NCBI GenBank assembly: GCA_963801165.1
Contig: CAWDDT010000009.1
Location: 160,001 to 224,000 of the forward strand
Length of the DNA: 64,000 nt
Origin: an uncultured bacterium
GTDB taxonomy: Bacteria > Actinomycetota > Acidimicrobiia > Spongiisociales > UBA5794
Direction: 5' to 3'
Under the pieces are notes generated by a model. The model did no database searches. It was not told where the DNA came from and worked only from the letters and a program-made list of their open reading frames with translations. Below, in pieces: positions 1 through 64,000 of the stretch; position 1 is the first letter of the stretch, and each line of letters opens with the position of its first letter. Made by a program: the position numbers and the translations under genes.

Positions 1-11
1 TATTTGCCTAC

Positions 12-410
12 GTGAGCAACGTGGAGAATATGCCTCGCTGGGTTTCCGGCGTGCGCAAGGCCCGGCTGCTGTCGCACCGGTTGAAGGCAGGGGCCAAGTT
101 CACCACCGAGTACGCCGAAGGGCTGCGCAGCACCCGGATCGATTTCAGCGTTGTGGAGTTCGACCCGCCCCGACGCTTCGTCGCCAAGTCGGAGCGGGGA
201 CCCTTCTCGTTCCCATTCCGCGGCACCTTCGAGTTCCGCCCTGTTGACCACGGTACCGAGGTGATCACGGACATCGATACCGCAGGTGACAGCCTCGCCA
301 ACCGGTTGGCCGATCTGCTATTCGGCCCGTTGGTGCGGCGGGGGTTTCAGCGCCGTCTCCAGGACGAGCTTCAGGCCCTGAAGGCCGGGGTCACTCGCTC
401 CGCCCGTTAG
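12..410 (+). CDS. SRPBCC/polyketide cyclase-dehydrase family protein (probably 5'-truncated by window edge)
   Basis: '(FAY)VSNVENMPRWVSGV...VVEFDPPRRF...GTFEFRPVDHGTEV...LQALKA' matches the START-like SRPBCC pattern; the frame is open to the window start. Confidence 0.75.
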   Translation: MSNVENMPRWVSGVRKARLLSHRLKAGAKFTTEYAEGLRSTRIDFSVVEFDPPRRFVAKSERGPFSFPFRGTFEFRPVDHGTEVITDIDTAGDSLANRLADLLFGPLVRRGFQRRLQDELQALKAGVTRSAR

Positions 411-627
411 CCGGCCGATCACCGGGCGCCAGGCTGATCCGTGCTGCTCTCCGCGACCGAGCACGACATGGCCACATGGACGGAGACGAGAACAACGCGG
501 ATCCCTACCGCTCAGGACGCTCCGGGTGCTCGAGTTTGGCGGTCCGATCACGGCGATGCGGTCCGACCGTGAGAATCACCTGGCTCTGTCACGCGGGCCG
601 ACGTTTGTCGATGGTGCCGTGAACGGG

Positions 628-654
628 AAAGGCCGGCGGCTGTTGCCACCGGCC
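628..654 (-). terminator. Probable intrinsic terminator just downstream of tRNA-Pro
   Basis: Minus strand GGCCGGTGGC-AACA-GCCGCCGGCC hairpin followed by TTT, right after the tRNA CCA end; short U tract. Confidence 0.5.
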
Positions 655-655
655 C

Positions 656-732
656 TGGTCGGGACGGCCGGATTTGAACCGGCGACCTCATCGTCCCGAA
701 CGATGCGCGCTACCAAGCTGCGCTACGTCCCG
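656..732 (-). tRNA. tRNA-Pro(CGG)
   Basis: Reverse complement CGGGACGTAGCGCAGCTTGGTAGCGCGCATCGTT-CGG-GACGATGAGGTCGCCGGTTCAAATCCGGCCGTCCCGACCA: cloverleaf, TTC loop, encoded CCA, anticodon CGG. Confidence 0.97.
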
Positions 733-768
733 AGAGGGGTCGATTGTAGCGCCAACTCAGGCGATCTC

Positions 769-2016
769 CTATCCCAGTCTCTCCACACGGATGCGGTCGA
801 TGCGGTTTCGGTCCATCCGCATCACGACGAGCCGGTAGTCGTGGATGGTGAGCTGGTGCCCATCGCCGGGGATGTGCCCGGCGGTGGCCATGTATAGGCC
901 GCCGATTGTCGAATAGGGTCCTTCGGGGAACTCGTGGTCGACCGCGGCATTGAAGTCGTCCATGGCCAGCCTGCCGTCGGCCATCCAGCGGCCCGGGCCG
1001 ATCTTGACGATCGAGGGGATCCCCGGGTCGTACTCGTCCTGGAGCTCGCCGACCAGTTCCGACACGAGATCCTTTATTGTGACCAGGCCCTCTACTCCGC
1101 CGTGCTCGTCGAGCACGAGCGCCATCGTGAACCGGCGCGCCCGCATGTCCTGTAGCACCCCTAACACCGCAGCCGACTCGGGCACGTAGTTGGGTTTGCG
1201 GATCAACCCGGCGATCGCCCGTGGTGACGGGTCACCCGTGAAACGCAGTACGTCCTTGACGTAGAGGATCCCGATCAGGTCGTCGAGGTTTCCTCCGGTG
1301 ACCGGGAATCGCGAGTGGGCGGCCTTGTTGACCGCGTCTCTCACGTCCTCGATCGTGACAGGGTCGCCGAGGGTCACGATGTCGACCCGGGGCGTCATCA
1401 CGTCGCGCACCGGCCGGTCGGCCAGGGTGAATAGGGCGTCAATGATTTCCCGTTCCGCCGCCTCGATCTCGCCGCCGGCTGCGCTCAACTCCGCCAATGC
1501 GAGGATGTCGGCCTCGGTCACCCCGCTGTACGGATCGCCGTGCATCCGGAACACCCGCAACAAACCCCTCGTCACCGCGGTGAAGAGACGGGCGATCGGG
1601 CGCATCACGAGCGACAGCCGCCAGATCGTCGGCGCGACCGCCAGCGAGAACCGTTCCGGGTAGCGGGCGGCGATCGTCTTCGGGGTGATCTCGCCGACTA
1701 TGAGCACGACGACCGTCACGACCAGCGTCGATACCCACGGCCCCCAGCGATCGCCGATGAGGGAGATGAACAGAGTGGTGGCAACCGCGGCTCCGAGAAT
1801 GTTGGCCAGGTTGTTGGCGACCAGCAACGTCGACAACAAGCGGTCGGGCTCGGCTACCAATTGGGCGACACGCTTGCCACGCCGCCCGGTCGCCGAGATC
1901 TGATGAACCCGCTCCCGGCCGATCCCGATCAATGCCGTCTCGGAGCCGGAGAAGAACCCCGAGCTGATCGCACAGATTGCAAGGATGCCGATATAGGCAA
2001 TGTGGGTTGGGCTCAT
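769..2016 (-). CDS. CNNM/TlyC (hemolysin-family) membrane protein with CBS pair and CorC_HlyC domain
   Basis: 'SGFFSGSETAL', 'GEITPKTIA', 'VRDVMTPRVDI', 'HSRFPV', 'VLDEHGGVEGLVTIKDLVSELVGEL'; start at MSPTHIAY. Confidence 0.92.
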   Translation of the reverse strand: MSPTHIAYIGILAICAISSGFFSGSETALIGIGRERVHQISATGRRGKRVAQLVAEPDRLLSTLLVANNLANILGAAVATTLFISLIGDRWGPWVSTLVVTVVVLIVGEITPKTIAARYPERFSLAVAPTIWRLSLVMRPIARLFTAVTRGLLRVFRMHGDPYSGVTEADILALAELSAAGGEIEAAEREIIDALFTLADRPVRDVMTPRVDIVTLGDPVTIEDVRDAVNKAAHSRFPVTGGNLDDLIGILYVKDVLRFTGDPSPRAIAGLIRKPNYVPESAAVLGVLQDMRARRFTMALVLDEHGGVEGLVTIKDLVSELVGELQDEYDPGIPSIVKIGPGRWMADGRLAMDDFNAAVDHEFPEGPYSTIGGLYMATAGHIPGDGHQLTIHDYRLVVMRMDRNRIDRIRVERLG

Positions 2017-2045
2017 GTCGCTGCGCAGTCTATGGAACCGGAGGT

Positions 2046-2417
2046 TCAGCCGGCGATCGCTTTCTCGATGGCCGTGCGGAGATCGTACGCAGAGAAGGGC
2101 TTGACCACCGACGCCGCTGCCCCGGCTCGCTTGGCCAGGAACGAGTCGGCCGTGCGATCGAGCAGCAGTACCACCGGCACTGCCTCCATGTCGGCCATGG
2201 CCGCCTGCTGGTGGATTTCCCTGGCGATCGCCATCCCGCCCATGCTTGCGACCTGGAGGTCGATGACCACGACGTCGGCGGGGTTGGTTGCCAGCAGCTC
2301 GACGATGGTGGTGGGATCGCTGTGGTCGATCAGTGTGAAATCGGGTTCGGTCAGCGCAGCGTGGACCTCGTTGCGGGGCCAGGCTTCGTCTGCGATGACG
2401 ATTACGCGAGATGGCAT
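2046..2417 (-). CDS. Single-domain response regulator receiver
   Basis: 'VIVIADE', 'DVVVIDLQVASMGG' (phospho-Asp), 'AGAAASVVKPF'. Confidence 0.85.
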   Translation of the reverse strand: MPSRVIVIADEAWPRNEVHAALTEPDFTLIDHSDPTTIVELLATNPADVVVIDLQVASMGGMAIAREIHQQAAMADMEAVPVVLLLDRTADSFLAKRAGAAASVVKPFSAYDLRTAIEKAIAG

Positions 2418-2479
2418 GGAGGAAAGCGTAGCGCGCCCGGTCGTCGGTACCGTATCCGAAATATGTACCATTCCCAGCC

Positions 2480-3763
2480 GTGTTGAGACGTATTCCCTTT
2501 TTCCTACTGTTGCTCGGCACCGTGTTGGCGGCCGTTCCTGCGCTGGCGCAGGACGCCCCCGCCGCCGGCCCGATCGCCGTCGCCGACGTACGCGGGCCGC
2601 TCGATCAGCGCGCCCTCGACTTCCTGGACGACGTGGTTCTGAACGAGGACGCCCAGCTCATCGTGCTCAAGGTCGACAACCCTGGCGTGGCCTCTGGTGA
2701 CATCAAGCCATTGCTCGACGACATTCGCGGTTCTGCAACCCCGGTGGTGGCCTGGGTGGGTCCTGAGGGTGCGGTGGCGTTCGGCGATACCGTCGGGATT
2801 CTCGATGCGGTCCAGGTCGCCGGGGGCGCACCCGGTGCCAGGTATGGGTTCTCCGACCCGATGTTCCACGGCGTGATCGATCGCGCCCGGCTTGAGGACG
2901 CACAATTCAATGACCTAACCGACTCGCAGCACGTGATCGAGGTGACCGACGACCGGCCCGGCTTCATCGTGCAACCGACGATCGGCCAGTTCATCGCAGC
3001 TCTCGACGGCATGCAGATAGAGACCTCGGCCGGTCCTGTGACCCTGGAGACCGCCAGGGAGGAGACCCGGCCCGGCGGCGTGGTCGTGATCACCTCCTCG
3101 GTTGATGTCCGGTTTCTCAAGCCGACGCTGCTGACCCGGTTTCTTCGGTTGGGGACCAGGCCCGATGCTGCGTTCTTCTTCCTGCTCGCCGGACTGGCCG
3201 TTGCCGCATTCGAGTTTTACGCCGCCGGCGCCGGTGTTGCCGCCGCGGTTGCCGCGCTGGCGCTGTTCCTCGCCGGTTACGGGTTCGCCACTCTGCCGGT
3301 GCACTGGTGGGCGGTTGTCACCGCGGTTGCCGGCATCGGGCTGGATACGTGGGATTTCCAGCGTCAGGAACTCGGCATCCGCACGATTGTGGGCACCATC
3401 CTCATGTTCAGTGGCGGTCTGGCGTTTGTTGGAGGGCCCCAGCAGATCAGCACCAGCTTCTGGGGCGTGCTGCTCACGGTGATCGGGATCACGTTGTTCT
3501 ATCTGTTTGCCATGACGACCATCGTCCGCTCCAGGTTTGGCACGCCAACCATCGGTAGGGAGCATCTCGTCGGTGCAGTTGGAACGGTCGAGTCCGTTCT
3601 CGACCCCGACGGTGTCGTGATCATCGAGGGGGCCAAATGGCGAGCCCGCGCTCATCGGGCGACGTCAGTTTCCGCGGGGGCCGAGATCGAGGTACTCTCG
3701 GTCGAAGGGATAACGCTCCAGGTGGCACCACACGAGGTCGCGAAATCCCAGCCAGATAATTGA
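2480..3763 (+). CDS. nfeD: NfeD family membrane protein (ClpP-like N-domain, TM region, C-terminal OB domain)
   Basis: Signal peptide, 'LKVDNPG', 'PVVAWVGPEGA', multiple TM helices, 'GREHLVGAVGTVESVLDPDGVVIIEGAKWRARA'. Confidence 0.85.
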   Translation: MLRRIPFFLLLLGTVLAAVPALAQDAPAAGPIAVADVRGPLDQRALDFLDDVVLNEDAQLIVLKVDNPGVASGDIKPLLDDIRGSATPVVAWVGPEGAVAFGDTVGILDAVQVAGGAPGARYGFSDPMFHGVIDRARLEDAQFNDLTDSQHVIEVTDDRPGFIVQPTIGQFIAALDGMQIETSAGPVTLETAREETRPGGVVVITSSVDVRFLKPTLLTRFLRLGTRPDAAFFFLLAGLAVAAFEFYAAGAGVAAAVAALALFLAGYGFATLPVHWWAVVTAVAGIGLDTWDFQRQELGIRTIVGTILMFSGGLAFVGGPQQISTSFWGVLLTVIGITLFYLFAMTTIVRSRFGTPTIGREHLVGAVGTVESVLDPDGVVIIEGAKWRARAHRATSVSAGAEIEVLSVEGITLQVAPHEVAKSQPDN

Positions 3764-3850
3764 CGGAATATTCCTGGCGTAATCTGGAGTAGATGCCTAG
3801 CGTCCGGAATCCGGTACGTCCGCATTTCACCGTTGCGGGAGGAGGAGTTA

Positions 3851-4123
3851 GTGACGTCGATCGACCGTTCTTGGCAACCTGTAGCCCTCTGTCGGGGGAA
3901 CCATTCTCACCTCTTCTTTCCCCCGACAACCTCAGAACGCAAAGAGGAGAGGGAGCGAAGAGAACTACGGGCCAAAGCGGTGTGCCAGGTCTGTCCGGTA
4001 CAAGCCGACTGCCTGGACTACGCGCTGGAGTCGACCGAACAATACGGGATCTGGGGCGGCTTCACCGAGACGGAGCGCCGCCAACTCCCGGCCGCCCGCA
4101 AACGAGTCGCAGCAGCGGTCTGA
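3851..4123 (+). CDS. whiB: WhiB family Fe-S transcription factor (WhiB3/WhiD-like)
   Basis: Four Cys (CRG..., CQVC, DC) and 'YGIWGGFTETERR'; RBS GGAGGAG before GTG 3851. Confidence 0.93.
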   Translation: MTSIDRSWQPVALCRGNHSHLFFPPTTSERKEERERRELRAKAVCQVCPVQADCLDYALESTEQYGIWGGFTETERRQLPAARKRVAAAV

Positions 4124-4151
4124 CCGGCGAAGCTCCGACCCTGGGTATCCG

Positions 4152-5918
4152 CTACTGCCGCAGCGTCCTGACGTCGCCACGTCTGCGTGTCACGCCCTGT
4201 TTGTCGAGCCATTCCAACAGAGGCACAGCCTGGCGCCGCGTCACCCCGATCTGGTCCCGGAACCCGGCGACGGTGAACCCCTCCGGTAGTTGCCCGAGGG
4301 CGGCTCTGATCGTCTCCACCTGCTCGGGGAGATACACGAGATCGGCATCGATCCGGATCAGCTGTCCCTCGCGCACCAGGGCGTGCAGCAACTCCTGCTC
4401 CAACCCGAGGTGGCCGGCCCGGGGCACGTCGAGTCCCGCCCGCAGCATCTCCTGAGCGGTACGCCACGCCTCCTGTTCCGCAGGGGACAACCCGGGCTCG
4501 AAATCCGCAGTGCGAATCGTCGCTCCTTGATCGATGAGCCCGGCAGAGCCGGCCACCACCAGCGCTATCGATTCGGGCTCGCAACCCAGGGTCGTCGCTA
4601 GTTCGGCCTTCGGGATTCCGGGTCGCAGCCGGTGCTCCGTCTCGAACCTGCGGGTCGCCTTCACTATCTGGTCGAGTAGGTCGGCGGCCGCGGCATCACC
4701 CATCGCCCGCGAGCCCGCCCGGTAGCGAGTTCGGGGAACACCGCCGGCCGAGTCGCGGGCCAGGTCATCCAGATCGGCGGTGCCTCGAATCGACAGCAAT
4801 ACGTCGGCGACTCGATCGGGTCCTTCGGCGAGAGCTGCGCTCAGGGAGGGAGCTGATGCGCGAGCCCGCCTCCCGGAGCGGGGCGGATGTGGGTCGAGGA
4901 CAACTCCGCCGGCGACGACCGCCCGTCGCCCGGTTTCGCGCAAGATGAATCTGTTCCCGGCGCACAGCGGTACGGCGCGCCTGGTCTGGAGGAGCCCGAG
5001 GCCAGGCTCCAGGATCCGAAGCCGAACCGGCCATGCCCCACTCCCCATGTGCAGGTGGTACGCCCCCCGTGCCGTGAGCTCATCATCGAGCGACCGCACC
5101 GCCCGGAGCGCCACAAGGAACCGATCGGTGGTCGCAATCGACCCGGGCGGGGCGAGGAGCATGCCGCGTTCGGCGGTCTCGGTGCCTGCGAGATTGAGCG
5201 CGGTGCGGCTCCCGGGCGGAACCCACTGCGCCGGGGCGTCGTGGTGTTGCAGCCCGCGTACCCGAACCGCTACCCGTCCCGGCCACAGAGCCAGGTCGTC
5301 GCCCATGGCCACCGGGCCCCCCGCCAACGTCCCCGTTACAACGAGTCCGGCCCCGGTGATGTGAAAAGCCCGGTCGATCCAGAGGCGGGGCCGTCCCCGA
5401 TCGCCGGGCTCTCCGGCCGCCTCCAGTTGGGAGACAAGCGTCCGTTGCAGCTCGTCCATGCCGGTACCGGTCACCGGCGAGACCCGCACGATCGGCCACT
5501 CGCTTGCCGCCGTCCCCTCGGTCCGCTCCAGTACCTCGATCTCCGTGAGGTCGATGGTGTCGGCGTCGGCGAGATCGACTCTGGTCAGGGCAATGACTCC
5601 GTGCCCGATCTCGAGCAGGTCGAGCACGGACAGATGTTCCTCGGTCTGCGGCATCCACCCCTCGTCGGCGGCAACCACGAGGAGGGCCACGTCGATGGCG
5701 CCCATCCCGGCCAGCATGTTCTTGATGAACCGTTCGTGGCCGGGGACATCGACGAAACCCACGTCGAACCGGCCGAGCTGTGTCCAGGCGAACCCGAGAT
5801 CGATGGTCAGCCCACGTTCTTTCTCCTCTGCCCAGCGGTCCGGGTCCCGACCGGTGAGTGCCTCGATCAGCGTCGACTTGCCATGGTCGACATGTCCGGC
5901 GGTGGCGACGATTGGCAT
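4152..5918 (-). CDS. selB: Selenocysteine-specific elongation factor SelB
   Basis: 'ATAGHVDHGKSTLIEALTG', 'EEKERGLTIDLGFA', 'DVPGHERFIKNMLAG', C-terminal 'TRRQAVPLLEWLDKQGVTRRRGDVR'. Confidence 0.96.
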   Translation of the reverse strand: MPIVATAGHVDHGKSTLIEALTGRDPDRWAEEKERGLTIDLGFAWTQLGRFDVGFVDVPGHERFIKNMLAGMGAIDVALLVVAADEGWMPQTEEHLSVLDLLEIGHGVIALTRVDLADADTIDLTEIEVLERTEGTAASEWPIVRVSPVTGTGMDELQRTLVSQLEAAGEPGDRGRPRLWIDRAFHITGAGLVVTGTLAGGPVAMGDDLALWPGRVAVRVRGLQHHDAPAQWVPPGSRTALNLAGTETAERGMLLAPPGSIATTDRFLVALRAVRSLDDELTARGAYHLHMGSGAWPVRLRILEPGLGLLQTRRAVPLCAGNRFILRETGRRAVVAGGVVLDPHPPRSGRRARASAPSLSAALAEGPDRVADVLLSIRGTADLDDLARDSAGGVPRTRYRAGSRAMGDAAAADLLDQIVKATRRFETEHRLRPGIPKAELATTLGCEPESIALVVAGSAGLIDQGATIRTADFEPGLSPAEQEAWRTAQEMLRAGLDVPRAGHLGLEQELLHALVREGQLIRIDADLVYLPEQVETIRAALGQLPEGFTVAGFRDQIGVTRRQAVPLLEWLDKQGVTRRRGDVRTLRQ

Positions 5919-5919
5919 C

Positions 5920-7245
5920 TCAGGCCAGGGTCTCCGCCACGAGCAAGTCGTCGCCGGGGTCGACGGTGCGCAGGTCGATGATCAGCTCACCCTCGCGCCG
6001 TCTGGCGAGAATCGGTGGGGTGGCCGAGAGCAATCTGGCGAACAGCTCGTCGGCGTCGCCGTGGACGTGGAGATTGGGGGAGGCGATGGTTGCCCCGGGC
6101 ACGGAGCCGGCGCCCGGCACCGACTCCCCCCGGACGACGTCGCCCTTCCCGCCCAGCTTGTCGAGAAGTTGCCGGTGACGCCGCTCCAGCTCGTCGTAGT
6201 CGAGAGAGACCATCGCCCAAAACGGGATCTCCCCGCCCCGGTCGTCTGCATACAGCTCGAGGGTTCTCGCCAGCGCAGCGTGGGTGGCCCCGTCGATTCG
6301 CAATGCCCGCGCCAGCGGGTGGCGGGCCATCCGCTCGATTAGGTCGGTGCGGCCGACGGCGATACCGGTCTGCGGGCCTCCCAGAAGCTTGTCACCGGAG
6401 AAGAGGACGACATCGGCTCCGGCCTCGAGAGTCTGGCGCACCGCAGGCTCGTCGGCGAGCCAGGCGGGTGGGCTTCCCGGCAACCAGGGAACGTTCGCAT
6501 CGAGCAGACCGCTGCCGATGTCGGCGATGAGCGGAACGCCGTGACGCCGCGCCGGTTCGACGAGATCCGCGAGCGGCGTCGACTCGGCGAAACCCTGCAC
6601 CCGGTAGTTGGAGGGGTGGACCTTGAGGATCGCCGCCGCGGTCTCGATCTCCCGCTTGTAGTCCTCCAGCCGGGTCCGGTTGGTCGTCCCCACCTCGACG
6701 AGCCGGCACCCGGAGGCGATCATCAGCTCGGGTAGACGGAAGGAACCGCCGATTTCGATCTCCTCGCCGCGGGACACAACGGCGCTTCCCGAGCCGGCGA
6801 TCGCCGCCAGCGCCAGCAGCAGGGCCCCGGCGTTGTTGTTGACGACGAGGGCGGCTGCGGCTCCGGTCAGCGCCTGGAGCAGGTGTTTCGCATAAGCGGC
6901 GCGGCTGCCTCTGGCCCCGGTGCCGACATCGAACTCGACGTTGCTGTAGCCGGTGGCGGTTTCGGTGGCTGCCACCACGGCGTCCACGGGCAAGCGAGCC
7001 CGACCGAGGTTGGTGTGGAGCAGGACCCCGGTGGCGTTGACGATTCGGGTGGGGCGGGTAGAGGCGATCGTCGTTGCGATCTCGATTGCGTGGCTGGTCG
7101 GATCGGGGGAGCCGCCCTTGCGAATCTCGCTACGGGCCGCCTCGACGGCGGTGCGGGCGACGGTGGTGGCGAGCCTGCGGGGCAAACCACGCGCACCCAG
7201 CTCGGTGGCGAGGTCGTCGACCCGGGGAAGGTTCTGCAAATCCAT
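5920..7245 (-). CDS. selA: L-seryl-tRNA(Sec) selenium transferase SelA
   Basis: 'VNATGVLLHTNLGRA', 'VVNNNAGA', 'SRGEEIEIGGSFRLPE', 'EVGTTNRT', 'KVHPSNY', 'FSGDKLLGGPQ' (PLP Lys). Confidence 0.96.
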   Translation of the reverse strand: MDLQNLPRVDDLATELGARGLPRRLATTVARTAVEAARSEIRKGGSPDPTSHAIEIATTIASTRPTRIVNATGVLLHTNLGRARLPVDAVVAATETATGYSNVEFDVGTGARGSRAAYAKHLLQALTGAAAALVVNNNAGALLLALAAIAGSGSAVVSRGEEIEIGGSFRLPELMIASGCRLVEVGTTNRTRLEDYKREIETAAAILKVHPSNYRVQGFAESTPLADLVEPARRHGVPLIADIGSGLLDANVPWLPGSPPAWLADEPAVRQTLEAGADVVLFSGDKLLGGPQTGIAVGRTDLIERMARHPLARALRIDGATHAALARTLELYADDRGGEIPFWAMVSLDYDELERRHRQLLDKLGGKGDVVRGESVPGAGSVPGATIASPNLHVHGDADELFARLLSATPPILARRREGELIIDLRTVDPGDDLLVAETLA

Positions 7246-7282
7246 GTGGCAGAGCCTACCCATACCGTTATCCTCGGATGTC

Positions 7283-7660
7283 ATGCGTCCCCGAACCTCG
7301 CTGTTCCTAGCTTTCCTTCTCGTGCCACCCATCGAGATCGGTCTCTTCATCGTCGTCGGTGGCTGGATCGGGCTGTGGCCGACGGTCGGCATCGTCCTGC
7401 TCACCGCTTTCCTCGGTGCTCGTCTCGTGTCGAGGCAGGGGCGTGGCGTGCTGGGACAGTTGCGTGCCGAATTCGTCGCCGGACAGTTCCCGGCCACGAC
7501 GCTGGCCCACGGAGCGATGATCCTCATCTCCGGTGCCCTGCTGCTCACGCCCGGTTTCCTGACGGACCTCATCGGATTCTCCCTGCTGTCACCCCAGATC
7601 CGGGAGGCACTCCGCAAATGGGCGGTGCGCCGGTGGTCCAACCGGATCACCATCCTGTGA
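7283..7660 (+). CDS. fxsA: FxsA family membrane protein
   Basis: 'LLVPPIEIGLFIVVGGWIGLWPT', 'GALLLTPGFLTDLIG'. Confidence 0.92.
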   Translation: MRPRTSLFLAFLLVPPIEIGLFIVVGGWIGLWPTVGIVLLTAFLGARLVSRQGRGVLGQLRAEFVAGQFPATTLAHGAMILISGALLLTPGFLTDLIGFSLLSPQIREALRKWAVRRWSNRITIL

Positions 7661-8457
7661 CGAGCGAACCACGTCCTTCGGCGACAGCGTGTGTTCTCCA
7701 CCAGACGGCTGCGGGCATCGAGGTGTTGATGGTGCGCCGCAGCAGCTCCGCCCGGTTCATGGCTGGTGCCTGGGTATTTCCCGGCGGTGCCGTCGATCCC
7801 GAGGACCACGATCCTGAGAACCTCGCATTGCTCGACGGCTTCCCCGTCGGCTCCGAGAACGGACCGTGGTTGGCAGCGGCGTTTCGCGAGGTCGTCGAGG
7901 AGACGGGGATCTGGCTAACCCGACCGCCCCGTGTCGAGCCGCTCAACGACATAGGTGTCTTTGCGACGGCGCACCGACAGGGTCGCGCTTTCGCGGCCGA
8001 TGCCGCGGTGTACTTCGCCAATTGGGTGACGCCTTCCATGGTCCCGGTACGGTTCGACGCCCGTTTCTTCATCGTCGCCATCGAAGATCGCGTCGTCCCG
8101 CACCCCGACGGGCTCGAGATAGACGCAGCCGAGTACGTCGCCCCCACAGAGGCGCTGCGCCGCGCCGCCGCCGGCGAGTGGCTAGTGCCATTCCCGACGC
8201 AGCGGACGCTGCACGATCTCGCTGGATTCCGTTCCGTCCCGGCCGCGCTCGAGGAGTGGCGGCACCGCCCTGTCGTTCGGGTCCAACCCAGGCTGCGCGT
8301 AGGCGATGGTGGGGCACTCGAGGTGGTGATGCCGGGCGAACCCGGCTTTGATGAGCTCGAAGATGCCGGCCCGGATCCGGAGGCACTGGCTCAGGCGGCA
8401 CGCGTCGCTGCCGGAAACGGCAGCCCGGTTGTGGAGGTTGCCCGTGGCGAGGATTGA
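7657..8457 (+). CDS. NUDIX hydrolase (NUDT19-like)
   Basis: 'PRPSATACVL', 'FMAGAWVFPGGAVD', 'AAFREVVEETG', 'NWVTP...RFDARFF'; GTG overlaps fxsA stop. Confidence 0.88.
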   Translation: MTSEPRPSATACVLHQTAAGIEVLMVRRSSSARFMAGAWVFPGGAVDPEDHDPENLALLDGFPVGSENGPWLAAAFREVVEETGIWLTRPPRVEPLNDIGVFATAHRQGRAFAADAAVYFANWVTPSMVPVRFDARFFIVAIEDRVVPHPDGLEIDAAEYVAPTEALRRAAAGEWLVPFPTQRTLHDLAGFRSVPAALEEWRHRPVVRVQPRLRVGDGGALEVVMPGEPGFDELEDAGPDPEALAQAARVAAGNGSPVVEVARGED

Positions 8458-9232
8458 GCGGGTGCTGGCCCCAAACCCGGGGCCGTTCACGGGCCCGGGC
8501 ACGAACACGTATATCCTCGAGTCCGGTGGAGCCGCGCTGGTGCTCGACCCGGGCCCGGTGATCGTCGAGCACCTTCGCGCCATCCGGACTGCTCTCACCG
8601 GGCTGCATCCTGTCGCCGTGGTGGTGACGCATACCCATCCCGACCACGCTCCTACGGCGAACGGGCTCGGCCGTGAGCTCAACGTCCCAGTTTTCGGCTT
8701 CGCCCCCGGCAGCGAGTTCGAGCCAACCGATCTCCTGGAGGACGGCGGAGAAGTCGTGTTCGGGGGCGATCGCCTGATTGCTGTGCACACACCCGGGCAC
8801 ACTTCCGACCATCTCTGCTTCAGGCTCGGTCGCCACCTCTTCACCGGTGACCACATCATGGGCGGATCCACTGTGATCATCGACGATGCGGCCGCCTACA
8901 TGAGGTCGCTCCGCAAGATCGCCGCGCTCGAGCCCGATCGGCTCTATCCCGGCCACGGTCCCGAGCTGCCCGAAGCGGGTCAGGTGATCGCCGAGTACAT
9001 CGACCATCGGGTAGCGAGAGAGCAGCAGATACTCGTCGCCGTTGCCGGCGGTGCGGCGACGATCGGTGAGATCGTCGATGCCGTGTACGCCGGTCTCGAC
9101 CCGTCGTTGCGGTTGGCGGCGACTATCCAGGTACATACCCAGTTGATAAAGCTAAGGGACGAAGGTCGGGTATCTTTGGGTGCCGGTGGTGCCCACGGGG
9201 CAACGGTCGTCGAGCGTGTGGAGACGCCGTGA
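8444..9232 (+). CDS. MBL-fold metallo-hydrolase (LACTB2-like)
   Basis: 'APNPGPFTGPGTNTY', 'THTHPDH', 'HTPGHTSDH', 'FTGDHIMG', 'PGHG'. Confidence 0.92.
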   Translation: MARIERVLAPNPGPFTGPGTNTYILESGGAALVLDPGPVIVEHLRAIRTALTGLHPVAVVVTHTHPDHAPTANGLGRELNVPVFGFAPGSEFEPTDLLEDGGEVVFGGDRLIAVHTPGHTSDHLCFRLGRHLFTGDHIMGGSTVIIDDAAAYMRSLRKIAALEPDRLYPGHGPELPEAGQVIAEYIDHRVAREQQILVAVAGGAATIGEIVDAVYAGLDPSLRLAATIQVHTQLIKLRDEGRVSLGAGGAHGATVVERVETP

Positions 9233-10392
9233 AATCAGCCATACAACCGAGACGGTGGGGTCGGGTCTCTCGATACCTGACGGTGCTCATTGTCTTTTTG
9301 CTCGGTGTCGCCCCTGCCCTCACCGCATCGGCCCGGCTCGAGATCACACAGGACGACATCAAGGCGGCAGAGGCCCACCGTCGCGAGGTCGGTGCTCAGC
9401 TGGATGCCGCCACCAAGGACTACGACACCGCGGTGAACCGGCTATACGATCTCCAGGACACCCTCGCCTCGCTGGGGGCGTCGCTCTCCAATCTGGAGCG
9501 AGAGCTGGCCGTCGCCCGGGTTGCGGCCCAGGAGGTCGCCGCCCAGCGCTACATGTATGCGGATTCGGGGCAGTCGGCTCTTCTCGAGGCCGCCACCCTC
9601 GACGACGTCAGCCTGCGCTCCAGCTATCTCGATCGACTCAGTCGCCAGGGGAGCGATGTCATATTGCGGATGTACGGGCTTCAGGACAGCTTCGAGCAGC
9701 AGCAGAACGCCGTTGCCGACACGGCCAGCGAGCAGGAGGCGACCAACGCCGAGCTGGAGTCTCTGGCCGCAGGCATCATGAGCCAGCTCGACGATGCCAA
9801 CAAGGCATATGACGACATAGTTGCGGCATACAACAAGCAAGAGGAAGAGCGGCGCGCCCGGGAGGAAGCCGCGCGGAAGGCCAGGGAGGAGGAGGCCGCC
9901 CGGCAGGCGGCGGCCGCGGCGGCAACGACAACGACAACGACGACGACGTCTGCCCCGTCCTCAGACTCAACGCCACCCCCGCCTAGCGGGTCGCTGGTAT
10001 GTCCGGTCGACGGTGCTGTGAGCTTCACAGATACCTGGGGTGCGCCCCGTTCGGGAGGGCGCACCCACCAGGGTGTCGACATGCTCGCCTCGCGTGGCAC
10101 CCATGTCGTGGCTATCGAGAGCGGCAAGATCAAGAGACTCGGCAACGGTGGTCTCGGTGGCATCACCGTCTGGCTCACCGGTAAAAGCGGGGACCTGTAC
10201 TACTACGCCCATCTCGATGGTTGGGTCGATGGGTTGAAGGCGGGACAGTCGGTCACTGCCGGCGAGTTGATCGGCTATGTCGGCAACACAGGCAACGCCC
10301 GCTACACGGTGACCCACCTTCACTTCGAGTACCACCCCGGCGGCGGCCACGCCGTTAACCCCACGCCCCTCGTCGCCAGCCTCTGTCGCTGA
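9229..10392 (+). CDS. Secreted coiled-coil + M23 metallopeptidase (murein hydrolase)
   Basis: Signal peptide, long heptad region, Thr/Pro linker, 'HQGVD', 'YYAHL', 'GNTGNA', 'HLHFE'. Confidence 0.92.
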   Translation: MKSAIQPRRWGRVSRYLTVLIVFLLGVAPALTASARLEITQDDIKAAEAHRREVGAQLDAATKDYDTAVNRLYDLQDTLASLGASLSNLERELAVARVAAQEVAAQRYMYADSGQSALLEAATLDDVSLRSSYLDRLSRQGSDVILRMYGLQDSFEQQQNAVADTASEQEATNAELESLAAGIMSQLDDANKAYDDIVAAYNKQEEERRAREEAARKAREEEAARQAAAAAATTTTTTTTSAPSSDSTPPPPSGSLVCPVDGAVSFTDTWGAPRSGGRTHQGVDMLASRGTHVVAIESGKIKRLGNGGLGGITVWLTGKSGDLYYYAHLDGWVDGLKAGQSVTAGELIGYVGNTGNARYTVTHLHFEYHPGGGHAVNPTPLVASLCR

Positions 10393-10405
10393 ACTAGGGA
10401 TCGGG

Positions 10406-10768
10406 TCACTCCGGGGCGAGAGCGTCCCATCCGTCAGGCCGGCGTTTCTTCGTTAGCTTGGAGACAACCAGGAGATACGACTCGTCGACTGCCTCCCGGA
10501 TCTCTTTGGAGGGGATGGCACCGTCGGTCCGTAGCGTGTTCCACCCGGAGCGGCCGATGTACGCCATCACCGAGGCTTCATCCGGGTACCTCAGCAGCCA
10601 CTCGTCGGCTTCGTCACGGTCGGCACCGCATTTCACGCCCACCGACTTTTCGCCGACGAACGCAAAGATCTTCGCATCCACCTTGGCAACCGTCGTGTCC
10701 TCCCACGGCTCGTCCCGCCAGGCCCCGGGCTTGGCGAGGCAATAGGCGAGGAGGTCTTCGTAGGTCAC
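10406..10768 (-). CDS. MmcQ/YjbR family DNA-binding protein
   Basis: 'YCLAKPGAWRDEPWEDTTVAKVDAKIFAF', 'VDESYLLVVSKL'. Confidence 0.88.
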   Translation of the reverse strand: MTYEDLLAYCLAKPGAWRDEPWEDTTVAKVDAKIFAFVGEKSVGVKCGADRDEADEWLLRYPDEASVMAYIGRSGWNTLRTDGAIPSKEIREAVDESYLLVVSKLTKKRRPDGWDALAPE

Positions 10769-10804
10769 GACGACGAACCTACTCGCCGGAGCCGGAACGG
10801 TGTA

Positions 10805-11176
10805 TCAGATGAAGTGGCCGATGATCTGGAAGAGAACAACGATCGCAATCACCGTCCAGAATCCGACGACGTAGGTCGCATACCCCTTTGCCACCTTGGT
10901 GACGACTCGAATCGGTGTTGAGGGGCTCTCGGAGAATGGGCTGGGGACCCGAACGAGAACTCGGCTCCGGAAGGACTTTGCGACCAGGATCGCGGCGACC
11001 ATGGTGAATCCGAACCCGACCGCGAACACCAAAAAGCTGAGCGGATGGGGATCCGTCACTATCGCTTCCACGAGAAACAGGAGTGCGATCGGCAGAGCGA
11101 GCCAGCGTCGCCGCCGGAACTCGTTGTCTGTGTCGCGCCGATGACCGTCGTCTGGATCACGAAATGTTCCGTTCAT
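10805..11176 (-). CDS. Hypothetical small membrane protein (paralog of C-terminal half of 11246-12097)
   Basis: Three hydrophobic segments; C-terminus aligns with neighbour; ATG lies 7 nt after an extended -10 (TG-A-TACGGT). Confidence 0.65.
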   Translation of the reverse strand: MNGTFRDPDDGHRRDTDNEFRRRRWLALPIALLFLVEAIVTDPHPLSFLVFAVGFGFTMVAAILVAKSFRSRVLVRVPSPFSESPSTPIRVVTKVAKGYATYVVGFWTVIAIVVLFQIIGHFI

Positions 11177-11245
11177 CTCCACCACCGTATCACGACGCCA
11201 TGCCGGCAATTACGGGCGATCGGTCTTCCAGGGTCGGTTGCCAGA

Positions 11246-12097
11246 TCAGAGATGCTCGATGAGAAACGTGGGTACGTCGAGAGCCGCGATCAGCGCCAAC
11301 AATCCAACGGCGTAGATGGCAAGGCCCTTCGCCACCATCGTGAGAACCCGAATCGGCTTCGACTGGCTTTCGGTGAAGCGAGTAGGGATACGAGTGAGGA
11401 CCCGCCGTCTGAGGTACATCACGGCAAAGACAACGGTCAGCACGGTGGCCGCAAGCCAGAGAGAACCTCCCAGGAAGGCCAGCGGCTGGTCGGTGGAAAG
11501 CAGAGCCACAGCTATCCAGATCGTTATATCCGCCGCCACGGCGAACACCAGGCGCATGCGATCTTGACGCTCACGATCGGATCTCGAGTCCTGCAATGGG
11601 TGCGTGCTTGGCATCTCATCACGACGCTTCGTTGCCAACTCGTGGCTACCGTCGTCCCCGCGGGCCAATGCAGCGCGGTGCATGATCTCGTTGGCCAGAG
11701 GTCGTTGCCAACCGGGATCGTGGAAGGGCATCAGAGATGCTCTGCCCGAATGGACGCCGACTTTCGAACCGTCGGTGAGGTACAGCTCCAGGAATCTAGA
11801 GCCGGCACGCCGGCCGGTGAACCGGGCGCTCGCTATCGACTCGTATCGGATCTGTTTCGTCGACAGAACCCGATACATAGACAGCTGAGATTCCCCGAGT
11901 ACGACCCGTTGTCTCAGGTTGAGTTGGATCCCGCCGGCAAGAAGGAGTATCCCCAGCACAGACCACGCGGCTGTGTTCTCTCTCCCCGGCATCAAGTCGA
12001 CGGTGCTCGTGACGATCCACAACGCACCGGCGAGCACGCCCACGCTCAGAATCGCACCGTTCCGGTACACCACGTCCGAACCTCGCACGTACTTCAT
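11246..12097 (-). CDS. Hypothetical membrane protein with probable bacterial PH-like domain
   Basis: Two TM, then 'RVVLGESQLSMYRVLSTKQIRYESIASARF...FLELYLTDGSKV' (bPH-like), then three TM. Confidence 0.6.
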   Translation of the reverse strand: MKYVRGSDVVYRNGAILSVGVLAGALWIVTSTVDLMPGRENTAAWSVLGILLLAGGIQLNLRQRVVLGESQLSMYRVLSTKQIRYESIASARFTGRRAGSRFLELYLTDGSKVGVHSGRASLMPFHDPGWQRPLANEIMHRAALARGDDGSHELATKRRDEMPSTHPLQDSRSDRERQDRMRLVFAVAADITIWIAVALLSTDQPLAFLGGSLWLAATVLTVVFAVMYLRRRVLTRIPTRFTESQSKPIRVLTMVAKGLAIYAVGLLALIAALDVPTFLIEHL

Positions 12098-12291
12098 GGA
12101 GCAACAACCAGAAGCCGGGGATCCCGCCGTGGATAATCAGATCTCATATCACCCAATGGTTGCGTCCTTCCCCTCGGATGCCTCGTTGGGGACGCCTCCT
12201 GTCGTTCATCGTATCACGACGCTCTGTCGGCACCAGCTGGCGTTTGGCCCTCTCCAAGCGTCTTGCACTCATGTGAACAATCCTTTACTCT

Positions 12292-12311
12292 GTGTAAAGA
12301 ATCTTTTACAC
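12292..12311. promoter_or_regulatory. Palindromic operator upstream of XRE operon
   Basis: GTGTAAA-gaatct-TTTACAC inverted repeat in an AT-rich patch directly before RBS AGGAG. Confidence 0.6.
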
Positions 12312-12323
12312 CAGGAGACCATC

Positions 12324-12821
12324 GTGCATTCTGAGGAAGTCCGTCTGCCCGACGACGACGAGCCCGTATCAATGGCAAAGGCGGAGCGAATCGCTTGGGC
12401 CTACCTGACGGCAGTGGTGATCATCTCCGGTGTCTACTTCATCGTCGTGATCTCCCGTGCCGTGTCGCAACCGATCGATCAAGTGTCGTGGGTGGCTCCG
12501 ATGCTGTTGGCGATCGGGCTGGGCGTGCTGGGCACGATTGTGGGTGCGATCATCGGAAGCGTGGTCGGTGGCATCGGGATCAAGCTCCGTGGAGGAGACG
12601 CGGCAGTCGAGTTCGCCTCCGACGCCCGTGATGAGGAGATCAGACGGGTCGGCGACCGCGCCTCGATGGGTGTTACCGCCGCCGGTTTCGGGGGGGCGCT
12701 CATCCTGGCGATGCTCGGTGCCGACACATTCTGGATCGGCAACGCGCTCTACCTGGCCGGTGCCGTCGGTGCGGTGGCAGAAACCGTCACCAAGATCCGG
12801 TTCTACCGGCGCGGCTTCTGA
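12324..12821 (+). CDS. Membrane protein co-transcribed with XRE regulator (DUF2178-like)
   Basis: Four TM segments, 'SDARDEEIRRVG'; AGGAG RBS before GTG; stop overlaps next start. Confidence 0.7.
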   Translation: MHSEEVRLPDDDEPVSMAKAERIAWAYLTAVVIISGVYFIVVISRAVSQPIDQVSWVAPMLLAIGLGVLGTIVGAIIGSVVGGIGIKLRGGDAAVEFASDARDEEIRRVGDRASMGVTAAGFGGALILAMLGADTFWIGNALYLAGAVGAVAETVTKIRFYRRGF

Positions 12822-13060
12822 TGACACCCAAGCCAACCCGCGTGACGAACCAGATCCGTGTCCTCCGATTCGAGGCCGGGGAGATGACCCAGGCCGAGCT
12901 CGCCAGACGGATCGGGGTCACTCGACAGACGATCATCGCCATCGAGCGCGGACGCTACTCCCCGTCGCTCGAAATGGCGTTCCAGATAGCCAACGTCTTC
13001 GAACGGCCGCTCGATGACGTTTTTCGCTACGACGACGGCCCAAACCGAGAGGAGCAATGA
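12821..13060 (+). CDS. XRE-family helix-turn-helix regulator
   Basis: 'NQIRVLRFEAGEMTQAELARRIGVTRQTIIAIERGRYSPSLEMAFQIANVF'. Confidence 0.95.
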   Translation: MTPKPTRVTNQIRVLRFEAGEMTQAELARRIGVTRQTIIAIERGRYSPSLEMAFQIANVFERPLDDVFRYDDGPNREEQ

Positions 13061-13737
13061 TGGACGAGATGAATCGCGCCGCTCGTCTGACCGGCCTCGC
13101 CTACCTGGGAATAGCCGTTTCCGCTTTCGTGGGCACACTGTGGATCCGCCCGCAGCTGTATGCGGCAGGCGACGCCGTAGCCACCGCGGCCAACCTCGTC
13201 GCTCACGAGGGACTTGCTCGGGTGGGGATCGCCGCCGATATCACCATGGTCCTCACCCAATGCCTGGCTGCGCTCTACTTCTTCAAGCTGTTTCGTGGGG
13301 TGAGCCTTTTTGCGGCCGGATCGCTGGCTGCATTTGCGTTCATGAACGGGGTCGTCGGTCTTGTCTCGGTCACGTTCTCAGCGGCCGCGCTGACGGAGGC
13401 GCTCGGCGGAGCAGCCTCCGCACCGGCCAACACGCTGGTGCTGTACCGTCTCACCGATGCCGTCTGGGACGCCGGCCAGGTCTTCTTCGGTCTGTGGCTG
13501 ATCCCGATGGGCTGGCTCGTCTTGCGTTCGGGGTTTGCATCACGTGTCCTCGGCTGGCTCCTCATCGTTGGCGGTGTCGGCTACATCATCAGTACCTATC
13601 TCGACTTCCTCTTTGCGGTCGGCGACACCGTTGCTACCGCGCTCATCGTCCCGGCCACGATCGGCGAGTTCTGGATGATCGGCCACCTGCTGAGCAAAGG
13701 GGTGCGCTCGCGCTCAGCCCGGGTGGCCGTTGACTGA
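13057..13737 (+). CDS. DUF4386 family membrane protein
   Basis: 'ARLTGLAYL', 'GDAVATAANLVAHE', 'VFFGLWLIPMGWL', 'TIGEFWMIGHLL.KG'. Confidence 0.85.
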   Translation: MMDEMNRAARLTGLAYLGIAVSAFVGTLWIRPQLYAAGDAVATAANLVAHEGLARVGIAADITMVLTQCLAALYFFKLFRGVSLFAAGSLAAFAFMNGVVGLVSVTFSAAALTEALGGAASAPANTLVLYRLTDAVWDAGQVFFGLWLIPMGWLVLRSGFASRVLGWLLIVGGVGYIISTYLDFLFAVGDTVATALIVPATIGEFWMIGHLLSKGVRSRSARVAVD

Positions 13738-13742
13738 AGCGG

Positions 13743-14882
13743 TCAGCCGAGTTGGGCAAGCTGCTCGGCGACCAGGTTGAGCCGGGCCGAGCAGCTGTCG
13801 TCGCGGATCGGGGGGAGAAGCTCCGACAGCGATTTGGCGGCAGCCAGAATGGCGACCGCCGACGGCGAATCCGGCTCAGCGGCGACGACCGGATTGCCGG
13901 TGTCCCCACCCTCGGCGACGCGGGGGTCGATCGGCACCCTCGCCAGCAGTTCGACCCCGAGATCGTCGGCAAGTGCCTGGCCGCCACCGGTGCCGAACAA
14001 TGCGTAGTGCTCACCGTCGGGTGTAGTGAATCCGGACATGTTCTCGATGACGCCGATGACAGGCATGTGGGAGCGGCGCGCCATGTCGGCCACCCGGGCG
14101 GCGACCTTCTGTGCGGCCAGCTGTGGTGTGGTCACGACGACCATCTCTGCCTGGGGCAGCAACCGGGCCAGTGCCATCTGTACATCGCCGGTGCCCGGCG
14201 GCATGTCGAGCAGGAGATAGTCGAGGCTCTGGTCCCAGCTGACGTCCCGCAAGAACTGCTCGAGCGCCTTGGACAACATCAGCCCTCGCCACATCAGGGC
14301 AGTGTCCTCGTCGTCGAGCAACAGACCCGTCGAGATCACATGAATACCGTGAGCAACCAGCGGGACGATCTTGCGGTCGTCGCCCGCCATGAGCCGTTGC
14401 CCGGTGAGCCCGAGGATGCGGGGGATGGAGAAGCCCCAGATGTCGGCGTCGAGAAGCCCGACCTGATGACCCTGCGCCCTGAGGGCAAGAGCCAGGTTGG
14501 CGCTCAGCGACGACTTGCCGACGCCGCCTTTCCCGCTCGAAATGGCGACCACCCTCGTGTTGGGGTGAACCATGGTCGGCTCAGCCTGATCCCTGGCTCT
14601 TCTCCGTGCCCGATCCATGAGCCCGGAGCGTTCCTCCTGGGTCATGGCCCCGATTTCGATCGTGACGTCCTCGACACCGGGCACCGTCTTCAACTTGCGG
14701 ACGGCTTCGTTCTCGATCTGGTCGCGCAACGGGCAGGCGGCGATCGTCAGCGCCACCCGCACCGTGACGTGGCCGCCGTCGATCCTTACATCTTTGACCA
14801 TGCCGAGATCGACGATGTCCGCGCCCAATTCCGGGTCGATGACCCGCTGTAGGGCTGTATAGATCTCCGTCATCTGAACCAT
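13743..14882 (-). CDS. mrp: Mrp/NBP35 (ApbC) Fe-S carrier ATPase with N-terminal DUF59 domain
   Basis: 'VIDPELGADIVDLGMV', 'TIAACPL', 'SSGKGGVGKS', 'DADIWGFSIP', 'DMPPGTGD', 'VIENMS'. Confidence 0.95.
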   Translation of the reverse strand: MVQMTEIYTALQRVIDPELGADIVDLGMVKDVRIDGGHVTVRVALTIAACPLRDQIENEAVRKLKTVPGVEDVTIEIGAMTQEERSGLMDRARRRARDQAEPTMVHPNTRVVAISSGKGGVGKSSLSANLALALRAQGHQVGLLDADIWGFSIPRILGLTGQRLMAGDDRKIVPLVAHGIHVISTGLLLDDEDTALMWRGLMLSKALEQFLRDVSWDQSLDYLLLDMPPGTGDVQMALARLLPQAEMVVVTTPQLAAQKVAARVADMARRSHMPVIGVIENMSGFTTPDGEHYALFGTGGGQALADDLGVELLARVPIDPRVAEGGDTGNPVVAAEPDSPSAVAILAAAKSLSELLPPIRDDSCSARLNLVAEQLAQLG

Positions 14883-14981
14883 GGTCAGAAGCGTAGACTG
14901 CCGGCGACGGCCTAAATGACCTATCGTCATAGTGGTAACTAGGTAATAGAATCCGTCCGGGCAGCAACATGTGGAGACAAC

Positions 14982-15338
14982 ATGATCACAAACGATGAGA
15001 CGACCACCCTCCAGGGCGTGACCCTGAGTAGCAACGCCGCCGCCAAGGTCCGTGAACTCATCCAGGCGGAGGGTGACGAAGCGCTCTCGCTGCGTCTCGC
15101 CGTTCGCCCCGGTGGTTGCTCCGGTTTCACCTACGACATGTACTTCGACGCCGCCATCGATGACACCGACATAGTCAACGAGACCGACGGCGTACGTGTG
15201 GTAGTCGACTCGGAGAGCGCCGCAATGGTTGGCGGTGCGACCATCGATTTCCGCGACGGCGGTCTCCAGGGCGCGGGCTTTGCCATCAACAACCCGAATG
15301 AGCAGCGTTCCTGCGGCTGCGGCCAGTCGTTCTGCTGA
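14982..15338 (+). CDS. HesB/IscA A-type Fe-S carrier
   Basis: 'LRLAVRPGGCSGFTY', 'NNPNEQRSCGCGQSF'. Confidence 0.95.
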   Translation: MITNDETTTLQGVTLSSNAAAKVRELIQAEGDEALSLRLAVRPGGCSGFTYDMYFDAAIDDTDIVNETDGVRVVVDSESAAMVGGATIDFRDGGLQGAGFAINNPNEQRSCGCGQSFC

Positions 15339-15393
15339 TCGAGCTGCGACTGATCGATAGCTGACGACCGGAGCGCCGCATTAGCCTGACGCC

Positions 15394-16131
15394 ATGACAA
15401 CACGTGGTGGCGGCTGTCTCAGGTTGATCCTCGGTCTGATCCTGATTCCTGTCCTCCTCGGAGGGCTTGCCTGGTTTCTCGCCGACCTCGATCGGGTACT
15501 CTCCCACGAGAAGGTCGAGGCTGTCGTCGTCGATCTCATTCCCAGCGTCGACTCGGACGGTGAGACCGTCTACGCGCCGGTCTACGAGTACGAGGTCGAC
15601 GGCAGCACGTACCGCTACCAGTCGTCAGTCAGCCTCGGTGGCGTGGTCGTTCCCGACATCGGTGACCCAAAGACGCTGCTGTACAACCCGAACGATCCGG
15701 CGGACGCCAGGGTCGACAATGTCTTCCTGCTGCTCTGGCTCCCCGGCATCATGGTTGTCCTCTCAGCGCTCGTTCTGTTTCTCCTGATATCCAGGTGGGT
15801 GCGACGGTCCTGGCGTGCTCGGGAAACGGAATGGCCCCAGCCGGGGCAAGCTTCGTCGCCACCCTGGTCCGCACCGCAGCAGCCTGCTGCAACCGGGAGG
15901 GAGACGATCACGGCCACCTTCATGGGCGTGGAAGCGTCACCGATGGACGAAGAGGGCCGGGTGCGGTACCGGGTGCGGGCTCGCACGGAAGTCGACGGTG
16001 AGTACCGTCGCTACGAGAGCAACTGGCTCGACGAGGATCCGACGCTAGGTCTGATGAAGCATGGCAACCAGGTGGAGGTACGCGTCGATCCCGACAATCC
16101 GACCGACTACGAGGTCATCATTCCTGAGTAG
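15394..16131 (+). CDS. DUF3592-domain membrane protein
   Basis: TM-'YAPVYEYEVDGSTY...IGDPKTLLYNPNDPADARVD'-TM, then a second OB-like module ending 'VEVRVDPDNPTDYEV'. Confidence 0.8.
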   Translation: MTTRGGGCLRLILGLILIPVLLGGLAWFLADLDRVLSHEKVEAVVVDLIPSVDSDGETVYAPVYEYEVDGSTYRYQSSVSLGGVVVPDIGDPKTLLYNPNDPADARVDNVFLLLWLPGIMVVLSALVLFLLISRWVRRSWRARETEWPQPGQASSPPWSAPQQPAATGRETITATFMGVEASPMDEEGRVRYRVRARTEVDGEYRRYESNWLDEDPTLGLMKHGNQVEVRVDPDNPTDYEVIIPE

Positions 16132-16159
16132 CCTGGCTTGCAACCTAGTGGAGGTCGCC

Positions 16160-16540
16160 ATGCCCAAGAAGATACTCGACGCACCAAGTGGCCCGAACCC
16201 GGTCGGTCCCTATTCGGTCGTCACCGAGGCCAACGGATTCGTCTTCGTATCTGGTCAAGGGGCTCTGGACCCGGCTACCAACACGCTTGTGACGGGCGGA
16301 GTCGAAGCCGAGACGGATCAAACCATGAAGAACATCGGTGCCATCCTCGGCGACGTGGGGCTTGGTTATGAGGACATCGTCAAAACCACCATATTCCTCG
16401 CCGACATGGGTGACTTCCCCAAGGTGAATGAGATCTACGGTCGCTACGTCGGCGACTCCAGACCGGCTCGCTCCACGGTGCAGGTGGCGGCTCTACCGCT
16501 CGGTATTCAGGTAGAGATCGAGGTCATCGCCGCCAGGTAG
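16160..16540 (+). CDS. ridA: RidA/YjgF enamine-imine deaminase
   Basis: 'PVGPYS', 'VSGQ', 'VKTTIFLADMGDF', 'PARSTVQVAALPLGIQVEIEVIA'. Confidence 0.93.
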   Translation: MPKKILDAPSGPNPVGPYSVVTEANGFVFVSGQGALDPATNTLVTGGVEAETDQTMKNIGAILGDVGLGYEDIVKTTIFLADMGDFPKVNEIYGRYVGDSRPARSTVQVAALPLGIQVEIEVIAAR

Positions 16541-16616
16541 CGCCGGTAGCGAGGAGGATCACCGCACACACTGCTACTAGCGTTCGAGGCACAGATTCCT
16601 CGAGGAGGTCCCTACC

Positions 16617-18132
16617 GTGAACCGCGATCAGATTCTGAGTTCGCTTGGACTGGTGGATGTCAATCCCGGTGCGTACGCCGCCGGATGGTTGGATACCGGT
16701 GGAGAGCCGCTTACCAGCTTCGACCCGACGACGGGTGAGCCAATCGCCTCGATCAACCAGGCGACGGTCGCCGACTACGAGAGCGTCGTGGCCAACTCGA
16801 TCGCGGTTTTCCGGGAATGGCGCATGATCCCCGCCCCCGAGCGCGGCCAGTACGTCCGCCGTCTCGCCAACGCTCTCCGCGAGTACAAGGAGCCGCTTGG
16901 AGCGCTCGTCTCGTACGAAATGGGGAAGATCAAGGCGGAGGGCGAGGGCGAGGTCCAGGAGATGATCGACATCGCCGACTTCGCCGTCGGTTTGTCGCGT
17001 CAGCTCTACGGCCTGACGATGACCTCGGAGCGGCCCCGCCATCGGATGTACGAGCAGTGGCATCCGCTCGGGCCGGTAGGGCTGATCACCTCGTTCAATT
17101 TTCCCGTCGCCGTGTGGAGCTGGAACGCGTCTGATTGCAGCGGTCTGTGGCGACACCGTCGTCTGGAAGCCGTCGAGCTCGACACCGCTCACCGCGGTTG
17201 CCGTCACCAACATCGCACGAGAGGTCATGGCGGGTTCCGGGTTCGAGGGTGTCTTCAGCCTCGTCATCGGGTCTGGGAGCAGCGTCGGTGACACGATGAT
17301 CAACGACCGCAGGGTGCCGTTGATCTCCGCGACCGGTTCGTGTGGGATGGGGGAGAAGGTCGGCACAGCTGTCGCCAAGCGGCTGGGCCGGTCGCTGCTC
17401 GAGCTCGGTGGCAACAATGCCATCGTCGTCATGGACGATGCCGACGTCGACCTGGTCACCAGAGGCGCACTCTTTGCTGCTGTGGGCACTGCAGGCCAGC
17501 GGTGCACGTCGTTGCGACGTCTGATCATGCAGCGCGGAATCTCAGATCAGGTGAGCAAACGTCTTGTCGAGGCGTATGCCAGAGTGCCGGTCGGTGATCC
17601 ACTAGAGGACGGTGTGCTGATGGGCCCGCTGATCAATCCGAAGGCAGTTGACACCTTCGCCGCCGCTGTCGGGATCGCCCGGGAGCAGGGCGGCGAGGTT
17701 CTCTACGGCGGCAATGTCCTCGACAGGGACGGCCACTTCGTCGAGCCGACCCTCATCAAGATGCCGGCGGGTGCTCCGATCCTCGAGGTGGAGACCTTCG
17801 CCCCGATCCTCTACATCATCGAATTCGACGATCTGAGCGAGGCGATCGCCATCCAAAACGGCGTCCAACAGGGGCTCTCGTCGGCGATCTTCACCGACTC
17901 TGTGAAGTCCGCAGAGCGGTTTCTCTCCCACGAGGGGTCGGACTGTGGCATCGCCAACGTCAACATCGGTACCTCGGGCGCCGAGATCGGTGGTGCTTTT
18001 GGTGGCGAGAAGGAGACCGGCGGTGGGCGGGAGTCCGGTTCGGACGCCTGGAAGGCGTACATGCGACGCCAGACGGTCACCATCAACTGGAGCGACGAGC
18101 TGCCGCTGGCCCAGGGGATCGAGTTCGGGTAG
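16617..18132 (+). pseudogene. ALDH7/piperideine-6-carboxylate (aminoadipate-semialdehyde) dehydrogenase with +1 frameshift near 17130 (pseudogene or sequencing error)
   Basis: 'GEVQEMIDIADFAVGLSRQLYG', 'FNFPVAVWSWNA' then one extra T before 'LIAAVCGDTVVWKPS'; 'LELGGNNA', 'GTAGQRCTS', 'GGEKETGGGRESGSDAWKAYMRRQT'. Confidence 0.88.
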
Positions 18133-18155
18133 CCGCGTGCTATCACCCCTCCGAC

Positions 18156-20303
18156 TCACCCCTCCGATTCACCCTTCGACACGAAGTTGATGACGCGTCC
18201 CGGGACGAACACGACGCGGTCGACCTCGCTTGCACCGGGCACGGCCTCAACCCGGGCCCGTGCCGCGCCGGAAACGTCGGCCTCCGTGGCACGATCGGCG
18301 ACGACGATCACCCCACGCAGTTTCCCGTCCACCTGAACCGCAATCTCCACCTCGTCGGGGCTCGCCCCGTCGGCGATCGGCCAGGGTTGGGTGTGCACCG
18401 AAAACTCGTTGCCGAGCCGGGACCAGAGCTCCTCAGCCAGGTGGGGCGCAATCGGCGCCAGCAGACGAACCAGGACGCTCTTGGCCCGCGCCGATTTGGC
18501 CACGCCCACGAACTCCATCAGCCGGGCGATGGCCACGTTGCAGGCCAAGCGCTCCAACGCGGCGGTCACCTCCTCGACGGTCCTGGATATGGCCGGTTCG
18601 TCGGGCCCCGGTCCGTCCGGCTGCTCGATGGCTCGCCAGCAGCGGGCGTAGAAGCGCTCGATCCCGGCGATGGTGCGGTCGGAGAACTCGCCGCCACGCT
18701 CCCACGGCGCCGAGAACATCAGCGCACCGCGCAGCACGTCGATTCCATGATCGACGATGTACTCGTCGGGTGACACGACGTTGCCCCGGCTCTTTGACAT
18801 CTTGGCGCCGTCCAGCACGATCAACCCGCCGAGCCGGATTCGGGGGAACGGTTCCTGGAACGGAACCAGCCCGAGATCGTGCATCGCCATCGTGACGAAC
18901 CGGGCGTAGAGGTGATGACGCTGTACGTGCTCTGAGCCGCCCGCATAGAAGTCGACCGGCAAGACGGCCCGGGTCCGCTCGCGATCCCAGGGTACGTCGT
19001 CGAAGTCCGACGAGGGATACCTCAGGAAGTACCACGCCGAATCGAGGAACGTGTCGCTGACGTCGCTCTCGCGCCTGGCCGGTCCGCCGCAACGCGGGCA
19101 GGCGACGGTGAGCCACCCGGGCACCCTGGCCAGCGGGGAGACGCCCGTTGGGCGGAAGTCGGCGACTTCGGGAAGCAGGACCGGCAACTCGTCTTCGGGG
19201 ACCGGGACCGGTCCACAATCGTCGCAGTGGACGATCGGGATGGGTGGTCCCCAATACCTCTGGCGTGAGATCAGCCAGTCACGTAGCCGGTAGCGCACCG
19301 CCGGCCGTCCCACCGCTCCAGCGGCGCCGTCGTCCAGCAGCGAGGCGTGCGAGACGGGAAGCCTCACGGCTGCCGCCAGAAGGGCGTCACGATCGTCGTG
19401 GGCGGGCACGCCCATGACCGCACCCGTGCCGTACGACTCAACGACGTAGTCGGCCGCGACCACGGGCAGCGGCTTCCCCGTGATCGGATGCGGCCGGGTC
19501 GATCCGACTGCCGGGTGACCCGGAGAGACGGCGACAAACGTGGCCGCAGGTAGCGTGTCGGGTCTCGTCGTGAATACGGTCAGGTCGCCAAAGTCGATCT
19601 CACGGCCTTCCGACCTACCGATCCATTGTCGCTGCAGCCGTTTCGAGCGCTCCGGCCAATCGAGGTCCTCCAGACCGGTAAGCAGCCGGTCCGCATACGC
19701 CGTGATCCTCAGGAACCACTGTGTCATCACGCGCTCTCTCACCACCGAGTCGCACCTTTCACAGACCGTCCCGTCGTGCTCGGTCTGCTCGCGGGCCAGG
19801 ACCGTCATACAGGACGGGCACCAGATGACGGGGGCCTCCGCCCGGTACAGCAGGCCCGCCTCGAAGAGACGAACCAGGAGCCACTGAGTCCACCTGTAAT
19901 ACTCGGGCCTGCTCGTATCGATGACGCGGGACCAGTCCCAGCATGCCCCGATCTGTGAGAGTTGCTCCCGGTAGCGAGCCGTCGTCCGCTCGGTCAGGGT
20001 TCGTGGGTGCTCGCCGACGCTTATGGCGTAGTTCTCGGTATGAATGCCGAAGGCATCGAAGCCGATCGGCTGGAACACGTCGTCGCCCCGCATCCGCCGG
20101 TAGCGGCCGAAGGCGTCGACGCCCACGTAGCGGAACACGTGGCCGACGTGCAGACCCTCGGCGGAGGGGTAGGGGAACTCGACCAGGTTGTAGAAGATCC
20201 GATCGGGATCAACCGTGTCGAGATCGACGTGACCTAGGTTTGCGGCGTCCCATTCCTTACGCCACCGCGTTTCGATAACGCGTACGGGGTACGGCATTGC
20301 CAT
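18156..20303 (-). CDS. leuS: Leucyl-tRNA synthetase (compact, 715 aa)
   Basis: 'FPYPSAEGLHVGH', 'GFDAFG', 'TTRPDT', 'GTGAVMGVPAHDDRD', 'RDWLISRQRYWG', 'DTFLDSAWYFLRY', 'KMSKSRGNVV', 'VQVDGKLRG'. Confidence 0.95.
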   Translation of the reverse strand: MAMPYPVRVIETRWRKEWDAANLGHVDLDTVDPDRIFYNLVEFPYPSAEGLHVGHVFRYVGVDAFGRYRRMRGDDVFQPIGFDAFGIHTENYAISVGEHPRTLTERTTARYREQLSQIGACWDWSRVIDTSRPEYYRWTQWLLVRLFEAGLLYRAEAPVIWCPSCMTVLAREQTEHDGTVCERCDSVVRERVMTQWFLRITAYADRLLTGLEDLDWPERSKRLQRQWIGRSEGREIDFGDLTVFTTRPDTLPAATFVAVSPGHPAVGSTRPHPITGKPLPVVAADYVVESYGTGAVMGVPAHDDRDALLAAAVRLPVSHASLLDDGAAGAVGRPAVRYRLRDWLISRQRYWGPPIPIVHCDDCGPVPVPEDELPVLLPEVADFRPTGVSPLARVPGWLTVACPRCGGPARRESDVSDTFLDSAWYFLRYPSSDFDDVPWDRERTRAVLPVDFYAGGSEHVQRHHLYARFVTMAMHDLGLVPFQEPFPRIRLGGLIVLDGAKMSKSRGNVVSPDEYIVDHGIDVLRGALMFSAPWERGGEFSDRTIAGIERFYARCWRAIEQPDGPGPDEPAISRTVEEVTAALERLACNVAIARLMEFVGVAKSARAKSVLVRLLAPIAPHLAEELWSRLGNEFSVHTQPWPIADGASPDEVEIAVQVDGKLRGVIVVADRATEADVSGAARARVEAVPGASEVDRVVFVPGRVINFVSKGESEG

Positions 20304-20353
20304 GAGAGCGGCCCCTCCCGTCGTGTCCGTCGAGTCATGTGCGTCTCCTTTCA

Positions 20354-20390
20354 GAAACAGAAAACCTCCCAGCGCGGGCATGGGAGGTTT
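20354..20390 (-). terminator. Intrinsic terminator of leuS attenuator
   Basis: Minus strand AAACCTCCCA-tgcccgcgc-TGGGAGGTTT followed by TCTGTTTC, upstream of the leuS start. Confidence 0.85.
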
Positions 20391-20413
20391 GGCGCAGACC
20401 AGTGTGGTCTGCG

Positions 20414-20452
20414 CTAATTGATGAGAAGTCGAGTGCGTGTTGCCGGCCTCAT
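20414..20452 (-). promoter_or_regulatory. leuS leader peptide MRPATRTRLLIN (ribosome-mediated attenuator)
   Basis: 12-codon ORF with tandem Leu (CTT CTC) near the stop; followed by GCGCAGACCA-cac-TGGTCTGCGC hairpin and terminator; TATATT -10 hexamer 7 nt before ATG. Confidence 0.8.
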
Positions 20453-20471
20453 GGTGTCAAATATAGCGGCC

Positions 20472-21410
20472 TCATCGCCGCAGTCGCGCCGGGAGAATCG
20501 TCTTCCCACGCTTTGCCGCCCATTTGCCGCGCTCGATCGTGGCACGGAACCGTGCTCCGAGCGTCGGGTGAGTGCCTCTCGTCTCATAGCCGAGATCGCG
20601 CAGCAGATCGCCTGCGATGGCCTCGAAGATGGCGATGTCACGGTCGGTCATCGCCTCGGACCAGTCCCGGGTTCCCGTGGTCGGAGGGCGGGCGACATTG
20701 CGGAACGCCTCGGGCTCATGAGAGCTGGCAACGAACTCGTCCGCGTTCTCGTGATAGCGCAGCATCGCCGGTTGCCACGTGAGGTCGAGGAACTCGCAGA
20801 TGCGGCGCACTTCGGTCTCTGTGTCTGCCACGAGGTCTTCATAGCGAACTTCCGTATACCGTGACGGGCCGAGCGCCAGGCCCGCGCTGCGGCCTCGACT
20901 CACCCGGGAGCGCCAGTACAGAGCACCTTCGGCCAGGGTCGATGGTCCCCACGGTCGCTCTATATAGGAGAGCGCGACGTTACGACCGTCGCGTATTACG
21001 TTCACGAACCGGGCCTCCGGGAAGAGCCGGGCGAGCTCCGGGATCTGGATGATATAGCCCGGGGTCTTGTCGCCGTACCGCGGCTTGTCCTGTGCGGCTG
21101 CCCAGAGCACAAAGACGGCTCGCACCGCATCCGACAGGGTCTCCGGCGGCTGTGCCGCCATTGCTGCTTGGACCGCGGATCGTTCCAGCCCCATCCGGCG
21201 ATAGTTGGGGTTCTTGTAGATCGTGTCGAGGAAACGCCCCACCTGAAAGCCGCCCGCGGTAAGCATCCGCTCCTTGCGCGCCACGGTTCCGATGAACTGG
21301 GGTTCGTGCGCCACCGCCAGGTCGGGATGGGCGTCGAAGATGGTTCGCAGCAATGTCGTCCCGGATCTGCCGCTGCCGACAAAAATCGGGAAGGCGTCTT
21401 GTTGGCTCAC
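20472..21410 (-). CDS. Sulfotransferase (Sulfotransfer_3-like)
   Basis: 5'-PSB 'FVGSGRSGTTLL', 'YGDKTPGY', 3'-PB 'IRDGRNVALS', 'VRYEDLV'. Confidence 0.92.
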   Translation of the reverse strand: MSQQDAFPIFVGSGRSGTTLLRTIFDAHPDLAVAHEPQFIGTVARKERMLTAGGFQVGRFLDTIYKNPNYRRMGLERSAVQAAMAAQPPETLSDAVRAVFVLWAAAQDKPRYGDKTPGYIIQIPELARLFPEARFVNVIRDGRNVALSYIERPWGPSTLAEGALYWRSRVSRGRSAGLALGPSRYTEVRYEDLVADTETEVRRICEFLDLTWQPAMLRYHENADEFVASSHEPEAFRNVARPPTTGTRDWSEAMTDRDIAIFEAIAGDLLRDLGYETRGTHPTLGARFRATIERGKWAAKRGKTILPARLRR

Positions 21411-22420
21411 TACAGGACGTCGAGCTCACGCAGGATGCGGGCGAACTCGGCGCCGACCGGTTGCATTCCCTCTGCGGTGAAATGGGCGAAGTCGACCTGT
21501 TCGTCGACACCCGCTTGCTTGAGAATCCGATCGACGTCCACGACGTGGAAGTCCAGCTGCTTGGAGAGCTCGAGAAGAGCGATGTGGAACTCGCGGCGGC
21601 GGGTGACGTTGGCCTGCTTCACGAGCTGGTAGTTGTGGGTGAGGTCTTGTGGGTCAACCACCAGGGTCGTGTAGACGACCGGCTCGGCGTGGGCCCGGGC
21701 GCGCAGCTCCTTGACGATCGTTCTGACGTTTGCCATGTAGTCGTCGATCGAAATCCGTCCGACCTTCTCGTATTCCTTGCGAAACCACTGTACGTTGTCG
21801 AGGTCGCCGAGTACCTCGTTGAGGTTCTGGTTTAGCCACCAGCCACCGGGGTCAACCACAAACCCGTGCTTCTTGTTGCGATAGAGGGTGCGAATGACAT
21901 CGGTGCCACCCGACATCACGACGACGTTGCGAGGGAACTCGCCGTACCGCTTCTCGAGCGGGTATTGCAGCGAAGACCCGAAGAACGTTGGTTTGAATTG
22001 CTCGGGCCTGATCTTGAGACGGCGGCACAGCTCCTCGATGGCGTCGCGGGGAATGTTGCCCAGGGTCTGCACGACCTGACTGGTGGCATATGCACCGACA
22101 CCCCCGCCGCGCTCGCGGGATATGGCGAGGCTTCCCTTGATGCCCTCACGCATCAACGGAGCCCCGGTGAACACCGAAGGCAGGTCACAGCCCCCCCGGA
22201 GGGCCACGCCGCGTCTTGGTCCGTCGAAGGCCTCGTTCTCGCCGATCAGCACGAACCCGTTCCCGGCCTTCTGGACCCACCCGGGTCCCGACTCCGTCGC
22301 CACCCTGCCGCGGGCCTGCTTCATATAACGCCGTTTGAGGAAACGTTCGACCTTCGAGTCTTCGCCTGCCACCGACCGCAAGGCACGGTGGCCCAGTTTC
22401 AATCCTTTGGAGACGGGCAT
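21410..22420 (-). CDS. Uncharacterised cytoplasmic SGNH-like protein, type B, copy 1
   Basis: 'VALRGGCD', 'LYRNKKHGFVVDPGGWW', 'VVDVDRILKQAG..QVDFAHF' (D-x-x-H); clear paralog of 27965-28927. Confidence 0.7.
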   Translation of the reverse strand: MPVSKGLKLGHRALRSVAGEDSKVERFLKRRYMKQARGRVATESGPGWVQKAGNGFVLIGENEAFDGPRRGVALRGGCDLPSVFTGAPLMREGIKGSLAISRERGGGVGAYATSQVVQTLGNIPRDAIEELCRRLKIRPEQFKPTFFGSSLQYPLEKRYGEFPRNVVVMSGGTDVIRTLYRNKKHGFVVDPGGWWLNQNLNEVLGDLDNVQWFRKEYEKVGRISIDDYMANVRTIVKELRARAHAEPVVYTTLVVDPQDLTHNYQLVKQANVTRRREFHIALLELSKQLDFHVVDVDRILKQAGVDEQVDFAHFTAEGMQPVGAEFARILRELDVL

Positions 22421-22421
22421 C

Positions 22422-22847
22422 TCACTCCTCCTCGATGTCGACGGCGTTGGCGACAACCCTGATGGACGGAAGCGACGCGATGTCCTGGGCGGCTTCCCCG
22501 CCGGGCTCCCCGCCCGACGCGAGCAGCGCCAGCGTGTCCCCAACCTTCATCCCCCCGCCGGTCGCAACCAGATGCTCGAGGACCACACCGCCCTCGGACG
22601 CGACCAGCTGGAAGCGGAGACCGGATGTCTCACGTGTCTCCACCTCCTCGCGCACCTTCTTCTTGCGGCGCAGCGACGTGAGGATGCTTGCCTGCTGGGT
22701 CTTGCGCAGGGCGACTACTTGCTCGATGGAGACGACGCAGAGCTCGTCGCCAAAGATGAAGGATTCGCCCGGGGCCTTTGACCACTTGATCACGCGGCCG
22801 CCCTGGAGCTGGGGACCGACCGAGGGCATCTGGAGGGTCAGCTTCAT
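22422..22847 (-). CDS. Biotin/lipoyl-attachment-like domain protein with insertion in place of the DKA hairpin
   Basis: 'LQMPSVGPQLQGGRVIKWSKAPGESFIFGDELCVV...LVASEGGVVLEHLVATGGGMKVGDTLALL' follows the lipoyl-domain pattern. Confidence 0.72.
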   Translation of the reverse strand: MKLTLQMPSVGPQLQGGRVIKWSKAPGESFIFGDELCVVSIEQVVALRKTQQASILTSLRRKKKVREEVETRETSGLRFQLVASEGGVVLEHLVATGGGMKVGDTLALLASGGEPGGEAAQDIASLPSIRVVANAVDIEEE

Positions 22848-23536
22848 TGCCGTTCCCCGCGGGTGCCAACCTGCGCCACCAAAGTTCGCTCGTCGAAGAA
22901 CCCGTAGTCCGCGAGAACTCGCAATGTCTCGTCCCGCACCATCGCCGACCCCTCCGGCGAGAGCTCCAGCGGCCCGGGAACGACCTTGCCACCGCCCGCT
23001 TCGGCGACCAGCCGGTCGACGTCGATTACCGAGAGCCCGACCTCGTGGGAGGTTTGGAAGAGGGCAAGGTTGATGCGATGGGCACGAAGCATGATCGGCT
23101 CGACTGAAAACCCATGGAAATTGGAAACCGGGTCACCGGGGTCGAAGCTCGATACCCCGACCACGAGCACATGGGCACCGCAGTCTCGCTTGATCGCGTC
23201 GAACACGGCGACCAGGTCGTCATGGAAGCCGGCAACCGCATCCCGCGGGTCCTTCGCCCGGTTGGTGAGCTGCTCGGCCTCCCCGCTCACGTCGAGGACC
23301 ACGACATGTGGTGTAGATCCGTAGATCGATTCGAGGGTACCGGCGTCGAGCCGGGTGCGCAGGTCGCCTAGACCCCCGTACTCGTCGTATGTCACGGCCA
23401 GCTCGACGTTGGACGGTGTGGTGTTCAGCTCGGTGGCCAAGCCGTGATCGAGATGGGCCCCACCGTCGTTCTTGGCCAGGAACGCGTTGCGCACGACGTC
23501 GCCACCAAGCGCCAGCACACGCATCGTTTCGGTCAT
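22844..23536 (-). CDS. Uncharacterised SGNH-like protein, type A (degenerate), copy 1
   Basis: 'VSSFDPGDPVSNFHG...RAHRINLAL...GLSVIDVDRLVAEAGG'; paralog of N-part of 28938-30002. Confidence 0.65.
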   Translation of the reverse strand: MTETMRVLALGGDVVRNAFLAKNDGGAHLDHGLATELNTTPSNVELAVTYDEYGGLGDLRTRLDAGTLESIYGSTPHVVVLDVSGEAEQLTNRAKDPRDAVAGFHDDLVAVFDAIKRDCGAHVLVVGVSSFDPGDPVSNFHGFSVEPIMLRAHRINLALFQTSHEVGLSVIDVDRLVAEAGGGKVVPGPLELSPEGSAMVRDETLRVLADYGFFDERTLVAQVGTRGERQ

Positions 23537-23613
23537 TGGTACTCCCCCTCAGAAGTTCTATCCGCCCGTCGATGAGCGTAGCAGCGGCCCCATTCGGTTC
23601 GGGACAGGTTTTT

Positions 23614-24513
23614 CTAAATGCCCCAACCCAAGTCAAAGTCCAGCAGTTGTTCCAGATCGCGGTTGGAGTCGGCGTAGCGTGCTGCGAGCTCGGAGCCGAC
23701 CGGCTCGGGAATGTTGGGCTTCTCCAAGGGCTTCCTGGCATAGCTGTAGTTACGGAACTCGGACGGCGACCAGCGGGCGGCACCGACGAAGTCGAGTATC
23801 TCCTGGAGCACCGCACCGGGGTCGGCGAAGAACTCGGAACTCTCGAGGATGAGGAAGTTCTCCCTCGGAAAATGCTCGAACCAGCGACGCAATTGCTCGG
23901 CGTAGAACCCGCGCGTCGCATACGAGTAGCGACGAAACGGCATCACCCTCGCCAGCGGATCCCGTTTCATCTCATCGAGCTGTCCGGCGAGACGATCCTG
24001 CTCGGCAGCAATTGCGTCGGGGAACGACAGCTCCTCCAAACCGAGGCGGGCCATGTGGTGGTAGTGGGAGAAGGCCCGTTCGACGGGCTCGCGCAGCAAG
24101 ACGACGAGCTTGGCGTCGGGAAGCAGACTGCGGAGACGCTCGGGAGCCCGGGGATCGAAGAGGTAATCGGGGGTTGCCTCGAACGTGAGCAGCGATCTCC
24201 CCATGGCCCGGTGCAGCAGCCGTCTCATCTTCAGGGGATAGTGGGCCCGGTACCAGGCTTCCCCCCGGCCGTAGCCGATGGTGAAGTACTCGATCTCCTT
24301 GCGCAGCGACGGTGCTATTTCGGGGTGCCGGCCGAGGTACTTGTACAGAGAGCTGGTCCCGCAACGCTGCCCACCGATGATCACGAAGTCGGGGAGCATA
24401 CGGTACCGGGCCGTGAGAGTGCGCAGACGCAATCTGATGCGCACCAGCTTGCGGCGAGCAGCCATGGGCGTGACGGTCTTCAAGGCGTCGACGGCCCGCT
24501 GCCGCCAACTCAT
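23614..24513 (-). CDS. Sulfotransferase (heparan-sulfate N/3-O-sulfotransferase-like fold)
   Basis: 'LPDFVIIGGQRCGTSSL', 'KEIEYF', 'FEATPDY', 'LLREPVERAFSHY', 'GFYAEQLRRW'. Confidence 0.92.
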   Translation of the reverse strand: MSWRQRAVDALKTVTPMAARRKLVRIRLRLRTLTARYRMLPDFVIIGGQRCGTSSLYKYLGRHPEIAPSLRKEIEYFTIGYGRGEAWYRAHYPLKMRRLLHRAMGRSLLTFEATPDYLFDPRAPERLRSLLPDAKLVVLLREPVERAFSHYHHMARLGLEELSFPDAIAAEQDRLAGQLDEMKRDPLARVMPFRRYSYATRGFYAEQLRRWFEHFPRENFLILESSEFFADPGAVLQEILDFVGAARWSPSEFRNYSYARKPLEKPNIPEPVGSELAARYADSNRDLEQLLDFDLGWGI

Positions 24514-24661
24514 CGGCGAATACCAAACATCACAAGCCCCTCCCACCCCGGCGGTTGAGCGGGCAGCGTAACATCGCCGGACCGGTCGCAAGGGCCGGAT
24601 GCCCGATACTGTGGGGTCCGCGGGGCAGCCGCGCGACCGCCTCCTATAGTGACCAGGAATC

Positions 24662-25267
24662 ATGACCAACCAGAAGGTCTTTGGCATCGGTTTTCACAAG
24701 ACCGGGACGACGTCGCTGGCCCGTGCGCTCCGGGTTCTTGGCTACCGTGTCGCCGGTCCGTTTGGCGTCCATGATGCCGACATCTCCGCCACGGTGGTCG
24801 CCCGTGCGATCGAGACCGCCGGTGAGTGGGATGCCGCCCAGGACAATCCATGGCCGATCGTGTTCCGCGACCTCGATCGTGCGTTCCCCGACTCCAAGTT
24901 CATCCTCACGACCCGTGTCACCGATGATTGGCTGCGCAGTGTCGTTCGGCACTTCGGGGGTACGACGACCCCGATGCGGGAATGGGTGTACGGGGTCGGC
25001 GACCCGGCCGGTAACGAGAGTGTCTACAGGGAACGGTACGAGCGGCACAACCGTGAAGTCGTGGAGTATTTCGCAGAGCGACCGCAGGACCTGTTGGTGT
25101 TCCGGCTTGCGGATGGTGACGGGTGGGAGGAGCTGTGTGGATTCCTCGGTGTTGCCGTACCCGAGCAGCCGTTCCCGCACGCCAACGCTCGCGGGGAGCG
25201 AAGCACGATGCGCGTGCTGACTCGTCGGGCACGCCGCATACTGGGACTTGGTCCTAGGCGCCCTTGA
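24662..25267 (+). CDS. Sulfotransferase (Sulfotransfer_4-like)
   Basis: 'KVFGIGFHKTGTTSL', 'KFILTTR...WLRS', 'DGWEELCGFLG...FPHAN'. Confidence 0.9.
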   Translation: MTNQKVFGIGFHKTGTTSLARALRVLGYRVAGPFGVHDADISATVVARAIETAGEWDAAQDNPWPIVFRDLDRAFPDSKFILTTRVTDDWLRSVVRHFGGTTTPMREWVYGVGDPAGNESVYRERYERHNREVVEYFAERPQDLLVFRLADGDGWEELCGFLGVAVPEQPFPHANARGERSTMRVLTRRARRILGLGPRRP

Positions 25268-26114
25268 TCGCTGCCGCCAGCCAGTCGGCCGATTTGTCGG
25301 CGAGAGTGTTAGCAGCGTGATGACGGTCTTGCGACACCTGTTCCGCCAGCCACCACGGCTCGCTGCCGGTGCGGTCTTGATTTGCCACGTCGATGCCGGC
25401 GTGTGACCACGCCTCCACGATCGGTTCCATGTTGAGCGATCCAAAGGGAACGATCATCACCTTGGTCTCCAGCGGGGTGTAGTCGCTCAGTTTCTTTCCG
25501 GCGATGCTGTTGTGAAACGCCGACGTGATCTCGTAGCCGAGCAGCTCGACCACTCCGTCCTGGTCCAGCCGCTTCAATACCTTGTCCAGCGATTCGGGCT
25601 TGGCCTCGGCTTTGAGAGCCGCGATCGCGTGGCTACGCACCGCATCGCGAATGAATGCGTCCGTGTCCGGAATAGGATCCCACAGCAAGATCGCGGTGCC
25701 CGCCTCCTCCTCGGCGAGCGCCGCCGCGGGGTAGGCGCCCAGCCGAACCGCGGCGTAGCCGACCCGGTCCAACCCGGTTCGTTCCTTCAAGCGCGACCTC
25801 ACCTCGCGACCAGCGTCGATCATCGCCGGGAGCGTGAGGTCGGTGTCGAGCCCTTCGCTGTTGCCGTCGCCGCGGTATTGGAAACGATGGACTGCGATGC
25901 CGCGGGCCGCCAGAGCGCGGGCGAGTACGACCTCGAGGTGATACGCCTTGAGCATCTCGGCATGGGTGGAGCTGCAAATGACTACGGCGCCTTCGATCTC
26001 GCCGGCGGGAAGGTGGATGCTGCCCAACATCTGGGGGGCTTCGCCGAAGTAGGCGATCTCCTCGGTGATCCCGGTGATCGGGTGGCGACGGGTTGCAGCG
26101 ACGTTCGTCGTCAT
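25254..26114 (-). CDS. Alpha/beta-hydrolase fold protein, exosortase-associated 'hydrolase 2'-like (no nucleophile)
   Basis: 'HRFQYRGDGNSEG', elbow 'YAAVRLGA', 'ILLWDP'. Confidence 0.75.
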   Translation of the reverse strand: MTTNVAATRRHPITGITEEIAYFGEAPQMLGSIHLPAGEIEGAVVICSSTHAEMLKAYHLEVVLARALAARGIAVHRFQYRGDGNSEGLDTDLTLPAMIDAGREVRSRLKERTGLDRVGYAAVRLGAYPAAALAEEEAGTAILLWDPIPDTDAFIRDAVRSHAIAALKAEAKPESLDKVLKRLDQDGVVELLGYEITSAFHNSIAGKKLSDYTPLETKVMIVPFGSLNMEPIVEAWSHAGIDVANQDRTGSEPWWLAEQVSQDRHHAANTLADKSADWLAAAIKGA

Positions 26115-27055
26115 GGGGTCATCTCCTCCACCCACGCCACCGAGGTCTTGATGACGATGTCCTGGATGCGTACCGAGAGGAAGCCTCTGACGACTCCGGG
26201 CACGACCTCGACCGCGACCAGATCGGCGAACCGTTCCAGTTCCCTGCCCAGCCGGGCCTCGCTGGCCTCCTGAAACTCGGTCCAGAAGAAATCATCGTCG
26301 CCGTAGAGAAAACGGACGGGCACGCCATCGCTCAAGAGCCGGCGCAATGGGCGGTGAAAACCGGGGTCGGCATCTCGGGGGTCGGAATCACCGGCCGTCT
26401 CCTGCCTCTTGTCCGCCGCGTCACGGGAAACGCCGAGCTTCCTGGCAACGATCCGCACCGCGGCCTTGCGTGCGGTCGGATTCTTTGCCAGCTTGCGGAC
26501 GATGCGTTTCGAGAAAACCCTTTTCGCCAACTCCCCGGTGCTGACGTGCTCGGCGAGGTGGTCTGCGCCACCTACCCCTTTGGTGCCACTTCGGGTCGGC
26601 GGAGCGAATAGGTACAGACCGCGGACCCTCGGGTCGCCGGCCGCCCCGTGCAGTGCTCCTCTCGACCCGTAGCAGGTGGCGATCACGAGTATGTCGGTGA
26701 CCCCACGCGAGGCGAGCAAATCGAACGCAGCCTTAGCTTCGGGTACCGCGGGGGTCTCGAGCTCGTAGCAGAAGGGCTCGCCGATGCTGTCGCCGAGACC
26801 GGTGTAGTCGAGACGAAGGACCGGGTATCCGCGCTCGGCCAGCGATCGAGCCAGCTTCAACCACATGCGGTTGCGCCCGAGCGTTGTGGTGCCGCCGAAC
26901 GTGCCCGACATCAGCAGCACGCCGGTCGTTTTCGGCTCGACTTTGGTTGGCTCGCTGAGCAAGCCGAAAATCGTCTTATCCGGTTCCGGGAAGAAGACCG
27001 GCATGTCTCTGGACAGGGCCTCAATTGGCTGGTCAGTGCTCACATCGACCGTCAC
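26111..27055 (-). CDS. Alpha/beta-hydrolase fold protein, exosortase-associated 'hydrolase 1'-like (Cys at elbow)
   Basis: 'GRNRMWLKLARSLAERGYPVLRLDYTGLGDSIG', elbow 'ATCYGS', 'FLYGDDD'. Confidence 0.78.
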   Translation of the reverse strand: MTVDVSTDQPIEALSRDMPVFFPEPDKTIFGLLSEPTKVEPKTTGVLLMSGTFGGTTTLGRNRMWLKLARSLAERGYPVLRLDYTGLGDSIGEPFCYELETPAVPEAKAAFDLLASRGVTDILVIATCYGSRGALHGAAGDPRVRGLYLFAPPTRSGTKGVGGADHLAEHVSTGELAKRVFSKRIVRKLAKNPTARKAAVRIVARKLGVSRDAADKRQETAGDSDPRDADPGFHRPLRRLLSDGVPVRFLYGDDDFFWTEFQEASEARLGRELERFADLVAVEVVPGVVRGFLSVRIQDIVIKTSVAWVEEMTP

Positions 27056-27173
27056 GCGCAAGTCCCCCTTGCCTGGCTTTGCGTGCGGGGATTGTATATC
27101 GCCACCTCTCTGGCCCACTACAAGTTGCACGTCGCTGCCCTGTAGTCGGTCCCCCGGTTAGTATCGCTCGCTC

Positions 27174-27958
27174 ATGGAGATGGCGAAGCGCGCGCGTATG
27201 ATCTTGTGGCCGGCACTCGCTGCGGTCTTGTTGGTGACAGCATGCTCGGGGACCACCACTGCGACGACGACGTCCTCTACCGAGCCGCCCGGCACCTCGA
27301 CGACGGTGGCCGACACCACAACTCCACCAACTACCGCAGCGACGACGACATCGACCACATCTACGACGGCTGCGGTCACTCAGGAAGGAGCGGGACACGG
27401 GTCCGGGATCATCGGGATCGTTGGGTGCTCCAACTCGGCGATGGCCGCAGCCGGCTACGACGTGGTCTCCGCCAAGGACTATCTGACGCAGGGGGGTCTC
27501 ACCGGGGGATCCATTGCCGTCTGGGGCAATCCGGGCCCCGCCCGGTACGACCGCTACTGGGGGCTGTACGACGACCGGCGGCCCACCGATGGCTACACCG
27601 CCACCTGGTTCCAGCTGTGTATCCGGACCACGGAGCACAAAGGGAGCTTCAACGACGAGATCAAGGGCTGGATACAGCACGTTGTCGACCAGATCCACGA
27701 GCGCGATCCCGGGATCCCGATCTGGATCTCCCCGGTCAACAGCTACACCGATGGACTGGTGTGCCCCACGATCGGAGAAGAAGGTGCGGCCATCGCCACC
27801 GAGGCTGCTGATTGGGCGGCGGGGAACGTCTCCGGGGTGGAGCGGGGACCCGACCTGGGCCCGATCCACGCCGACGAGCTCGACCCGGGCGAGCAATGTC
27901 ATCCAAATCTGACGGGGCAGAGCGCCCTCGGGGAGCAGCTAGTCGCGTTCTTCGATTA
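27174..27958 (+). CDS. Lipoprotein with Thr-rich linker and SGNH-like domain
   Basis: Lipobox 'LLVTAC', poly-Thr, 'IVGCSNS', C-terminal 'QCHPNLTGQ'. Confidence 0.72.
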
Positions 27959-27964
27959 GGAGCG

Positions 27965-28927
27965 TCAACTGAACACCTCGCGTTCACGCAGCACCCGTAC
28001 GAACTCCTCGGCAATCGCCTTCTTGTGCTCGGGCATGTACTTGACGAAGTCGCCGAGCCCTGACACACCGACCCCCTTCAGGATGCGGTCGGCGTCGACA
28101 ATCGAGAAGTCCATCTTCCTCGACAGCTCGATGAGCGCCAGCGCGTACTCCCGGCGCCGGGTGCGATGCGGGCTGTGGCTCAGCTTGTAGTCGAAGACTT
28201 GTCGTCCTGGATCAACCGTCAGCGTGTTGAGGTAGACGACCTCGGCGCCGAGCCGCTGGCGCACCAGGTTGACGATCCGCTCGAAGTTCGCCATGGATTC
28301 CTCGAGGGGGAGCCGGCCGGCCTTCTCGAAGTTCTTGGCGAACCATTTCACCGTGTCGAGGTCGCCTAGCGCTTCCTTGATGTCGGCTGCGAGCCAGAAC
28401 CCGCCCGGGTCGACGAGGAAACCGTGCTCCTTGTGCCGGTACAGGGTTCGGGACAGATCCGTGGACATAGTCAAGACGACGACGTTCTTCGGAAACGCAC
28501 CCATCTGCTCATGGCCGGGCACTACGAACCCGGGCTCGAAGAGCACCGGTTGGAACATGTTCTTCTCGAGTTGCAGCCGCTCAGAGACCTCGGCGACCGC
28601 GTCGGCGTCGACTCCGTCGACGGTCTGGAGGATTAGATCTGATCGCGTGAATTGTGCCCGCCCCGCGGCCCAGGCGGCGCCGGTTGCCGATGTGGCGCGG
28701 CGCAACCACGGGCCGGACTCGGCGATGATCCAGGTGTCGCAGCCACCGTACCCGAAGACACCGATTCTCTTCTCGTCCCCGCGGAACACCACGTAGGTTG
28801 TCTGCTTGGTCATCCCCGAGGTGCGCAGAGCGGTGCGGTTCCTCATCCGACGCAGCTTGGTCTCGATGGCGCTGTCGTCGCCGGCGAAGCGGCGCAAAGT
28901 GCGCACGGCCCTCTTCTTCAGCTTCAT
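27965..28927 (-). CDS. Uncharacterised cytoplasmic SGNH-like protein, type B, copy 2
   Basis: 'VFGYGGCD', 'LYRHKEHGFLVDPGGFW', 'IVDADRILKGVG...DFVKY'; aligns end to end with 21410-22420. Confidence 0.72.
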   Translation of the reverse strand: MKLKKRAVRTLRRFAGDDSAIETKLRRMRNRTALRTSGMTKQTTYVVFRGDEKRIGVFGYGGCDTWIIAESGPWLRRATSATGAAWAAGRAQFTRSDLILQTVDGVDADAVAEVSERLQLEKNMFQPVLFEPGFVVPGHEQMGAFPKNVVVLTMSTDLSRTLYRHKEHGFLVDPGGFWLAADIKEALGDLDTVKWFAKNFEKAGRLPLEESMANFERIVNLVRQRLGAEVVYLNTLTVDPGRQVFDYKLSHSPHRTRRREYALALIELSRKMDFSIVDADRILKGVGVSGLGDFVKYMPEHKKAIAEEFVRVLREREVFS

Positions 28928-28937
28928 CTGACGTTCC

Positions 28938-30002
28938 TCACTCTGCCGTCCTCGTCCCCACCCGGAAGTCCGCACCTGCCAATTCGCTGCCCGCGTCACC
29001 CTCAGGTGATGTCACCATGACCCCGGCGACGTCACCGGCGGTGGCGGCCGCACCGTGGGGAACCGTGATCTCTCGCAGGTACGCGGCGCCTCCGGCCACG
29101 ACGGTTATGTCGATCGAGCGCACACGCTCGGCCTTCCTGGATCGCCCACCGGTCTTCTCCGGGTTCGTGTTCTCATCCTCGTGTCCCATATCGAAGCGAT
29201 GCACCCGCGTCTCGAAACGAAAGTCGAATAGCGGATCGCCGTCGGCGACTGCTGCGCCCGGGCTCACGTGCCATCTGGTCACGGTGCCTACCCTCGTCCT
29301 GCGGTCGAAGCTCGGGATGACGAGCCGCATCACCGGTGCTTGCAGCGTACCTCCGAGCGCTCCCGATTGATCGATGGCCGTCACCGCCTCCTCGGTAAGG
29401 AAGTCTAAAGCGGCGCCGGTCAACTCGCCCGGGCCGGGAACAGTCTCGATTCCGCCCACTTCGGCGACGGCGCCGTCAACGTCGATCACCTGGATGCCGG
29501 CATCGCCGGCCCGGTGCTCGAGATTGGCAAGCAGCCGATGCGCCCTCATGGCGAACGTGTCGGGCACCCCGCCGTATCTATGTACCCGCTGGGTCGGGTC
29601 GTAGGTCGAGACCGTGAACAAGAACAGCGTCACGTCGTATCCGGCGAGCAGCTTGGCGACGGTGACGAGATTGTCGATGGTCTGGTCCGGCTCGAGCGGA
29701 TCGGGTTGGAAGAGCTCCATATGAAGCGAGGTGATGAGCGCGCCGGCAGGTATCGTGTTCGCACGCACGTACCGCACCAACGCATCGCTCCGCATCGCCG
29801 GGAGCCTGGTGATCGCGGCTCCGGCCCGCTCTTCGAGCAGACCGGGGCGACCGATGGTCGCGACTATGTCAGGCGACTCAGTCAACGTGACCGCGCGCTC
29901 GCCCACCCTGGATGTCGTGTCGTTCAAAGCCATCATCCCCCACGAGTCTGTCGTGAGAATAGCCACGGGTTCTGCCTGGTAGAGGGCGAAGCCGATGTGC
30001 AT
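28938..30002 (-). CDS. Fusion of SGNH-like type A domain and lipoyl-like domain
   Basis: N-part 'VSTYDPTQRVHRYGG...RAHRLLANL...IQVIDVDGAVAEVGG..VPGPGEL'; C-part 'LVIPSFDRRTRVGTVTRWHVSPGAAVADGDPLFDF...GAAATAGDVAGVM'. Confidence 0.72.
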   Translation of the reverse strand: MHIGFALYQAEPVAILTTDSWGMMALNDTTSRVGERAVTLTESPDIVATIGRPGLLEERAGAAITRLPAMRSDALVRYVRANTIPAGALITSLHMELFQPDPLEPDQTIDNLVTVAKLLAGYDVTLFLFTVSTYDPTQRVHRYGGVPDTFAMRAHRLLANLEHRAGDAGIQVIDVDGAVAEVGGIETVPGPGELTGAALDFLTEEAVTAIDQSGALGGTLQAPVMRLVIPSFDRRTRVGTVTRWHVSPGAAVADGDPLFDFRFETRVHRFDMGHEDENTNPEKTGGRSRKAERVRSIDITVVAGGAAYLREITVPHGAAATAGDVAGVMVTSPEGDAGSELAGADFRVGTRTAE

Positions 30003-30094
30003 ACCCAGGGCGCGTTACCGCCCCCCGGCAGGATCGCGTCGGGTGTAAGGTCTCGACTCAGTTCAGTCGCACCAGGCGCGATCACGAGGGATCG

Positions 30095-30886
30095 ATGAGT
30101 GTTGTCACGTACGGGGATCGGGCATTTCGGCGCGCCACGGCGCCGCTGCGGCACTACCCCGGATTCCTGATTATCGGTGGGATTCGGTGCGGCACGACCT
30201 CTCTGATCCGCTACCTCGGTGAGCACCCCGAAGTCGCTATCGCCTCGACCAAGGAGCCGCATTTCTTCGACTGGAACTTCGGGCGCGGCGACAACTGGTA
30301 CCGATCCTTCTTCCCGCTGCGCGTAGCCGGCAGGCATCTCGTCGTGGGTGAGTCGAGCCCCGCCTATCTGATGGACACGCGGGCGCCGGCCCGGTCGGCC
30401 GCCTCGATGCCGGAGGCCAGGCTGCTGTTGCTCGTGCGCGACCCGGTGGAGCGAGCGCACTCTCACTACCGCTACCGGTACGAACGGGGCCACGAGCCAG
30501 CCGCCACGTTTGAAGAGGCGCTGGCGCTGGAGGAGGAGCGCTTGAAGCAGGCTGTTGCCTCAGGCCGGGGACAATCGCTGCTGAGCGGATACTTCCATCA
30601 CGGGCTGTACGAGACCGGTCTCAGCCGGTGGCTCGAGCATTTCGACCGCTCCCAGATCATGACGATTGCCAGCGAAGATTTCTACGCCGACACCAGTGGC
30701 GTCTTCGCTCGCATTCTTCGCTTCCTGGGATTGACCAACTATGAGCTAGACCATTACGCCGTGCACAACGCCGCCGCGAGCGCCACGATGGATCCTGTCA
30801 CCAGAGCGAGCCTCGTGGACCGCTACCGGGAGCCGAACGAGCGGTTGTACGAGCTGATTGGCGTCGACCTCGGATGGGCCCGATGA
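30095..30886 (+). CDS. Sulfotransferase (heparan-sulfate sulfotransferase-like fold)
   Basis: 'PGFLIIGGIRCGTTSL', 'KEPHFFD', 'GESSPAY', 'VRDPVERAHSHY'. Confidence 0.92.
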   Translation: MSVVTYGDRAFRRATAPLRHYPGFLIIGGIRCGTTSLIRYLGEHPEVAIASTKEPHFFDWNFGRGDNWYRSFFPLRVAGRHLVVGESSPAYLMDTRAPARSAASMPEARLLLLVRDPVERAHSHYRYRYERGHEPAATFEEALALEEERLKQAVASGRGQSLLSGYFHHGLYETGLSRWLEHFDRSQIMTIASEDFYADTSGVFARILRFLGLTNYELDHYAVHNAAASATMDPVTRASLVDRYREPNERLYELIGVDLGWAR

Positions 30887-31770
30887 CGAAGCTGACGTCG
30901 GTGTTGATCCTATCCGACAAGTCATCGGGGTCGAGTGTGCTCCAGCGCGAGCTCGCCCGACACTCTGGCGTGAACACGATGCGGAAGCCGCCCCACCAGG
31001 AAGGGGAGACCCTCTATTGGAGCAAGTGCGCGGCCCTCCTCGGCCTGCCGCAGCCGGCCATGATCGACTCGAAGCTCCTACCGATGTCGGCCGGCCGGGC
31101 AAGCTCCGCCCTGGCGAATCTCATTGCCGCCAATCTCGACGGCCCTGTTGCGACGCCGGCGACCCGTGCCGAGGTCTTCGCCGTGTGGCGTGCGCTCACG
31201 GAACAGTACGCACCTGCGTTCCTGGAGAAGTCGCCACATCACCTGCACAATCGAGCCGTTCTGGAGCTGTTGCTCGACGCCGCCGCGAGTCTCGACGACG
31301 TCGATTTTCGTTTCATCGGTCTCGTGCGCAACCCACTCGATACTCTCTACTCCATGTGGCAGCGTTGGCGCACCGTACCCGAGGCGAGGGCCGGTGAGTG
31401 GTGCCGGGCATACGAAAACCTTTTGTGGCTGCAAGACGCTGTGCCGGGAGCAATCCGAATCATTCGCTACGAGGACATGGTCACGCAACCGGCCGTAGTC
31501 ACCGGTGTGCTCGATTTCATCGGTGTGACGCCGGATCCGATCGTGGGTGAGGGATTCCACCGTGGATCGCTTCACGCATGGAGAGACGACTCGAGGTTCG
31601 GCTACCAGCCGGATTCCCGACTCCGTGCACTGGCCGGCGCGTTTGGCTACGGCCCGGACGATCTCGACAGCGGCGCCAGCCGCTTGTGGCCGTTCGAGCG
31701 TGAGCTGCTGCACAGGGTGCGCCGGCTCCGGACGAGGGCGGGGTCGATCTGGCGGTCGGGTAGACATTGA
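30883..31770 (+). CDS. Sulfotransferase-family protein
   Basis: 'SDKSSGSSVL', 'FLEKSPHH', 'VRNPLDTLYS', 'IRYEDMV'; ATGA overlap with upstream gene. Confidence 0.82.
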   Translation: MTKLTSVLILSDKSSGSSVLQRELARHSGVNTMRKPPHQEGETLYWSKCAALLGLPQPAMIDSKLLPMSAGRASSALANLIAANLDGPVATPATRAEVFAVWRALTEQYAPAFLEKSPHHLHNRAVLELLLDAAASLDDVDFRFIGLVRNPLDTLYSMWQRWRTVPEARAGEWCRAYENLLWLQDAVPGAIRIIRYEDMVTQPAVVTGVLDFIGVTPDPIVGEGFHRGSLHAWRDDSRFGYQPDSRLRALAGAFGYGPDDLDSGASRLWPFERELLHRVRRLRTRAGSIWRSGRH

Positions 31771-32150
31771 ACGGCGATCGACTCTCCCCAGCGGGAGCAA
31801 GCGGGGCCTGCTGCGCCGTGGCCGGTGCTCCGATACACTCCCGGTCGGGGGGAAGCGCAGAGACGACTTGGTCGGTCAGCATGAGGGGTAGCGGAATGCC
31901 AGCAGACGGCTCCATCAGCGGTGGCGAACCGACTCGCGCCCGCTCGGCGGCGGAAAAGGAGTGCCGGCACGTCGCCTCCGTGGGTCTCGTTGCGATCCTC
32001 GCTACAGAGGTGATCTACACAATGGTCGCCGCCCCCTCGTACCGGTTGGGCTTCTGCCGGGCGGGGTTGACGATGCCGGTCGGTCGGCTAGCTCCCGGAC
32101 CCACCGCGGCTATGACCACGGTTCCCGGCAGTATCGAAGTCTGAGCCACG

Positions 32151-33002
32151 ATGTCGCCGGAAACCGTTCGGTTGCTCACGTCGCACAACGCCGCCGTCGG
32201 GTATCTGCTCGGCGTCGTAGCGCTTCTAGTCGTCGGAATCGTCGCAATGGTGCGCCCGCGCCCGGTACCGGTAGCGGGCGTCGTGATCGCCGCCGCCGGC
32301 GTCGTCGCCGTCCACCTCGCCTATGTCGTTCCGCCCGAGCTGGTGGCGGGGGTGGGCTTGCTGGCATTGACCGGTCTCATTCCGGTGCGATCCGATCTTG
32401 CTGCGATGGCCCTCGCGCTACCGGGAGCGGCCGTGCTGGGATACACCTTCACTGCACAGGGGGGGCTGGGGCTGATCCTCGTCGTCGTCGGGTCGACGGT
32501 TCTGGGTCCGCTCGTCGCCCGCTTTGATTCGACCCACCCGGACACATCCGGCACCTCGCTCATGGTCGTGGCGTACGGGGCAGCGCTCATCCTGGTGCCT
32601 GACACAGACTTGATCATCGTCGTCGTCGCCGCCGCGTTGCCGCTGATCGTGGCCGGTCATCCCCTGCGGCTGGCGCGACTGGGGCGGGGTGGGGCGGTCG
32701 CAGCGACCGGTCTGCTGCTGTGGACTGCTGCAGGCGGGGCTGAGGCACGGTCGGCGGCGGTGGTCGCCGCCTCCGGTGTGCTCGGCCTGCTGGTTGCCGA
32801 TCCGGTGATGCGCCGGCTCCGGGGAAGCCGGGGAGGTTTGACCAGAATCGGCGAAGCTCCGCTTCTCGGCGTCGCGGTGCAGATCGCGCTTGCGCTCAGC
32901 CTGTCATTTGTCGCTGGCAGCGTCGATCATGCGGCGCTGCTCGCGATCATCACCTTGGCGTTGTTGAGTGCCGCGGGATTCTGGTCGAGTTCGCCGGTCT
33001 GA
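32151..33002 (+). CDS. Hypothetical polytopic membrane protein
   Basis: About 9-10 hydrophobic helices; 'LVPDTD' loop. Confidence 0.7.
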   Translation: MSPETVRLLTSHNAAVGYLLGVVALLVVGIVAMVRPRPVPVAGVVIAAAGVVAVHLAYVVPPELVAGVGLLALTGLIPVRSDLAAMALALPGAAVLGYTFTAQGGLGLILVVVGSTVLGPLVARFDSTHPDTSGTSLMVVAYGAALILVPDTDLIIVVVAAALPLIVAGHPLRLARLGRGGAVAATGLLLWTAAGGAEARSAAVVAASGVLGLLVADPVMRRLRGSRGGLTRIGEAPLLGVAVQIALALSLSFVAGSVDHAALLAIITLALLSAAGFWSSSPV

Positions 33003-33005
33003 TCG

Positions 33006-34385
33006 TCACCGGGAACGAGATGCTGCCGCCTCACGCTCGCGCAGGTGGGTGCCGGTCGTTCTTTGCTTCGGCGCGGCCTTGCCCGGCGTCTCCTTGCCGT
33101 TCTCAGTGTCCAGACTGGGGCGCATGGCAGGGTCGAGCCCCACGAGCAAAGCTGCGAAGTAGGGATACACCTGCGATCGCTGTCTGGCCAACAAGCCGAA
33201 GTTGTTGAACGAGCTGAACGCCACGATGAAACCGAAGGTGAACGCGAGCGCAAAGATCATATAGGGCATACCGCGGATCTTGACCAGCCCTTTCATAATC
33301 GGGATGAATCTCCATGCGAACAGCAGGACCAGGAACACCCCCTCGAAGCTGCTGGCGAGCGCCTGAGCGTTGTTTGCCTCCTGTGGGAACGGCCGGAATA
33401 GCACCTTCACGAACCCGGCGGGAAAGTCAGCAGGGCTGCGGATGCCCGTGCCGACGACGCCGGATCCGCCCTTGCTCGTGGTGTCCTCGACATTGGTGAG
33501 AACGTTCTCGAAGTCCTCGGTCGCCGTGAGACCTGAGGCGAAGTCGATGCCGAATTTGGATGCGGTGAAGATGCCGACGACGACGAGGACAAGACTTATC
33601 AGCACCGTTGCCACGAGCTTGCGGCTGCGCAGAGTCCTGTCGGCAACCTTGCCGAATAGCAGAGCTACCACGAGTGCCCCACCGAGGAGAAGGGCCACGT
33701 GCGGTCGGATAGCCGCGGCTCCTACCGATCCTATGCCGAATAGGAAGATCCACCGCAGCCGGAAGTCAACGAGCAACCTGGCTGCACCGAGCGAGCCGGC
33801 GCCGAGGAAGAGAAACATCAGCGACTCTTTCCCGATGCTCGACGGCCAGTAGACGATGGTTGGGAGGAACAGCACGGCGAGGGCGTACCAGCCGGAACGT
33901 TTTCCGCCCGTGGAATGGCGGAACGCGGCTAAGAGCATTAGCTGCCCGAGGTAGGCAAGGGTGGCGAACAGGAGAAAGCCACCAAGGAACGTGGGGACGT
34001 AGGGGATGTATAGAAACCCGGTTGCGGCGTTGACAAACTCGGTACCGATGCCCATCGGGGGTAGGTGGAACGATCGCCAGATTTGCACCAAACGGGTCCC
34101 GGATCCGTGGTAGCCGGTGGCGTCGCCTCCGCCGCCGTAGAGGAACTCGAGAACGGCAAACCGCCCGAAGGAGGCGATCAGTTTCACCGCGAACCCGGCG
34201 AGCACGACCTGAGGAAGCCACTTCTTGTCGGACTCGGTGGCCATGCCACGTCCGATCGCTCCCACCACCAGGACCGCCAGCGCGGCGTAGATCAACGTGG
34301 CACCCTCGATGTAACCGAGTGCCAGAGCCAGGACACCGGACAGCAATAATGCCCCGCTCAGACCCCATGTAGCGCCGGTGTTCAC
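33006..34385 (-). CDS. Wzy-like polysaccharide polymerase / GT-C membrane protein
   Basis: Many TM helices, 'YGGGGDATGYH', 'FLPTIVYWPSSIGKES', 'IRPH', 'LFRPFP', 'NFGLLARQR'; context of GTs and Wzc. Confidence 0.7.
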   Translation of the reverse strand: MNTGATWGLSGALLLSGVLALALGYIEGATLIYAALAVLVVGAIGRGMATESDKKWLPQVVLAGFAVKLIASFGRFAVLEFLYGGGGDATGYHGSGTRLVQIWRSFHLPPMGIGTEFVNAATGFLYIPYVPTFLGGFLLFATLAYLGQLMLLAAFRHSTGGKRSGWYALAVLFLPTIVYWPSSIGKESLMFLFLGAGSLGAARLLVDFRLRWIFLFGIGSVGAAAIRPHVALLLGGALVVALLFGKVADRTLRSRKLVATVLISLVLVVVGIFTASKFGIDFASGLTATEDFENVLTNVEDTTSKGGSGVVGTGIRSPADFPAGFVKVLFRPFPQEANNAQALASSFEGVFLVLLFAWRFIPIMKGLVKIRGMPYMIFALAFTFGFIVAFSSFNNFGLLARQRSQVYPYFAALLVGLDPAMRPSLDTENGKETPGKAAPKQRTTGTHLREREAAASRSR

Positions 34386-35335
34386 AGCAGCTCCAGATCG
34401 CCGAGGGAGATATCCCACTGTCTCAGATCGGTGACGTCGAGCTCGAGCGGCCTCAAGGGTCGCGCCATCAGTGTCATCGTGGCTCCGGGTACGGGAAGGA
34501 ATCCGGAGCGTAGCAACGCGGCTCGCTCGGGTGACCCGTTGCTGAAATACGCTCCCACGTACGACGATCTCGCCCGGTTGCGGGTCTTCCACAGGGCCCG
34601 GATCGGCCGGGAACCATAGAGCTCGGACACGAGCAACTCGCGCCGGCTCCCCCGAAACGCCATACGGGCGATGGCGCCGCTGTCGTGCGCTTCGACCAGC
34701 GTGTAGCGGGCGGTGGGGTGTCTGGTGAAGCGCCACTCCTGGTATGCCGCACTCCGAGGTGTCCGCAGACCCCTCGCTTCCCTGTCTGGAAACGTGTGTT
34801 TTCCGACCTCTTCTGGTGACTTGATGAAATCGGAAGGATCGGGCAGCTCGCCGGTATCGGGAGCGTGCCGGAAGACGGCCAGGGTCGGGGACGCCAAAGG
34901 CCGGATTGTCCCGACTTGTGACCAACCCATCGCCAGGTAACCGGCTCCGGAGCGGGGATTAGGCGTGTTGAACACCATGTCGACTCCGTCCTCAGACGCG
35001 GCGTCGAGTGCGGCGAGGGTCAACTGGCGGAATATGCCGCGCCGTCTGTAATCGGGGTGGGTGGCGGTATCGACCGCCCGGACACAACGCAGCTGTGCTC
35101 CGTCGCGCTGCTCGAGCTCCCAGCGCATGAACGCCCGGAAGCCGGCAATCGTGTCACCGTCGACGGCGACAAGCATCAACGAACGTCCGAAGGGGTTGCT
35201 GATGTGCTTCCATTCGAATAGCTCGGGCGTTCGCTGCAGCGAGGCCGTCTCACCGAGAGAGGCACGCAGGAGCTCTAGCACGTCGGGTAGATCGTGCGGC
35301 TGGAATGGGCGGATCTCGAGGTCGAAGTCAGCCAC
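34382..35335 (-). CDS. GNAT N-acyltransferase (polysaccharide-locus type)
   Basis: 'FEWKHISNPFG', 'RAVDTATHPDYRRRGIF', 'FNTPNPRSGAGYLAMGW', C-terminal 'LGDLELL'. Confidence 0.88.
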   Translation of the reverse strand: MADFDLEIRPFQPHDLPDVLELLRASLGETASLQRTPELFEWKHISNPFGRSLMLVAVDGDTIAGFRAFMRWELEQRDGAQLRCVRAVDTATHPDYRRRGIFRQLTLAALDAASEDGVDMVFNTPNPRSGAGYLAMGWSQVGTIRPLASPTLAVFRHAPDTGELPDPSDFIKSPEEVGKHTFPDREARGLRTPRSAAYQEWRFTRHPTARYTLVEAHDSGAIARMAFRGSRRELLVSELYGSRPIRALWKTRNRARSSYVGAYFSNGSPERAALLRSGFLPVPGATMTLMARPLRPLELDVTDLRQWDISLGDLELL

Positions 35336-36422
35336 GGAGAACCTGCTCGTACACGGCCTCGGTGGCACGCACCATGGCCTCGAGGCTGTATTGGGAGCGG
35401 ATGAGATCAGCCCCCTTGCGCCCGAGCTCAGCCGCATACCCCGGGTGGTCGAGAAGACGTGCGATACCGCCGGCCAACGCCGCCGGGTCCCGAGGCGGCA
35501 CCAACAAGCCCGTCTCGCCGTCTCTGATGATGCTCGGGACCCCGCCAACGGCCGTCGCCACCACAGGGCGCTCCAACGAGAGCGCTTCGAGGATCGAAAC
35601 CGGCAACCCCTCCACGTCGGCAGGGTTGACATAGACCTCGGCGGCGGACATGAAGCGGATGGCGTCGGGCCGGCGCCCGAGAAAGCGGACCTTCTGCTCG
35701 ACCTCGTTGGCGGCGGCATAGCCGCGGATCTCCTGGAGATCACCGGCGTTCTTCTCGCCGCCAATGGAAACGATCAGGTAGTCGTCGCGCTCGAGTCGGG
35801 CGGCGGCCTCGACGAGGTTTCGGTGTCCCTTGAGCGGCCGGATGTTGCCGACGTGGACTATGAGCCGGGTGCCGTTGTCTATACCCAATTCGTCTCGGAC
35901 CCCGGATGCGTCGACGTCCGCGGGCACAGAAACTCCGTTCGGAATCACGCTTCTGGAACGGGCCGTATAGCCGGCGATCGAGTCGGCAACTGCATCAGAG
36001 ACTGCGATGACGGCCCGATTCCTGAAGTATGTGAACCGGTTGGCGATCTGGACCGGCAGGCGGTACGAGTCGGCGATGTTGTGCTCCGTGTACACCACCG
36101 GCACTCCGGACACGAGCCTGGCCACCGCCCCCATCGCGGGAAGATGGGCATGAACGAGAGACGCGTTGGCAGCGTGCACCAGGCGGCGGAATCGCATAGC
36201 CGCGACGGGCGTCATACCCCGTTTCGTGCCGAAACACTCAACCGGAAATCCCAGATCGCGCAGAGGGGCGGCCAGCTGATCTTTCCAGGGGAGCGCATAG
36301 GCAACCCGGTAGTCGTATCGATCAGTGTTCCAAAACCGTGCGCCTTCCGCGATCAGCTTCTCGGCGCCGCCGATGCCGAGACCCTTGATTGCGATTACGA
36401 CGGTAGGACGAGCAAAACTCAT
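35328..36422 (-). CDS. Glycosyltransferase family 4
   Basis: 'GLGIGGAEK', 'YTEHN', 'VGNIRPLKGH', 'EGLPVSILEA', 'TAVGG'. Confidence 0.93.
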   Translation of the reverse strand: MSFARPTVVIAIKGLGIGGAEKLIAEGARFWNTDRYDYRVAYALPWKDQLAAPLRDLGFPVECFGTKRGMTPVAAMRFRRLVHAANASLVHAHLPAMGAVARLVSGVPVVYTEHNIADSYRLPVQIANRFTYFRNRAVIAVSDAVADSIAGYTARSRSVIPNGVSVPADVDASGVRDELGIDNGTRLIVHVGNIRPLKGHRNLVEAAARLERDDYLIVSIGGEKNAGDLQEIRGYAAANEVEQKVRFLGRRPDAIRFMSAAEVYVNPADVEGLPVSILEALSLERPVVATAVGGVPSIIRDGETGLLVPPRDPAALAGGIARLLDHPGYAAELGRKGADLIRSQYSLEAMVRATEAVYEQVLRG

Positions 36423-36567
36423 GTCAGGAACCCCACCGGAACGCCCCTTCCTCGTCGGCGCAATGTACTACGGGCACCCACCCACGGCGAGCGGTTTTGA
36501 GGCTACGCTGGCGTCGTTGACCATTGGTGGGGGTTGTGAATAGTCCACAGGATCAGGGAATGCGATT

Positions 36568-37389
36568 GTGGAGCGCATGATTGTGCTCGACACGGCAAAG
36601 CGCGGGGCCCGGTTTGCCGCCAAGACCGGGTTTGCCGCGGCAGACCTCTTCTCCCGGCGGAGACCCGGTCCGCGTCTGCTCATATATCACCAGATCGAGG
36701 CTGGTCTGGGGCGACAAATGGAGGTCACGGAGCGTGCCTTCCGTCGTCAACTCGGTTGGCTGCTCGACAACGGCGATGTGGTGAGTCTGGACCGGGCCCT
36801 CGCCGACCGGGGGCGGCCCGAGTCGAACCGTCAATCCGTGCTCACCTTCGATGACGGATACCAGGACGTTTACGAGCGTGCCTGGCCGCTGCTGCGGGAA
36901 CATGGGCTGCCGTTTGTGCTTTACCTGACGACGCATCCGACGGAGTCGGGGGAATCACTTACACCGGGTGGCAGGGCCGAGCCAATGACGTGGGCACAGG
37001 TCGAGGAAATGCTCGGATCGGGCTTGATGACCCTTGGTGCGCATACCCACCGGCATCGGGACCTCGGGGAGATGCCCGCGGCGATGATCGAGGAGGAGAT
37101 CGAGGTTTCCAACGACCTCATCGCCAGGCGCACCGGGGTGACACCGATCCATTTCGCCTATCCGTGGGGATACTGGTCCGCCCGAGCCCACCCCGTGGTT
37201 GCGGCAGCTTACGAGACCGCGACGCTCGGCAGCGGTCCGCCGATCACCCGGGACACTGATCCCCTCAAGCTGAACCGGATTCCCGTCCAGCTCAGCGACG
37301 GATTCTTCTTCTTCAAACAGAAGATGCGCACAGGACTGCCGGCCGAGGATTGGCTCCGGCGCCGTCTGGCGCACTACGACGGTCCATGA
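36568..37389 (+). CDS. Polysaccharide deacetylase (CE4/NodB)
   Basis: 'LIYHQI', 'LTFDDGY', 'GAHTHRH', 'FAYPWG'. Confidence 0.92.
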   Translation: MERMIVLDTAKRGARFAAKTGFAAADLFSRRRPGPRLLIYHQIEAGLGRQMEVTERAFRRQLGWLLDNGDVVSLDRALADRGRPESNRQSVLTFDDGYQDVYERAWPLLREHGLPFVLYLTTHPTESGESLTPGGRAEPMTWAQVEEMLGSGLMTLGAHTHRHRDLGEMPAAMIEEEIEVSNDLIARRTGVTPIHFAYPWGYWSARAHPVVAAAYETATLGSGPPITRDTDPLKLNRIPVQLSDGFFFFKQKMRTGLPAEDWLRRRLAHYDGP

Positions 37390-38543
37390 CGGCGCCGCGG
37401 ACCTTCCTATTCGTCATCAACTCGCTGGGTGCCGGTGGCGCCGAGCGGTCGCTGGCCGACATCCTGCCTCACCTCCCCGAGCGGGGAGTGCGTCCCGTAG
37501 TCGTGTGTCTCGCGTCGCGTGACGTCGGATTCGAAGAGGAAGTGCGTGAGACGGGCACCGAGGTAGTAATTCTCCCCGGCAAGGGCTTGCCCGGTCACAT
37601 TTGGCAGATGCGCCGGATCATCAAGCGGGAGAGCCCCGCGCTTGTCTATACGGCGCTGTTCGATGCAGATCTGGTGGGCCGGATCGCGGCGGCGGCGACG
37701 GGGGTGCCGGTGCTGACCAATCTGACCAATGTCGCCTACGACCCGGCCCGGTACGCCGACCCGAACGTGAACGCACGCAAGCTGCGTGTGCTCCGGTACC
37801 TCGATGGTTGGACCGCTCGGCATCTGACCACGCACTTTCATGCGGTAAGTGAGGCCGTCAAGGAATCGACCGTGGAGCACCTCGGCGTAGACCCGGACGA
37901 CGTCACGGTCGTTTACCGGGGCCGCAGCCGCGGCCGGCTCGGTGTTCCCGACGAGGGCCGCCGCAGCCGGGTCAGGGCTTCGCTGGGCATCCGGCCGGAC
38001 ACACCGGTGTTGATCACGGTGGGGCGACGTGAATACCAGAAGGGTCAGCGCTACCTCATCGACGCCGTGCCCCCGCTACTCGAGCTGTTTCCCGATCTCG
38101 TGGTCTTGGTCGTGGGCCGGGAGGGCCACGCCTCCGCCGCGCTCAATGATCTTGTGGAGAAGCTCGATCTGGGTGGCGCGGTGCGATTCCTCGGCCACCG
38201 CTCCGACGTCGGCGACCTCCTCACCGCTTCGGATATATTCGTATTTCCGTCGGTGTACGAGGGACTGGGTGGGGCGTGTCTCGAGGCACTCGCCATGGGG
38301 TTGCCACTGGTGGTCTCCGACATCGCAGCGTTGCGCGAGGTAGTGACCAATGGCGACAACGGAATGCTGGTCCCACCCGCCGACCCGGTGGCGCTTGGCG
38401 ACGCGGCGGCGGTTCTTCTTGCCGATCCGGAGCTTCGCCGTCGCTACGGCCACCGCAGCATGGCCGTCTTCGCCGAGCGATTCGATGCCGAAGACGCCAT
38501 CCCGCAGGCAATCGATCTGATGCTGCGAGTCGCCCGCCGATGA
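37386..38543 (+). CDS. Glycosyltransferase family 4
   Basis: 'NSLGAGGAERS', 'VGRREYQKG', 'FPSVYEGLGGACLEA'. Confidence 0.93.
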   Translation: MTAPRTFLFVINSLGAGGAERSLADILPHLPERGVRPVVVCLASRDVGFEEEVRETGTEVVILPGKGLPGHIWQMRRIIKRESPALVYTALFDADLVGRIAAAATGVPVLTNLTNVAYDPARYADPNVNARKLRVLRYLDGWTARHLTTHFHAVSEAVKESTVEHLGVDPDDVTVVYRGRSRGRLGVPDEGRRSRVRASLGIRPDTPVLITVGRREYQKGQRYLIDAVPPLLELFPDLVVLVVGREGHASAALNDLVEKLDLGGAVRFLGHRSDVGDLLTASDIFVFPSVYEGLGGACLEALAMGLPLVVSDIAALREVVTNGDNGMLVPPADPVALGDAAAVLLADPELRRRYGHRSMAVFAERFDAEDAIPQAIDLMLRVARR

Positions 38544-38555
38544 CGGTGGGCTCTC

Positions 38556-40688
38556 CTAGTTGCCGGACCGGCTGTTCGCACGCCGTTGCCTCGCCTGCTG
38601 CAGCACCGAGTTGGCTGCCTTCGATGTGACGTCGCCTTCGGCCGTCGCATCGGCGATGGAACCTGGTTCCGGCTCCTTGGCCTTCGTATTCCTCCCGGAG
38701 CCGGAAGGCGGGGTGGCGGGCGACGGAAGCGAGGGCTCATCATATGTCGCATCGATGTCGACTTCGATGTCGAGTTCGGCCTCGGCAGTAACCTCGTCGC
38801 GCGAGCCTCTCAGATAGGAGCGCACCTGGTCGCTGAAGGGGATCCGGCGCCCCTCGAGCAGGACGACACCGGCTACTTCGGCCTTGCGATCCGAGAGCGC
38901 CCCCGCCGCGTTCTCGATCACTGCTTTCTTGGTGACGCCTACGTAGCCCACCAGAGCGACGAGCTCCGTACGGCGCATCACGGCATCGGCCAGCGGGTCG
39001 GAGATGTCCGGTCCGGCGATGATGACCATCTCGTACCGGGCCAGCGCCGCCTCCATGAAGATGCGTGCGTTGGTCGAGGCAAACACGTCGACCGGGTCGT
39101 TGAGCTCGGCGTTGACGTGCACCGCGGTGAGCCGGGGAGCCGACGGCATGGCGTGGTCGAGGAAGCTGTTGATCCTGGCCGCCGCCTCGTCGGGGGGAGC
39201 CGGGCTCATCAGTATCTCGTTGAGAGCGTTGTGGCCGTCGCCGAACTCCGGGATGATGTTGGGGTGGAATGAGCTGCCGTCGATGAGCAGCACCCGACGA
39301 TCGCTCACCGAACACGACATGGCCAGATCGGCCGCCAGCTCGCCCACCTCCTCGCGAGAGACGCCGACGCCGAACAGGCCCAAAGCGGTCGGCTGCTCGT
39401 TGGTGATGGCATCGACAGCGGTGCGCAGCGTCTGGATGTCGCGCCGCCGCTGGGTGAGGGCGGTCGGATACCACACAGGGTGCTCGACGTCCGTCTCGCG
39501 CTTCCTATTGACCAGGGCCAGCGATATGACATTCTCGAGGTCCGCAGTCGCCCACACGGGCTTGCGGATCTGATCGTGGCCCACGATGGCGAGTCCGGCT
39601 ATGAACACGCCGACCACCAGACCGATGCCCCCGGTCAGCGCCATCGATCGCGGGGTCTGGGTTTCGTCGGTGACGATCGGTTCTTCCGGGAACACGCCGG
39701 GAGGGTTTCCGTCCAGGCCGCGCAGCAGGTCGACGTACTCGGCTTCCAGGTCGTCGAGATCCTGTTGGAGCGCCTCGAGCCGTAGTGAGCCTTCGTTGTC
39801 GAGTTCCTCAGCCACGGGTGGTTCCGGAACGTCCTTCAGCGCGTTCTCGAGCCGGAACAGGATTATGTTGTTCTGGCTCTGCTCCCCCTGGAGAGCCTCG
39901 AGCGTTACGACAGGGTCTTCCTCGGTCGTATCCACCGTCGTGTCCTCGGTCTGATTGGGCCGGCTTCCGGTCTGCTGGTCTGTCCGGGATGTCGATGATG
40001 AGGAGGACGTATCCTGCCCGAAGAACTCCGACTCCGTTGGCCGGATCTCCGGGTTGTCGATCCAGATACCGATCTGGGCCTGACGCTGGGCGAGCTCGTT
40101 GATCTGCTCCTCAATCGTGGTGCGCTGTGCGGTTACCTTTGGATCCTCTGGAGTCGGATCGCCGACCTGGAGATCCGACATTTGGGATTTGACCGCATCG
40201 ATGTTCTCGAGCACCGTCGCCATGGTGGCTTTGATCTCGTCAACGTTGATTACGGTCACGGATTTCGACTGATACTCGGCTCGCAGGGCGACAGCGTCAT
40301 TGAGGGCTTGTTGGCCGTCACGGCCGAGCGCAACGAAATACAACGTATTTGTCTCCCGATCGGCTTGGATCGTCACCCGTGGGTTGGCAGCGAGAGTGTC
40401 CTCGAGGAGCAGGCCGGCCCGCGTCCGCTCCGCTTCAGCGTCGGTGGCCGTTGTCGGGCTGTTGCTGGTGTTGCGGCTGCTGGTGCTGCCTCCGCTGTTC
40501 CCCGAGGAAGACGACTGGTCATCTGCTAGAGCGAAGAAGGTCATCGGTGCCTGGGCACGGAAGCGAGGAGTGATGCCTTCGTTGAAGTTGCTGGTGAGGA
40601 TGGCTCCCACGGCAGCACCGACAATCGCCAGCAGCACGATCACCGGCCACCGCGCCTGCAAAGTCTTGATGACGCGCCTTAACTGCAT
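38556..40688 (-). CDS. Wzc/Wzz-like polysaccharide co-polymerase with degenerate BY-kinase domain
   Basis: N-terminal TM 'RWPVIVLLAIVG', acidic coiled-coil, second TM, CpsD-like domain ('RRVLLIDG', 'ARYEMVIIAGP', 'AEVAGVVL'). Confidence 0.78.
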   Translation of the reverse strand: MQLRRVIKTLQARWPVIVLLAIVGAAVGAILTSNFNEGITPRFRAQAPMTFFALADDQSSSSGNSGGSTSSRNTSNSPTTATDAEAERTRAGLLLEDTLAANPRVTIQADRETNTLYFVALGRDGQQALNDAVALRAEYQSKSVTVINVDEIKATMATVLENIDAVKSQMSDLQVGDPTPEDPKVTAQRTTIEEQINELAQRQAQIGIWIDNPEIRPTESEFFGQDTSSSSSTSRTDQQTGSRPNQTEDTTVDTTEEDPVVTLEALQGEQSQNNIILFRLENALKDVPEPPVAEELDNEGSLRLEALQQDLDDLEAEYVDLLRGLDGNPPGVFPEEPIVTDETQTPRSMALTGGIGLVVGVFIAGLAIVGHDQIRKPVWATADLENVISLALVNRKRETDVEHPVWYPTALTQRRRDIQTLRTAVDAITNEQPTALGLFGVGVSREEVGELAADLAMSCSVSDRRVLLIDGSSFHPNIIPEFGDGHNALNEILMSPAPPDEAAARINSFLDHAMPSAPRLTAVHVNAELNDPVDVFASTNARIFMEAALARYEMVIIAGPDISDPLADAVMRRTELVALVGYVGVTKKAVIENAAGALSDRKAEVAGVVLLEGRRIPFSDQVRSYLRGSRDEVTAEAELDIEVDIDATYDEPSLPSPATPPSGSGRNTKAKEPEPGSIADATAEGDVTSKAANSVLQQARQRRANSRSGN

Positions 40689-40711
40689 CTGAATCGCACC
40701 TTCTTTGTCTG

Positions 40712-42661
40712 CTAGCTGGCTTCGTTCACGGCCGCAAACGAACCCGGATCGATGAGCGTGATCGTCTCTTGAGGAGCCCAGTCACGGTTCGACACGCCGA
40801 GGAGAAACTCCCGTATCCCCTCCGCGGATCCGCGCTCGGTGAGCCGTTCGAGGATCCTGGTCATGTCGAGGAGAGTCACGATACCCGGATAGCCCGGCTT
40901 TGTGACGTGGATCTTGTTGTGGTCGCTTTGCTCGAGGGGCTCAACCGAGAGTACCTCCGCTTTCTTCTCACCGGGTCTCGCCCCGGTGATCTGGACCTCG
41001 ATGTCGCGTCCGGGAACCAGGCCGGCGAGCCGGATCATGCGTCTGGCGAGGTCACCGATGCGGACCGGCTCGCCCATGTCGAGGACGAAGACCTCTCCGC
41101 CCCGGGACAAAGCCGAGACCTGGAGGACTAGCTGGACCGCCTCGCCGATCGTCATGAAGTAGCGGAGCATGTCGGGATCTGTGACCGTTACGGGACCACC
41201 CGCCCTGATCTGCCGCATGAACGTAGGAACGACGCTCCCCCGGGACCCGAGCACGTTGCCAAAGCGCACAACCGTGTGGTTGCAGTGACCGCCACTCTGT
41301 TCGGCCGCAGACTGAGTCAACATCTCCGCGATCCGCTTGGAGGCCCCCATCACACTTGTCGGGTGTACGGCTTTGTCGGTGGAGATGAGGACGAACTCTT
41401 CGACGCCGTACTCGCGGCAGGCATCGAGCACGTTCTTGGTCCCGAAGATGTTGGACTTCACGGCTTCGTCAGGGCAGGTCTCGAGGATCGGCACGTGCTT
41501 GTGAGCGGCCGCGTGGAACACGACGTGCGGCCGATATGTGCTGAAGATGTGGCCGAGACGCTTCTCGTCCCTGATGTCGCACAGTACCGGCTCGAGATCG
41601 GTTGGGTAGTCTTTCCATGTGAACTGCCCGTCGTGGAGATGAGTCTCGTCGTGGTCGACGGCGATGACCAGCTCGGGTGTGAAGCCGAGCACCTGGCGGA
41701 CGATCTCCGAGCCGATCGAGCCGCCTGCGCCGGTTATCAGGACCCTCTTGCCCGCAAGCAGCTGCTCGATGGGAGCGAGATCAGTGTCGACCTGTGGGCG
41801 GGGCAACAGGTCGGACACGGAGAGGTCCCTGACGTCTTGCAGCGTCCCGTCGGAGCTGAGGACGTCCTCGAGTTGGGGAATGATCCGGAGCCGGACATCG
41901 ATCTCGATGAACCGGTCGACGAGGTCCCTCAGCCGTGTCGGTTCGAGCTGTTCTGCGATCAGTACTTGCTGGATCTGGTGCTCGGTGACCACATCCTCGA
42001 TCTGGTCGAGGGTGCCGAGAACCGGAAGGTCCGCGATTCGCTTGGTCGTGCGGTGTCCGCCGACGGCGATCAGGCCGATGACCCGCATCGGTGTCTTGCC
42101 CTGTTTGCCGCTGCGGGCCAGGTTGGCTGCCGTCTTCCCCGTGCCGACGATGAGCGTTGGCTCGGACTTGACCATGCCGAGGGCATGCCGGAACGAGAAC
42201 ATGCGAGCACGAAAGCGCGCTGCACCCATGCCGCCGAGCGCCAGGATGCTGCCGAGGACGATCACACCGATAGGCACCAACCGGAGGTTGGCGTCGGTGA
42301 TTCTTTGCACGAACAAGATCGACGCCAACAGCAGTGATGCTGCGCCGGCGGATGCGAAGAAGAGGCGCATTGCCTCTTCGACCGAAGCGTACTCCCATTC
42401 GTGTCCGTACACGCCGGCGACGAAGTTTGCGGCGAGGTGGGTGAAGACCACGACCGGGAGCAGTACGACGAATCCAACGCGGTAATCGGCGACAGCGGCG
42501 GGGGCGTCGAGAGCACGAAGCGCGAGCGCGGCGGAATACGTCACGAGAACAGTGACGGCATCCATGGCCGCAAATGTCAGATCCGATCGCAGGCGAGCGG
42601 AAGCTCGTGCAAAACGGGTGCCGAATCGGCGACGACCGTCAACGTTGTTATTCCCTACCAT
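40712..42661 (-). CDS. Membrane-bound UDP-GlcNAc 4,6-dehydratase (PglF/CapD/WbpM family)
   Basis: Four TM, 'TGAGGSIGSE', 'FHAAAHKHVP', 'ISTDKAVHPTSVMGASKR', 'VRFGNVLGSRGSVVP', 'RPGEK'. Confidence 0.95.
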   Translation of the reverse strand: MVGNNNVDGRRRFGTRFARASARLRSDLTFAAMDAVTVLVTYSAALALRALDAPAAVADYRVGFVVLLPVVVFTHLAANFVAGVYGHEWEYASVEEAMRLFFASAGAASLLLASILFVQRITDANLRLVPIGVIVLGSILALGGMGAARFRARMFSFRHALGMVKSEPTLIVGTGKTAANLARSGKQGKTPMRVIGLIAVGGHRTTKRIADLPVLGTLDQIEDVVTEHQIQQVLIAEQLEPTRLRDLVDRFIEIDVRLRIIPQLEDVLSSDGTLQDVRDLSVSDLLPRPQVDTDLAPIEQLLAGKRVLITGAGGSIGSEIVRQVLGFTPELVIAVDHDETHLHDGQFTWKDYPTDLEPVLCDIRDEKRLGHIFSTYRPHVVFHAAAHKHVPILETCPDEAVKSNIFGTKNVLDACREYGVEEFVLISTDKAVHPTSVMGASKRIAEMLTQSAAEQSGGHCNHTVVRFGNVLGSRGSVVPTFMRQIRAGGPVTVTDPDMLRYFMTIGEAVQLVLQVSALSRGGEVFVLDMGEPVRIGDLARRMIRLAGLVPGRDIEVQITGARPGEKKAEVLSVEPLEQSDHNKIHVTKPGYPGIVTLLDMTRILERLTERGSAEGIREFLLGVSNRDWAPQETITLIDPGSFAAVNEAS

Positions 42662-42844
42662 GCTGCTGGTACCCCCCACCAGTAACCCCCGTCAGTTGCA
42701 GGACCGGAAAAGTAGTGGCCCCTGTCCGATGGCGAAGGATGGTTGTCCCACGCACATCGTGACTAGTGAGAGTCTATAAGCGGTCCTGGCAATGGGGGAG
42801 GGATCCTTGTGATTCTGCGATGTGGCTAGATGAATAGCCCATGA

Positions 42845-43804
42845 CTAGTCAATCTTGCGGAGAAACCCCGCCTGCCAGGCCGCCGCAATGGCAATCAGCG
42901 CGCTACCGAGCAGGAGCGCGCACGCGGTCGTCGGCCCGGGTTCGGTAAGCGCCAGGCCAACGAGACAGGCGACCAGGATCGCTTGCGTCGCCGCTGCCGC
43001 GACCACCACCCTTCCCGTCGACCACCCCCGTTCTCGTAGCTGGTCGTACACATGGCTTCGATCTCCCGCAAACAGCGGTCGGCCGTTGCGCGCCCTTCGG
43101 AGGACGGTCACGGCGAGATCGATGACGAATATGCCGAGCAGTCCGGCGGTAACCAGCAACATCGAACCCGTGCCATGCGGTGTCGTCCGCAGGCCCCCGT
43201 ACGCCAGTGTCATCCCGACGGTATACGAGCCGTTGTCACCGAGAAAGATTCGTGCCTGCGGCCGGTTGAGCATGAGGAATCCCGCCAGAGCAGCTGCCAG
43301 GGTCGCCCCCAGCTCCCAGTCGCCCCGACCGGCGGCTCCGGCCCATACGACACCGAGCGCCGACACGAATGCGGTCGATCCGACAAGGGCGTCGAGACCG
43401 TCGAGGAGGTTGACTGCATTTATCGCAACCACAACCACGGCAATGCCAAAGACCACACCGGCAGGATTGCGAAGCCCGCTGTCCATGAGACCAACCAGGA
43501 CCGCCGCTGCAGCCAGCTCGGCGATGAGACGGAGCCTCGGGGCCAGATCGAACCTGTCATCGGCAAGACCCAATGCCAGAACCAGCGATGTTCCGGCAAT
43601 CAGCGACGTGTCGGCTGCTCCGAGGACGGCCATACCGACGTGGAGGCCAGTAAAAACCGCGACACCGCCGAGTAGGGGTGTCGGCCGTGTGTGTACCTTC
43701 AGGGCATTGCCCGGCCGATCGACCAGACCGACACGGGGACCGAGCCACATAGCGAGATACGACAAGGCCAATGCCGTGACGAAGGCAACCGCTACTCCCG
43801 CCAC
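42845..43804 (-). CDS. MraY/WecA family polyprenyl-phosphate sugar-1-phosphate transferase
   Basis: 'KVHTRPTPLLGG', 'GLADD', 'NAVNLLDGLD', 'IFLGDNGS', 'GDRSHVY'. Confidence 0.92.
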   Translation of the reverse strand: MAGVAVAFVTALALSYLAMWLGPRVGLVDRPGNALKVHTRPTPLLGGVAVFTGLHVGMAVLGAADTSLIAGTSLVLALGLADDRFDLAPRLRLIAELAAAAVLVGLMDSGLRNPAGVVFGIAVVVVAINAVNLLDGLDALVGSTAFVSALGVVWAGAAGRGDWELGATLAAALAGFLMLNRPQARIFLGDNGSYTVGMTLAYGGLRTTPHGTGSMLLVTAGLLGIFVIDLAVTVLRRARNGRPLFAGDRSHVYDQLRERGWSTGRVVVAAAATQAILVACLVGLALTEPGPTTACALLLGSALIAIAAAWQAGFLRKID

Positions 43805-45555
43805 GTCATCACCAGGGAAGGTTCGCCCTCGTGAACCTGGATGGTCCCGCTCGGAGTGAAACCGATCTTGCCGTAGGTGGCGATCGCCCCTGCGTTGCCG
43901 GCGCCAACGACGACCCGGACCGAACTTGCCCCCTTGTCGTGGAGTCGAGCCAGGAACTCATTGCCCAACCGCGTGCCGAGACCCCGCCCCCGCATGGCTT
44001 CCATCACCGCGGTGGCCAACAATTCCGCATCAGATGTGTCCGTCCCCTGCACCTGCGGACTGGATGTGTACCTCAGGCTCTCCCACACCCGTCTGCTGGT
44101 TTGCGGTTTCACAGCGCGAGGAAGGGCAGCGAGTGCGGCGCGCATCCCGTGGCGACGAATGAATTGTCGGTAGAAGGCACCGGTATCGAGCACACCTGCG
44201 ACGAATCCGACCGGACCGTGGCCGTCGTCGGCGACGAGTACCACCCCTTCGTCATAGGTGACGAGTGCTTCGTACAGGCGGGTCATGAACCGCATGCCGA
44301 GACTGGGGAGAAAGCCGGTGCTGATACCTTCGCTGTGAAGCCGGGCGAGCACGGTGGTGTCGGCGCTCGTTGCGTGGCGCAGCGCGATCTCGGTTTCGAC
44401 GTCCGGCGGTAGGCTCACGCCTTTCCGTCTGGCTACCCTCCGGTAGGCGTCGATGACCCTGGCGACTACCCGCCGCTCATCGAAGTGGTCGAGAGCCCGC
44501 TGGCGCCCTTCGCTCCCCATCCTGCCGCGCAGCCCGGGGTCGTCGCCGATGCGCCGGATGGCTGCCGCCAGGGCCTGGGGATCTCGCACCGGAACCAGCA
44601 GCCCGTTGCTCCCGTTGGCCACCACGTCACGACAGCCGCGGATATCCGTAGCGATAACTGGAAGGCCCATCGCTGCAGCCTCCATTGCGCTACGGGGGAA
44701 GCCCTCGCGGTGTGAGGGAAGGACGAAGATGTCCATCGCCCTGTAGAGCCTGTCGACGTCGGTTCGCATACCGAGGAAGCGGACGCCGTCTCGCTGCGCC
44801 TCTCCCACGAGCTGGCGCGGCAAGGCATCGGCTTTCTCCTCGTCGTCGGGTCCGATGCAGACGACGACATACCGGTCGTCGAGCGTGCGTGCGGCCTCGA
44901 GGAACTCCGGATACCCCTTCTCGGCGACCAGCCTTCCCACCATTCCGACCACTATCTGCCCAGGTCTTGCGCCGAGCTCGCGGCGGGCATGGAACCGCTC
45001 ATCTTCGGAGAACCGATCAGGATCAAACCGGGTCAGATCTACGCCGTTGCCCAGGTGGGCGATCCGGTTGGCCGGTGCGAGCCGGTACTTCCGCATCGTC
45101 GCCACGTCTTCTTCGCTCTGTACCAGCTCGGCGTCCGAGAACCGTGAGGCAATCGCCTCGAGTGTGTAGACCACCGCCCGCTTGGCCCGGCTGTCGTTCG
45201 CCGTCGCGTACAGACCGTGCACGGTGTTGATGACGATCGGCACACCGGCCAGCCTTCCGAGAACCCGACCGTACAGGCCGGGCTTCGGGTTGTGCGTGTG
45301 GAGGATGTCCGGCCGCTCCGCCCGGAGCACGCGCCAGAGTTGGGCGGCGGCCCTGAGGTCTGCGAGCGGATTCATACCCCGCGTCGATGAAGCAAGCGCC
45401 ACGTGGCGGATCCCGTCGGTCTCGAGCCCGTCCACCCATGGACCGGGAGCGCTTATGCCGACTGTCTCGATCCCGAGGTCCCGGGTGGCGGTCAGCTGGG
45501 GGAAGACCAGATAGCGCAGACTGAGATCGACCGTCGTCAGGTGGGCGACCTTCAC
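43792..45555 (-). CDS. GT4 glycosyltransferase (PglA-like) fused to C-terminal GNAT domain
   Basis: 'HTHNPKPG', 'GNGVD', 'GRLVAEKG', 'PSHREGFPRSAMEA'; then 'ISTGFLPSLG', 'AELLATAV...RGRGLG', 'NAGAIATYGKIGF'. Confidence 0.9.
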   Translation of the reverse strand: MKVAHLTTVDLSLRYLVFPQLTATRDLGIETVGISAPGPWVDGLETDGIRHVALASSTRGMNPLADLRAAAQLWRVLRAERPDILHTHNPKPGLYGRVLGRLAGVPIVINTVHGLYATANDSRAKRAVVYTLEAIASRFSDAELVQSEEDVATMRKYRLAPANRIAHLGNGVDLTRFDPDRFSEDERFHARRELGARPGQIVVGMVGRLVAEKGYPEFLEAARTLDDRYVVVCIGPDDEEKADALPRQLVGEAQRDGVRFLGMRTDVDRLYRAMDIFVLPSHREGFPRSAMEAAAMGLPVIATDIRGCRDVVANGSNGLLVPVRDPQALAAAIRRIGDDPGLRGRMGSEGRQRALDHFDERRVVARVIDAYRRVARRKGVSLPPDVETEIALRHATSADTTVLARLHSEGISTGFLPSLGMRFMTRLYEALVTYDEGVVLVADDGHGPVGFVAGVLDTGAFYRQFIRRHGMRAALAALPRAVKPQTSRRVWESLRYTSSPQVQGTDTSDAELLATAVMEAMRGRGLGTRLGNEFLARLHDKGASSVRVVVGAGNAGAIATYGKIGFTPSGTIQVHEGEPSLVMTWRE

Positions 45556-46634
45556 AAGAGGGCTCCCGTGAGTAGTTGGTCAAAGCGGGCAATCGCCCGG
45601 TCCAGGCTGTAGTTGCTGCGAACGTGGTCACGCTGTTCCCCGCCCATGGCTTCGAGCAAGGCCCGATCGGCGGCGAGGCGCTCCACCGCGGCGACCATCG
45701 CGGACACGTCTCCCGGGGGGACGAGGATCCCGCTGGTCCCGTTGACCATGGTCTCGCCGGTGCCACCGACGTCGAACGCCACCGTGGGAACGCCTGCGGC
45801 TCCTGCCTCGAGCACGGCGCCGGGCAAGCCTTCGGTTCGTGATGTGAGCAGGAGGAGGTCTGCCCAGCGCAGGTGCGGGGTCACGTCCTCGACCGAACCC
45901 GTCAACTCGATGGTGACCCGCTCGGAGGTCTCGGCGCCCCACGCGGCGATCTCAGCCTCGAGCGGACCGGCGCCGACCAGCCGGAGATGGACGTCGTGGC
46001 TCTTTCCGATCTGGACGGCGACTTCGACGGCGGCGAGTGGGTCCTTCTCGGGCGAGAGGCTGCCGAGAAACAACATCTGAAGCTGCTCTAGGCGCGGCTC
46101 CGACGCCACGAAGAACTCGGGCGGCACGCCGGTCGGTGCGACGTGAACCCGATCGGGCGGGATGCCGAGATCCGAGACGAGCTGGCGCCCCGTCGTGGCG
46201 GAAACCGCCAGGATCGTGTCGGCTCTCCTGTGGAGAAATCGATTGAGGCGGAGGTGCCAATTCGACCTCATCCAATAGCGTGGCTCGCCGATGCTGCCGT
46301 AGGCCAGGATGGGCCGGTGGAGCAGCAAGGAGCGGGCGGCTACCGCATAGCGGAGCGTGGCGCCACCGTTGGCGAGGACGATCGCCGGTCTGGTCCGGGC
46401 CATGCGCCGTCGCAGCGACAGGACTGTGCTGACGTCAAACCTGGCCCGAGACTCGCCCCCGGTGAGCGTGATTGCGTCGACGACACGCTCGGTGTTTGCA
46501 CCCTGAATCGCAACGAAGTCCACATCCCATCCGAATGCAGGCAGCCCGGCGGCGAGTCGTTCTCCGAACACTTCGGCGCCGCGGCGGCGATTGCTGGCTA
46601 CCAGCAGCATCAGTGTCTTGCGTCCTGTGCTCAC
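45552..46634 (-). CDS. Glycosyltransferase family 4
   Basis: 'RRRGAEVF', 'GSLSPEKDP', 'TSRTEGLPGAVLEAG', 'DVGG'. Confidence 0.92.
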   Translation of the reverse strand: MSTGRKTLMLLVASNRRRGAEVFGERLAAGLPAFGWDVDFVAIQGANTERVVDAITLTGGESRARFDVSTVLSLRRRMARTRPAIVLANGGATLRYAVAARSLLLHRPILAYGSIGEPRYWMRSNWHLRLNRFLHRRADTILAVSATTGRQLVSDLGIPPDRVHVAPTGVPPEFFVASEPRLEQLQMLFLGSLSPEKDPLAAVEVAVQIGKSHDVHLRLVGAGPLEAEIAAWGAETSERVTIELTGSVEDVTPHLRWADLLLLTSRTEGLPGAVLEAGAAGVPTVAFDVGGTGETMVNGTSGILVPPGDVSAMVAAVERLAADRALLEAMGGEQRDHVRSNYSLDRAIARFDQLLTGALL

Positions 46635-46785
46635 TTCTCCCACTCCGGACCGGGTCGGCGCCACGCTACAGGACACACCTCCGGCCCGCAGATCACGCGG
46701 GGACCCGAACCAATGTGAGTCAGACGGGAAGCTAGGCGGAGACCCTGGTTATGCTGCGGGCTCCGATGTCTCACTGGTGGGGTTC

Positions 46786-48192
46786 ATGAACAAGCACAGG
46801 GCTGCTGCCTTCTTCGTCGCATTACAGGTCATTCTCGCGGTCACTATGACTGTTCCGGTGGCCGCTCAGGAAGGCGGGACGAAGGACTGTTCCCAGACCT
46901 CGACGGGCCAGGTTCCCATCATGGACCTCGGAACCGACACGTACCAAGGTCAAGAAGGGGGGCTGTACCCGGGTGGCTCAAACGAGGTTCCCGCCGATCA
47001 CGAAGCGCTCGGTTTGTGGCGTGCCTCCCAGATCGTGCCGAGAGACGCCGCAGGCGACCCCGATCCCGGTGGGACCATCGTTCTCCTCTCGATTGGTGTC
47101 TCCAACACCAGGATGGAGTGGCAGAACCTTCGGCGACAAGCCGTGGATGCCGTTGCCCCGGATGTGACGATTGTCAACGGCTCTCAGCCCGGTGAGGACG
47201 TGAGCACGTGGCAAGACGTGGCGGGTGAACCCTGGATCGGTATCGAGGGTCTGCTGGCCAATAACGATGTCACTCCCGAGCAGGTGCAAGCAGCGTGGAT
47301 CATGCTGCCCGAGTCCGTCGACAGCGTCGCTGAGATCCCGCCGTTTCCCGAGGACGCCCAGACCTACCGTGATGAGCTCGCGGTCGTTGTGCGCAACGCC
47401 ATGGATCATTTTCCCAACCTTCAGGTCGCCTACCTGTCGAGCCGTATGTACGCCGGCTACAACACGACTGGACGGCCCAACCCGGAGCCGCTGGCCTACG
47501 AAGAGGGCTTCGGAGTCAAGTGGCTGATCGGCGATCAGATTGAAGGTGACCTGAGCCTCAATACCGACGAGCGGCGCGGCGAGGTCGAGGCGCCCTGGCT
47601 CGCCTGGGGCCCTTACACGTGGGCTGACGGTATGAGCCCGCGCAGCGACGGGCTGATCTGGGAATGCGACGACGTGCAAGACGACGGCATCCACCCCTCG
47701 CCGAGCGGTGGCGCCAAGATCGGGGCCATGCTGCTCGAGCACTTCACTACTGCGGCGACGGCGGCACCCTGGTTCTCGGGGGTCGGGGAGCCAATCGGTG
47801 CGGTGACGCTACCGCCGGTGGTCCCGGGTGTCACGACGACAACCGCCGAGACGCCGACCACATCGACTACTACTACCACCGCCGCGTCCGACGTCACTAC
47901 CACGACAGAGCGCAGCTTCTCCGGTTCGGATCGCCCCGGCCCGCCCGACCGTACCGACCGTGAGGCGGAGCGTGCCGCCCGGGCCGACGAGCGAACCGCA
48001 TCTCGATCCGACATGAGCTGGTTGGTCGGGACGGTAGCGGCATTGGCTCTGATACTTGCGCTGGTGGCGCTTGTTGGATCCAGAAGGCGGCGTCGCAATA
48101 GGGACGTGGCCTCGGACAGTACCGGCGGTGGCGGCGTGGCGAGCCCGGGCGATGGGCAGGTCGGGCCGACAGGCAGCAGCTACTCACCTTGA
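46786..48192 (+). CDS. Secreted SGNH-like protein with Thr-rich linker and C-terminal TM plus basic tail
   Basis: Signal peptide, 'SIGVSNT', 'SSRMYAGY', 'WGPYTWADG', 'DDGIHP', C-terminal TM then 'SRRRRR'. Confidence 0.75.
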   Translation: MNKHRAAAFFVALQVILAVTMTVPVAAQEGGTKDCSQTSTGQVPIMDLGTDTYQGQEGGLYPGGSNEVPADHEALGLWRASQIVPRDAAGDPDPGGTIVLLSIGVSNTRMEWQNLRRQAVDAVAPDVTIVNGSQPGEDVSTWQDVAGEPWIGIEGLLANNDVTPEQVQAAWIMLPESVDSVAEIPPFPEDAQTYRDELAVVVRNAMDHFPNLQVAYLSSRMYAGYNTTGRPNPEPLAYEEGFGVKWLIGDQIEGDLSLNTDERRGEVEAPWLAWGPYTWADGMSPRSDGLIWECDDVQDDGIHPSPSGGAKIGAMLLEHFTTAATAAPWFSGVGEPIGAVTLPPVVPGVTTTTAETPTTSTTTTTAASDVTTTTERSFSGSDRPGPPDRTDREAERAARADERTASRSDMSWLVGTVAALALILALVALVGSRRRRRNRDVASDSTGGGGVASPGDGQVGPTGSSYSP

Positions 48193-48483
48193 GCCATGGC
48201 TGCCCGGGGAAAGCCATTGACGGAGCCTGGACGACCTGGCACTCTTGCGGCGCACAACTCAGGGAATGGGGGAGGCGGATGCCGTGACAGATGTGATCCT
48301 CCTCGGCAAGGCGCCCTGGTCGGCACTTCGGTGCTGGGGCGGTGGCCGGGATGACCCATCTGCTCGGCGTCGGGGCAAGCTCGATCGCCACGCAACCGCA
48401 CGCGGGAGATCTCGGCTCGATGGTCATCCTCCGGCGAGAGCGGCACGGATCACCCGTGGCGGGCGCACCTCACGCACATTCCG

Positions 48484-48558
48484 ATTGACCCAATCAATAT
48501 TCACCCGATAAACATTCACCCGATAAACATTCACCCGACAAGTATTCACCCAATCAAT
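48484..48558 (+). repeat. Five tandem 15-bp direct repeats immediately upstream of the carrier-protein RBS
   Basis: ATTGACCCAATCAAT / ATTCACCCGATAAAC / ATTCACCCGATAAAC / ATTCACCCGACAAGT / ATTCACCCAATCAAT. Confidence 0.92.
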
Positions 48559-48569
48559 AAGGAGCCATC

Positions 48570-48812
48570 ATGGCCGTTGAAGTCCGTCCGATCATCGCCG
48601 AGTACATAAAGAGCGAGTTCGCCTCCGGGAGCGAAGTCGACGTCGACTCGGTGAACCTATTGGAAGAGGAAATCATCGACTCGCTCGGGATCTTCACGCT
48701 GGTCAGCTTCATCGAGGACAAGTTCGGCGTGTCGGTCGAGCCCGAAGAAGTGAATCTGGACAACTTCGAGACCGTCGACGCTGTTACCAAGCTGGTGGAA
48801 GGAAAGCTCTAG
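48570..48812 (+). CDS. Stand-alone acyl/peptidyl carrier protein (PltL/RedO/DltC-like)
   Basis: 80 aa, acidic, 'LLEEEIIDSLGIFTLVSFIEDKFGV' (Ppant Ser), 'NFETVDAV'; RBS AAGGAG. Confidence 0.92.
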   Translation: MAVEVRPIIAEYIKSEFASGSEVDVDSVNLLEEEIIDSLGIFTLVSFIEDKFGVSVEPEEVNLDNFETVDAVTKLVEGKL

Positions 48813-48974
48813 AAGTGTGCTGGTTGATTCCAGTTCAGGCTTGACGCCCCGGTCGACAACCTCGAGACACCGGGCCGTCTGCGGGGCCTGCGCGGCGATC
48901 AATTACCGCCCCGCCAGCGGCTCGGGATCGTCGTCGCATTTAGCACCCGGCGCGAGCTACCCTCGGTGGCTGTC

Positions 48975-50522
48975 ATGAAAGCCCGTTCCTTCCCACCACG
49001 ACTGAGCCCCCGGCTGTGGGTTGCACTGGTGGTCGTGCTTGCGACGGCGGTGTTTACCCCATTTCCCGGGACGACAACTCGCGCCCATGCCCTCGGCGGT
49101 CTTTGCTCGAACACGTCGACCGGGTTCGTCCCGCTGATCGACGGCATCGGCCTCTACGACGGTGGCAACGACATGCCCGCCTCCCTTGCCGGGCAGGCAC
49201 CCGAGATCAAGCCGATCAACGGCGTTATCGGCCTCGTGGTGCTGGGGATGTCGAACGGGTCTCAAGAATGGGGGGCGTTCATGGACCTGGTTGCTGCTTC
49301 GAGTGGGGTCGCCTCGGACGTCAAGCTCGCCAACGGTGCCATCGGCGGCCAGACCATGGCGGAATGGGCGGTGCCGGGCGCTCAGGTGTGGTCCGACTCC
49401 GCGTCCCGCATCCAGGACGGCGGTCTCGCGCCGAATCAGGTGGAAGTCGCTTGGATGAAGATGGGCTCGCAGCTCGGTCAGCTGGCTCCGACAGAAGGCG
49501 AGCGGACCGAGCAGGAGCGCGCCTGGCTCGAGTCGGTGATCAGCAACGCCCACGACACGTTCCCCAACCTGCAGCGTATCTATATCTCTTCACGGATCTA
49601 CGCCGGCTACGCATCGACGCCCGACCACCACGAGCCGGAGACGGGATGGGGCAACGGTCTCTCGGTCAGAGCGGTCGTGTCCGACTCCGTCGCGGGCAGC
49701 ACCGCGATCTGGACTGCATGGGGCCCGTATCTGTGGGCGGACGGTCTCACCGGGCGGAGCGACGGCCTGACCTGGGAGTGCAGCGACTTCGAGGGGGACG
49801 GCGTGCACCCCGCCGCTTCGGGTGAGCAGAAAGTGGCTTCACATCTGTGGGACTTCTTCGCCGGTGAGCCTTCCGCCTGTGAGTGGTTCCTGAGTGACTC
49901 GTCGCAATGCGGCTCCGTCGGTGGCGGCGATGGTGGTGGTGGTGGTGGTGGCGGCGGCGGCGGCGCAGGTGGTGGAGTCACCGGTCATTTCGACGACGTC
50001 CCGACTGCCAGCACGTTCTTCTCGGACATCGAATGGCTCGCCAAGAGCGGCATCACTGCGGGATGCAACCCACCCGACAACAACCTGTTCTGCCCCGACG
50101 ATCCCGTGACCCGCGGCGAGATGGCGGCGTTCATCGACAGGGCACTTGACCTGCCCGATGGTCCCGATGCCTTCGGTGACGACACGGGATCCGTGTTCGA
50201 AGGTAACATCAACGCCATTGCTCGGGCGGGGATCACAGAGGGTTGTAACCCGCCGCGCAACTCCAACTTCTGTCCCGACGATCCGGTCAGTAGGGGCGAG
50301 ATGGCCGCTTTCCTGGCACGCGCCTTTGATCTGCCACCAGGCCCCGACGTGTTCCGCGACGACGACGCTTCGGTGTTCGAGGCTGACATCGACGCGCTGG
50401 CCGCGTTGGGGATCACCTACGGCTGCAACCCTCCGGCCAACGATCGCTTCTGCCCGACGGCTTCGATCACGAGAGCGGAGATGGCCGCTTTCCTCCACCG
50501 ATCCGAGGCATACCTGCCCTAA
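48975..50522 (+). CDS. Secreted SGNH-like domain + poly-Gly linker + three SLH repeats
   Basis: 'LGMSNG', 'SSRIYAGY', 'WGPYLWADG', 'GDGVHP' (paralog of 46786-48192); three 'GCNPP..N.FCP...TR.EMAAF' repeats. Confidence 0.82.
   Translation: MKARSFPPRLSPRLWVALVVVLATAVFTPFPGTTTRAHALGGLCSNTSTGFVPLIDGIGLYDGGNDMPASLAGQAPEIKPINGVIGLVVLGMSNGSQEWGAFMDLVAASSGVASDVKLANGAIGGQTMAEWAVPGAQVWSDSASRIQDGGLAPNQVEVAWMKMGSQLGQLAPTEGERTEQERAWLESVISNAHDTFPNLQRIYISSRIYAGYASTPDHHEPETGWGNGLSVRAVVSDSVAGSTAIWTAWGPYLWADGLTGRSDGLTWECSDFEGDGVHPAASGEQKVASHLWDFFAGEPSACEWFLSDSSQCGSVGGGDGGGGGGGGGGGAGGGVTGHFDDVPTASTFFSDIEWLAKSGITAGCNPPDNNLFCPDDPVTRGEMAAFIDRALDLPDGPDAFGDDTGSVFEGNINAIARAGITEGCNPPRNSNFCPDDPVSRGEMAAFLARAFDLPPGPDVFRDDDASVFEADIDALAALGITYGCNPPANDRFCPTASITRAEMAAFLHRSEAYLP
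49920..49976 (+). repeat. (GGT/GGC)n run encoding poly-Gly linker
   Basis: GGGDGGGGGGGGGGGAGGG between the catalytic and SLH domains. Confidence 0.8.
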
Positions 50523-50612
50523 CACGGCAGAAACCCTTCCCGGTAGGCCGCGCTTCGTACTACTTTCCAGCGTTAGCGGGGTGGTGTTCAATCTGGGGAA
50601 GGAGGGGCAGCC

Positions 50613-52874
50613 ATGACAAGAAGGCTCCGTTCGGTCACTGTCACCGGGCTATCGCTGGCCGGTATGCTCATCGCCGCCCTCCTCGTGGCAGTGCCGGCTC
50701 CACCCGCTGCCGCGGCGGCAAGTCGGGTACTCCACGACGGTGAGAGCTTTCCCAACGGTTTCACCGTTCCGGCAGGGGAGGTCTGGGAGCTCGATCCCAA
50801 CGCCGACACCAAGGTGACCACGTCCGGCAACGTTGTCGTGCTCGGCACATTGCGGATGCGGCCGAATTCAGCAGACATCGAGCAATTCCTTCAGTTCACC
50901 AATATCGACGAATCGAAATTTGTCGGAGGTGGTTCGAGCCACAACGACACCCCGAACGACATTGGGCTCTGGGTCGAGGACGCAGGCGTTCTCGATATCT
51001 CGGGCACCCCCGTCGTTCCCTGGTCCTACGACTGGCAATCGGGCTGGTCGGCTGCAGATGACATCGTCGCCGCACCGAACACACCGGGCGACTACACGAC
51101 GTTCAGCCAGGTGGACGGACCGGGCGACGTGCCTGCACCGAATACACTCGGCTACAAGACCGAGTTGCTCAACTTGACCAGGAACGTCCGGATCGAAGGT
51201 ACACCCACCGGGCGGGCTCACGTCCTGATCCACTCGTCCTCACCGCAGACCATCCGCTACGCAGCTCTTCGCTATATGGCACCGTGGATCGGTAAACACG
51301 ACTCGGGGCGCTACGGGCTGCATTTCCACCACAACCACGATGGTTCCCGCGGGTCGGTCGTCGAGGGCGTTGTGATCCGCGATACGAACAACCACGCCTT
51401 TGTGGTCCACGCCTCGCACGGGGTGACAGTGACCAACACCATCGCCTACAACGTGACGTCCGAGGCCTACTGGTGGGACGAGTCAACCAGCGAAGCTTGC
51501 GGCGACAACACCGGATGTAACGAGACCTTCGATCTCGTGTACGACCATATCGTCGCCGCCAAGATCACTCCGAACCCGGACCGCCCTCATGAGGCTTCTG
51601 CCATTCAGCTCGGGGGTGGCGAGAACATGACCATCACCGGGGCGGTAGTCGTGGGCATGCTCGACAGCGGCCAGAACGTATCTGCATACACGTGGCCGTC
51701 GAACGACAAGGGGATCTGGAACTTCACCGACAACAAGGCGCACAACAACCAGAGCCACGGGGTCTTCGTGTGGCAGAACTCCGCCGGCGAAGATGACGAG
51801 AACCATCTGGTCGACGGTCTTACCGCCTACTACAACGCCAAATCCGGCATCAACCACGGCGCCTACGGAAACTCCTACGTGTACCGGAATCTGACCCTTC
51901 TCGAGAACGCCCAGGATCCCTCGCTCGGTGAGCAATACGACGCCGCCATCAACTCGCACGCCCTTGGGAAGAAATCCCGAACGACGACGGGCCCGGGCGC
52001 CACCGACACGCAGGAGTGGAGCGGCGTCAACACGGGCGGGGCGAGGCTGCTCATTCTCGGGCACAACACCCCCCTCGAGCACAACGTGCGTTTCATGTTC
52101 TGCGATTTCTCCGAGATCCTGTTCAACGAAGTCGGCGGCAACAACGGTGGCGGCTACGACTTTATCGAGTGTGGCCTCGACCCGACCGACTTCGATCGCA
52201 CCGGCATCCACCCCGACACCGTGATCCGGGTCCAGGACGGTGACAGTGCATACCAATTCGTCGGCACTGGCCCGGTGCAGACCATTTCACCGTTCTATGA
52301 CAACCCGCAGCCGCCCCCTCCTCCTGGTGCGGATCCCGGCTTTATCGATACGAGCGCCTCGGTGTTCCGCGCCGACATCGAGTGGCTGGCTGCCGAGGGG
52401 ATAACTCAAGGGTGCAATCCGCCCGTCAACAATATGTTCTGTCCCGACCAGTTCGTTACACGAAGCCAGATGGCTGCGTTCCTCACCCGGGCTCTCGACC
52501 TTCCCGCGGGTGCCGGCAATCCGTTCATCGACGACGATGGCAGTGTCTTCGAGGGCCCCATCGAGTCACTGCAAGCTGAGGGAATCACTCAGGGCTGCAA
52601 TCCGCCGCTCAACAATATGTTCTGTCCCGGTGATTATGTGACCAGGGGCCAGATGGCGGCGTTCCTGGGACGTGCGCTTGCTCTTCCAGCAGGGTCGGGC
52701 AATCCGTTTGTCGACGACAACGGGAATCTATTCGAGGTTGCGATCGAGTCGCTGGCGGCATCCGGGATAACCCATGGCTGCAACCCGCCGATAAACGACC
52801 GTTTCTGCCCCGACTCGTACGTGACCAGGGGCCAGATGGCGGCATTCCTGCACCGGGCTTCTCTTTACTTCTAG
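50613..52874 (+). CDS. Secreted G8-like/right-handed beta-helix protein with three SLH repeats
   Basis: Signal peptide; 'NLTRNVRIEG', 'GRYGLHFHH', 'HAFVVHASHGVT' (G8/CEMIP-type beta-helix motifs); C-terminal SLH x3. Confidence 0.78.
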   Translation: MTRRLRSVTVTGLSLAGMLIAALLVAVPAPPAAAAASRVLHDGESFPNGFTVPAGEVWELDPNADTKVTTSGNVVVLGTLRMRPNSADIEQFLQFTNIDESKFVGGGSSHNDTPNDIGLWVEDAGVLDISGTPVVPWSYDWQSGWSAADDIVAAPNTPGDYTTFSQVDGPGDVPAPNTLGYKTELLNLTRNVRIEGTPTGRAHVLIHSSSPQTIRYAALRYMAPWIGKHDSGRYGLHFHHNHDGSRGSVVEGVVIRDTNNHAFVVHASHGVTVTNTIAYNVTSEAYWWDESTSEACGDNTGCNETFDLVYDHIVAAKITPNPDRPHEASAIQLGGGENMTITGAVVVGMLDSGQNVSAYTWPSNDKGIWNFTDNKAHNNQSHGVFVWQNSAGEDDENHLVDGLTAYYNAKSGINHGAYGNSYVYRNLTLLENAQDPSLGEQYDAAINSHALGKKSRTTTGPGATDTQEWSGVNTGGARLLILGHNTPLEHNVRFMFCDFSEILFNEVGGNNGGGYDFIECGLDPTDFDRTGIHPDTVIRVQDGDSAYQFVGTGPVQTISPFYDNPQPPPPPGADPGFIDTSASVFRADIEWLAAEGITQGCNPPVNNMFCPDQFVTRSQMAAFLTRALDLPAGAGNPFIDDDGSVFEGPIESLQAEGITQGCNPPLNNMFCPGDYVTRGQMAAFLGRALALPAGSGNPFVDDNGNLFEVAIESLAASGITHGCNPPINDRFCPDSYVTRGQMAAFLHRASLYF

Positions 52875-52896
52875 ATGCCCCCACTGCCGGGACCGG

Positions 52897-54459
52897 TCAC
52901 GCGATGTGCTGCTTGAGCAATGTTTGCCGGTCGATCTTGCCGGTGGAGGTCTTGGGGAGCACCGTTGTGACCAGTATCGCCTCGGGAACCATATATCGCT
53001 GGATCCGTGCTGCACAGAACGAAGTCAACTCCCGTTCCGTGACCTCGCCGGACACGGAGACGTAGGCGACGATCCGGTTCGAGATCATCTCGTCGGGTAT
53101 CGCAAGCGCGGCGGCCTCGACCACCCCCGGATGGGCGTTTAGCGCAGCCTCGATATCGCCGAGCTCGATGCGGTAGCCGCGGCTCTTGATCTGGTTGTCG
53201 CGGCGTCCTAGGAAGCGGTAGTTGCCGTCCGGCATTTCCTCAACGAGATCACCGGTGCGATAAACCGGATCGCCGTGATGGCGGGCGACCGGACTCGTGA
53301 TCAGCCGGGTCCTGGTTCGCTCCGGATCACCCCAATAGCCGGCCATCACGGTCGGGCCTCGTACCAGCAGCTCGCCGACCTCGCCCGGTTGGACGAGGTT
53401 GTCCCCCTCGTCGACTACGAACGTCTCGACATTGGTGATCGCATGACCTATCGAGATGGTTGGCCCGTCCTCGTCCGGTGATTCGGGCACAGAATAGGCA
53501 GTGCACACGTTTGTTTCCGTAGGCCCGTAGAGGTTGGCGAAGGCCACGTGTGGCAGCCGTTTCATGATCCGGGACAAGTACTTGGTGGGGAACACCTCTC
53601 CGGCAAATAGCATCTGCCGGAGACTGGGAAGGTCACCGACCTCGAGACCGCCCTTTTCGATCAGCATGATCAATATCGACGGCACCGAGTACCAGACCGT
53701 GATCTCGTTGGTCGTGATGAACTTGGCGACCTCGGCCGGGAAGAGTGCCGCCTTTGCCGGGACCAAATACACGGGTGCACCCGACAGCGCAGCCGAGTAC
53801 AAATCGAAGGTCGACAGGTCGAAGTGGAACGGCGCATGGCTGGAGATGCGATCCTCGCTCGTGATCGAATATTCGTCGATTGCCCACTCGACGAATGCTC
53901 TGCAGTTGAGATGCGACAGCATGACGCCTTTGGGGTCACCCGTCGATCCGGATGTGTAGAGGATGTAGGCGAGATCCTGGTCGATGATGCCCGGGTCGCG
54001 CGGTATGCCACCGGCCTCGATCCAGCTGGAGCGGTGTATGGATACGCCCGCCGCCGAGGCGGGCGTATCGGTGTCCATTGCCAGGACGTGCTCGACACCG
54101 GCCGTGCCCAGCCCCCCCCAGGCGCCGGCGCGCTTGGCGCCGCTGATGACATGGCGGATCCCGCAATTGTTGGCGATGTACTGGACCCGGGCTTCTGGGG
54201 CCGACGGATCGATCGGTACGTACGCAGCTCCCGCCTTCATAGCGCCGTAGATGCCGATGACACCCTCCGCAGCCTTAGGAAGGTAGATGCCGACGCGGTC
54301 ACCGGGTTGCACGCCCAGCTCGACCAGCCTGGCCGCTACGGCGTCGGACCTCTCGTCAAGCTCACGGTACGTGAGCTGCCGGTCCCGGTCGACGAGTGCG
54401 ATCGAGTCAGGCGCCCGTCGCGCCGAATCGCGTAGGTAGTGATGCAGGAGGTACTTCAT
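52897..54459 (-). CDS. Stand-alone adenylation domain, L-proline:carrier-protein ligase (PltF/RedM/CloN4-like)
   Basis: 'YILYTSGSTGDPKG', 'SHAPFHFDLSTFDLY', 'WYSVP', 'LFAGE', 'NLYGPTETNVC', 'YRTGD', 'PKTSTGKIDR'; pocket read by eye DLFYLALVCK. Confidence 0.87.
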   Translation of the reverse strand: MKYLLHHYLRDSARRAPDSIALVDRDRQLTYRELDERSDAVAARLVELGVQPGDRVGIYLPKAAEGVIGIYGAMKAGAAYVPIDPSAPEARVQYIANNCGIRHVISGAKRAGAWGGLGTAGVEHVLAMDTDTPASAAGVSIHRSSWIEAGGIPRDPGIIDQDLAYILYTSGSTGDPKGVMLSHLNCRAFVEWAIDEYSITSEDRISSHAPFHFDLSTFDLYSAALSGAPVYLVPAKAALFPAEVAKFITTNEITVWYSVPSILIMLIEKGGLEVGDLPSLRQMLFAGEVFPTKYLSRIMKRLPHVAFANLYGPTETNVCTAYSVPESPDEDGPTISIGHAITNVETFVVDEGDNLVQPGEVGELLVRGPTVMAGYWGDPERTRTRLITSPVARHHGDPVYRTGDLVEEMPDGNYRFLGRRDNQIKSRGYRIELGDIEAALNAHPGVVEAAALAIPDEMISNRIVAYVSVSGEVTERELTSFCAARIQRYMVPEAILVTTVLPKTSTGKIDRQTLLKQHIA

Positions 54460-54460
54460 C

Positions 54461-55606
54461 TCATAGTCCCATGTGGCGGGCGATGATGTTCTTCTGGATG
54501 TCGTTTGTGCCCGAGTAGATTCGCCCGGCAATGGCATCCCGGACGTCGCGCTCGACTTCGGTCTCGGTCATGAACCCGAGTGCGCCGTAGATCGACACCG
54601 CATCGAGGCTGGATTGCAGGAACGACTCGCTGAGCTGCTGTTTGACCATGGCGGCGTCGAGTGCCGATGTCTCGCCCTGATCGAGGACCCATCCAAGCCG
54701 GTACAGCAGCAGGCGTGAGGTCTCCAGCCTGATCTTCATGTCCACCAGGCGGTGCGAGACAGCCTGGAACTTGCCGATCGGTTCGCCGAACTGACGTCGC
54801 TCTTTCGCATACGCGACGGCCTTCTCCAACTGGCGCTCCATCGTTCCGACCGCACTGGCGAGGATGCAGCTGCGTTCCCACTCGATGGAGTGGTTGAACA
54901 CCATCATGCCGGATCCGACTCTGCCCAGCAGATTCTCCTTGGGTACCCGGCAGTCGTTGAACGCAAGCTCGGACATGGGTGAGGTCCTGAGCCCCATCTT
55001 CTTGAAGTTGACGCCAACGTCGAGACCGGGCGTCCCCTTCTCAACGATGAAGGCGCACAAGCCGGCCCAACCCTTCGACCTGTCGATGCTGGCGAAGACC
55101 ACGAACAAGTCTGCAACCGGAGCGTTGGTGATGTAGGTCTTCGAGCCGTTGAGCACGTAGACGTCTCCGTCCAGCCGTGCGGTCGTCTTCAAGCTATACG
55201 CGTCGGAGCCCGAGTCCGGCTCGGTCATCCCCTGTACCGAGATCAGCGATCCGTCGTTGAGGCCCGGCAGGTATTTCGCCTTCTGCTCCTCGGTGCCGAA
55301 GCGATGAATCGGCATGGCCCCGGACCAGATGTGGGCGTTGATCGAGAAGATGAGTCCGTTGTCGGCGCAGCCGTAACCCAGACCCTCCATGGCCAGGATG
55401 GTGGTTAACGCGTCCGCTCCCTGACCGCCGTATTCCTCGGGAAATGGAAGACCCTGGATACCAATCTTTGCCGCTTTGACCCACGCTTCCCGAGAGAACT
55501 CGCTTGCCTGGTCGCGGTCGGCGACCCGATCGTTCAGCTCTTTCTGGGCAAACTCGACTACGGCAGCCCGATACGCGAGCTGCTCTTCGGTCCAACGGAA
55601 ATCCAC
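54461..55606 (-). CDS. Acyl-CoA dehydrogenase family, L-prolyl-carrier-protein dehydrogenase (PltE/RedW/CloN3-like)
   Basis: 'DNGLIFSINAHIW', 'MTEPDSGSD', 'GSKTYITNAPVAD', 'KMGLRTSPM', 'SIEWER', 'IYSGTNDIQK'; 1 bp from the A-domain gene. Confidence 0.85.
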   Translation of the reverse strand: MDFRWTEEQLAYRAAVVEFAQKELNDRVADRDQASEFSREAWVKAAKIGIQGLPFPEEYGGQGADALTTILAMEGLGYGCADNGLIFSINAHIWSGAMPIHRFGTEEQKAKYLPGLNDGSLISVQGMTEPDSGSDAYSLKTTARLDGDVYVLNGSKTYITNAPVADLFVVFASIDRSKGWAGLCAFIVEKGTPGLDVGVNFKKMGLRTSPMSELAFNDCRVPKENLLGRVGSGMMVFNHSIEWERSCILASAVGTMERQLEKAVAYAKERRQFGEPIGKFQAVSHRLVDMKIRLETSRLLLYRLGWVLDQGETSALDAAMVKQQLSESFLQSSLDAVSIYGALGFMTETEVERDVRDAIAGRIYSGTNDIQKNIIARHMGL

Positions 55607-55749
55607 TGCGTTTCCCCCTCTCCCGGGTGCGGCGGAAGTGTAACCATGGCTGCCCAGCGCTGGGCATGAAAAAGAATCCCTAGCCCATCGGGTGGTCTGC
55701 GTGCTTGAATTGCCGAGCCAATACGGCCAAACGAGGGGAATGCTTTCAG

Positions 55750-56907
55750 TTGAGTAGCACGGGTGGGTATGCCCGCATAGTCGTCGACGAGCTCACCAAG
55801 GTGTACGAGCCGTCGCCGCTCTGGATGCGGGCGTTGGTCAGAACAAACATCAAAGAGCCGGTCCACGCGCTCAATGGAGTCAGCTTCACCGTGGGCACAG
55901 GCGAAATTGTCGCTGTTGTCGGGCCGAACGGCGCGGGGAAGACGACAACCTTCAAGATACTGGTGGGCTTGACGACACCGACAGCGGGCTCGGCCAGCGT
56001 GATGGGATTCGACTCCATAAGGGAATCAGTCGAAGTGAGACGATCGATTGGTTGGATGCCCGGCGATCATCGCAGCTTGCTGATGCGACACTCCGTCATC
56101 GAGAACCTGAGGTTCCATGGCCGATTGCAGGGCATGTCCGGGCAGCCGCTGATCCGGAAGATCCGAGAGACCCTGGAGATGGTCGGGCTGGAAAGGCGTG
56201 CTCGGAGCAACGGGTTCTCGCTGTCGGCGGGAATGCTGGCCCGGCTGCAACTCGCCAGGGCTCTCCTTCACGACCCGGAGATCCTCATTCTCGATGAGCC
56301 GACTGGTGCCGTCGACCCGGTCGCCGCGCATGACCTCATCCAGTTGATCAAAGAGATCGTTGCCGAGAGGGGTATGGCGGCGCTGATCAGCTCGCACCGT
56401 CTGGAAGAGATCGAGACTCTGGACTCGCGCGTGCTGTTGCTCGACCACGGGCGGATTCGCTACGACGGGCGTCTCGACGAACTGCGCCGTATCTGGGACA
56501 AGCCCACTCTTCAGATCGGCTTCCGTTCCACCGCCAGTGCCGACGCAGCAGCACAGACCTTGAAGGAGGCCGGTTTCGCCAGCGTGAGTCGCAAGGACGG
56601 CTCGGTGACCTTCCCCTTGGAGAGCGGAGTCTCCCATGCCGACGTGCTCGCCCGGCTGCGCGGCCAAATCGAGGATATGACCGATCTGAGCGAGTCCCAC
56701 CGACCGCTGCAGACGGTGCTCGCCGAGCTCTATCGCACCGACCCCGAGGGCAGTGAAGGCGGCGGCCCGACCGGCGCACAGCCCGGCAACAGCGGTCAGG
56801 TGTCACCGGTCTCGAGAAGGGAGCGGGCCCGACCGGCCGATCTCCGGGGCGACGAGGGCGCGGCGGATCCAGCGTCTGTAGAAGGCGGCGAGGAGGTAGA
56901 GCGATGA
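55750..56907 (+). CDS. ABC transporter ATP-binding protein (ABC-2/DrrA type)
   Basis: 'GPNGAGKTT', signature 'LSAGM', 'ILILDEPT', 'SSH'. Confidence 0.92.
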   Translation: MSSTGGYARIVVDELTKVYEPSPLWMRALVRTNIKEPVHALNGVSFTVGTGEIVAVVGPNGAGKTTTFKILVGLTTPTAGSASVMGFDSIRESVEVRRSIGWMPGDHRSLLMRHSVIENLRFHGRLQGMSGQPLIRKIRETLEMVGLERRARSNGFSLSAGMLARLQLARALLHDPEILILDEPTGAVDPVAAHDLIQLIKEIVAERGMAALISSHRLEEIETLDSRVLLLDHGRIRYDGRLDELRRIWDKPTLQIGFRSTASADAAAQTLKEAGFASVSRKDGSVTFPLESGVSHADVLARLRGQIEDMTDLSESHRPLQTVLAELYRTDPEGSEGGGPTGAQPGNSGQVSPVSRRERARPADLRGDEGAADPASVEGGEEVER

Positions 56908-57737
56908 GCACCCGCAAGACACAAATGAGCACGCGTCAAGCCGTGGTCGCTACAGCCACCGCGTTCTTCCGGGTCGATGTGATCGAGGAAGCCAACTACC
57001 CGATCTCGTTTGCGATGCGTCTGCTCGGCGTGGTCGCACCGCTGATCCCGTTCTTCTTCATAAGCAAGCTCGTGGGCAACTCACCCGAGGTGGGTGGGGA
57101 CTACCTGACCTTCACCGTGATCGGTCTGGCCATGACTGCTCTTCTGACGGCCGCCATGGTCGGCTTCGGAAACACCCTCCAGCAGTCCTTCCAACGGGGA
57201 ACCATGGAGACCTTCCTGATCGAACCGGTTCCGTGGACCGCCATCCCGCTCGCGATGAACCAATGGCAGGTGATGAACGGGCTCATCTACACGGTGCTCC
57301 TGATGGGTGCCGGATGGGTCCTCGGCGCCCACTATCAGCTGGGCGGCGTCGGGGCCGCAATCCTGATCGCCCTGCTCGGAATCACAGCCGGTCTGGCGAT
57401 CGGGATCGTGTCCGCTGCGGTGCTGTTGCTGACGTTGAAGTCGACCCCGGTGATTCGGATATATGACATCGCTGCTTCGCTGCTCGCCGGGAGCCTGTTC
57501 TCGGTGGCGCAGCTTCCGGGGTGGGCCCAGGCGCTCAGTGTGGTGTTGCCGCATACCTACGTGATCAACGGGGTACGGACGGCGCTGATGGCGGACCCGG
57601 GGTCGTACGAGATCTCGTTGACCCGAGCGGTCGTTTCACTCGGGGTCTTCGATGTGGTCGTCTTCGCTTTCGGGATCTGGCTGTGGCGCCGAACCCTCGA
57701 GTACTCGAGGAAGATCGGCCTCCTGGGTGGGTACTGA
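56904..57737 (+). CDS. ABC-2 type permease
   Basis: Six TM, 'QRGTMETFL', 'LPGWAQALSVVLPHTYVINGVR'. Confidence 0.9.
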   Translation: MSTRKTQMSTRQAVVATATAFFRVDVIEEANYPISFAMRLLGVVAPLIPFFFISKLVGNSPEVGGDYLTFTVIGLAMTALLTAAMVGFGNTLQQSFQRGTMETFLIEPVPWTAIPLAMNQWQVMNGLIYTVLLMGAGWVLGAHYQLGGVGAAILIALLGITAGLAIGIVSAAVLLLTLKSTPVIRIYDIAASLLAGSLFSVAQLPGWAQALSVVLPHTYVINGVRTALMADPGSYEISLTRAVVSLGVFDVVVFAFGIWLWRRTLEYSRKIGLLGGY

Positions 57738-58847
57738 GCCGCGCGACACCGTCCTGTTCGTCTCGCTGCCGCAGGCGATCGGCGGCAGCAACCGCAGTCT
57801 GGTCACGCTGCTCGAGACGATCGAGGGCAAGGTCCGGCGGGTGCTTGCCTCGCCTCGCCCCGGGGCATTTGCCGACTTAGCGGCCGAGCGGAATGCGTTC
57901 GACGAATGGTTCGACCTCGCCAAAAAGGGTCGGCTCGGTCGGGTGCGCCGGCTGTGGGATGGGCTCCAGCTCGCGGTCTGGGCATTCCGCAACCGGGCGC
58001 GGCTGGCGGCGATACATGCGAACGCTATCACCGGTCTCAACGCGGTGGCCCTCGCCGCAATCGTGTCCCGGCGCCCGGTGGTCGCTTGGATTCACGACCC
58101 GGTCTCGACCCCGTGGAGCCGTAGGCTCGGGCCGTGGGTGCGCAGGCTGATTGCCGACCTTCGCATAACCGCGGTGTCCCCAACCGCTGAGGCGGTGGCG
58201 GTCGAAAGCGGTCTATGCGACCGCGGTACCGCGATCATCGTCCCCAATCCGCTCGACCCCAAGGACGTCGTCTTCACGAAACCGGAATATCACGAGGGTG
58301 TGACCATCGCCGTGCTGGGGGGCTCCACGAACCGCAAAGGCTTCGACCTGATTCCCGCGGTCGTCCGTGAGGTCGACGATCTGGCAGTGCAGTGGCGGCT
58401 GTACATCAAGCACGCCCCGACGCCCGAGAACGAGGATGTCTGGGCGCAGCTCGACGCCATGGGTTCCGTCTCGGTACCCGGGCGGATCTCCGATGTACGT
58501 CAAGCCTACGCAGGCGCCGATATCGTCTTTGTTCCTTCGCGGGAGGAGTCGTTCTGCCGGATCGCGGCGGAGGCTATGACCAACGGCGTCCCGGTGGTGG
58601 CCAGCGATATCCCTCCGCTGCGTTATCTGCTGGGCGACGGTGCGGGGCTGTTGTTTCCGGTTGCCGACGTCAAAGCTGCTGCTGCGGCGCTACGTGTGTT
58701 CGTCACCGATGCAGACGTCAGGCGCCACGCCGGCGCCATCGGCGTCGAGCGCGCCGCCAATTTCCAGCCGGACGGAGTGGCCGCCCAGATGCTCGAGCTA
58801 TATCGGTTGCCCCGGCGATCAAGACGCACCGGGGAAGTGACCACCTG
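57727..58847 (+). CDS. Glycosyltransferase family 4
   Basis: 'IGGSNRSL', 'RKGFD', 'PSREESFCRIAAEAMTNGVPVVASDIP'. Confidence 0.9.
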
Positions 58848-58886
58848 AGCCGCGCACTGCTTCGAGCCCCGTTCAGGGTATCCCGG

Positions 58887-59495
58887 CTACTCGCTCAAGC
58901 TGAACGGCGGATACACGTCCGTGATGCTGAGTATCCAGGCCTGAGCCCGCGTTGACCACCTGATGGCGCCGACGGTGAAATCGAAGATACCCCGCGGGTA
59001 CTCCCCGGTGAAAGCGATGATCCAAAAGGCGATCCAAGCGGCGATCCCGGCGACGATCTGCACGAAATAGAGCAGGAACAGGTGGGGTATGAGCAGAAGA
59101 GCCTTGAGGAAGAACACGACGCCTGTCCACGCCAGACCCCTGCTCCGCACCAGCGTCGGTTCAGTCACTACCACCTTCGCCTGATACTCCGGCTGCTGCA
59201 TTGCGAAGGCAGGGTATTCGTCACGCCACGACGCCATCCAGGCGGTGGTGCGCGTTGTCCATCCGAGGTAGTTGTGCACGTACCGGGCGATCCCCTCCGG
59301 GAGGTTGCCGGTGAGGGCGATTGCCCAGTACCCGAACCAGGTGGCAAAGAACGCACCGATCCCGACGAAGTAGAGGATGAAGAAGTGGGGGATCGCCAGC
59401 AGCGCCTTTATCGGAAACAGGATGCCGCATACAGCCAGACCCCTGCTACGTTGCCCGTCCCCATAGTCCACTTCCACGTTTACCGGATACGCCAT
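58887..59495 (-). CDS. DUF4389 domain membrane protein (two internal repeats)
   Basis: Duplicated 'RSRGLA...KALL.IPH.F.LY...W....TG..P..I...W.TR..AW...D.YP.F'. Confidence 0.88.
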   Translation of the reverse strand: MAYPVNVEVDYGDGQRSRGLAVCGILFPIKALLAIPHFFILYFVGIGAFFATWFGYWAIALTGNLPEGIARYVHNYLGWTTRTTAWMASWRDEYPAFAMQQPEYQAKVVVTEPTLVRSRGLAWTGVVFFLKALLLIPHLFLLYFVQIVAGIAAWIAFWIIAFTGEYPRGIFDFTVGAIRWSTRAQAWILSITDVYPPFSLSE

Positions 59496-59549
59496 AACAA
59501 TTCCCCAATCGTCGGTTGACCAGACGATACCGGACGTGGGCCTCCGGCA

Positions 59550-60203
59550 CTACCCGAACCGGTAGCCGACGCTGCGGACGGTGGTTATCCACGAGGCCCG
59601 TTCCTCGCCCAGCTTGGCCCGGAGCCGGCGGATGTGGACGTCGACGGTCCGGGAGCCGCCGAAGTAGTCATAGCCCCAGACCCGGTTGAGGATCTGATCA
59701 CGGCTCCATACCCGGGCGGGGTTCTCCACCAGGAAGCGCAACAACTCGTACTCCATGAAGGTCAGGTCACGGAAATCGCCGCCGACGGTGGCCTGGTAGG
59801 TAGCGGTGTTGAGCTCGAGATCGCGGAACCGGATGATCTCCTCCTCGGTTATCGACGTATTGACAGCATGTAGCCGCCCCAGCCTCACCCTGAGCTCGGT
59901 GCGGTCAACCGGCGAGAGGATGAAGTCGGTGAACCCGGTCTCCCCGGCGATGTCGGCCGTCATGGTTCTGTCGATCAGCAGCAAGACGGGTAGCCCGTAC
60001 TCGTCTGTGATCTTGGTGGCCATCGCCAGCGATCGGCCCAGATCCGAAGTGACCTCCACGACCGCAGCCGTCCAGCCACCTTTGGGGATGCGATCCTCGA
60101 TGTCTGAGATGGTTTCGATCGGCACCGGCTGGTACCCAGCGTCCAGCAAGCCGGCAATCAGCGGCTGGGTGGGCGACGCCGGGTAGACCGCGAGGAACAT
60201 CAC
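59550..60203 (-). CDS. glnR: GlnR-like OmpR-family nitrogen regulator
   Basis: Atypical receiver; 'LTFMEYELLRFL', 'VWGYDYFGGSRTVDVHIRRLRAKLG', 'ITTVRSVGYRF'; start overlaps glnA stop. Confidence 0.85.
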   Translation of the reverse strand: MMFLAVYPASPTQPLIAGLLDAGYQPVPIETISDIEDRIPKGGWTAAVVEVTSDLGRSLAMATKITDEYGLPVLLLIDRTMTADIAGETGFTDFILSPVDRTELRVRLGRLHAVNTSITEEEIIRFRDLELNTATYQATVGGDFRDLTFMEYELLRFLVENPARVWSRDQILNRVWGYDYFGGSRTVDVHIRRLRAKLGEERASWITTVRSVGYRFG

Positions 60204-61483
60204 AACACCGGAAGGTACTGCTCTAATTCGAACCGTGAGACATGGTGCTCATAACGTTGCCACTCCAGTCTCTTGTTGCGCAAGAACCAATCGAAGACAT
60301 GCGTGCCGAGTGCGTCCTTGACCAGCGACGACGACTCCATGGCATCGAGAGCCTCTGCCAGGCTGGTCGGCAACCGTTCCGCATGGGTGTCGTCCCGGAG
60401 CTTGTAGCCCTTCTCGATTCCCTCGAGCCCTGCCGCCAGGATCACCGACAGTGCTAGATACGGGTTGCACGCCGGGTCGGGTGCCCGGTACTCGATGCGG
60501 GTTGCGCCGGGTCGGTCGGTTCCGGTGCTCGGCACCCGGACCACGGCGGCCTGGTTGGTGCGGTCCCAGGTCGACAGCACCGGGGCGTCGAATCCGCTGA
60601 CAAGCCGTTTGTACGAGTTGACCCACTGGTTGGTGACTGCGGTGATCTCCCGGCCGTGGCGGATCAGCCCCGCTATGAACGCTCGCGCCACATCCGACAG
60701 ATTATCGGCCCGACCGGCGTCGTAGAAGGCGTTGTCGTCGCCCTGGAACAGGGACAGGTGGAGATGCAACCCGGAGCCGTCGTGACCCTCGAGTGGCTTG
60801 GGCATGAACGTCGCGTAGATGCCGTGCTCCATGGCCACCTCTTTGATGGCGAGCCGGGTGGTGACCAGATTGTCGGCCATCGTCAGGGCGTCGGTATGCC
60901 GCAGGTCGATCTCGTGCTGGCTCGGCGAGACCTCGTGGTGTGACGACTCGACCGGGATGCCGAGCCGCTCGAGCGCCATGATGGTGCTACGTCGGTATTC
61001 CTGGGCGACATCGAGGGGGGTGAGGTCGAAGTACCCGCCCCGGTCGAGGATCTTTGGCTCGGTCCCGCTGTCGGCGAAGTAGAAGTACTCGACCTCGGGC
61101 CCGACATAGAACGTGAAGCCGTGGTTGCGGGCTCGATTGAGGTTACGGCGCAGAACCAGGCGCGGGTCACCCGAGAACGGCTTGCCGTCGGGACGCACGA
61201 TGTCGCAGAACATCCGTGCCGCCCCGACGTTGCCGTGGCGCCACGGAAGGATCTGAAACGTGGTCGGATCGGGTTTGGCGAGCATGTCGGATTCCTGGTC
61301 ACGGGAGAACCCGTCGATGGAGGATCCGTCGAACCGCATGCCGTGGGCAAACGCCGTTTCGAGCTCGGCCGGGGTTATCGCAAAGGACTTGAGCAGTCCG
61401 AGGACATCTGTGAACCACAGCCTGATGAAGCGCACGCCGCGCTCCTCGACGGTTCTCAGTACGTAATCCTCTTGCCTGGCCAT
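60200..61483 (-). CDS. glnA: Glutamine synthetase type I-alpha (actinobacterial GlnA2-like)
   Basis: 'EDYVLRTVEERGVRFIRLWFTDVLG', 'FDGSSIDGF', 'HHEVSPSQHEIDLR', 'TFMPKP', 'RIEYRAPDPACNPYL'. Confidence 0.93.
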   Translation of the reverse strand: MARQEDYVLRTVEERGVRFIRLWFTDVLGLLKSFAITPAELETAFAHGMRFDGSSIDGFSRDQESDMLAKPDPTTFQILPWRHGNVGAARMFCDIVRPDGKPFSGDPRLVLRRNLNRARNHGFTFYVGPEVEYFYFADSGTEPKILDRGGYFDLTPLDVAQEYRRSTIMALERLGIPVESSHHEVSPSQHEIDLRHTDALTMADNLVTTRLAIKEVAMEHGIYATFMPKPLEGHDGSGLHLHLSLFQGDDNAFYDAGRADNLSDVARAFIAGLIRHGREITAVTNQWVNSYKRLVSGFDAPVLSTWDRTNQAAVVRVPSTGTDRPGATRIEYRAPDPACNPYLALSVILAAGLEGIEKGYKLRDDTHAERLPTSLAEALDAMESSSLVKDALGTHVFDWFLRNKRLEWQRYEHHVSRFELEQYLPVL

Positions 61484-61551
61484 GTTCGGTTCACCTCCAG
61501 GGGGGCGATGGTAAGCCAGATTTCCCGGTATTGACAGTCGAAAGGCCATCC

Positions 61552-61589
61552 GAAACACAGTGTTCACATTCCTGTTACTCGAAGGAAAC
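61552..61589 (+). promoter_or_regulatory. Four phased GlnR boxes between glnA2-glnR and glnII
   Basis: GAAAC-n6-TTCAC-n6-GTTAC-n6-GAAAC, 11-bp periodicity, matching the gTnAc-n6-GaAAc GlnR consensus. Confidence 0.82.
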
Positions 61590-61657
61590 CATCAATTGGG
61601 ATACTTGTCTCCGAGCACCGGTCCCCCGGTGCGTTGTCATGACCAAGGAGCTCAGGA

Positions 61658-62665
61658 ATGGTTTACAGAGCCGAGTACATCTGGATCGACGGTCAGCAGC
61701 CGACCGCAAAGCTGCGATCGAAGACCAAGGTCATCGCCGATGGGGAAGAGCCACCGATCTGGGGATTTGACGGCTCGAGCACCGAGCAGGCGGTCGGCAG
61801 CTCGTCCGACTGTGTGCTGCGGCCGGTGCGTGTTGTCCCCGATCCAATCCGCGGCGGCGACAACAAGCTCGTGATGACCGAGGTGCTCAACACCGACATG
61901 ACTCCGCACGAGACCAACACTCGTGCCAGGTGTTCCGAGGTCGCCGAGAAGTACGCTTCTTTCGAGCCGTGGTTCGGTATCGAGCAGGAGTACACATTCT
62001 TCAAGGACGGGCGTCCCCACGGGTGGCCGGCCGGTGGCTACCCGGCCCCGCAGGGCGGCTACTACTGCGGTGTCGGCGCAGACGAGATCTGGGGCCGCGA
62101 CGTCGTCGAGGCGCACACCGACGCCTGTATCGCCGCGGGTATCACCATCTCCGGTACCAACGCTGAAGTCATGATCGGGCAGTGGGAGTTCCAGATCGGC
62201 CCGGGTGATGCCCTGCAAGTATCGGATGAGCTGTGGCTTGCCCGCTGGTTGCTGTACCGGATCGCCGAGGACTTCGACATCTCGGCGCACCTCATGCCAA
62301 AGCCGGTGGCGGGTGACTGGAACGGAGCCGGTGCTCACACCAACTTCTCCACCAAGCAGATGCGAGAGAGCTACGACCCGATCATCGCCGCTTGCGAAGC
62401 TCTGGGGAAGAAGGCGGACTACCACATCAAGCAATATGGAGCAGGCATCGAGACGCGGCTCACCGGTCTTCACGAGACCGCTCCATGGACCGAGTACAAC
62501 TACGGGGTCTCCGATCGAGGTGCTTCGGTACGTATCCCATGGCAGGTCGCCCGCGACGGCAAGGGCTACATCGAGGACCGCCGTCCCAACGCCAACATGG
62601 ATCCGTACATCGTCACGGCCCTGGTCACCGAGACGGTGTGCAGCGACGCTGTATCGAGCGGCTGA
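61658..62665 (+). CDS. glnII: Glutamine synthetase type II
   Basis: 'AEYIWIDG', 'LRSKTK', 'WGFDGSST', 'WFGIEQEY', 'NAEVMIGQWEFQIG', 'DWNGAGAHTNFST', 'RLTGLHET', 'GYIEDRRP'. Confidence 0.96.
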   Translation: MVYRAEYIWIDGQQPTAKLRSKTKVIADGEEPPIWGFDGSSTEQAVGSSSDCVLRPVRVVPDPIRGGDNKLVMTEVLNTDMTPHETNTRARCSEVAEKYASFEPWFGIEQEYTFFKDGRPHGWPAGGYPAPQGGYYCGVGADEIWGRDVVEAHTDACIAAGITISGTNAEVMIGQWEFQIGPGDALQVSDELWLARWLLYRIAEDFDISAHLMPKPVAGDWNGAGAHTNFSTKQMRESYDPIIAACEALGKKADYHIKQYGAGIETRLTGLHETAPWTEYNYGVSDRGASVRIPWQVARDGKGYIEDRRPNANMDPYIVTALVTETVCSDAVSSG

Positions 62666-62711
62666 GCCGTGCCGTAGCCGATCGCGCCGGGTCCTCATCC
62701 GGTGGATGGGA

Positions 62712-62742
62712 GAAGGGTGAAACCATTACGGTTTCACCCTTC
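62712..62742. terminator. Strong hairpin between convergent glnII and downstream gene
   Basis: GAAGGGTGAAACC-attac-GGTTTCACCCTTC, perfect 13-bp stem. Confidence 0.7.
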
Positions 62743-62808
62743 CTCGCGTTCGCGTGGATACCCGGGTCCGACAACCCGCAACAGTGGATTGAGCCGTCCG
62801 CGCGGGTT

Positions 62809-63405
62809 CTACCCGCCCGAGTCTGCGGGTGCCGTGGCCGCCTGCTTGGCGGCATCGATCTCCTGGGCGAACGTTGCCGTTGCGGTCTTGAAGTCCTCGA
62901 GCGAGCTGAGCCTCTTGTCCGGGCCCGGGGTGTTGGTCAAACCATCGAACATGGCATCTGCAGCAGCTTTCATAGCGGCGGCCGCAGTCATGACATCGGC
63001 CCACTTGTCTTCTGCCCCGGTTGGTACGTTCACGGCCACGACGCTGTCGTCGAAGTCGCTCGCGTCGGTGCGCAGGCTGCTCAGACCGTCCCGAGCGGCC
63101 TGGTAGTCATTGCTGGTGTCGTAGTCGTCGTTGACGGTCTGGGCACGATCGCTCAACTCCGTTGCCTGGCCGGCAAGGGCTTCGGCGGTTGTGACGAACG
63201 TGACTATTTCGGGCGCCAGCGTCGTGGTAGTTGTGGTTTCCTCTTCGGGGGCCGTCGTTGTGGTTCGGCCACCGGCTGCGCTGGTGGTCGGCGTTGGTGT
63301 CTCGGCAGGCGGGAGGTTGTTCACAAAGGTGTATGTGAACGCCACAAGTGCCAGGACAACCAGTGGCAGAATCCAGCGGCCGTGTTTTGGGTCTTCCTTG
63401 CTCAC
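62809..63405 (-). CDS. Hypothetical membrane-anchored helical protein
   Basis: 'SKEDPKHGRWILPLVVLALVAFTYTFVNNLP', Thr-rich linker, Ala/Asp-rich helices. Confidence 0.7.
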   Translation of the reverse strand: MSKEDPKHGRWILPLVVLALVAFTYTFVNNLPPAETPTPTTSAAGGRTTTTAPEEETTTTTTLAPEIVTFVTTAEALAGQATELSDRAQTVNDDYDTSNDYQAARDGLSSLRTDASDFDDSVVAVNVPTGAEDKWADVMTAAAAMKAAADAMFDGLTNTPGPDKRLSSLEDFKTATATFAQEIDAAKQAATAPADSGG

Positions 63406-63472
63406 CGGCGCAAAGATAGTCCTTCCCGGCATCTGTGCCATTTCATGTCGGTTGTGGCGTTACTCTGCGGCC

Positions 63473-64000
63473 ATGGAACTCGAGGGACGTGTTGCACTCG
63501 TGACCGGCGCCGGACGCCGGGTGGGCAGGGCATTGGCGCTCGGCCTGGCCCGTGCCGGTGCGGACGTCTTCGTGCACTACAACGTCTCCGCGGAGCCGGC
63601 CCGAGCCGTTGCGGCCGAGATCGAGGCGATGGGCCGCCGGGCAGCGGTGGGGTCGGTCGATCTGGCTGATCCGGGCCAGACGGCCCGTCTGGTCTCCATG
63701 GCGGCGGAGGCGTTGGGCGAGGTTTCGATCCTGGTCAACTCGGCCTCACTGTTTGCCACGGACACCCTGGACGACGTGACGGTCGAGGGATGGCGGCGTA
63801 GCCAGGATCTGACGTTGGCCGCTCCTGTGTTTCTCACCCAGGCGTTTGCCGCGGCATTGGATGACAAGACGGGAGGTGCGGTACTCAACATCACCGATGT
63901 GCGTACCGCGTATCCATACCGGAAGCACTTCTCCTACGTGGTCGCCAAGGGGGGCCTCGACACGTTCACCAGGGCGGCGGCTTTGGCGCTCGCGCCGATG
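63473..64000 (+). CDS. SDR oxidoreductase, pteridine reductase (PTR1/FolM)-like; 3'-truncated by window
   Basis: 'MELEGRVALVTGAGRRVGRAL', 'VHYN', 'LVNSAS', 'NITD', 'YVVAK'; absent from ORF track because there is no stop in the window. Confidence 0.85.
   Translation, partial: MELEGRVALVTGAGRRVGRALALGLARAGADVFVHYNVSAEPARAVAAEIEAMGRRAAVGSVDLADPGQTARLVSMAAEALGEVSILVNSASLFATDTLDDVTVEGWRRSQDLTLAAPVFLTQAFAAALDDKTGGAVLNITDVRTAYPYRKHFSYVVAKGGLDTFTRAAALALAPM

Follow-up and report, generated by a model that had tools for sequence, protein, structure and literature searches.

We describe here a surface-glycan locus of ~38 kb and of sulfated type from an uncultured member of the Acidimicrobiia, recognized by Pfam and NCBIfam profile searches (positions 20472..58847 of the window, i.e., the whole 64,000-nt stretch of DNA that was analyzed), and we lean toward the view that a thiotemplated proline-oxidation cassette within it serves glycan tailoring and not an NRPS or PKS. 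The cassette is a triad of a stand-alone adenylation (A) enzyme, an acyl-CoA dehydrogenase (ACAD)-family flavoenzyme, and a free carrier protein (PCP), the identities of which are established by computation. To our knowledge, every characterized cassette of this kind supplies a small-molecule pathway, and the occurrence of proline-to-pyrrole enzymes of antibiotic pathways in a glycan cluster suggests an undescribed decoration of a cell-surface sugar polymer; no publication describing such a proline-derived glycan decoration was found. The overall interpretation of the earlier note, which had proposed pyrrolyl or prolyl decoration of a sulfated surface glycan, is supported, and none of the contrary findings that it named and that computation could reveal was obtained.

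The A enzyme (52897-54459, minus strand; TIGR01733, 397 bits vs. a cut-off of 317) is a predicted L-proline--[carrier protein] ligase of the PltF/PigI type. Its longest ORF opens at 54537, but Met27 (54459) was chosen as the start because the alignment with PltF begins at residue 30. PltF (6o6e, 349 bits) is its best single-A-domain match in the PDB, and when the pocket fragment was ranked, 6o6e (118.7 bits) and 7thn (100.9 bits), the two solved L-proline--[L-prolyl-carrier-protein] ligases, preceded DltA (73.6 bits). The pocket residues are DLFYLALVCK; eight of the nine visible specificity positions carry the same residue as 6o6e, and the ninth, Phe, is as in 7thn. Among 17 orthologous A domains, counted after 30 partial HSPs were dropped, 14 share this code, two have DLLYLALVCK, and one has DLFYIAWVCK. 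The earlier suggestion of a proline-type A domain is therefore upheld, with no code for Ala or another substrate. The 80-aa carrier protein (PCP/ACP; 48570-48812, plus strand; PF00550, 22.6 bits vs. a cut-off of 20.8) bears the phosphopantetheine serine motif IDSLG, and homologues with 55-87% identity adjoin the A gene in relatives.

The ACAD (54461-55606, minus strand) is a predicted prolyl-carrier-protein dehydrogenase. Its top PDB matches are AnaB (4irn, 445 bits), Bmp3 (6cxt, 329 bits), and PigA (5zw0, 326 bits), structure 6CXT being given as Bmp3 in a figure legend of PMC10849742. Scores with the NCBIfam equivalog models lie below the cut-offs (469-471 vs. 500 bits for PigA; 444 vs. 650 for RedW), and 43 of 71 nearest 50%-identity representatives in a scan matched only the PigA and RedW models (E ≤ 1e-105). 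The window enzyme has the catalytic Glu of the WE(R/K) motif in common with AnaB, Bmp3, and PigA, and the MCAD-type Glu is absent, its position being occupied by Ser. In an IQ-TREE phylogeny of 62 rows, 12 ordinary ACADs split off (SH-aLRT 99) and the 18 rows of the glycan-locus clade grouped together (SH-aLRT 98); a FastTree phylogeny of 112 rows gave the same grouping. Matches, motif, and trees thus place the dehydrogenase with the prolyl-carrier-protein dehydrogenases and away from ordinary ACADs, as the earlier note had expected. A distance of 1 nt separates its stop codon from the start of the A enzyme, and the two genes are judged to be translationally coupled. Since AnaB, the closest solved relative, reportedly halts at the 2-electron product, a "pyrrolyl" product is not secure, and the ring could be pyrrolyl or dehydroprolyl (or unoxidized prolyl).

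Residence of the triad in glycan loci is conserved across several families of Acidimicrobiia. Wherever flanking sequence was available in relatives (16 of 16 loci), the orthologous ACAD and A genes have as neighbors homologues of GT4, sulfotransferase, ABC-2, SLH, CE4, PglF, or WecA genes of the window. A PCP homologue is found in 12 of these loci and an ABC-2 pair beside the triad in eight; a second A-domain-like gene nearby is absent from 15. The GT4-permease-ATPase block is kept in relatives, and the block of sulfotransferase, SGNH-like protein, and 230-aa partner (20472..23536) recurs beside the triad. Triads that serve NRPS clusters fall into a paralogous clade of their own, with 47-53% identity and different A-domain codes. 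The predicted co-occurrence of the triad with glycan genes is therefore borne out, linkage to GT, sulfotransferase, ABC-2, or SLH genes being seen at 16/16 loci.

Most of the genes that had been listed for the locus were recovered at or near their expected positions by Pfam and NCBIfam searches. Block 20472..23536 consists of a sulfotransferase (20472-21410; PF13469, 125 bits), an SGNH/GDSL-like protein (21410-22543; weak PF13472), and the 230-aa partner of unknown function (22844-23536), all on the minus strand. Further sulfotransferases occur at 23614-24687 (minus) and 24662-25267 (plus), a pair matching PF13469, PF00685, and PF17784 (124.9 bits), and at 30095-30886 and 30874-31770 (both plus; PF13469 and PF00685). 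A second SGNH-like protein (27965-28999, minus) has shared motifs and cross-matches of 38-49% identity with the first family, and together with its partner of unknown function (28938-30002, minus) it is paralogous to the SGNH-like and partner pair of block 20472..23536. The "SGNH-like" label derives from a sub-threshold Pfam match (24.9 bits vs. a cut-off of 32.9) and automatic names of Atlas clusters, those of 21410-22543 being named SGNH/GDSL; matches to TviD_N and DUF6270 were weaker. The central part holds a GNAT (34382-35764, minus), GT4 proteins (35328-36422, minus; 37350-38543, plus; 45552-46676, minus), a CE4 enzyme (36568-37389, plus), a PglF-like dehydratase (40712-42679, minus), a WecA-like initiator (42845-43804, minus), and a GT4 with a GNAT fused as its C-terminus (43792-45555, minus), all by Pfam. 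Thus the five sulfotransferases, five GT4 domains, CE4, two GNATs, PglF, WecA, ABC-2, and SLH components of the earlier inventory were found, whereas its Wzc-like protein (38556-40688, minus; two TM segments) gave a weak match (TIGR01007, E 2.3e-4) and no Wzy could be confirmed in the locus. By position, the obvious Wzy would be ORF 46591-48192, but it has only two predicted TM segments and is paralogous to the N-terminal part of SLH protein 48966-50522. Two polytopic membrane proteins by hydropathy, with ~10 TM (32151-33002, plus) and ~9 TM (33006-34925, minus; kept in relatives' glycan blocks), lacked family matches in Pfam and NCBIfam and are possible candidates for a polymerase, ligase, or flippase. 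A sugar aminotransferase was not found within the window, which counts against the proposed glycan tailoring.

The PCP gene is flanked by surface-protein genes (46591..52874; PF00395 and PF24606, cross-matches, and TM prediction), namely a paralogue of the SLH protein N-terminal domain with a C-terminal TM segment (46591-48192) and two SLH proteins (48966-50522 and 50613-52874), all on the plus strand. An ABC-2 exporter (55705-57737, plus strand) divergently adjoins the ACAD-A pair and comprises an ATPase (55705-56907; PF00005) and a permease (56904-57737; PF01061), co-transcribed with a GT4 (57652-58848, plus; PF13692 and PF00534).

For the transfer step, the best candidate from sequence is a pair of alpha/beta-hydrolase-like proteins on the minus strand (25254-27130), hydr2 (25254-26135; TIGR03101, 60.2 bits vs. 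a cut-off of 202.75) and hydr1 (26111-27130; TIGR03100, 67.7 vs. 168). Together with the A enzyme, the two proteins are distantly related to hydrolase 1, hydrolase 2, and the ligase of the exosortase-A-associated set. In three more distant relatives (G216, and the unpublished genomes G204 and G229), the genes for hydr1 and hydr2 are intermixed with those of the triad within a single operon, the order in G216 being DegT-ACAD-PCP-hydr2-hydr1-A. A Cys occupies the nucleophile elbow of hydr1 in 20/20 aligned homologues, and Arg replaces the nucleophile of hydr2, probably a non-catalytic partner of hydr1, in 18/18. The alpha/beta fold of hydr1 was modeled with a pLDDT of 81.5, and a hydr1-hydr2 heterodimer is predicted with a score of 0.90 (a mark reached by 116/157 solved complexes and 2/215 mismatched pairs) vs. 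0.01 for the best control, at least 75% contact agreement between runs, and a partner pLDDT of at least 86. Operon linkage and the invariant Cys strengthen the earlier proposal of the pair as transferase. Activity of the window hydr1 is uncertain because its subclade has Arg at the catalytic-His position. In the window, 21 kb separate the pair from the PCP gene, and among the 14 genomes that carry an orthologous ACAD, five show no pair, including the near-complete G038 (100%) and G034 (96%); weak matches in G016, G029, and G058 fall in an NRPS-type cluster. G042 and G053 possess the pair without the ACAD, and in G053 a PCP is beside it. A transferase role for the GNATs, also suggested earlier, is weakened because the same GNAT genes persist in a 99%-complete relative without the triad.

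For acceptor, ring oxidation state, transfer chemistry, and topology, we infer the following route. The A enzyme would activate L-proline and load the free holo-carrier protein, and the ACAD would oxidize the bound prolyl group, either all the way to pyrrolyl-2-carboxyl-S-PCP or, like AnaB, by two electrons only, to a dehydroprolyl thioester. The hydr1 Cys, in a heterodimer with nucleophile-less hydr2, would then take the acyl group as a thioester and hand it on to a nucleotide-, lipid-, or oligosaccharide-linked cytoplasmic precursor of the sulfated cell-envelope glycan, at one of its sugar hydroxyls or amines; the CE4 enzyme might supply the free amine. The adjacent ABC-2 transporter would then export the glycan.

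It is conceivable, if rather unlikely, that the product is instead a small secreted glycoconjugate, such as a sulfated oligosaccharide or glycolipid acylated with a pyrrolyl or prolyl group, or that the hydrolase pair simply releases pyrrole-2-carboxylate as the free acid. A deacetylase, a carrier-protein-borne acyl group, a sulfotransferase, and a NodIJ/DrrAB-type ABC-2 exporter recall Nod-factor logic, and the locus does combine CE4 and sulfotransferases with an acyl donor bound to a carrier protein. The highest scores of the exporter are with DrrA-type models, which stand for small-molecule transport, and NodI models match as well, but ABC-2 exporters also move wall polymers. The module of sulfotransferase, GT4, ABC-2, and triad is separable from the Wzc/PglF/WecA block, which stands alone in G017 (99% complete; core block 34382..46676 without the triad), whereas WecA-like, PglF, Wzc-like, and SLH genes flank the triad in many relatives and point to undecaprenyl-linked envelope polymers. 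Likewise, the alpha/beta-hydrolase fold is chiefly hydrolytic, but an invariant Cys rather than Ser in hydr1 and the missing nucleophile of hydr2 fit transfer better than plain hydrolysis. As a special case of glycan tailoring, the target could be the glycan of the neighboring SLH/S-layer proteins or their anchoring secondary cell-wall polymer, with a proline-derived non-reducing-end cap that ends chain growth in an ABC-transporter-dependent manner. In the window and in G003 the PCP and A genes are separated by SLH genes, and in seven relatives' loci (G016, G028, G047, L104, L105, L106, and L118) SLH genes adjoin the triad; moreover, the 400-aa exporter ATPase extends ~110 residues past the ABC domain. 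However, the flanks inspected at several triad loci (L103, L107, and G038) are devoid of SLH genes, and a Wzt-type carbohydrate-binding domain, a pyruvyl transferase, and an oligosaccharyltransferase were all missing from the Pfam matches, making this version doubtful.

Dlt-like aminoacylation, in which the polymer would receive ester-linked proline in its unoxidized form, or some other amino acid, and the ACAD would do something else, seems very improbable. The A enzyme also matches DltA models (283-297 bits), the PCP matches DltC models weakly, and DltA is the next-best pocket class after the prolyl ligases, but the DltA scores are far under the cut-offs (296.7 vs. 476 and 282.9 vs. 559.85), and the pocket is of the Pro type. 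In addition, the ACAD, coupled in translation to the A gene, bears the prolyl-dehydrogenase catalytic Glu, and the sole MBOAT of the genome, encoded on a different contig, has an AlgX-like partner and no carrier protein. We give still less credence to an ordinary starter cassette in an incidental glycan position, with pyrrolyl-S-PCP used by a PKS or NRPS that has escaped recognition, either in this genome or in the community. In its favor, characterized cassettes serve small-molecule pathways, as passages of PMC10849742 also describe, the genome is 98% rather than 100% complete (5.6% contamination), and the glycan-type ACAD-A pair of G034 has an NRPS-type cluster no more than ~15 kb away, so that cross-talk between cassettes is possible there. 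Against this stand the glycan context of all 16 orthologous loci in several families and the separate clade and codes of NRPS-linked triads. The window has no match to a KS or halogenase, in agreement with the earlier note, and the genome has no convincing halogenase and no condensation domain, leaving it without an NRPS partner. The sole KS megasynthase, on contig C2, is large, but it starts KS-AT and its architecture (KS-AT-4xACP-KR-DH, adjoining a fused acetyl-CoA carboxylase) is PUFA-synthase-like. The same genome encodes only one amino-acid adenylation domain above cut-off, two PPTases, and, on contig C7, the PAPS synthesis genes CysD, CysN, and CysC.

Making pyrrole from proline on a carrier protein is textbook chemistry of antibiotic and pigment biosynthesis, and to our knowledge every characterized cassette of this kind feeds a small molecule. 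Here, a stand-alone adenylation (A) enzyme (52897-54459, minus strand), an acyl-CoA-dehydrogenase homologue (ACAD; 54461-55606, minus strand) and a free carrier protein (PCP; 48570-48812, plus strand) lie in a locus for a sulfated surface glycan. We tentatively propose, as a reading somewhat short of an even chance, that a sulfated cell-envelope glycan of Acidimicrobiia receives a pyrrole-2-carboxyl group made on the free carrier protein and moved by a novel two-subunit alpha/beta-hydrolase acyltransferase, with one Cys-nucleophile subunit and one nucleophile-less Arg subunit, and that the related hydrolases 1 and 2 of exosortase-A systems would likewise be carrier-dependent glycan acyltransferases. 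A literature search that took in a minority of subscription journals returned no published link between a pyrrole or prolyl carrier-protein cassette and a polysaccharide.

The genome comprises 4.55 Mb in 13 contigs (completeness 98.2%, contamination 5.6%), and the G+C content is ~64%. Pfam and NCBIfam scans of long ORFs bore out the inventory that the earlier note had drawn up for 20472-58848, apart from a Wzy-like protein: five sulfotransferases (the fifth at 24662-25267, plus strand, PF17784), five GT4 domains, a CE4 deacetylase, two GNAT domains, a PglF-like dehydratase, a WecA-like initiator, a weakly matching Wzc-like protein, an ABC-2 exporter (55705-57737, plus strand), two SLH proteins, a pair of alpha/beta hydrolases, two weakly matching SGNH-like proteins, and the A domain, ACAD and 80-aa carrier protein. 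The supposed Wzy-like protein was not confirmed; ORF 46591-48192 has only two predicted membrane segments, one at each terminus, carries no SLH repeats and is paralogous to the N-terminal portion of the SLH protein at 48966-50522 (33% identity). In several relatives, this ORF keeps its place next to the PCP gene. No Pfam or NCBIfam family matched either of two polytopic proteins (32151-33002 and 33006-34925).

The A enzyme scores above the cut-off of the amino-acid adenylation model (397 vs. 317 bits), and its top match among single solved A domains is PltF (6o6e, 349 bits), the higher scores of LgrA being sums over two A domains. The start at 54459 assigned earlier can be retained: it corresponds to Met27 of the longest ORF, one base past the ACAD stop codon, and the PltF alignment begins at residue 30 of that ORF. 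The A and ACAD genes are translationally coupled. When a 131-residue fragment covering the pocket (53503-53895, minus strand) was searched against the PDB, the best matches were 6o6e (118.7 bits) and 7thn (100.9 bits), which are the two solved L-proline--[L-prolyl-carrier-protein] ligases, followed by DltA (73.6 bits). With alignment columns assigned to what we take to be the GrsA numbering, the specificity positions read D-L-F-Y-L-A-L-V-C in the window, D-L-L-Y-L-A-L-V-C in 6o6e and D-L-F-Y-I-A-W-V-C in 7thn; the window code is that of 6o6e at eight of the nine visible positions and that of 7thn at the remaining one, and the tenth position is a Lys within GKIDR. Among 17 orthologous A domains (51-85% identity; 30 partial HSPs left out), the code is DLFYLALVCK in 14, DLLYLALVCK in two and DLFYIAWVCK in one. 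Judged by its pocket, the A enzyme is a predicted proline ligase of the type II class, and the proline substrate suggested earlier is favored over D-Ala by both the PDB matches and the conserved code. The carrier protein exceeds the PF00550 cut-off and has the serine motif IDSLG; 12 of 16 loci from relatives have a homologue next to the A gene, and the genome encodes two PPTases. These features mark it as the putative free carrier partner of the A enzyme, with a serine for phosphopantetheine attachment. The Dlt system for D-alanylation of teichoic acids (DltA/DltC/DltB/DltD) also combines a stand-alone A enzyme with a small carrier protein in the decoration of a wall polymer, but the window contains no MBOAT, its A enzyme has a Pro-type rather than a D-Ala pocket and remains below the DltA models (296.7 vs. 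476 and 282.9 vs. 559.85), and an oxidizing flavoenzyme is added. Unlike in Dlt, the transfer step is probably cytoplasmic.

The solved proteins closest to the ACAD are AnaB (4irn, 445 bits), 6cxt (329 bits) and PigA (5zw0, 326 bits). In the printed alignments, the catalytic Glu (E244) of a WE(R/K) motif is common to the window ACAD, AnaB, Bmp3 and PigA, and all four have a Ser (YSGT in the window) at the position of the catalytic Glu in the medium-chain ACAD motif. A figure legend identifies 6CXT as Bmp3, and the same article describes the conserved glutamate as essential in AnaB and Bmp3 (PMC10849742). The two top NCBIfam models for the ACAD are PigA (NF053553) and RedW (NF045652), and it falls below both equivalog cut-offs (469-471 vs. 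500 and 444 vs. 650, respectively); among 401 genomes sampled from the phylum, the window had the top score and not one genome came up to the RedW cut-off. From the 150 nearest 50%-identity representatives, 71 were scanned against NCBIfam (E<=1e-105), giving 43 that matched the PigA and/or RedW models only and 27 that had no match at this threshold; one was a true RedW (696 bits) and one was AcrC-like. One ACAD representative carries the source name CloN3. Trees were built with FastTree from 112 rows and with IQ-TREE (LG+C20) from 62 of those rows, each row being a tblastn translation no shorter than 330 residues; representatives of double length were excluded, and 36 of the 150 entered. Rows from genomes flagged as unpublished were L032, L034, L078 and L080 in both trees and L082 and L086 in the 112-row tree only. 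Ordinary ACADs, comprising two paralogues from the window's genome, Bacillota Bcd-like proteins and the AcrC-like representative, were split off by a branch with an SH-aLRT of 99 in IQ-TREE, and FastTree agreed. The window ACAD fell within an 18-row Actinomycetota clade (SH-aLRT 98), apart from a 9-row NRPS-linked clade (100) and the RedW/CloN3 group (93), and it grouped with prolyl-carrier-protein dehydrogenases as the earlier note had anticipated. By clade and catalytic Glu, it is a predicted prolyl-carrier-protein dehydrogenase homologue, and no other ACAD in the genome is of this type.

Several cassettes for carrier-bound pyrrole have been characterized, including PltF/PltL/PltE (pyoluteorin), PigI/PigG/PigA and RedM/RedO/RedW (prodiginines), Bmp4/Bmp1/Bmp3 (bromopyrroles) and CloN4/CloN5/CloN3 (aminocoumarins). 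They share with the window a stand-alone Pro-type A enzyme, a free carrier protein and an ACAD with the same catalytic Glu, so that the three window proteins have, at the level of sequence, the makings of a thiotemplated pyrrole cassette. In contrast to these cassettes, the window triad lies inside a sulfated-glycan locus with the downstream partner absent, and its ACAD belongs to an Actinomycetota clade of its own, under the PigA and RedW cut-offs. AnaB of the anatoxin-a cassette (AnaC/AnaD/AnaB) aligns end to end with the window ACAD and has an identical NHS-EWER segment, but its product goes to a PKS. AnaB performs a two-electron oxidation only; PltE, RedW and Bmp3 perform a four-electron oxidation, and we know of no sequence marker that separates the two kinds of enzyme. 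Since AnaB, the closest solved relative, stops at the two-electron stage, the product of the window ACAD may be pyrrole or dehydroproline.

A conventional assembly line would be the customary destination of such a product. As the earlier note had observed, the window contains no KS, condensation domain or halogenase, and we found no thioesterase partner there that could act with these as a consumer of pyrrolyl-S-PCP. The genome as a whole has no condensation domain and only one amino-acid adenylation domain above cut-off, and the sole match to a halogenase family (44 bits) lies 300 kb away. A single KS megasynthase on contig C2 (KS-AT-(KS-like)-4xACP-KR-DH) adjoins a fused acetyl-CoA carboxylase, an ACAD and an NMO-type reductase, and is a PUFA-synthase-like lipid system. 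Its gene, within 595-18115 of that contig, encodes 2867 aa; the carboxylase is a eukaryote-like single chain of 1844 aa, and a PPTase lies at the start of the contig. Among 60 relatives, 13 carry the ACAD at 61-93% identity, of which six also have a copy at 47-53%; a further five have only the latter. Flanks were covered for 16 high-identity loci (G003, G016, G034, G029, G028, G038, G047, L103-L107, L118, G216, G204 and G229), and every one of these loci has its ACAD and A genes among homologues of the window's glycan genes, in agreement with the association with glycan rather than PKS/NRPS genes proposed earlier. Genes recur in the order [unknown 230-aa protein - SGNH-like protein - sulfotransferase] - [GT4 - ABC-2 permease - ATPase], then [ACAD - A - PCP] - [GT4-GNAT - PglF - WecA - GT4]; the ABC-2 pair is present in eight of the 16, and further A-domain-like genes occur nearby only in G034. 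Glycan-type ACADs make up over 120 protein clusters (>=65% identity), from metagenomes and genomes, all with generic names and with Acidimicrobiia or Actinomycetota as the named organisms, and DNA nearly identical to the triad region occurs in salt-marsh and soil metagenome runs, with no RNA run listed among the matches to that region.

The 47-53% copies in G016 (contig C7) and Leptolyngbya sp. PCC 7375 follow an ornithine cyclodeaminase gene and precede C-A-PCP modules, which marks them as true NRPS clusters, and a Pyrinomonadaceae MAG (L114) has the same arrangement. The A domains beside these NRPS-linked paralogues have the codes DMLYLGVQCK and DLLNLGVGCK, which differ from the proline code. 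The paralogous cassette, in the order ornithine cyclodeaminase - ACAD - A - PCP and then C-A-PCP modules (L069/L070 in G016, L110 and L114), is common to Acidimicrobiia, marine Leptolyngbyaceae (L110) and an acidobacterium (L114), and the acidimicrobial copies are accompanied by a UDP-glycosyltransferase, a sulfotransferase, a GT4 protein and a hydrolase-pair homologue. In the complete genome of the cultured planctomycete Tundrisphaera lichenicola P12 (L129), a 54% identical ACAD has a small carrier-protein-like gene 4 kb away, and nearby genes encode a polysaccharide export protein and an adenylating enzyme of the GH3 family; no PltF-like A domain was found within 10 kb of the ACAD.

The earlier note had offered the GNATs, the hydrolase pair and the SGNH-like proteins as transferases. 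The GT4-GNAT fusion (43792-45555, minus strand) is present in all 14 genomes with an orthologous ACAD and also in G017, a 99% complete genome without the triad that has the PglF-WecA-GT4-GNAT-GT4-membrane protein-GNAT-GT4-Wzc-CE4 block alone. Since this fusion and the 460-aa GNAT both stand in triad-less G017, the GNATs are not tied to the cassette, and we set them aside as pyrrolyl transferases. The hydrolases hydr1 (26111-27130, minus strand) and hydr2 (25254-26135, minus strand) fared better, being linked to the triad in operons of some relatives. In G216, DegT aminotransferase, ACAD, PCP, hydr2, hydr1 and A genes follow one another on one strand with minimal gaps; the order is A-hydr1-hydr2-PCP-ACAD in G204 and hydr2-hydr1-ACAD-A-PCP in G229 (both genomes unpublished), and in G047 the pair is 9 kb from the triad. 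A Cys occupies the nucleophile elbow of hydr1 in 20 of 20 aligned homologues, and hydr2 has Arg at the nucleophile position in 18 of 18. At the catalytic-His position, the hydr1 subclade of the window has Arg (VVRGF), whereas His is retained in more distant homologues (HGF), including those of G216, G047 and G053. Both the Arg-type and the His-type group have the Cys without exception. Structure prediction supports binding of hydr1 to hydr2: the predicted heterodimer scored 0.90 and the best control 0.01, three runs shared at least 75% of contacts, and the partner pLDDT was at least 86. Of 157 solved complexes, 116 attained the mark of 0.90, as did 2 of 215 mismatched pairs; this calibration is only rough because our own alignments served as input. 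The predicted interface includes conserved loops of both proteins near the active-site region of hydr1. The hydr1 model (pLDDT 81.5) matched only generic alpha/beta-hydrolase folds in Foldseek (TM 0.5-0.6), which fit a transferase and a hydrolase alike, and a PDB sequence search likewise returned only generic alpha/beta hydrolases. The pair was not found in five of the 14 ortholog-bearing genomes, including G038 (100% complete) and G034 (96%), and the weak matches in G016, G029 and G058 sit in the NRPS-type cluster. In G053, a PCP lies beside two tandem pairs without an ACAD, and therefore the pair may also serve other carrier-bound acyl groups. These genes, a carrier protein and two hydr2-hydr1 pairs, occupy 5600-9650 of a glycan locus (L189, contig C8), with no A domain or ACAD within the 40 kb covered.

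The SGNH-like family (21410-22543, paralogue 27965-28999) is a second transferase candidate and occurs in 12 of the 14 genomes with an orthologous ACAD. In the Atlas, the clusters closest to it bear the name SGNH/GDSL, and its likeness to TviD_N and DUF6270 clusters is weaker; all of these serve as leads only. A PDB sequence search gave no match. Each member belongs to a paralogous two-gene cassette (21410-23536 and 27965-30002) in which it follows a protein of 230 or 354 aa without assigned function, and all four proteins have a (V/I)D(V/A)D(R/G) motif in common. Phyletic profiles of the hydrolase pair, GT4-GNAT and SGNH-like family over the 60 relatives singled out no partner, as the whole locus is co-inherited.

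Two known systems bear on the hydrolase pair as the candidate acyltransferase. In aminocoumarin biosynthesis, CloN7/CouN7, an enzyme of alpha/beta-hydrolase fold, moves pyrrolyl-2-carboxyl from a carrier protein to the sugar noviose, and the likeness is one of fold class and logic only, from carrier-bound pyrrolyl to a sugar hydroxyl. In contrast to CloN7, the window candidate would consist of two subunits, a Cys nucleophile and a nucleophile-less partner, and its acceptor would be an envelope glycan precursor; the CloN3-like locus of G448 contains no hydrolase-pair homologue. The best NCBIfam models for hydr1 and hydr2 are "hydrolase 1, exosortase A system-associated" (TIGR03100, 67.7 vs. 168) and "hydrolase 2" (TIGR03101, 60.2 vs. 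202.75), and the A enzyme scores 332 vs. 592 for TIGR03098. The exosortase-A-associated set, for which we know of no established function, similarly places a ligase, a carrier protein and two unlike alpha/beta hydrolases within exopolysaccharide loci. Because the scores are below the cut-offs and no Exosortase_EpsH match was found in the genome, we regard the three proteins as homologues of this set and not members; moreover, the ligase of the window differs in being an A domain for amino acids, with a Pro code, and the ACAD is extra. By analogy, the window system would work like a hybrid of a pyrrole cassette, CloN7-type sugar acylation and the exosortase-associated ligase/ACP/hydrolase set.

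The DegT gene heading the G216 operon, together with the PglF-like dehydratase, suggests N-acylation of a 4-amino-6-deoxy sugar, and the ABC-2 exporter adjoining the triad suggests a cytoplasmic modification step whose substrate is a precursor moved by this exporter. Carrier-protein-dependent N-acylation of sugars is known from Nod factor (NodB, NodA, NodF, NodH and NodIJ) and from perosamine tetronylation in Vibrio cholerae O1. The likeness lies in a CE4 deacetylase, a carrier-borne acyl donor, sulfotransferases and a NodI/DrrA-like ABC-2 exporter in the locus, and in the DegT sugar aminotransferase of the G216 cassette operon; however, no NodA or NodC homologue is present, the acyl group would be derived from an amino acid, and the window has no sugar aminotransferase, with two encoded on other contigs. 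The PAPS synthesis genes CysD/CysN/CysC are on contig C7 beside the genome's only MBOAT and an AlgX-like gene. This MBOAT, paired with the AlgX-like SGNH protein near dTDP-rhamnose genes (C7, 176000-192000; L212), is unrelated to the cassette by context, as an ordinary O-acetylation pair without a carrier protein.

A cassette lineage resident in envelope-glycan loci predicts an undescribed glycan substituent and would extend carrier-protein chemistry to glycan tailoring beyond D-alanylation. It would also give the paired alpha/beta hydrolases a function that can be put to the test, as these also accompany a ligase and carrier protein in exosortase-type exopolysaccharide loci, and genome-mining tools would misreport such glycan-locus cassettes as orphan NRPS-like clusters.

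Other features of the window can be described briefly. The product of 27174-27959 is a probable lipoprotein, with a signal peptide containing LLVTAC and a long Thr/Pro-rich stretch, and has a counterpart at 58% identity in the locus of G038. SelB and SelA genes adjoin at 4152-7809, suggesting that the organism is probably a selenoprotein maker; ARAGORN found no tRNA-Sec in the window, where the only tRNA is tRNA-Pro (656-732). Finally, the aldehyde dehydrogenase at 16617-18132 is split into two overlapping ORFs covering profile positions 1-147 and 183-461, which is a frameshift or an assembly error.
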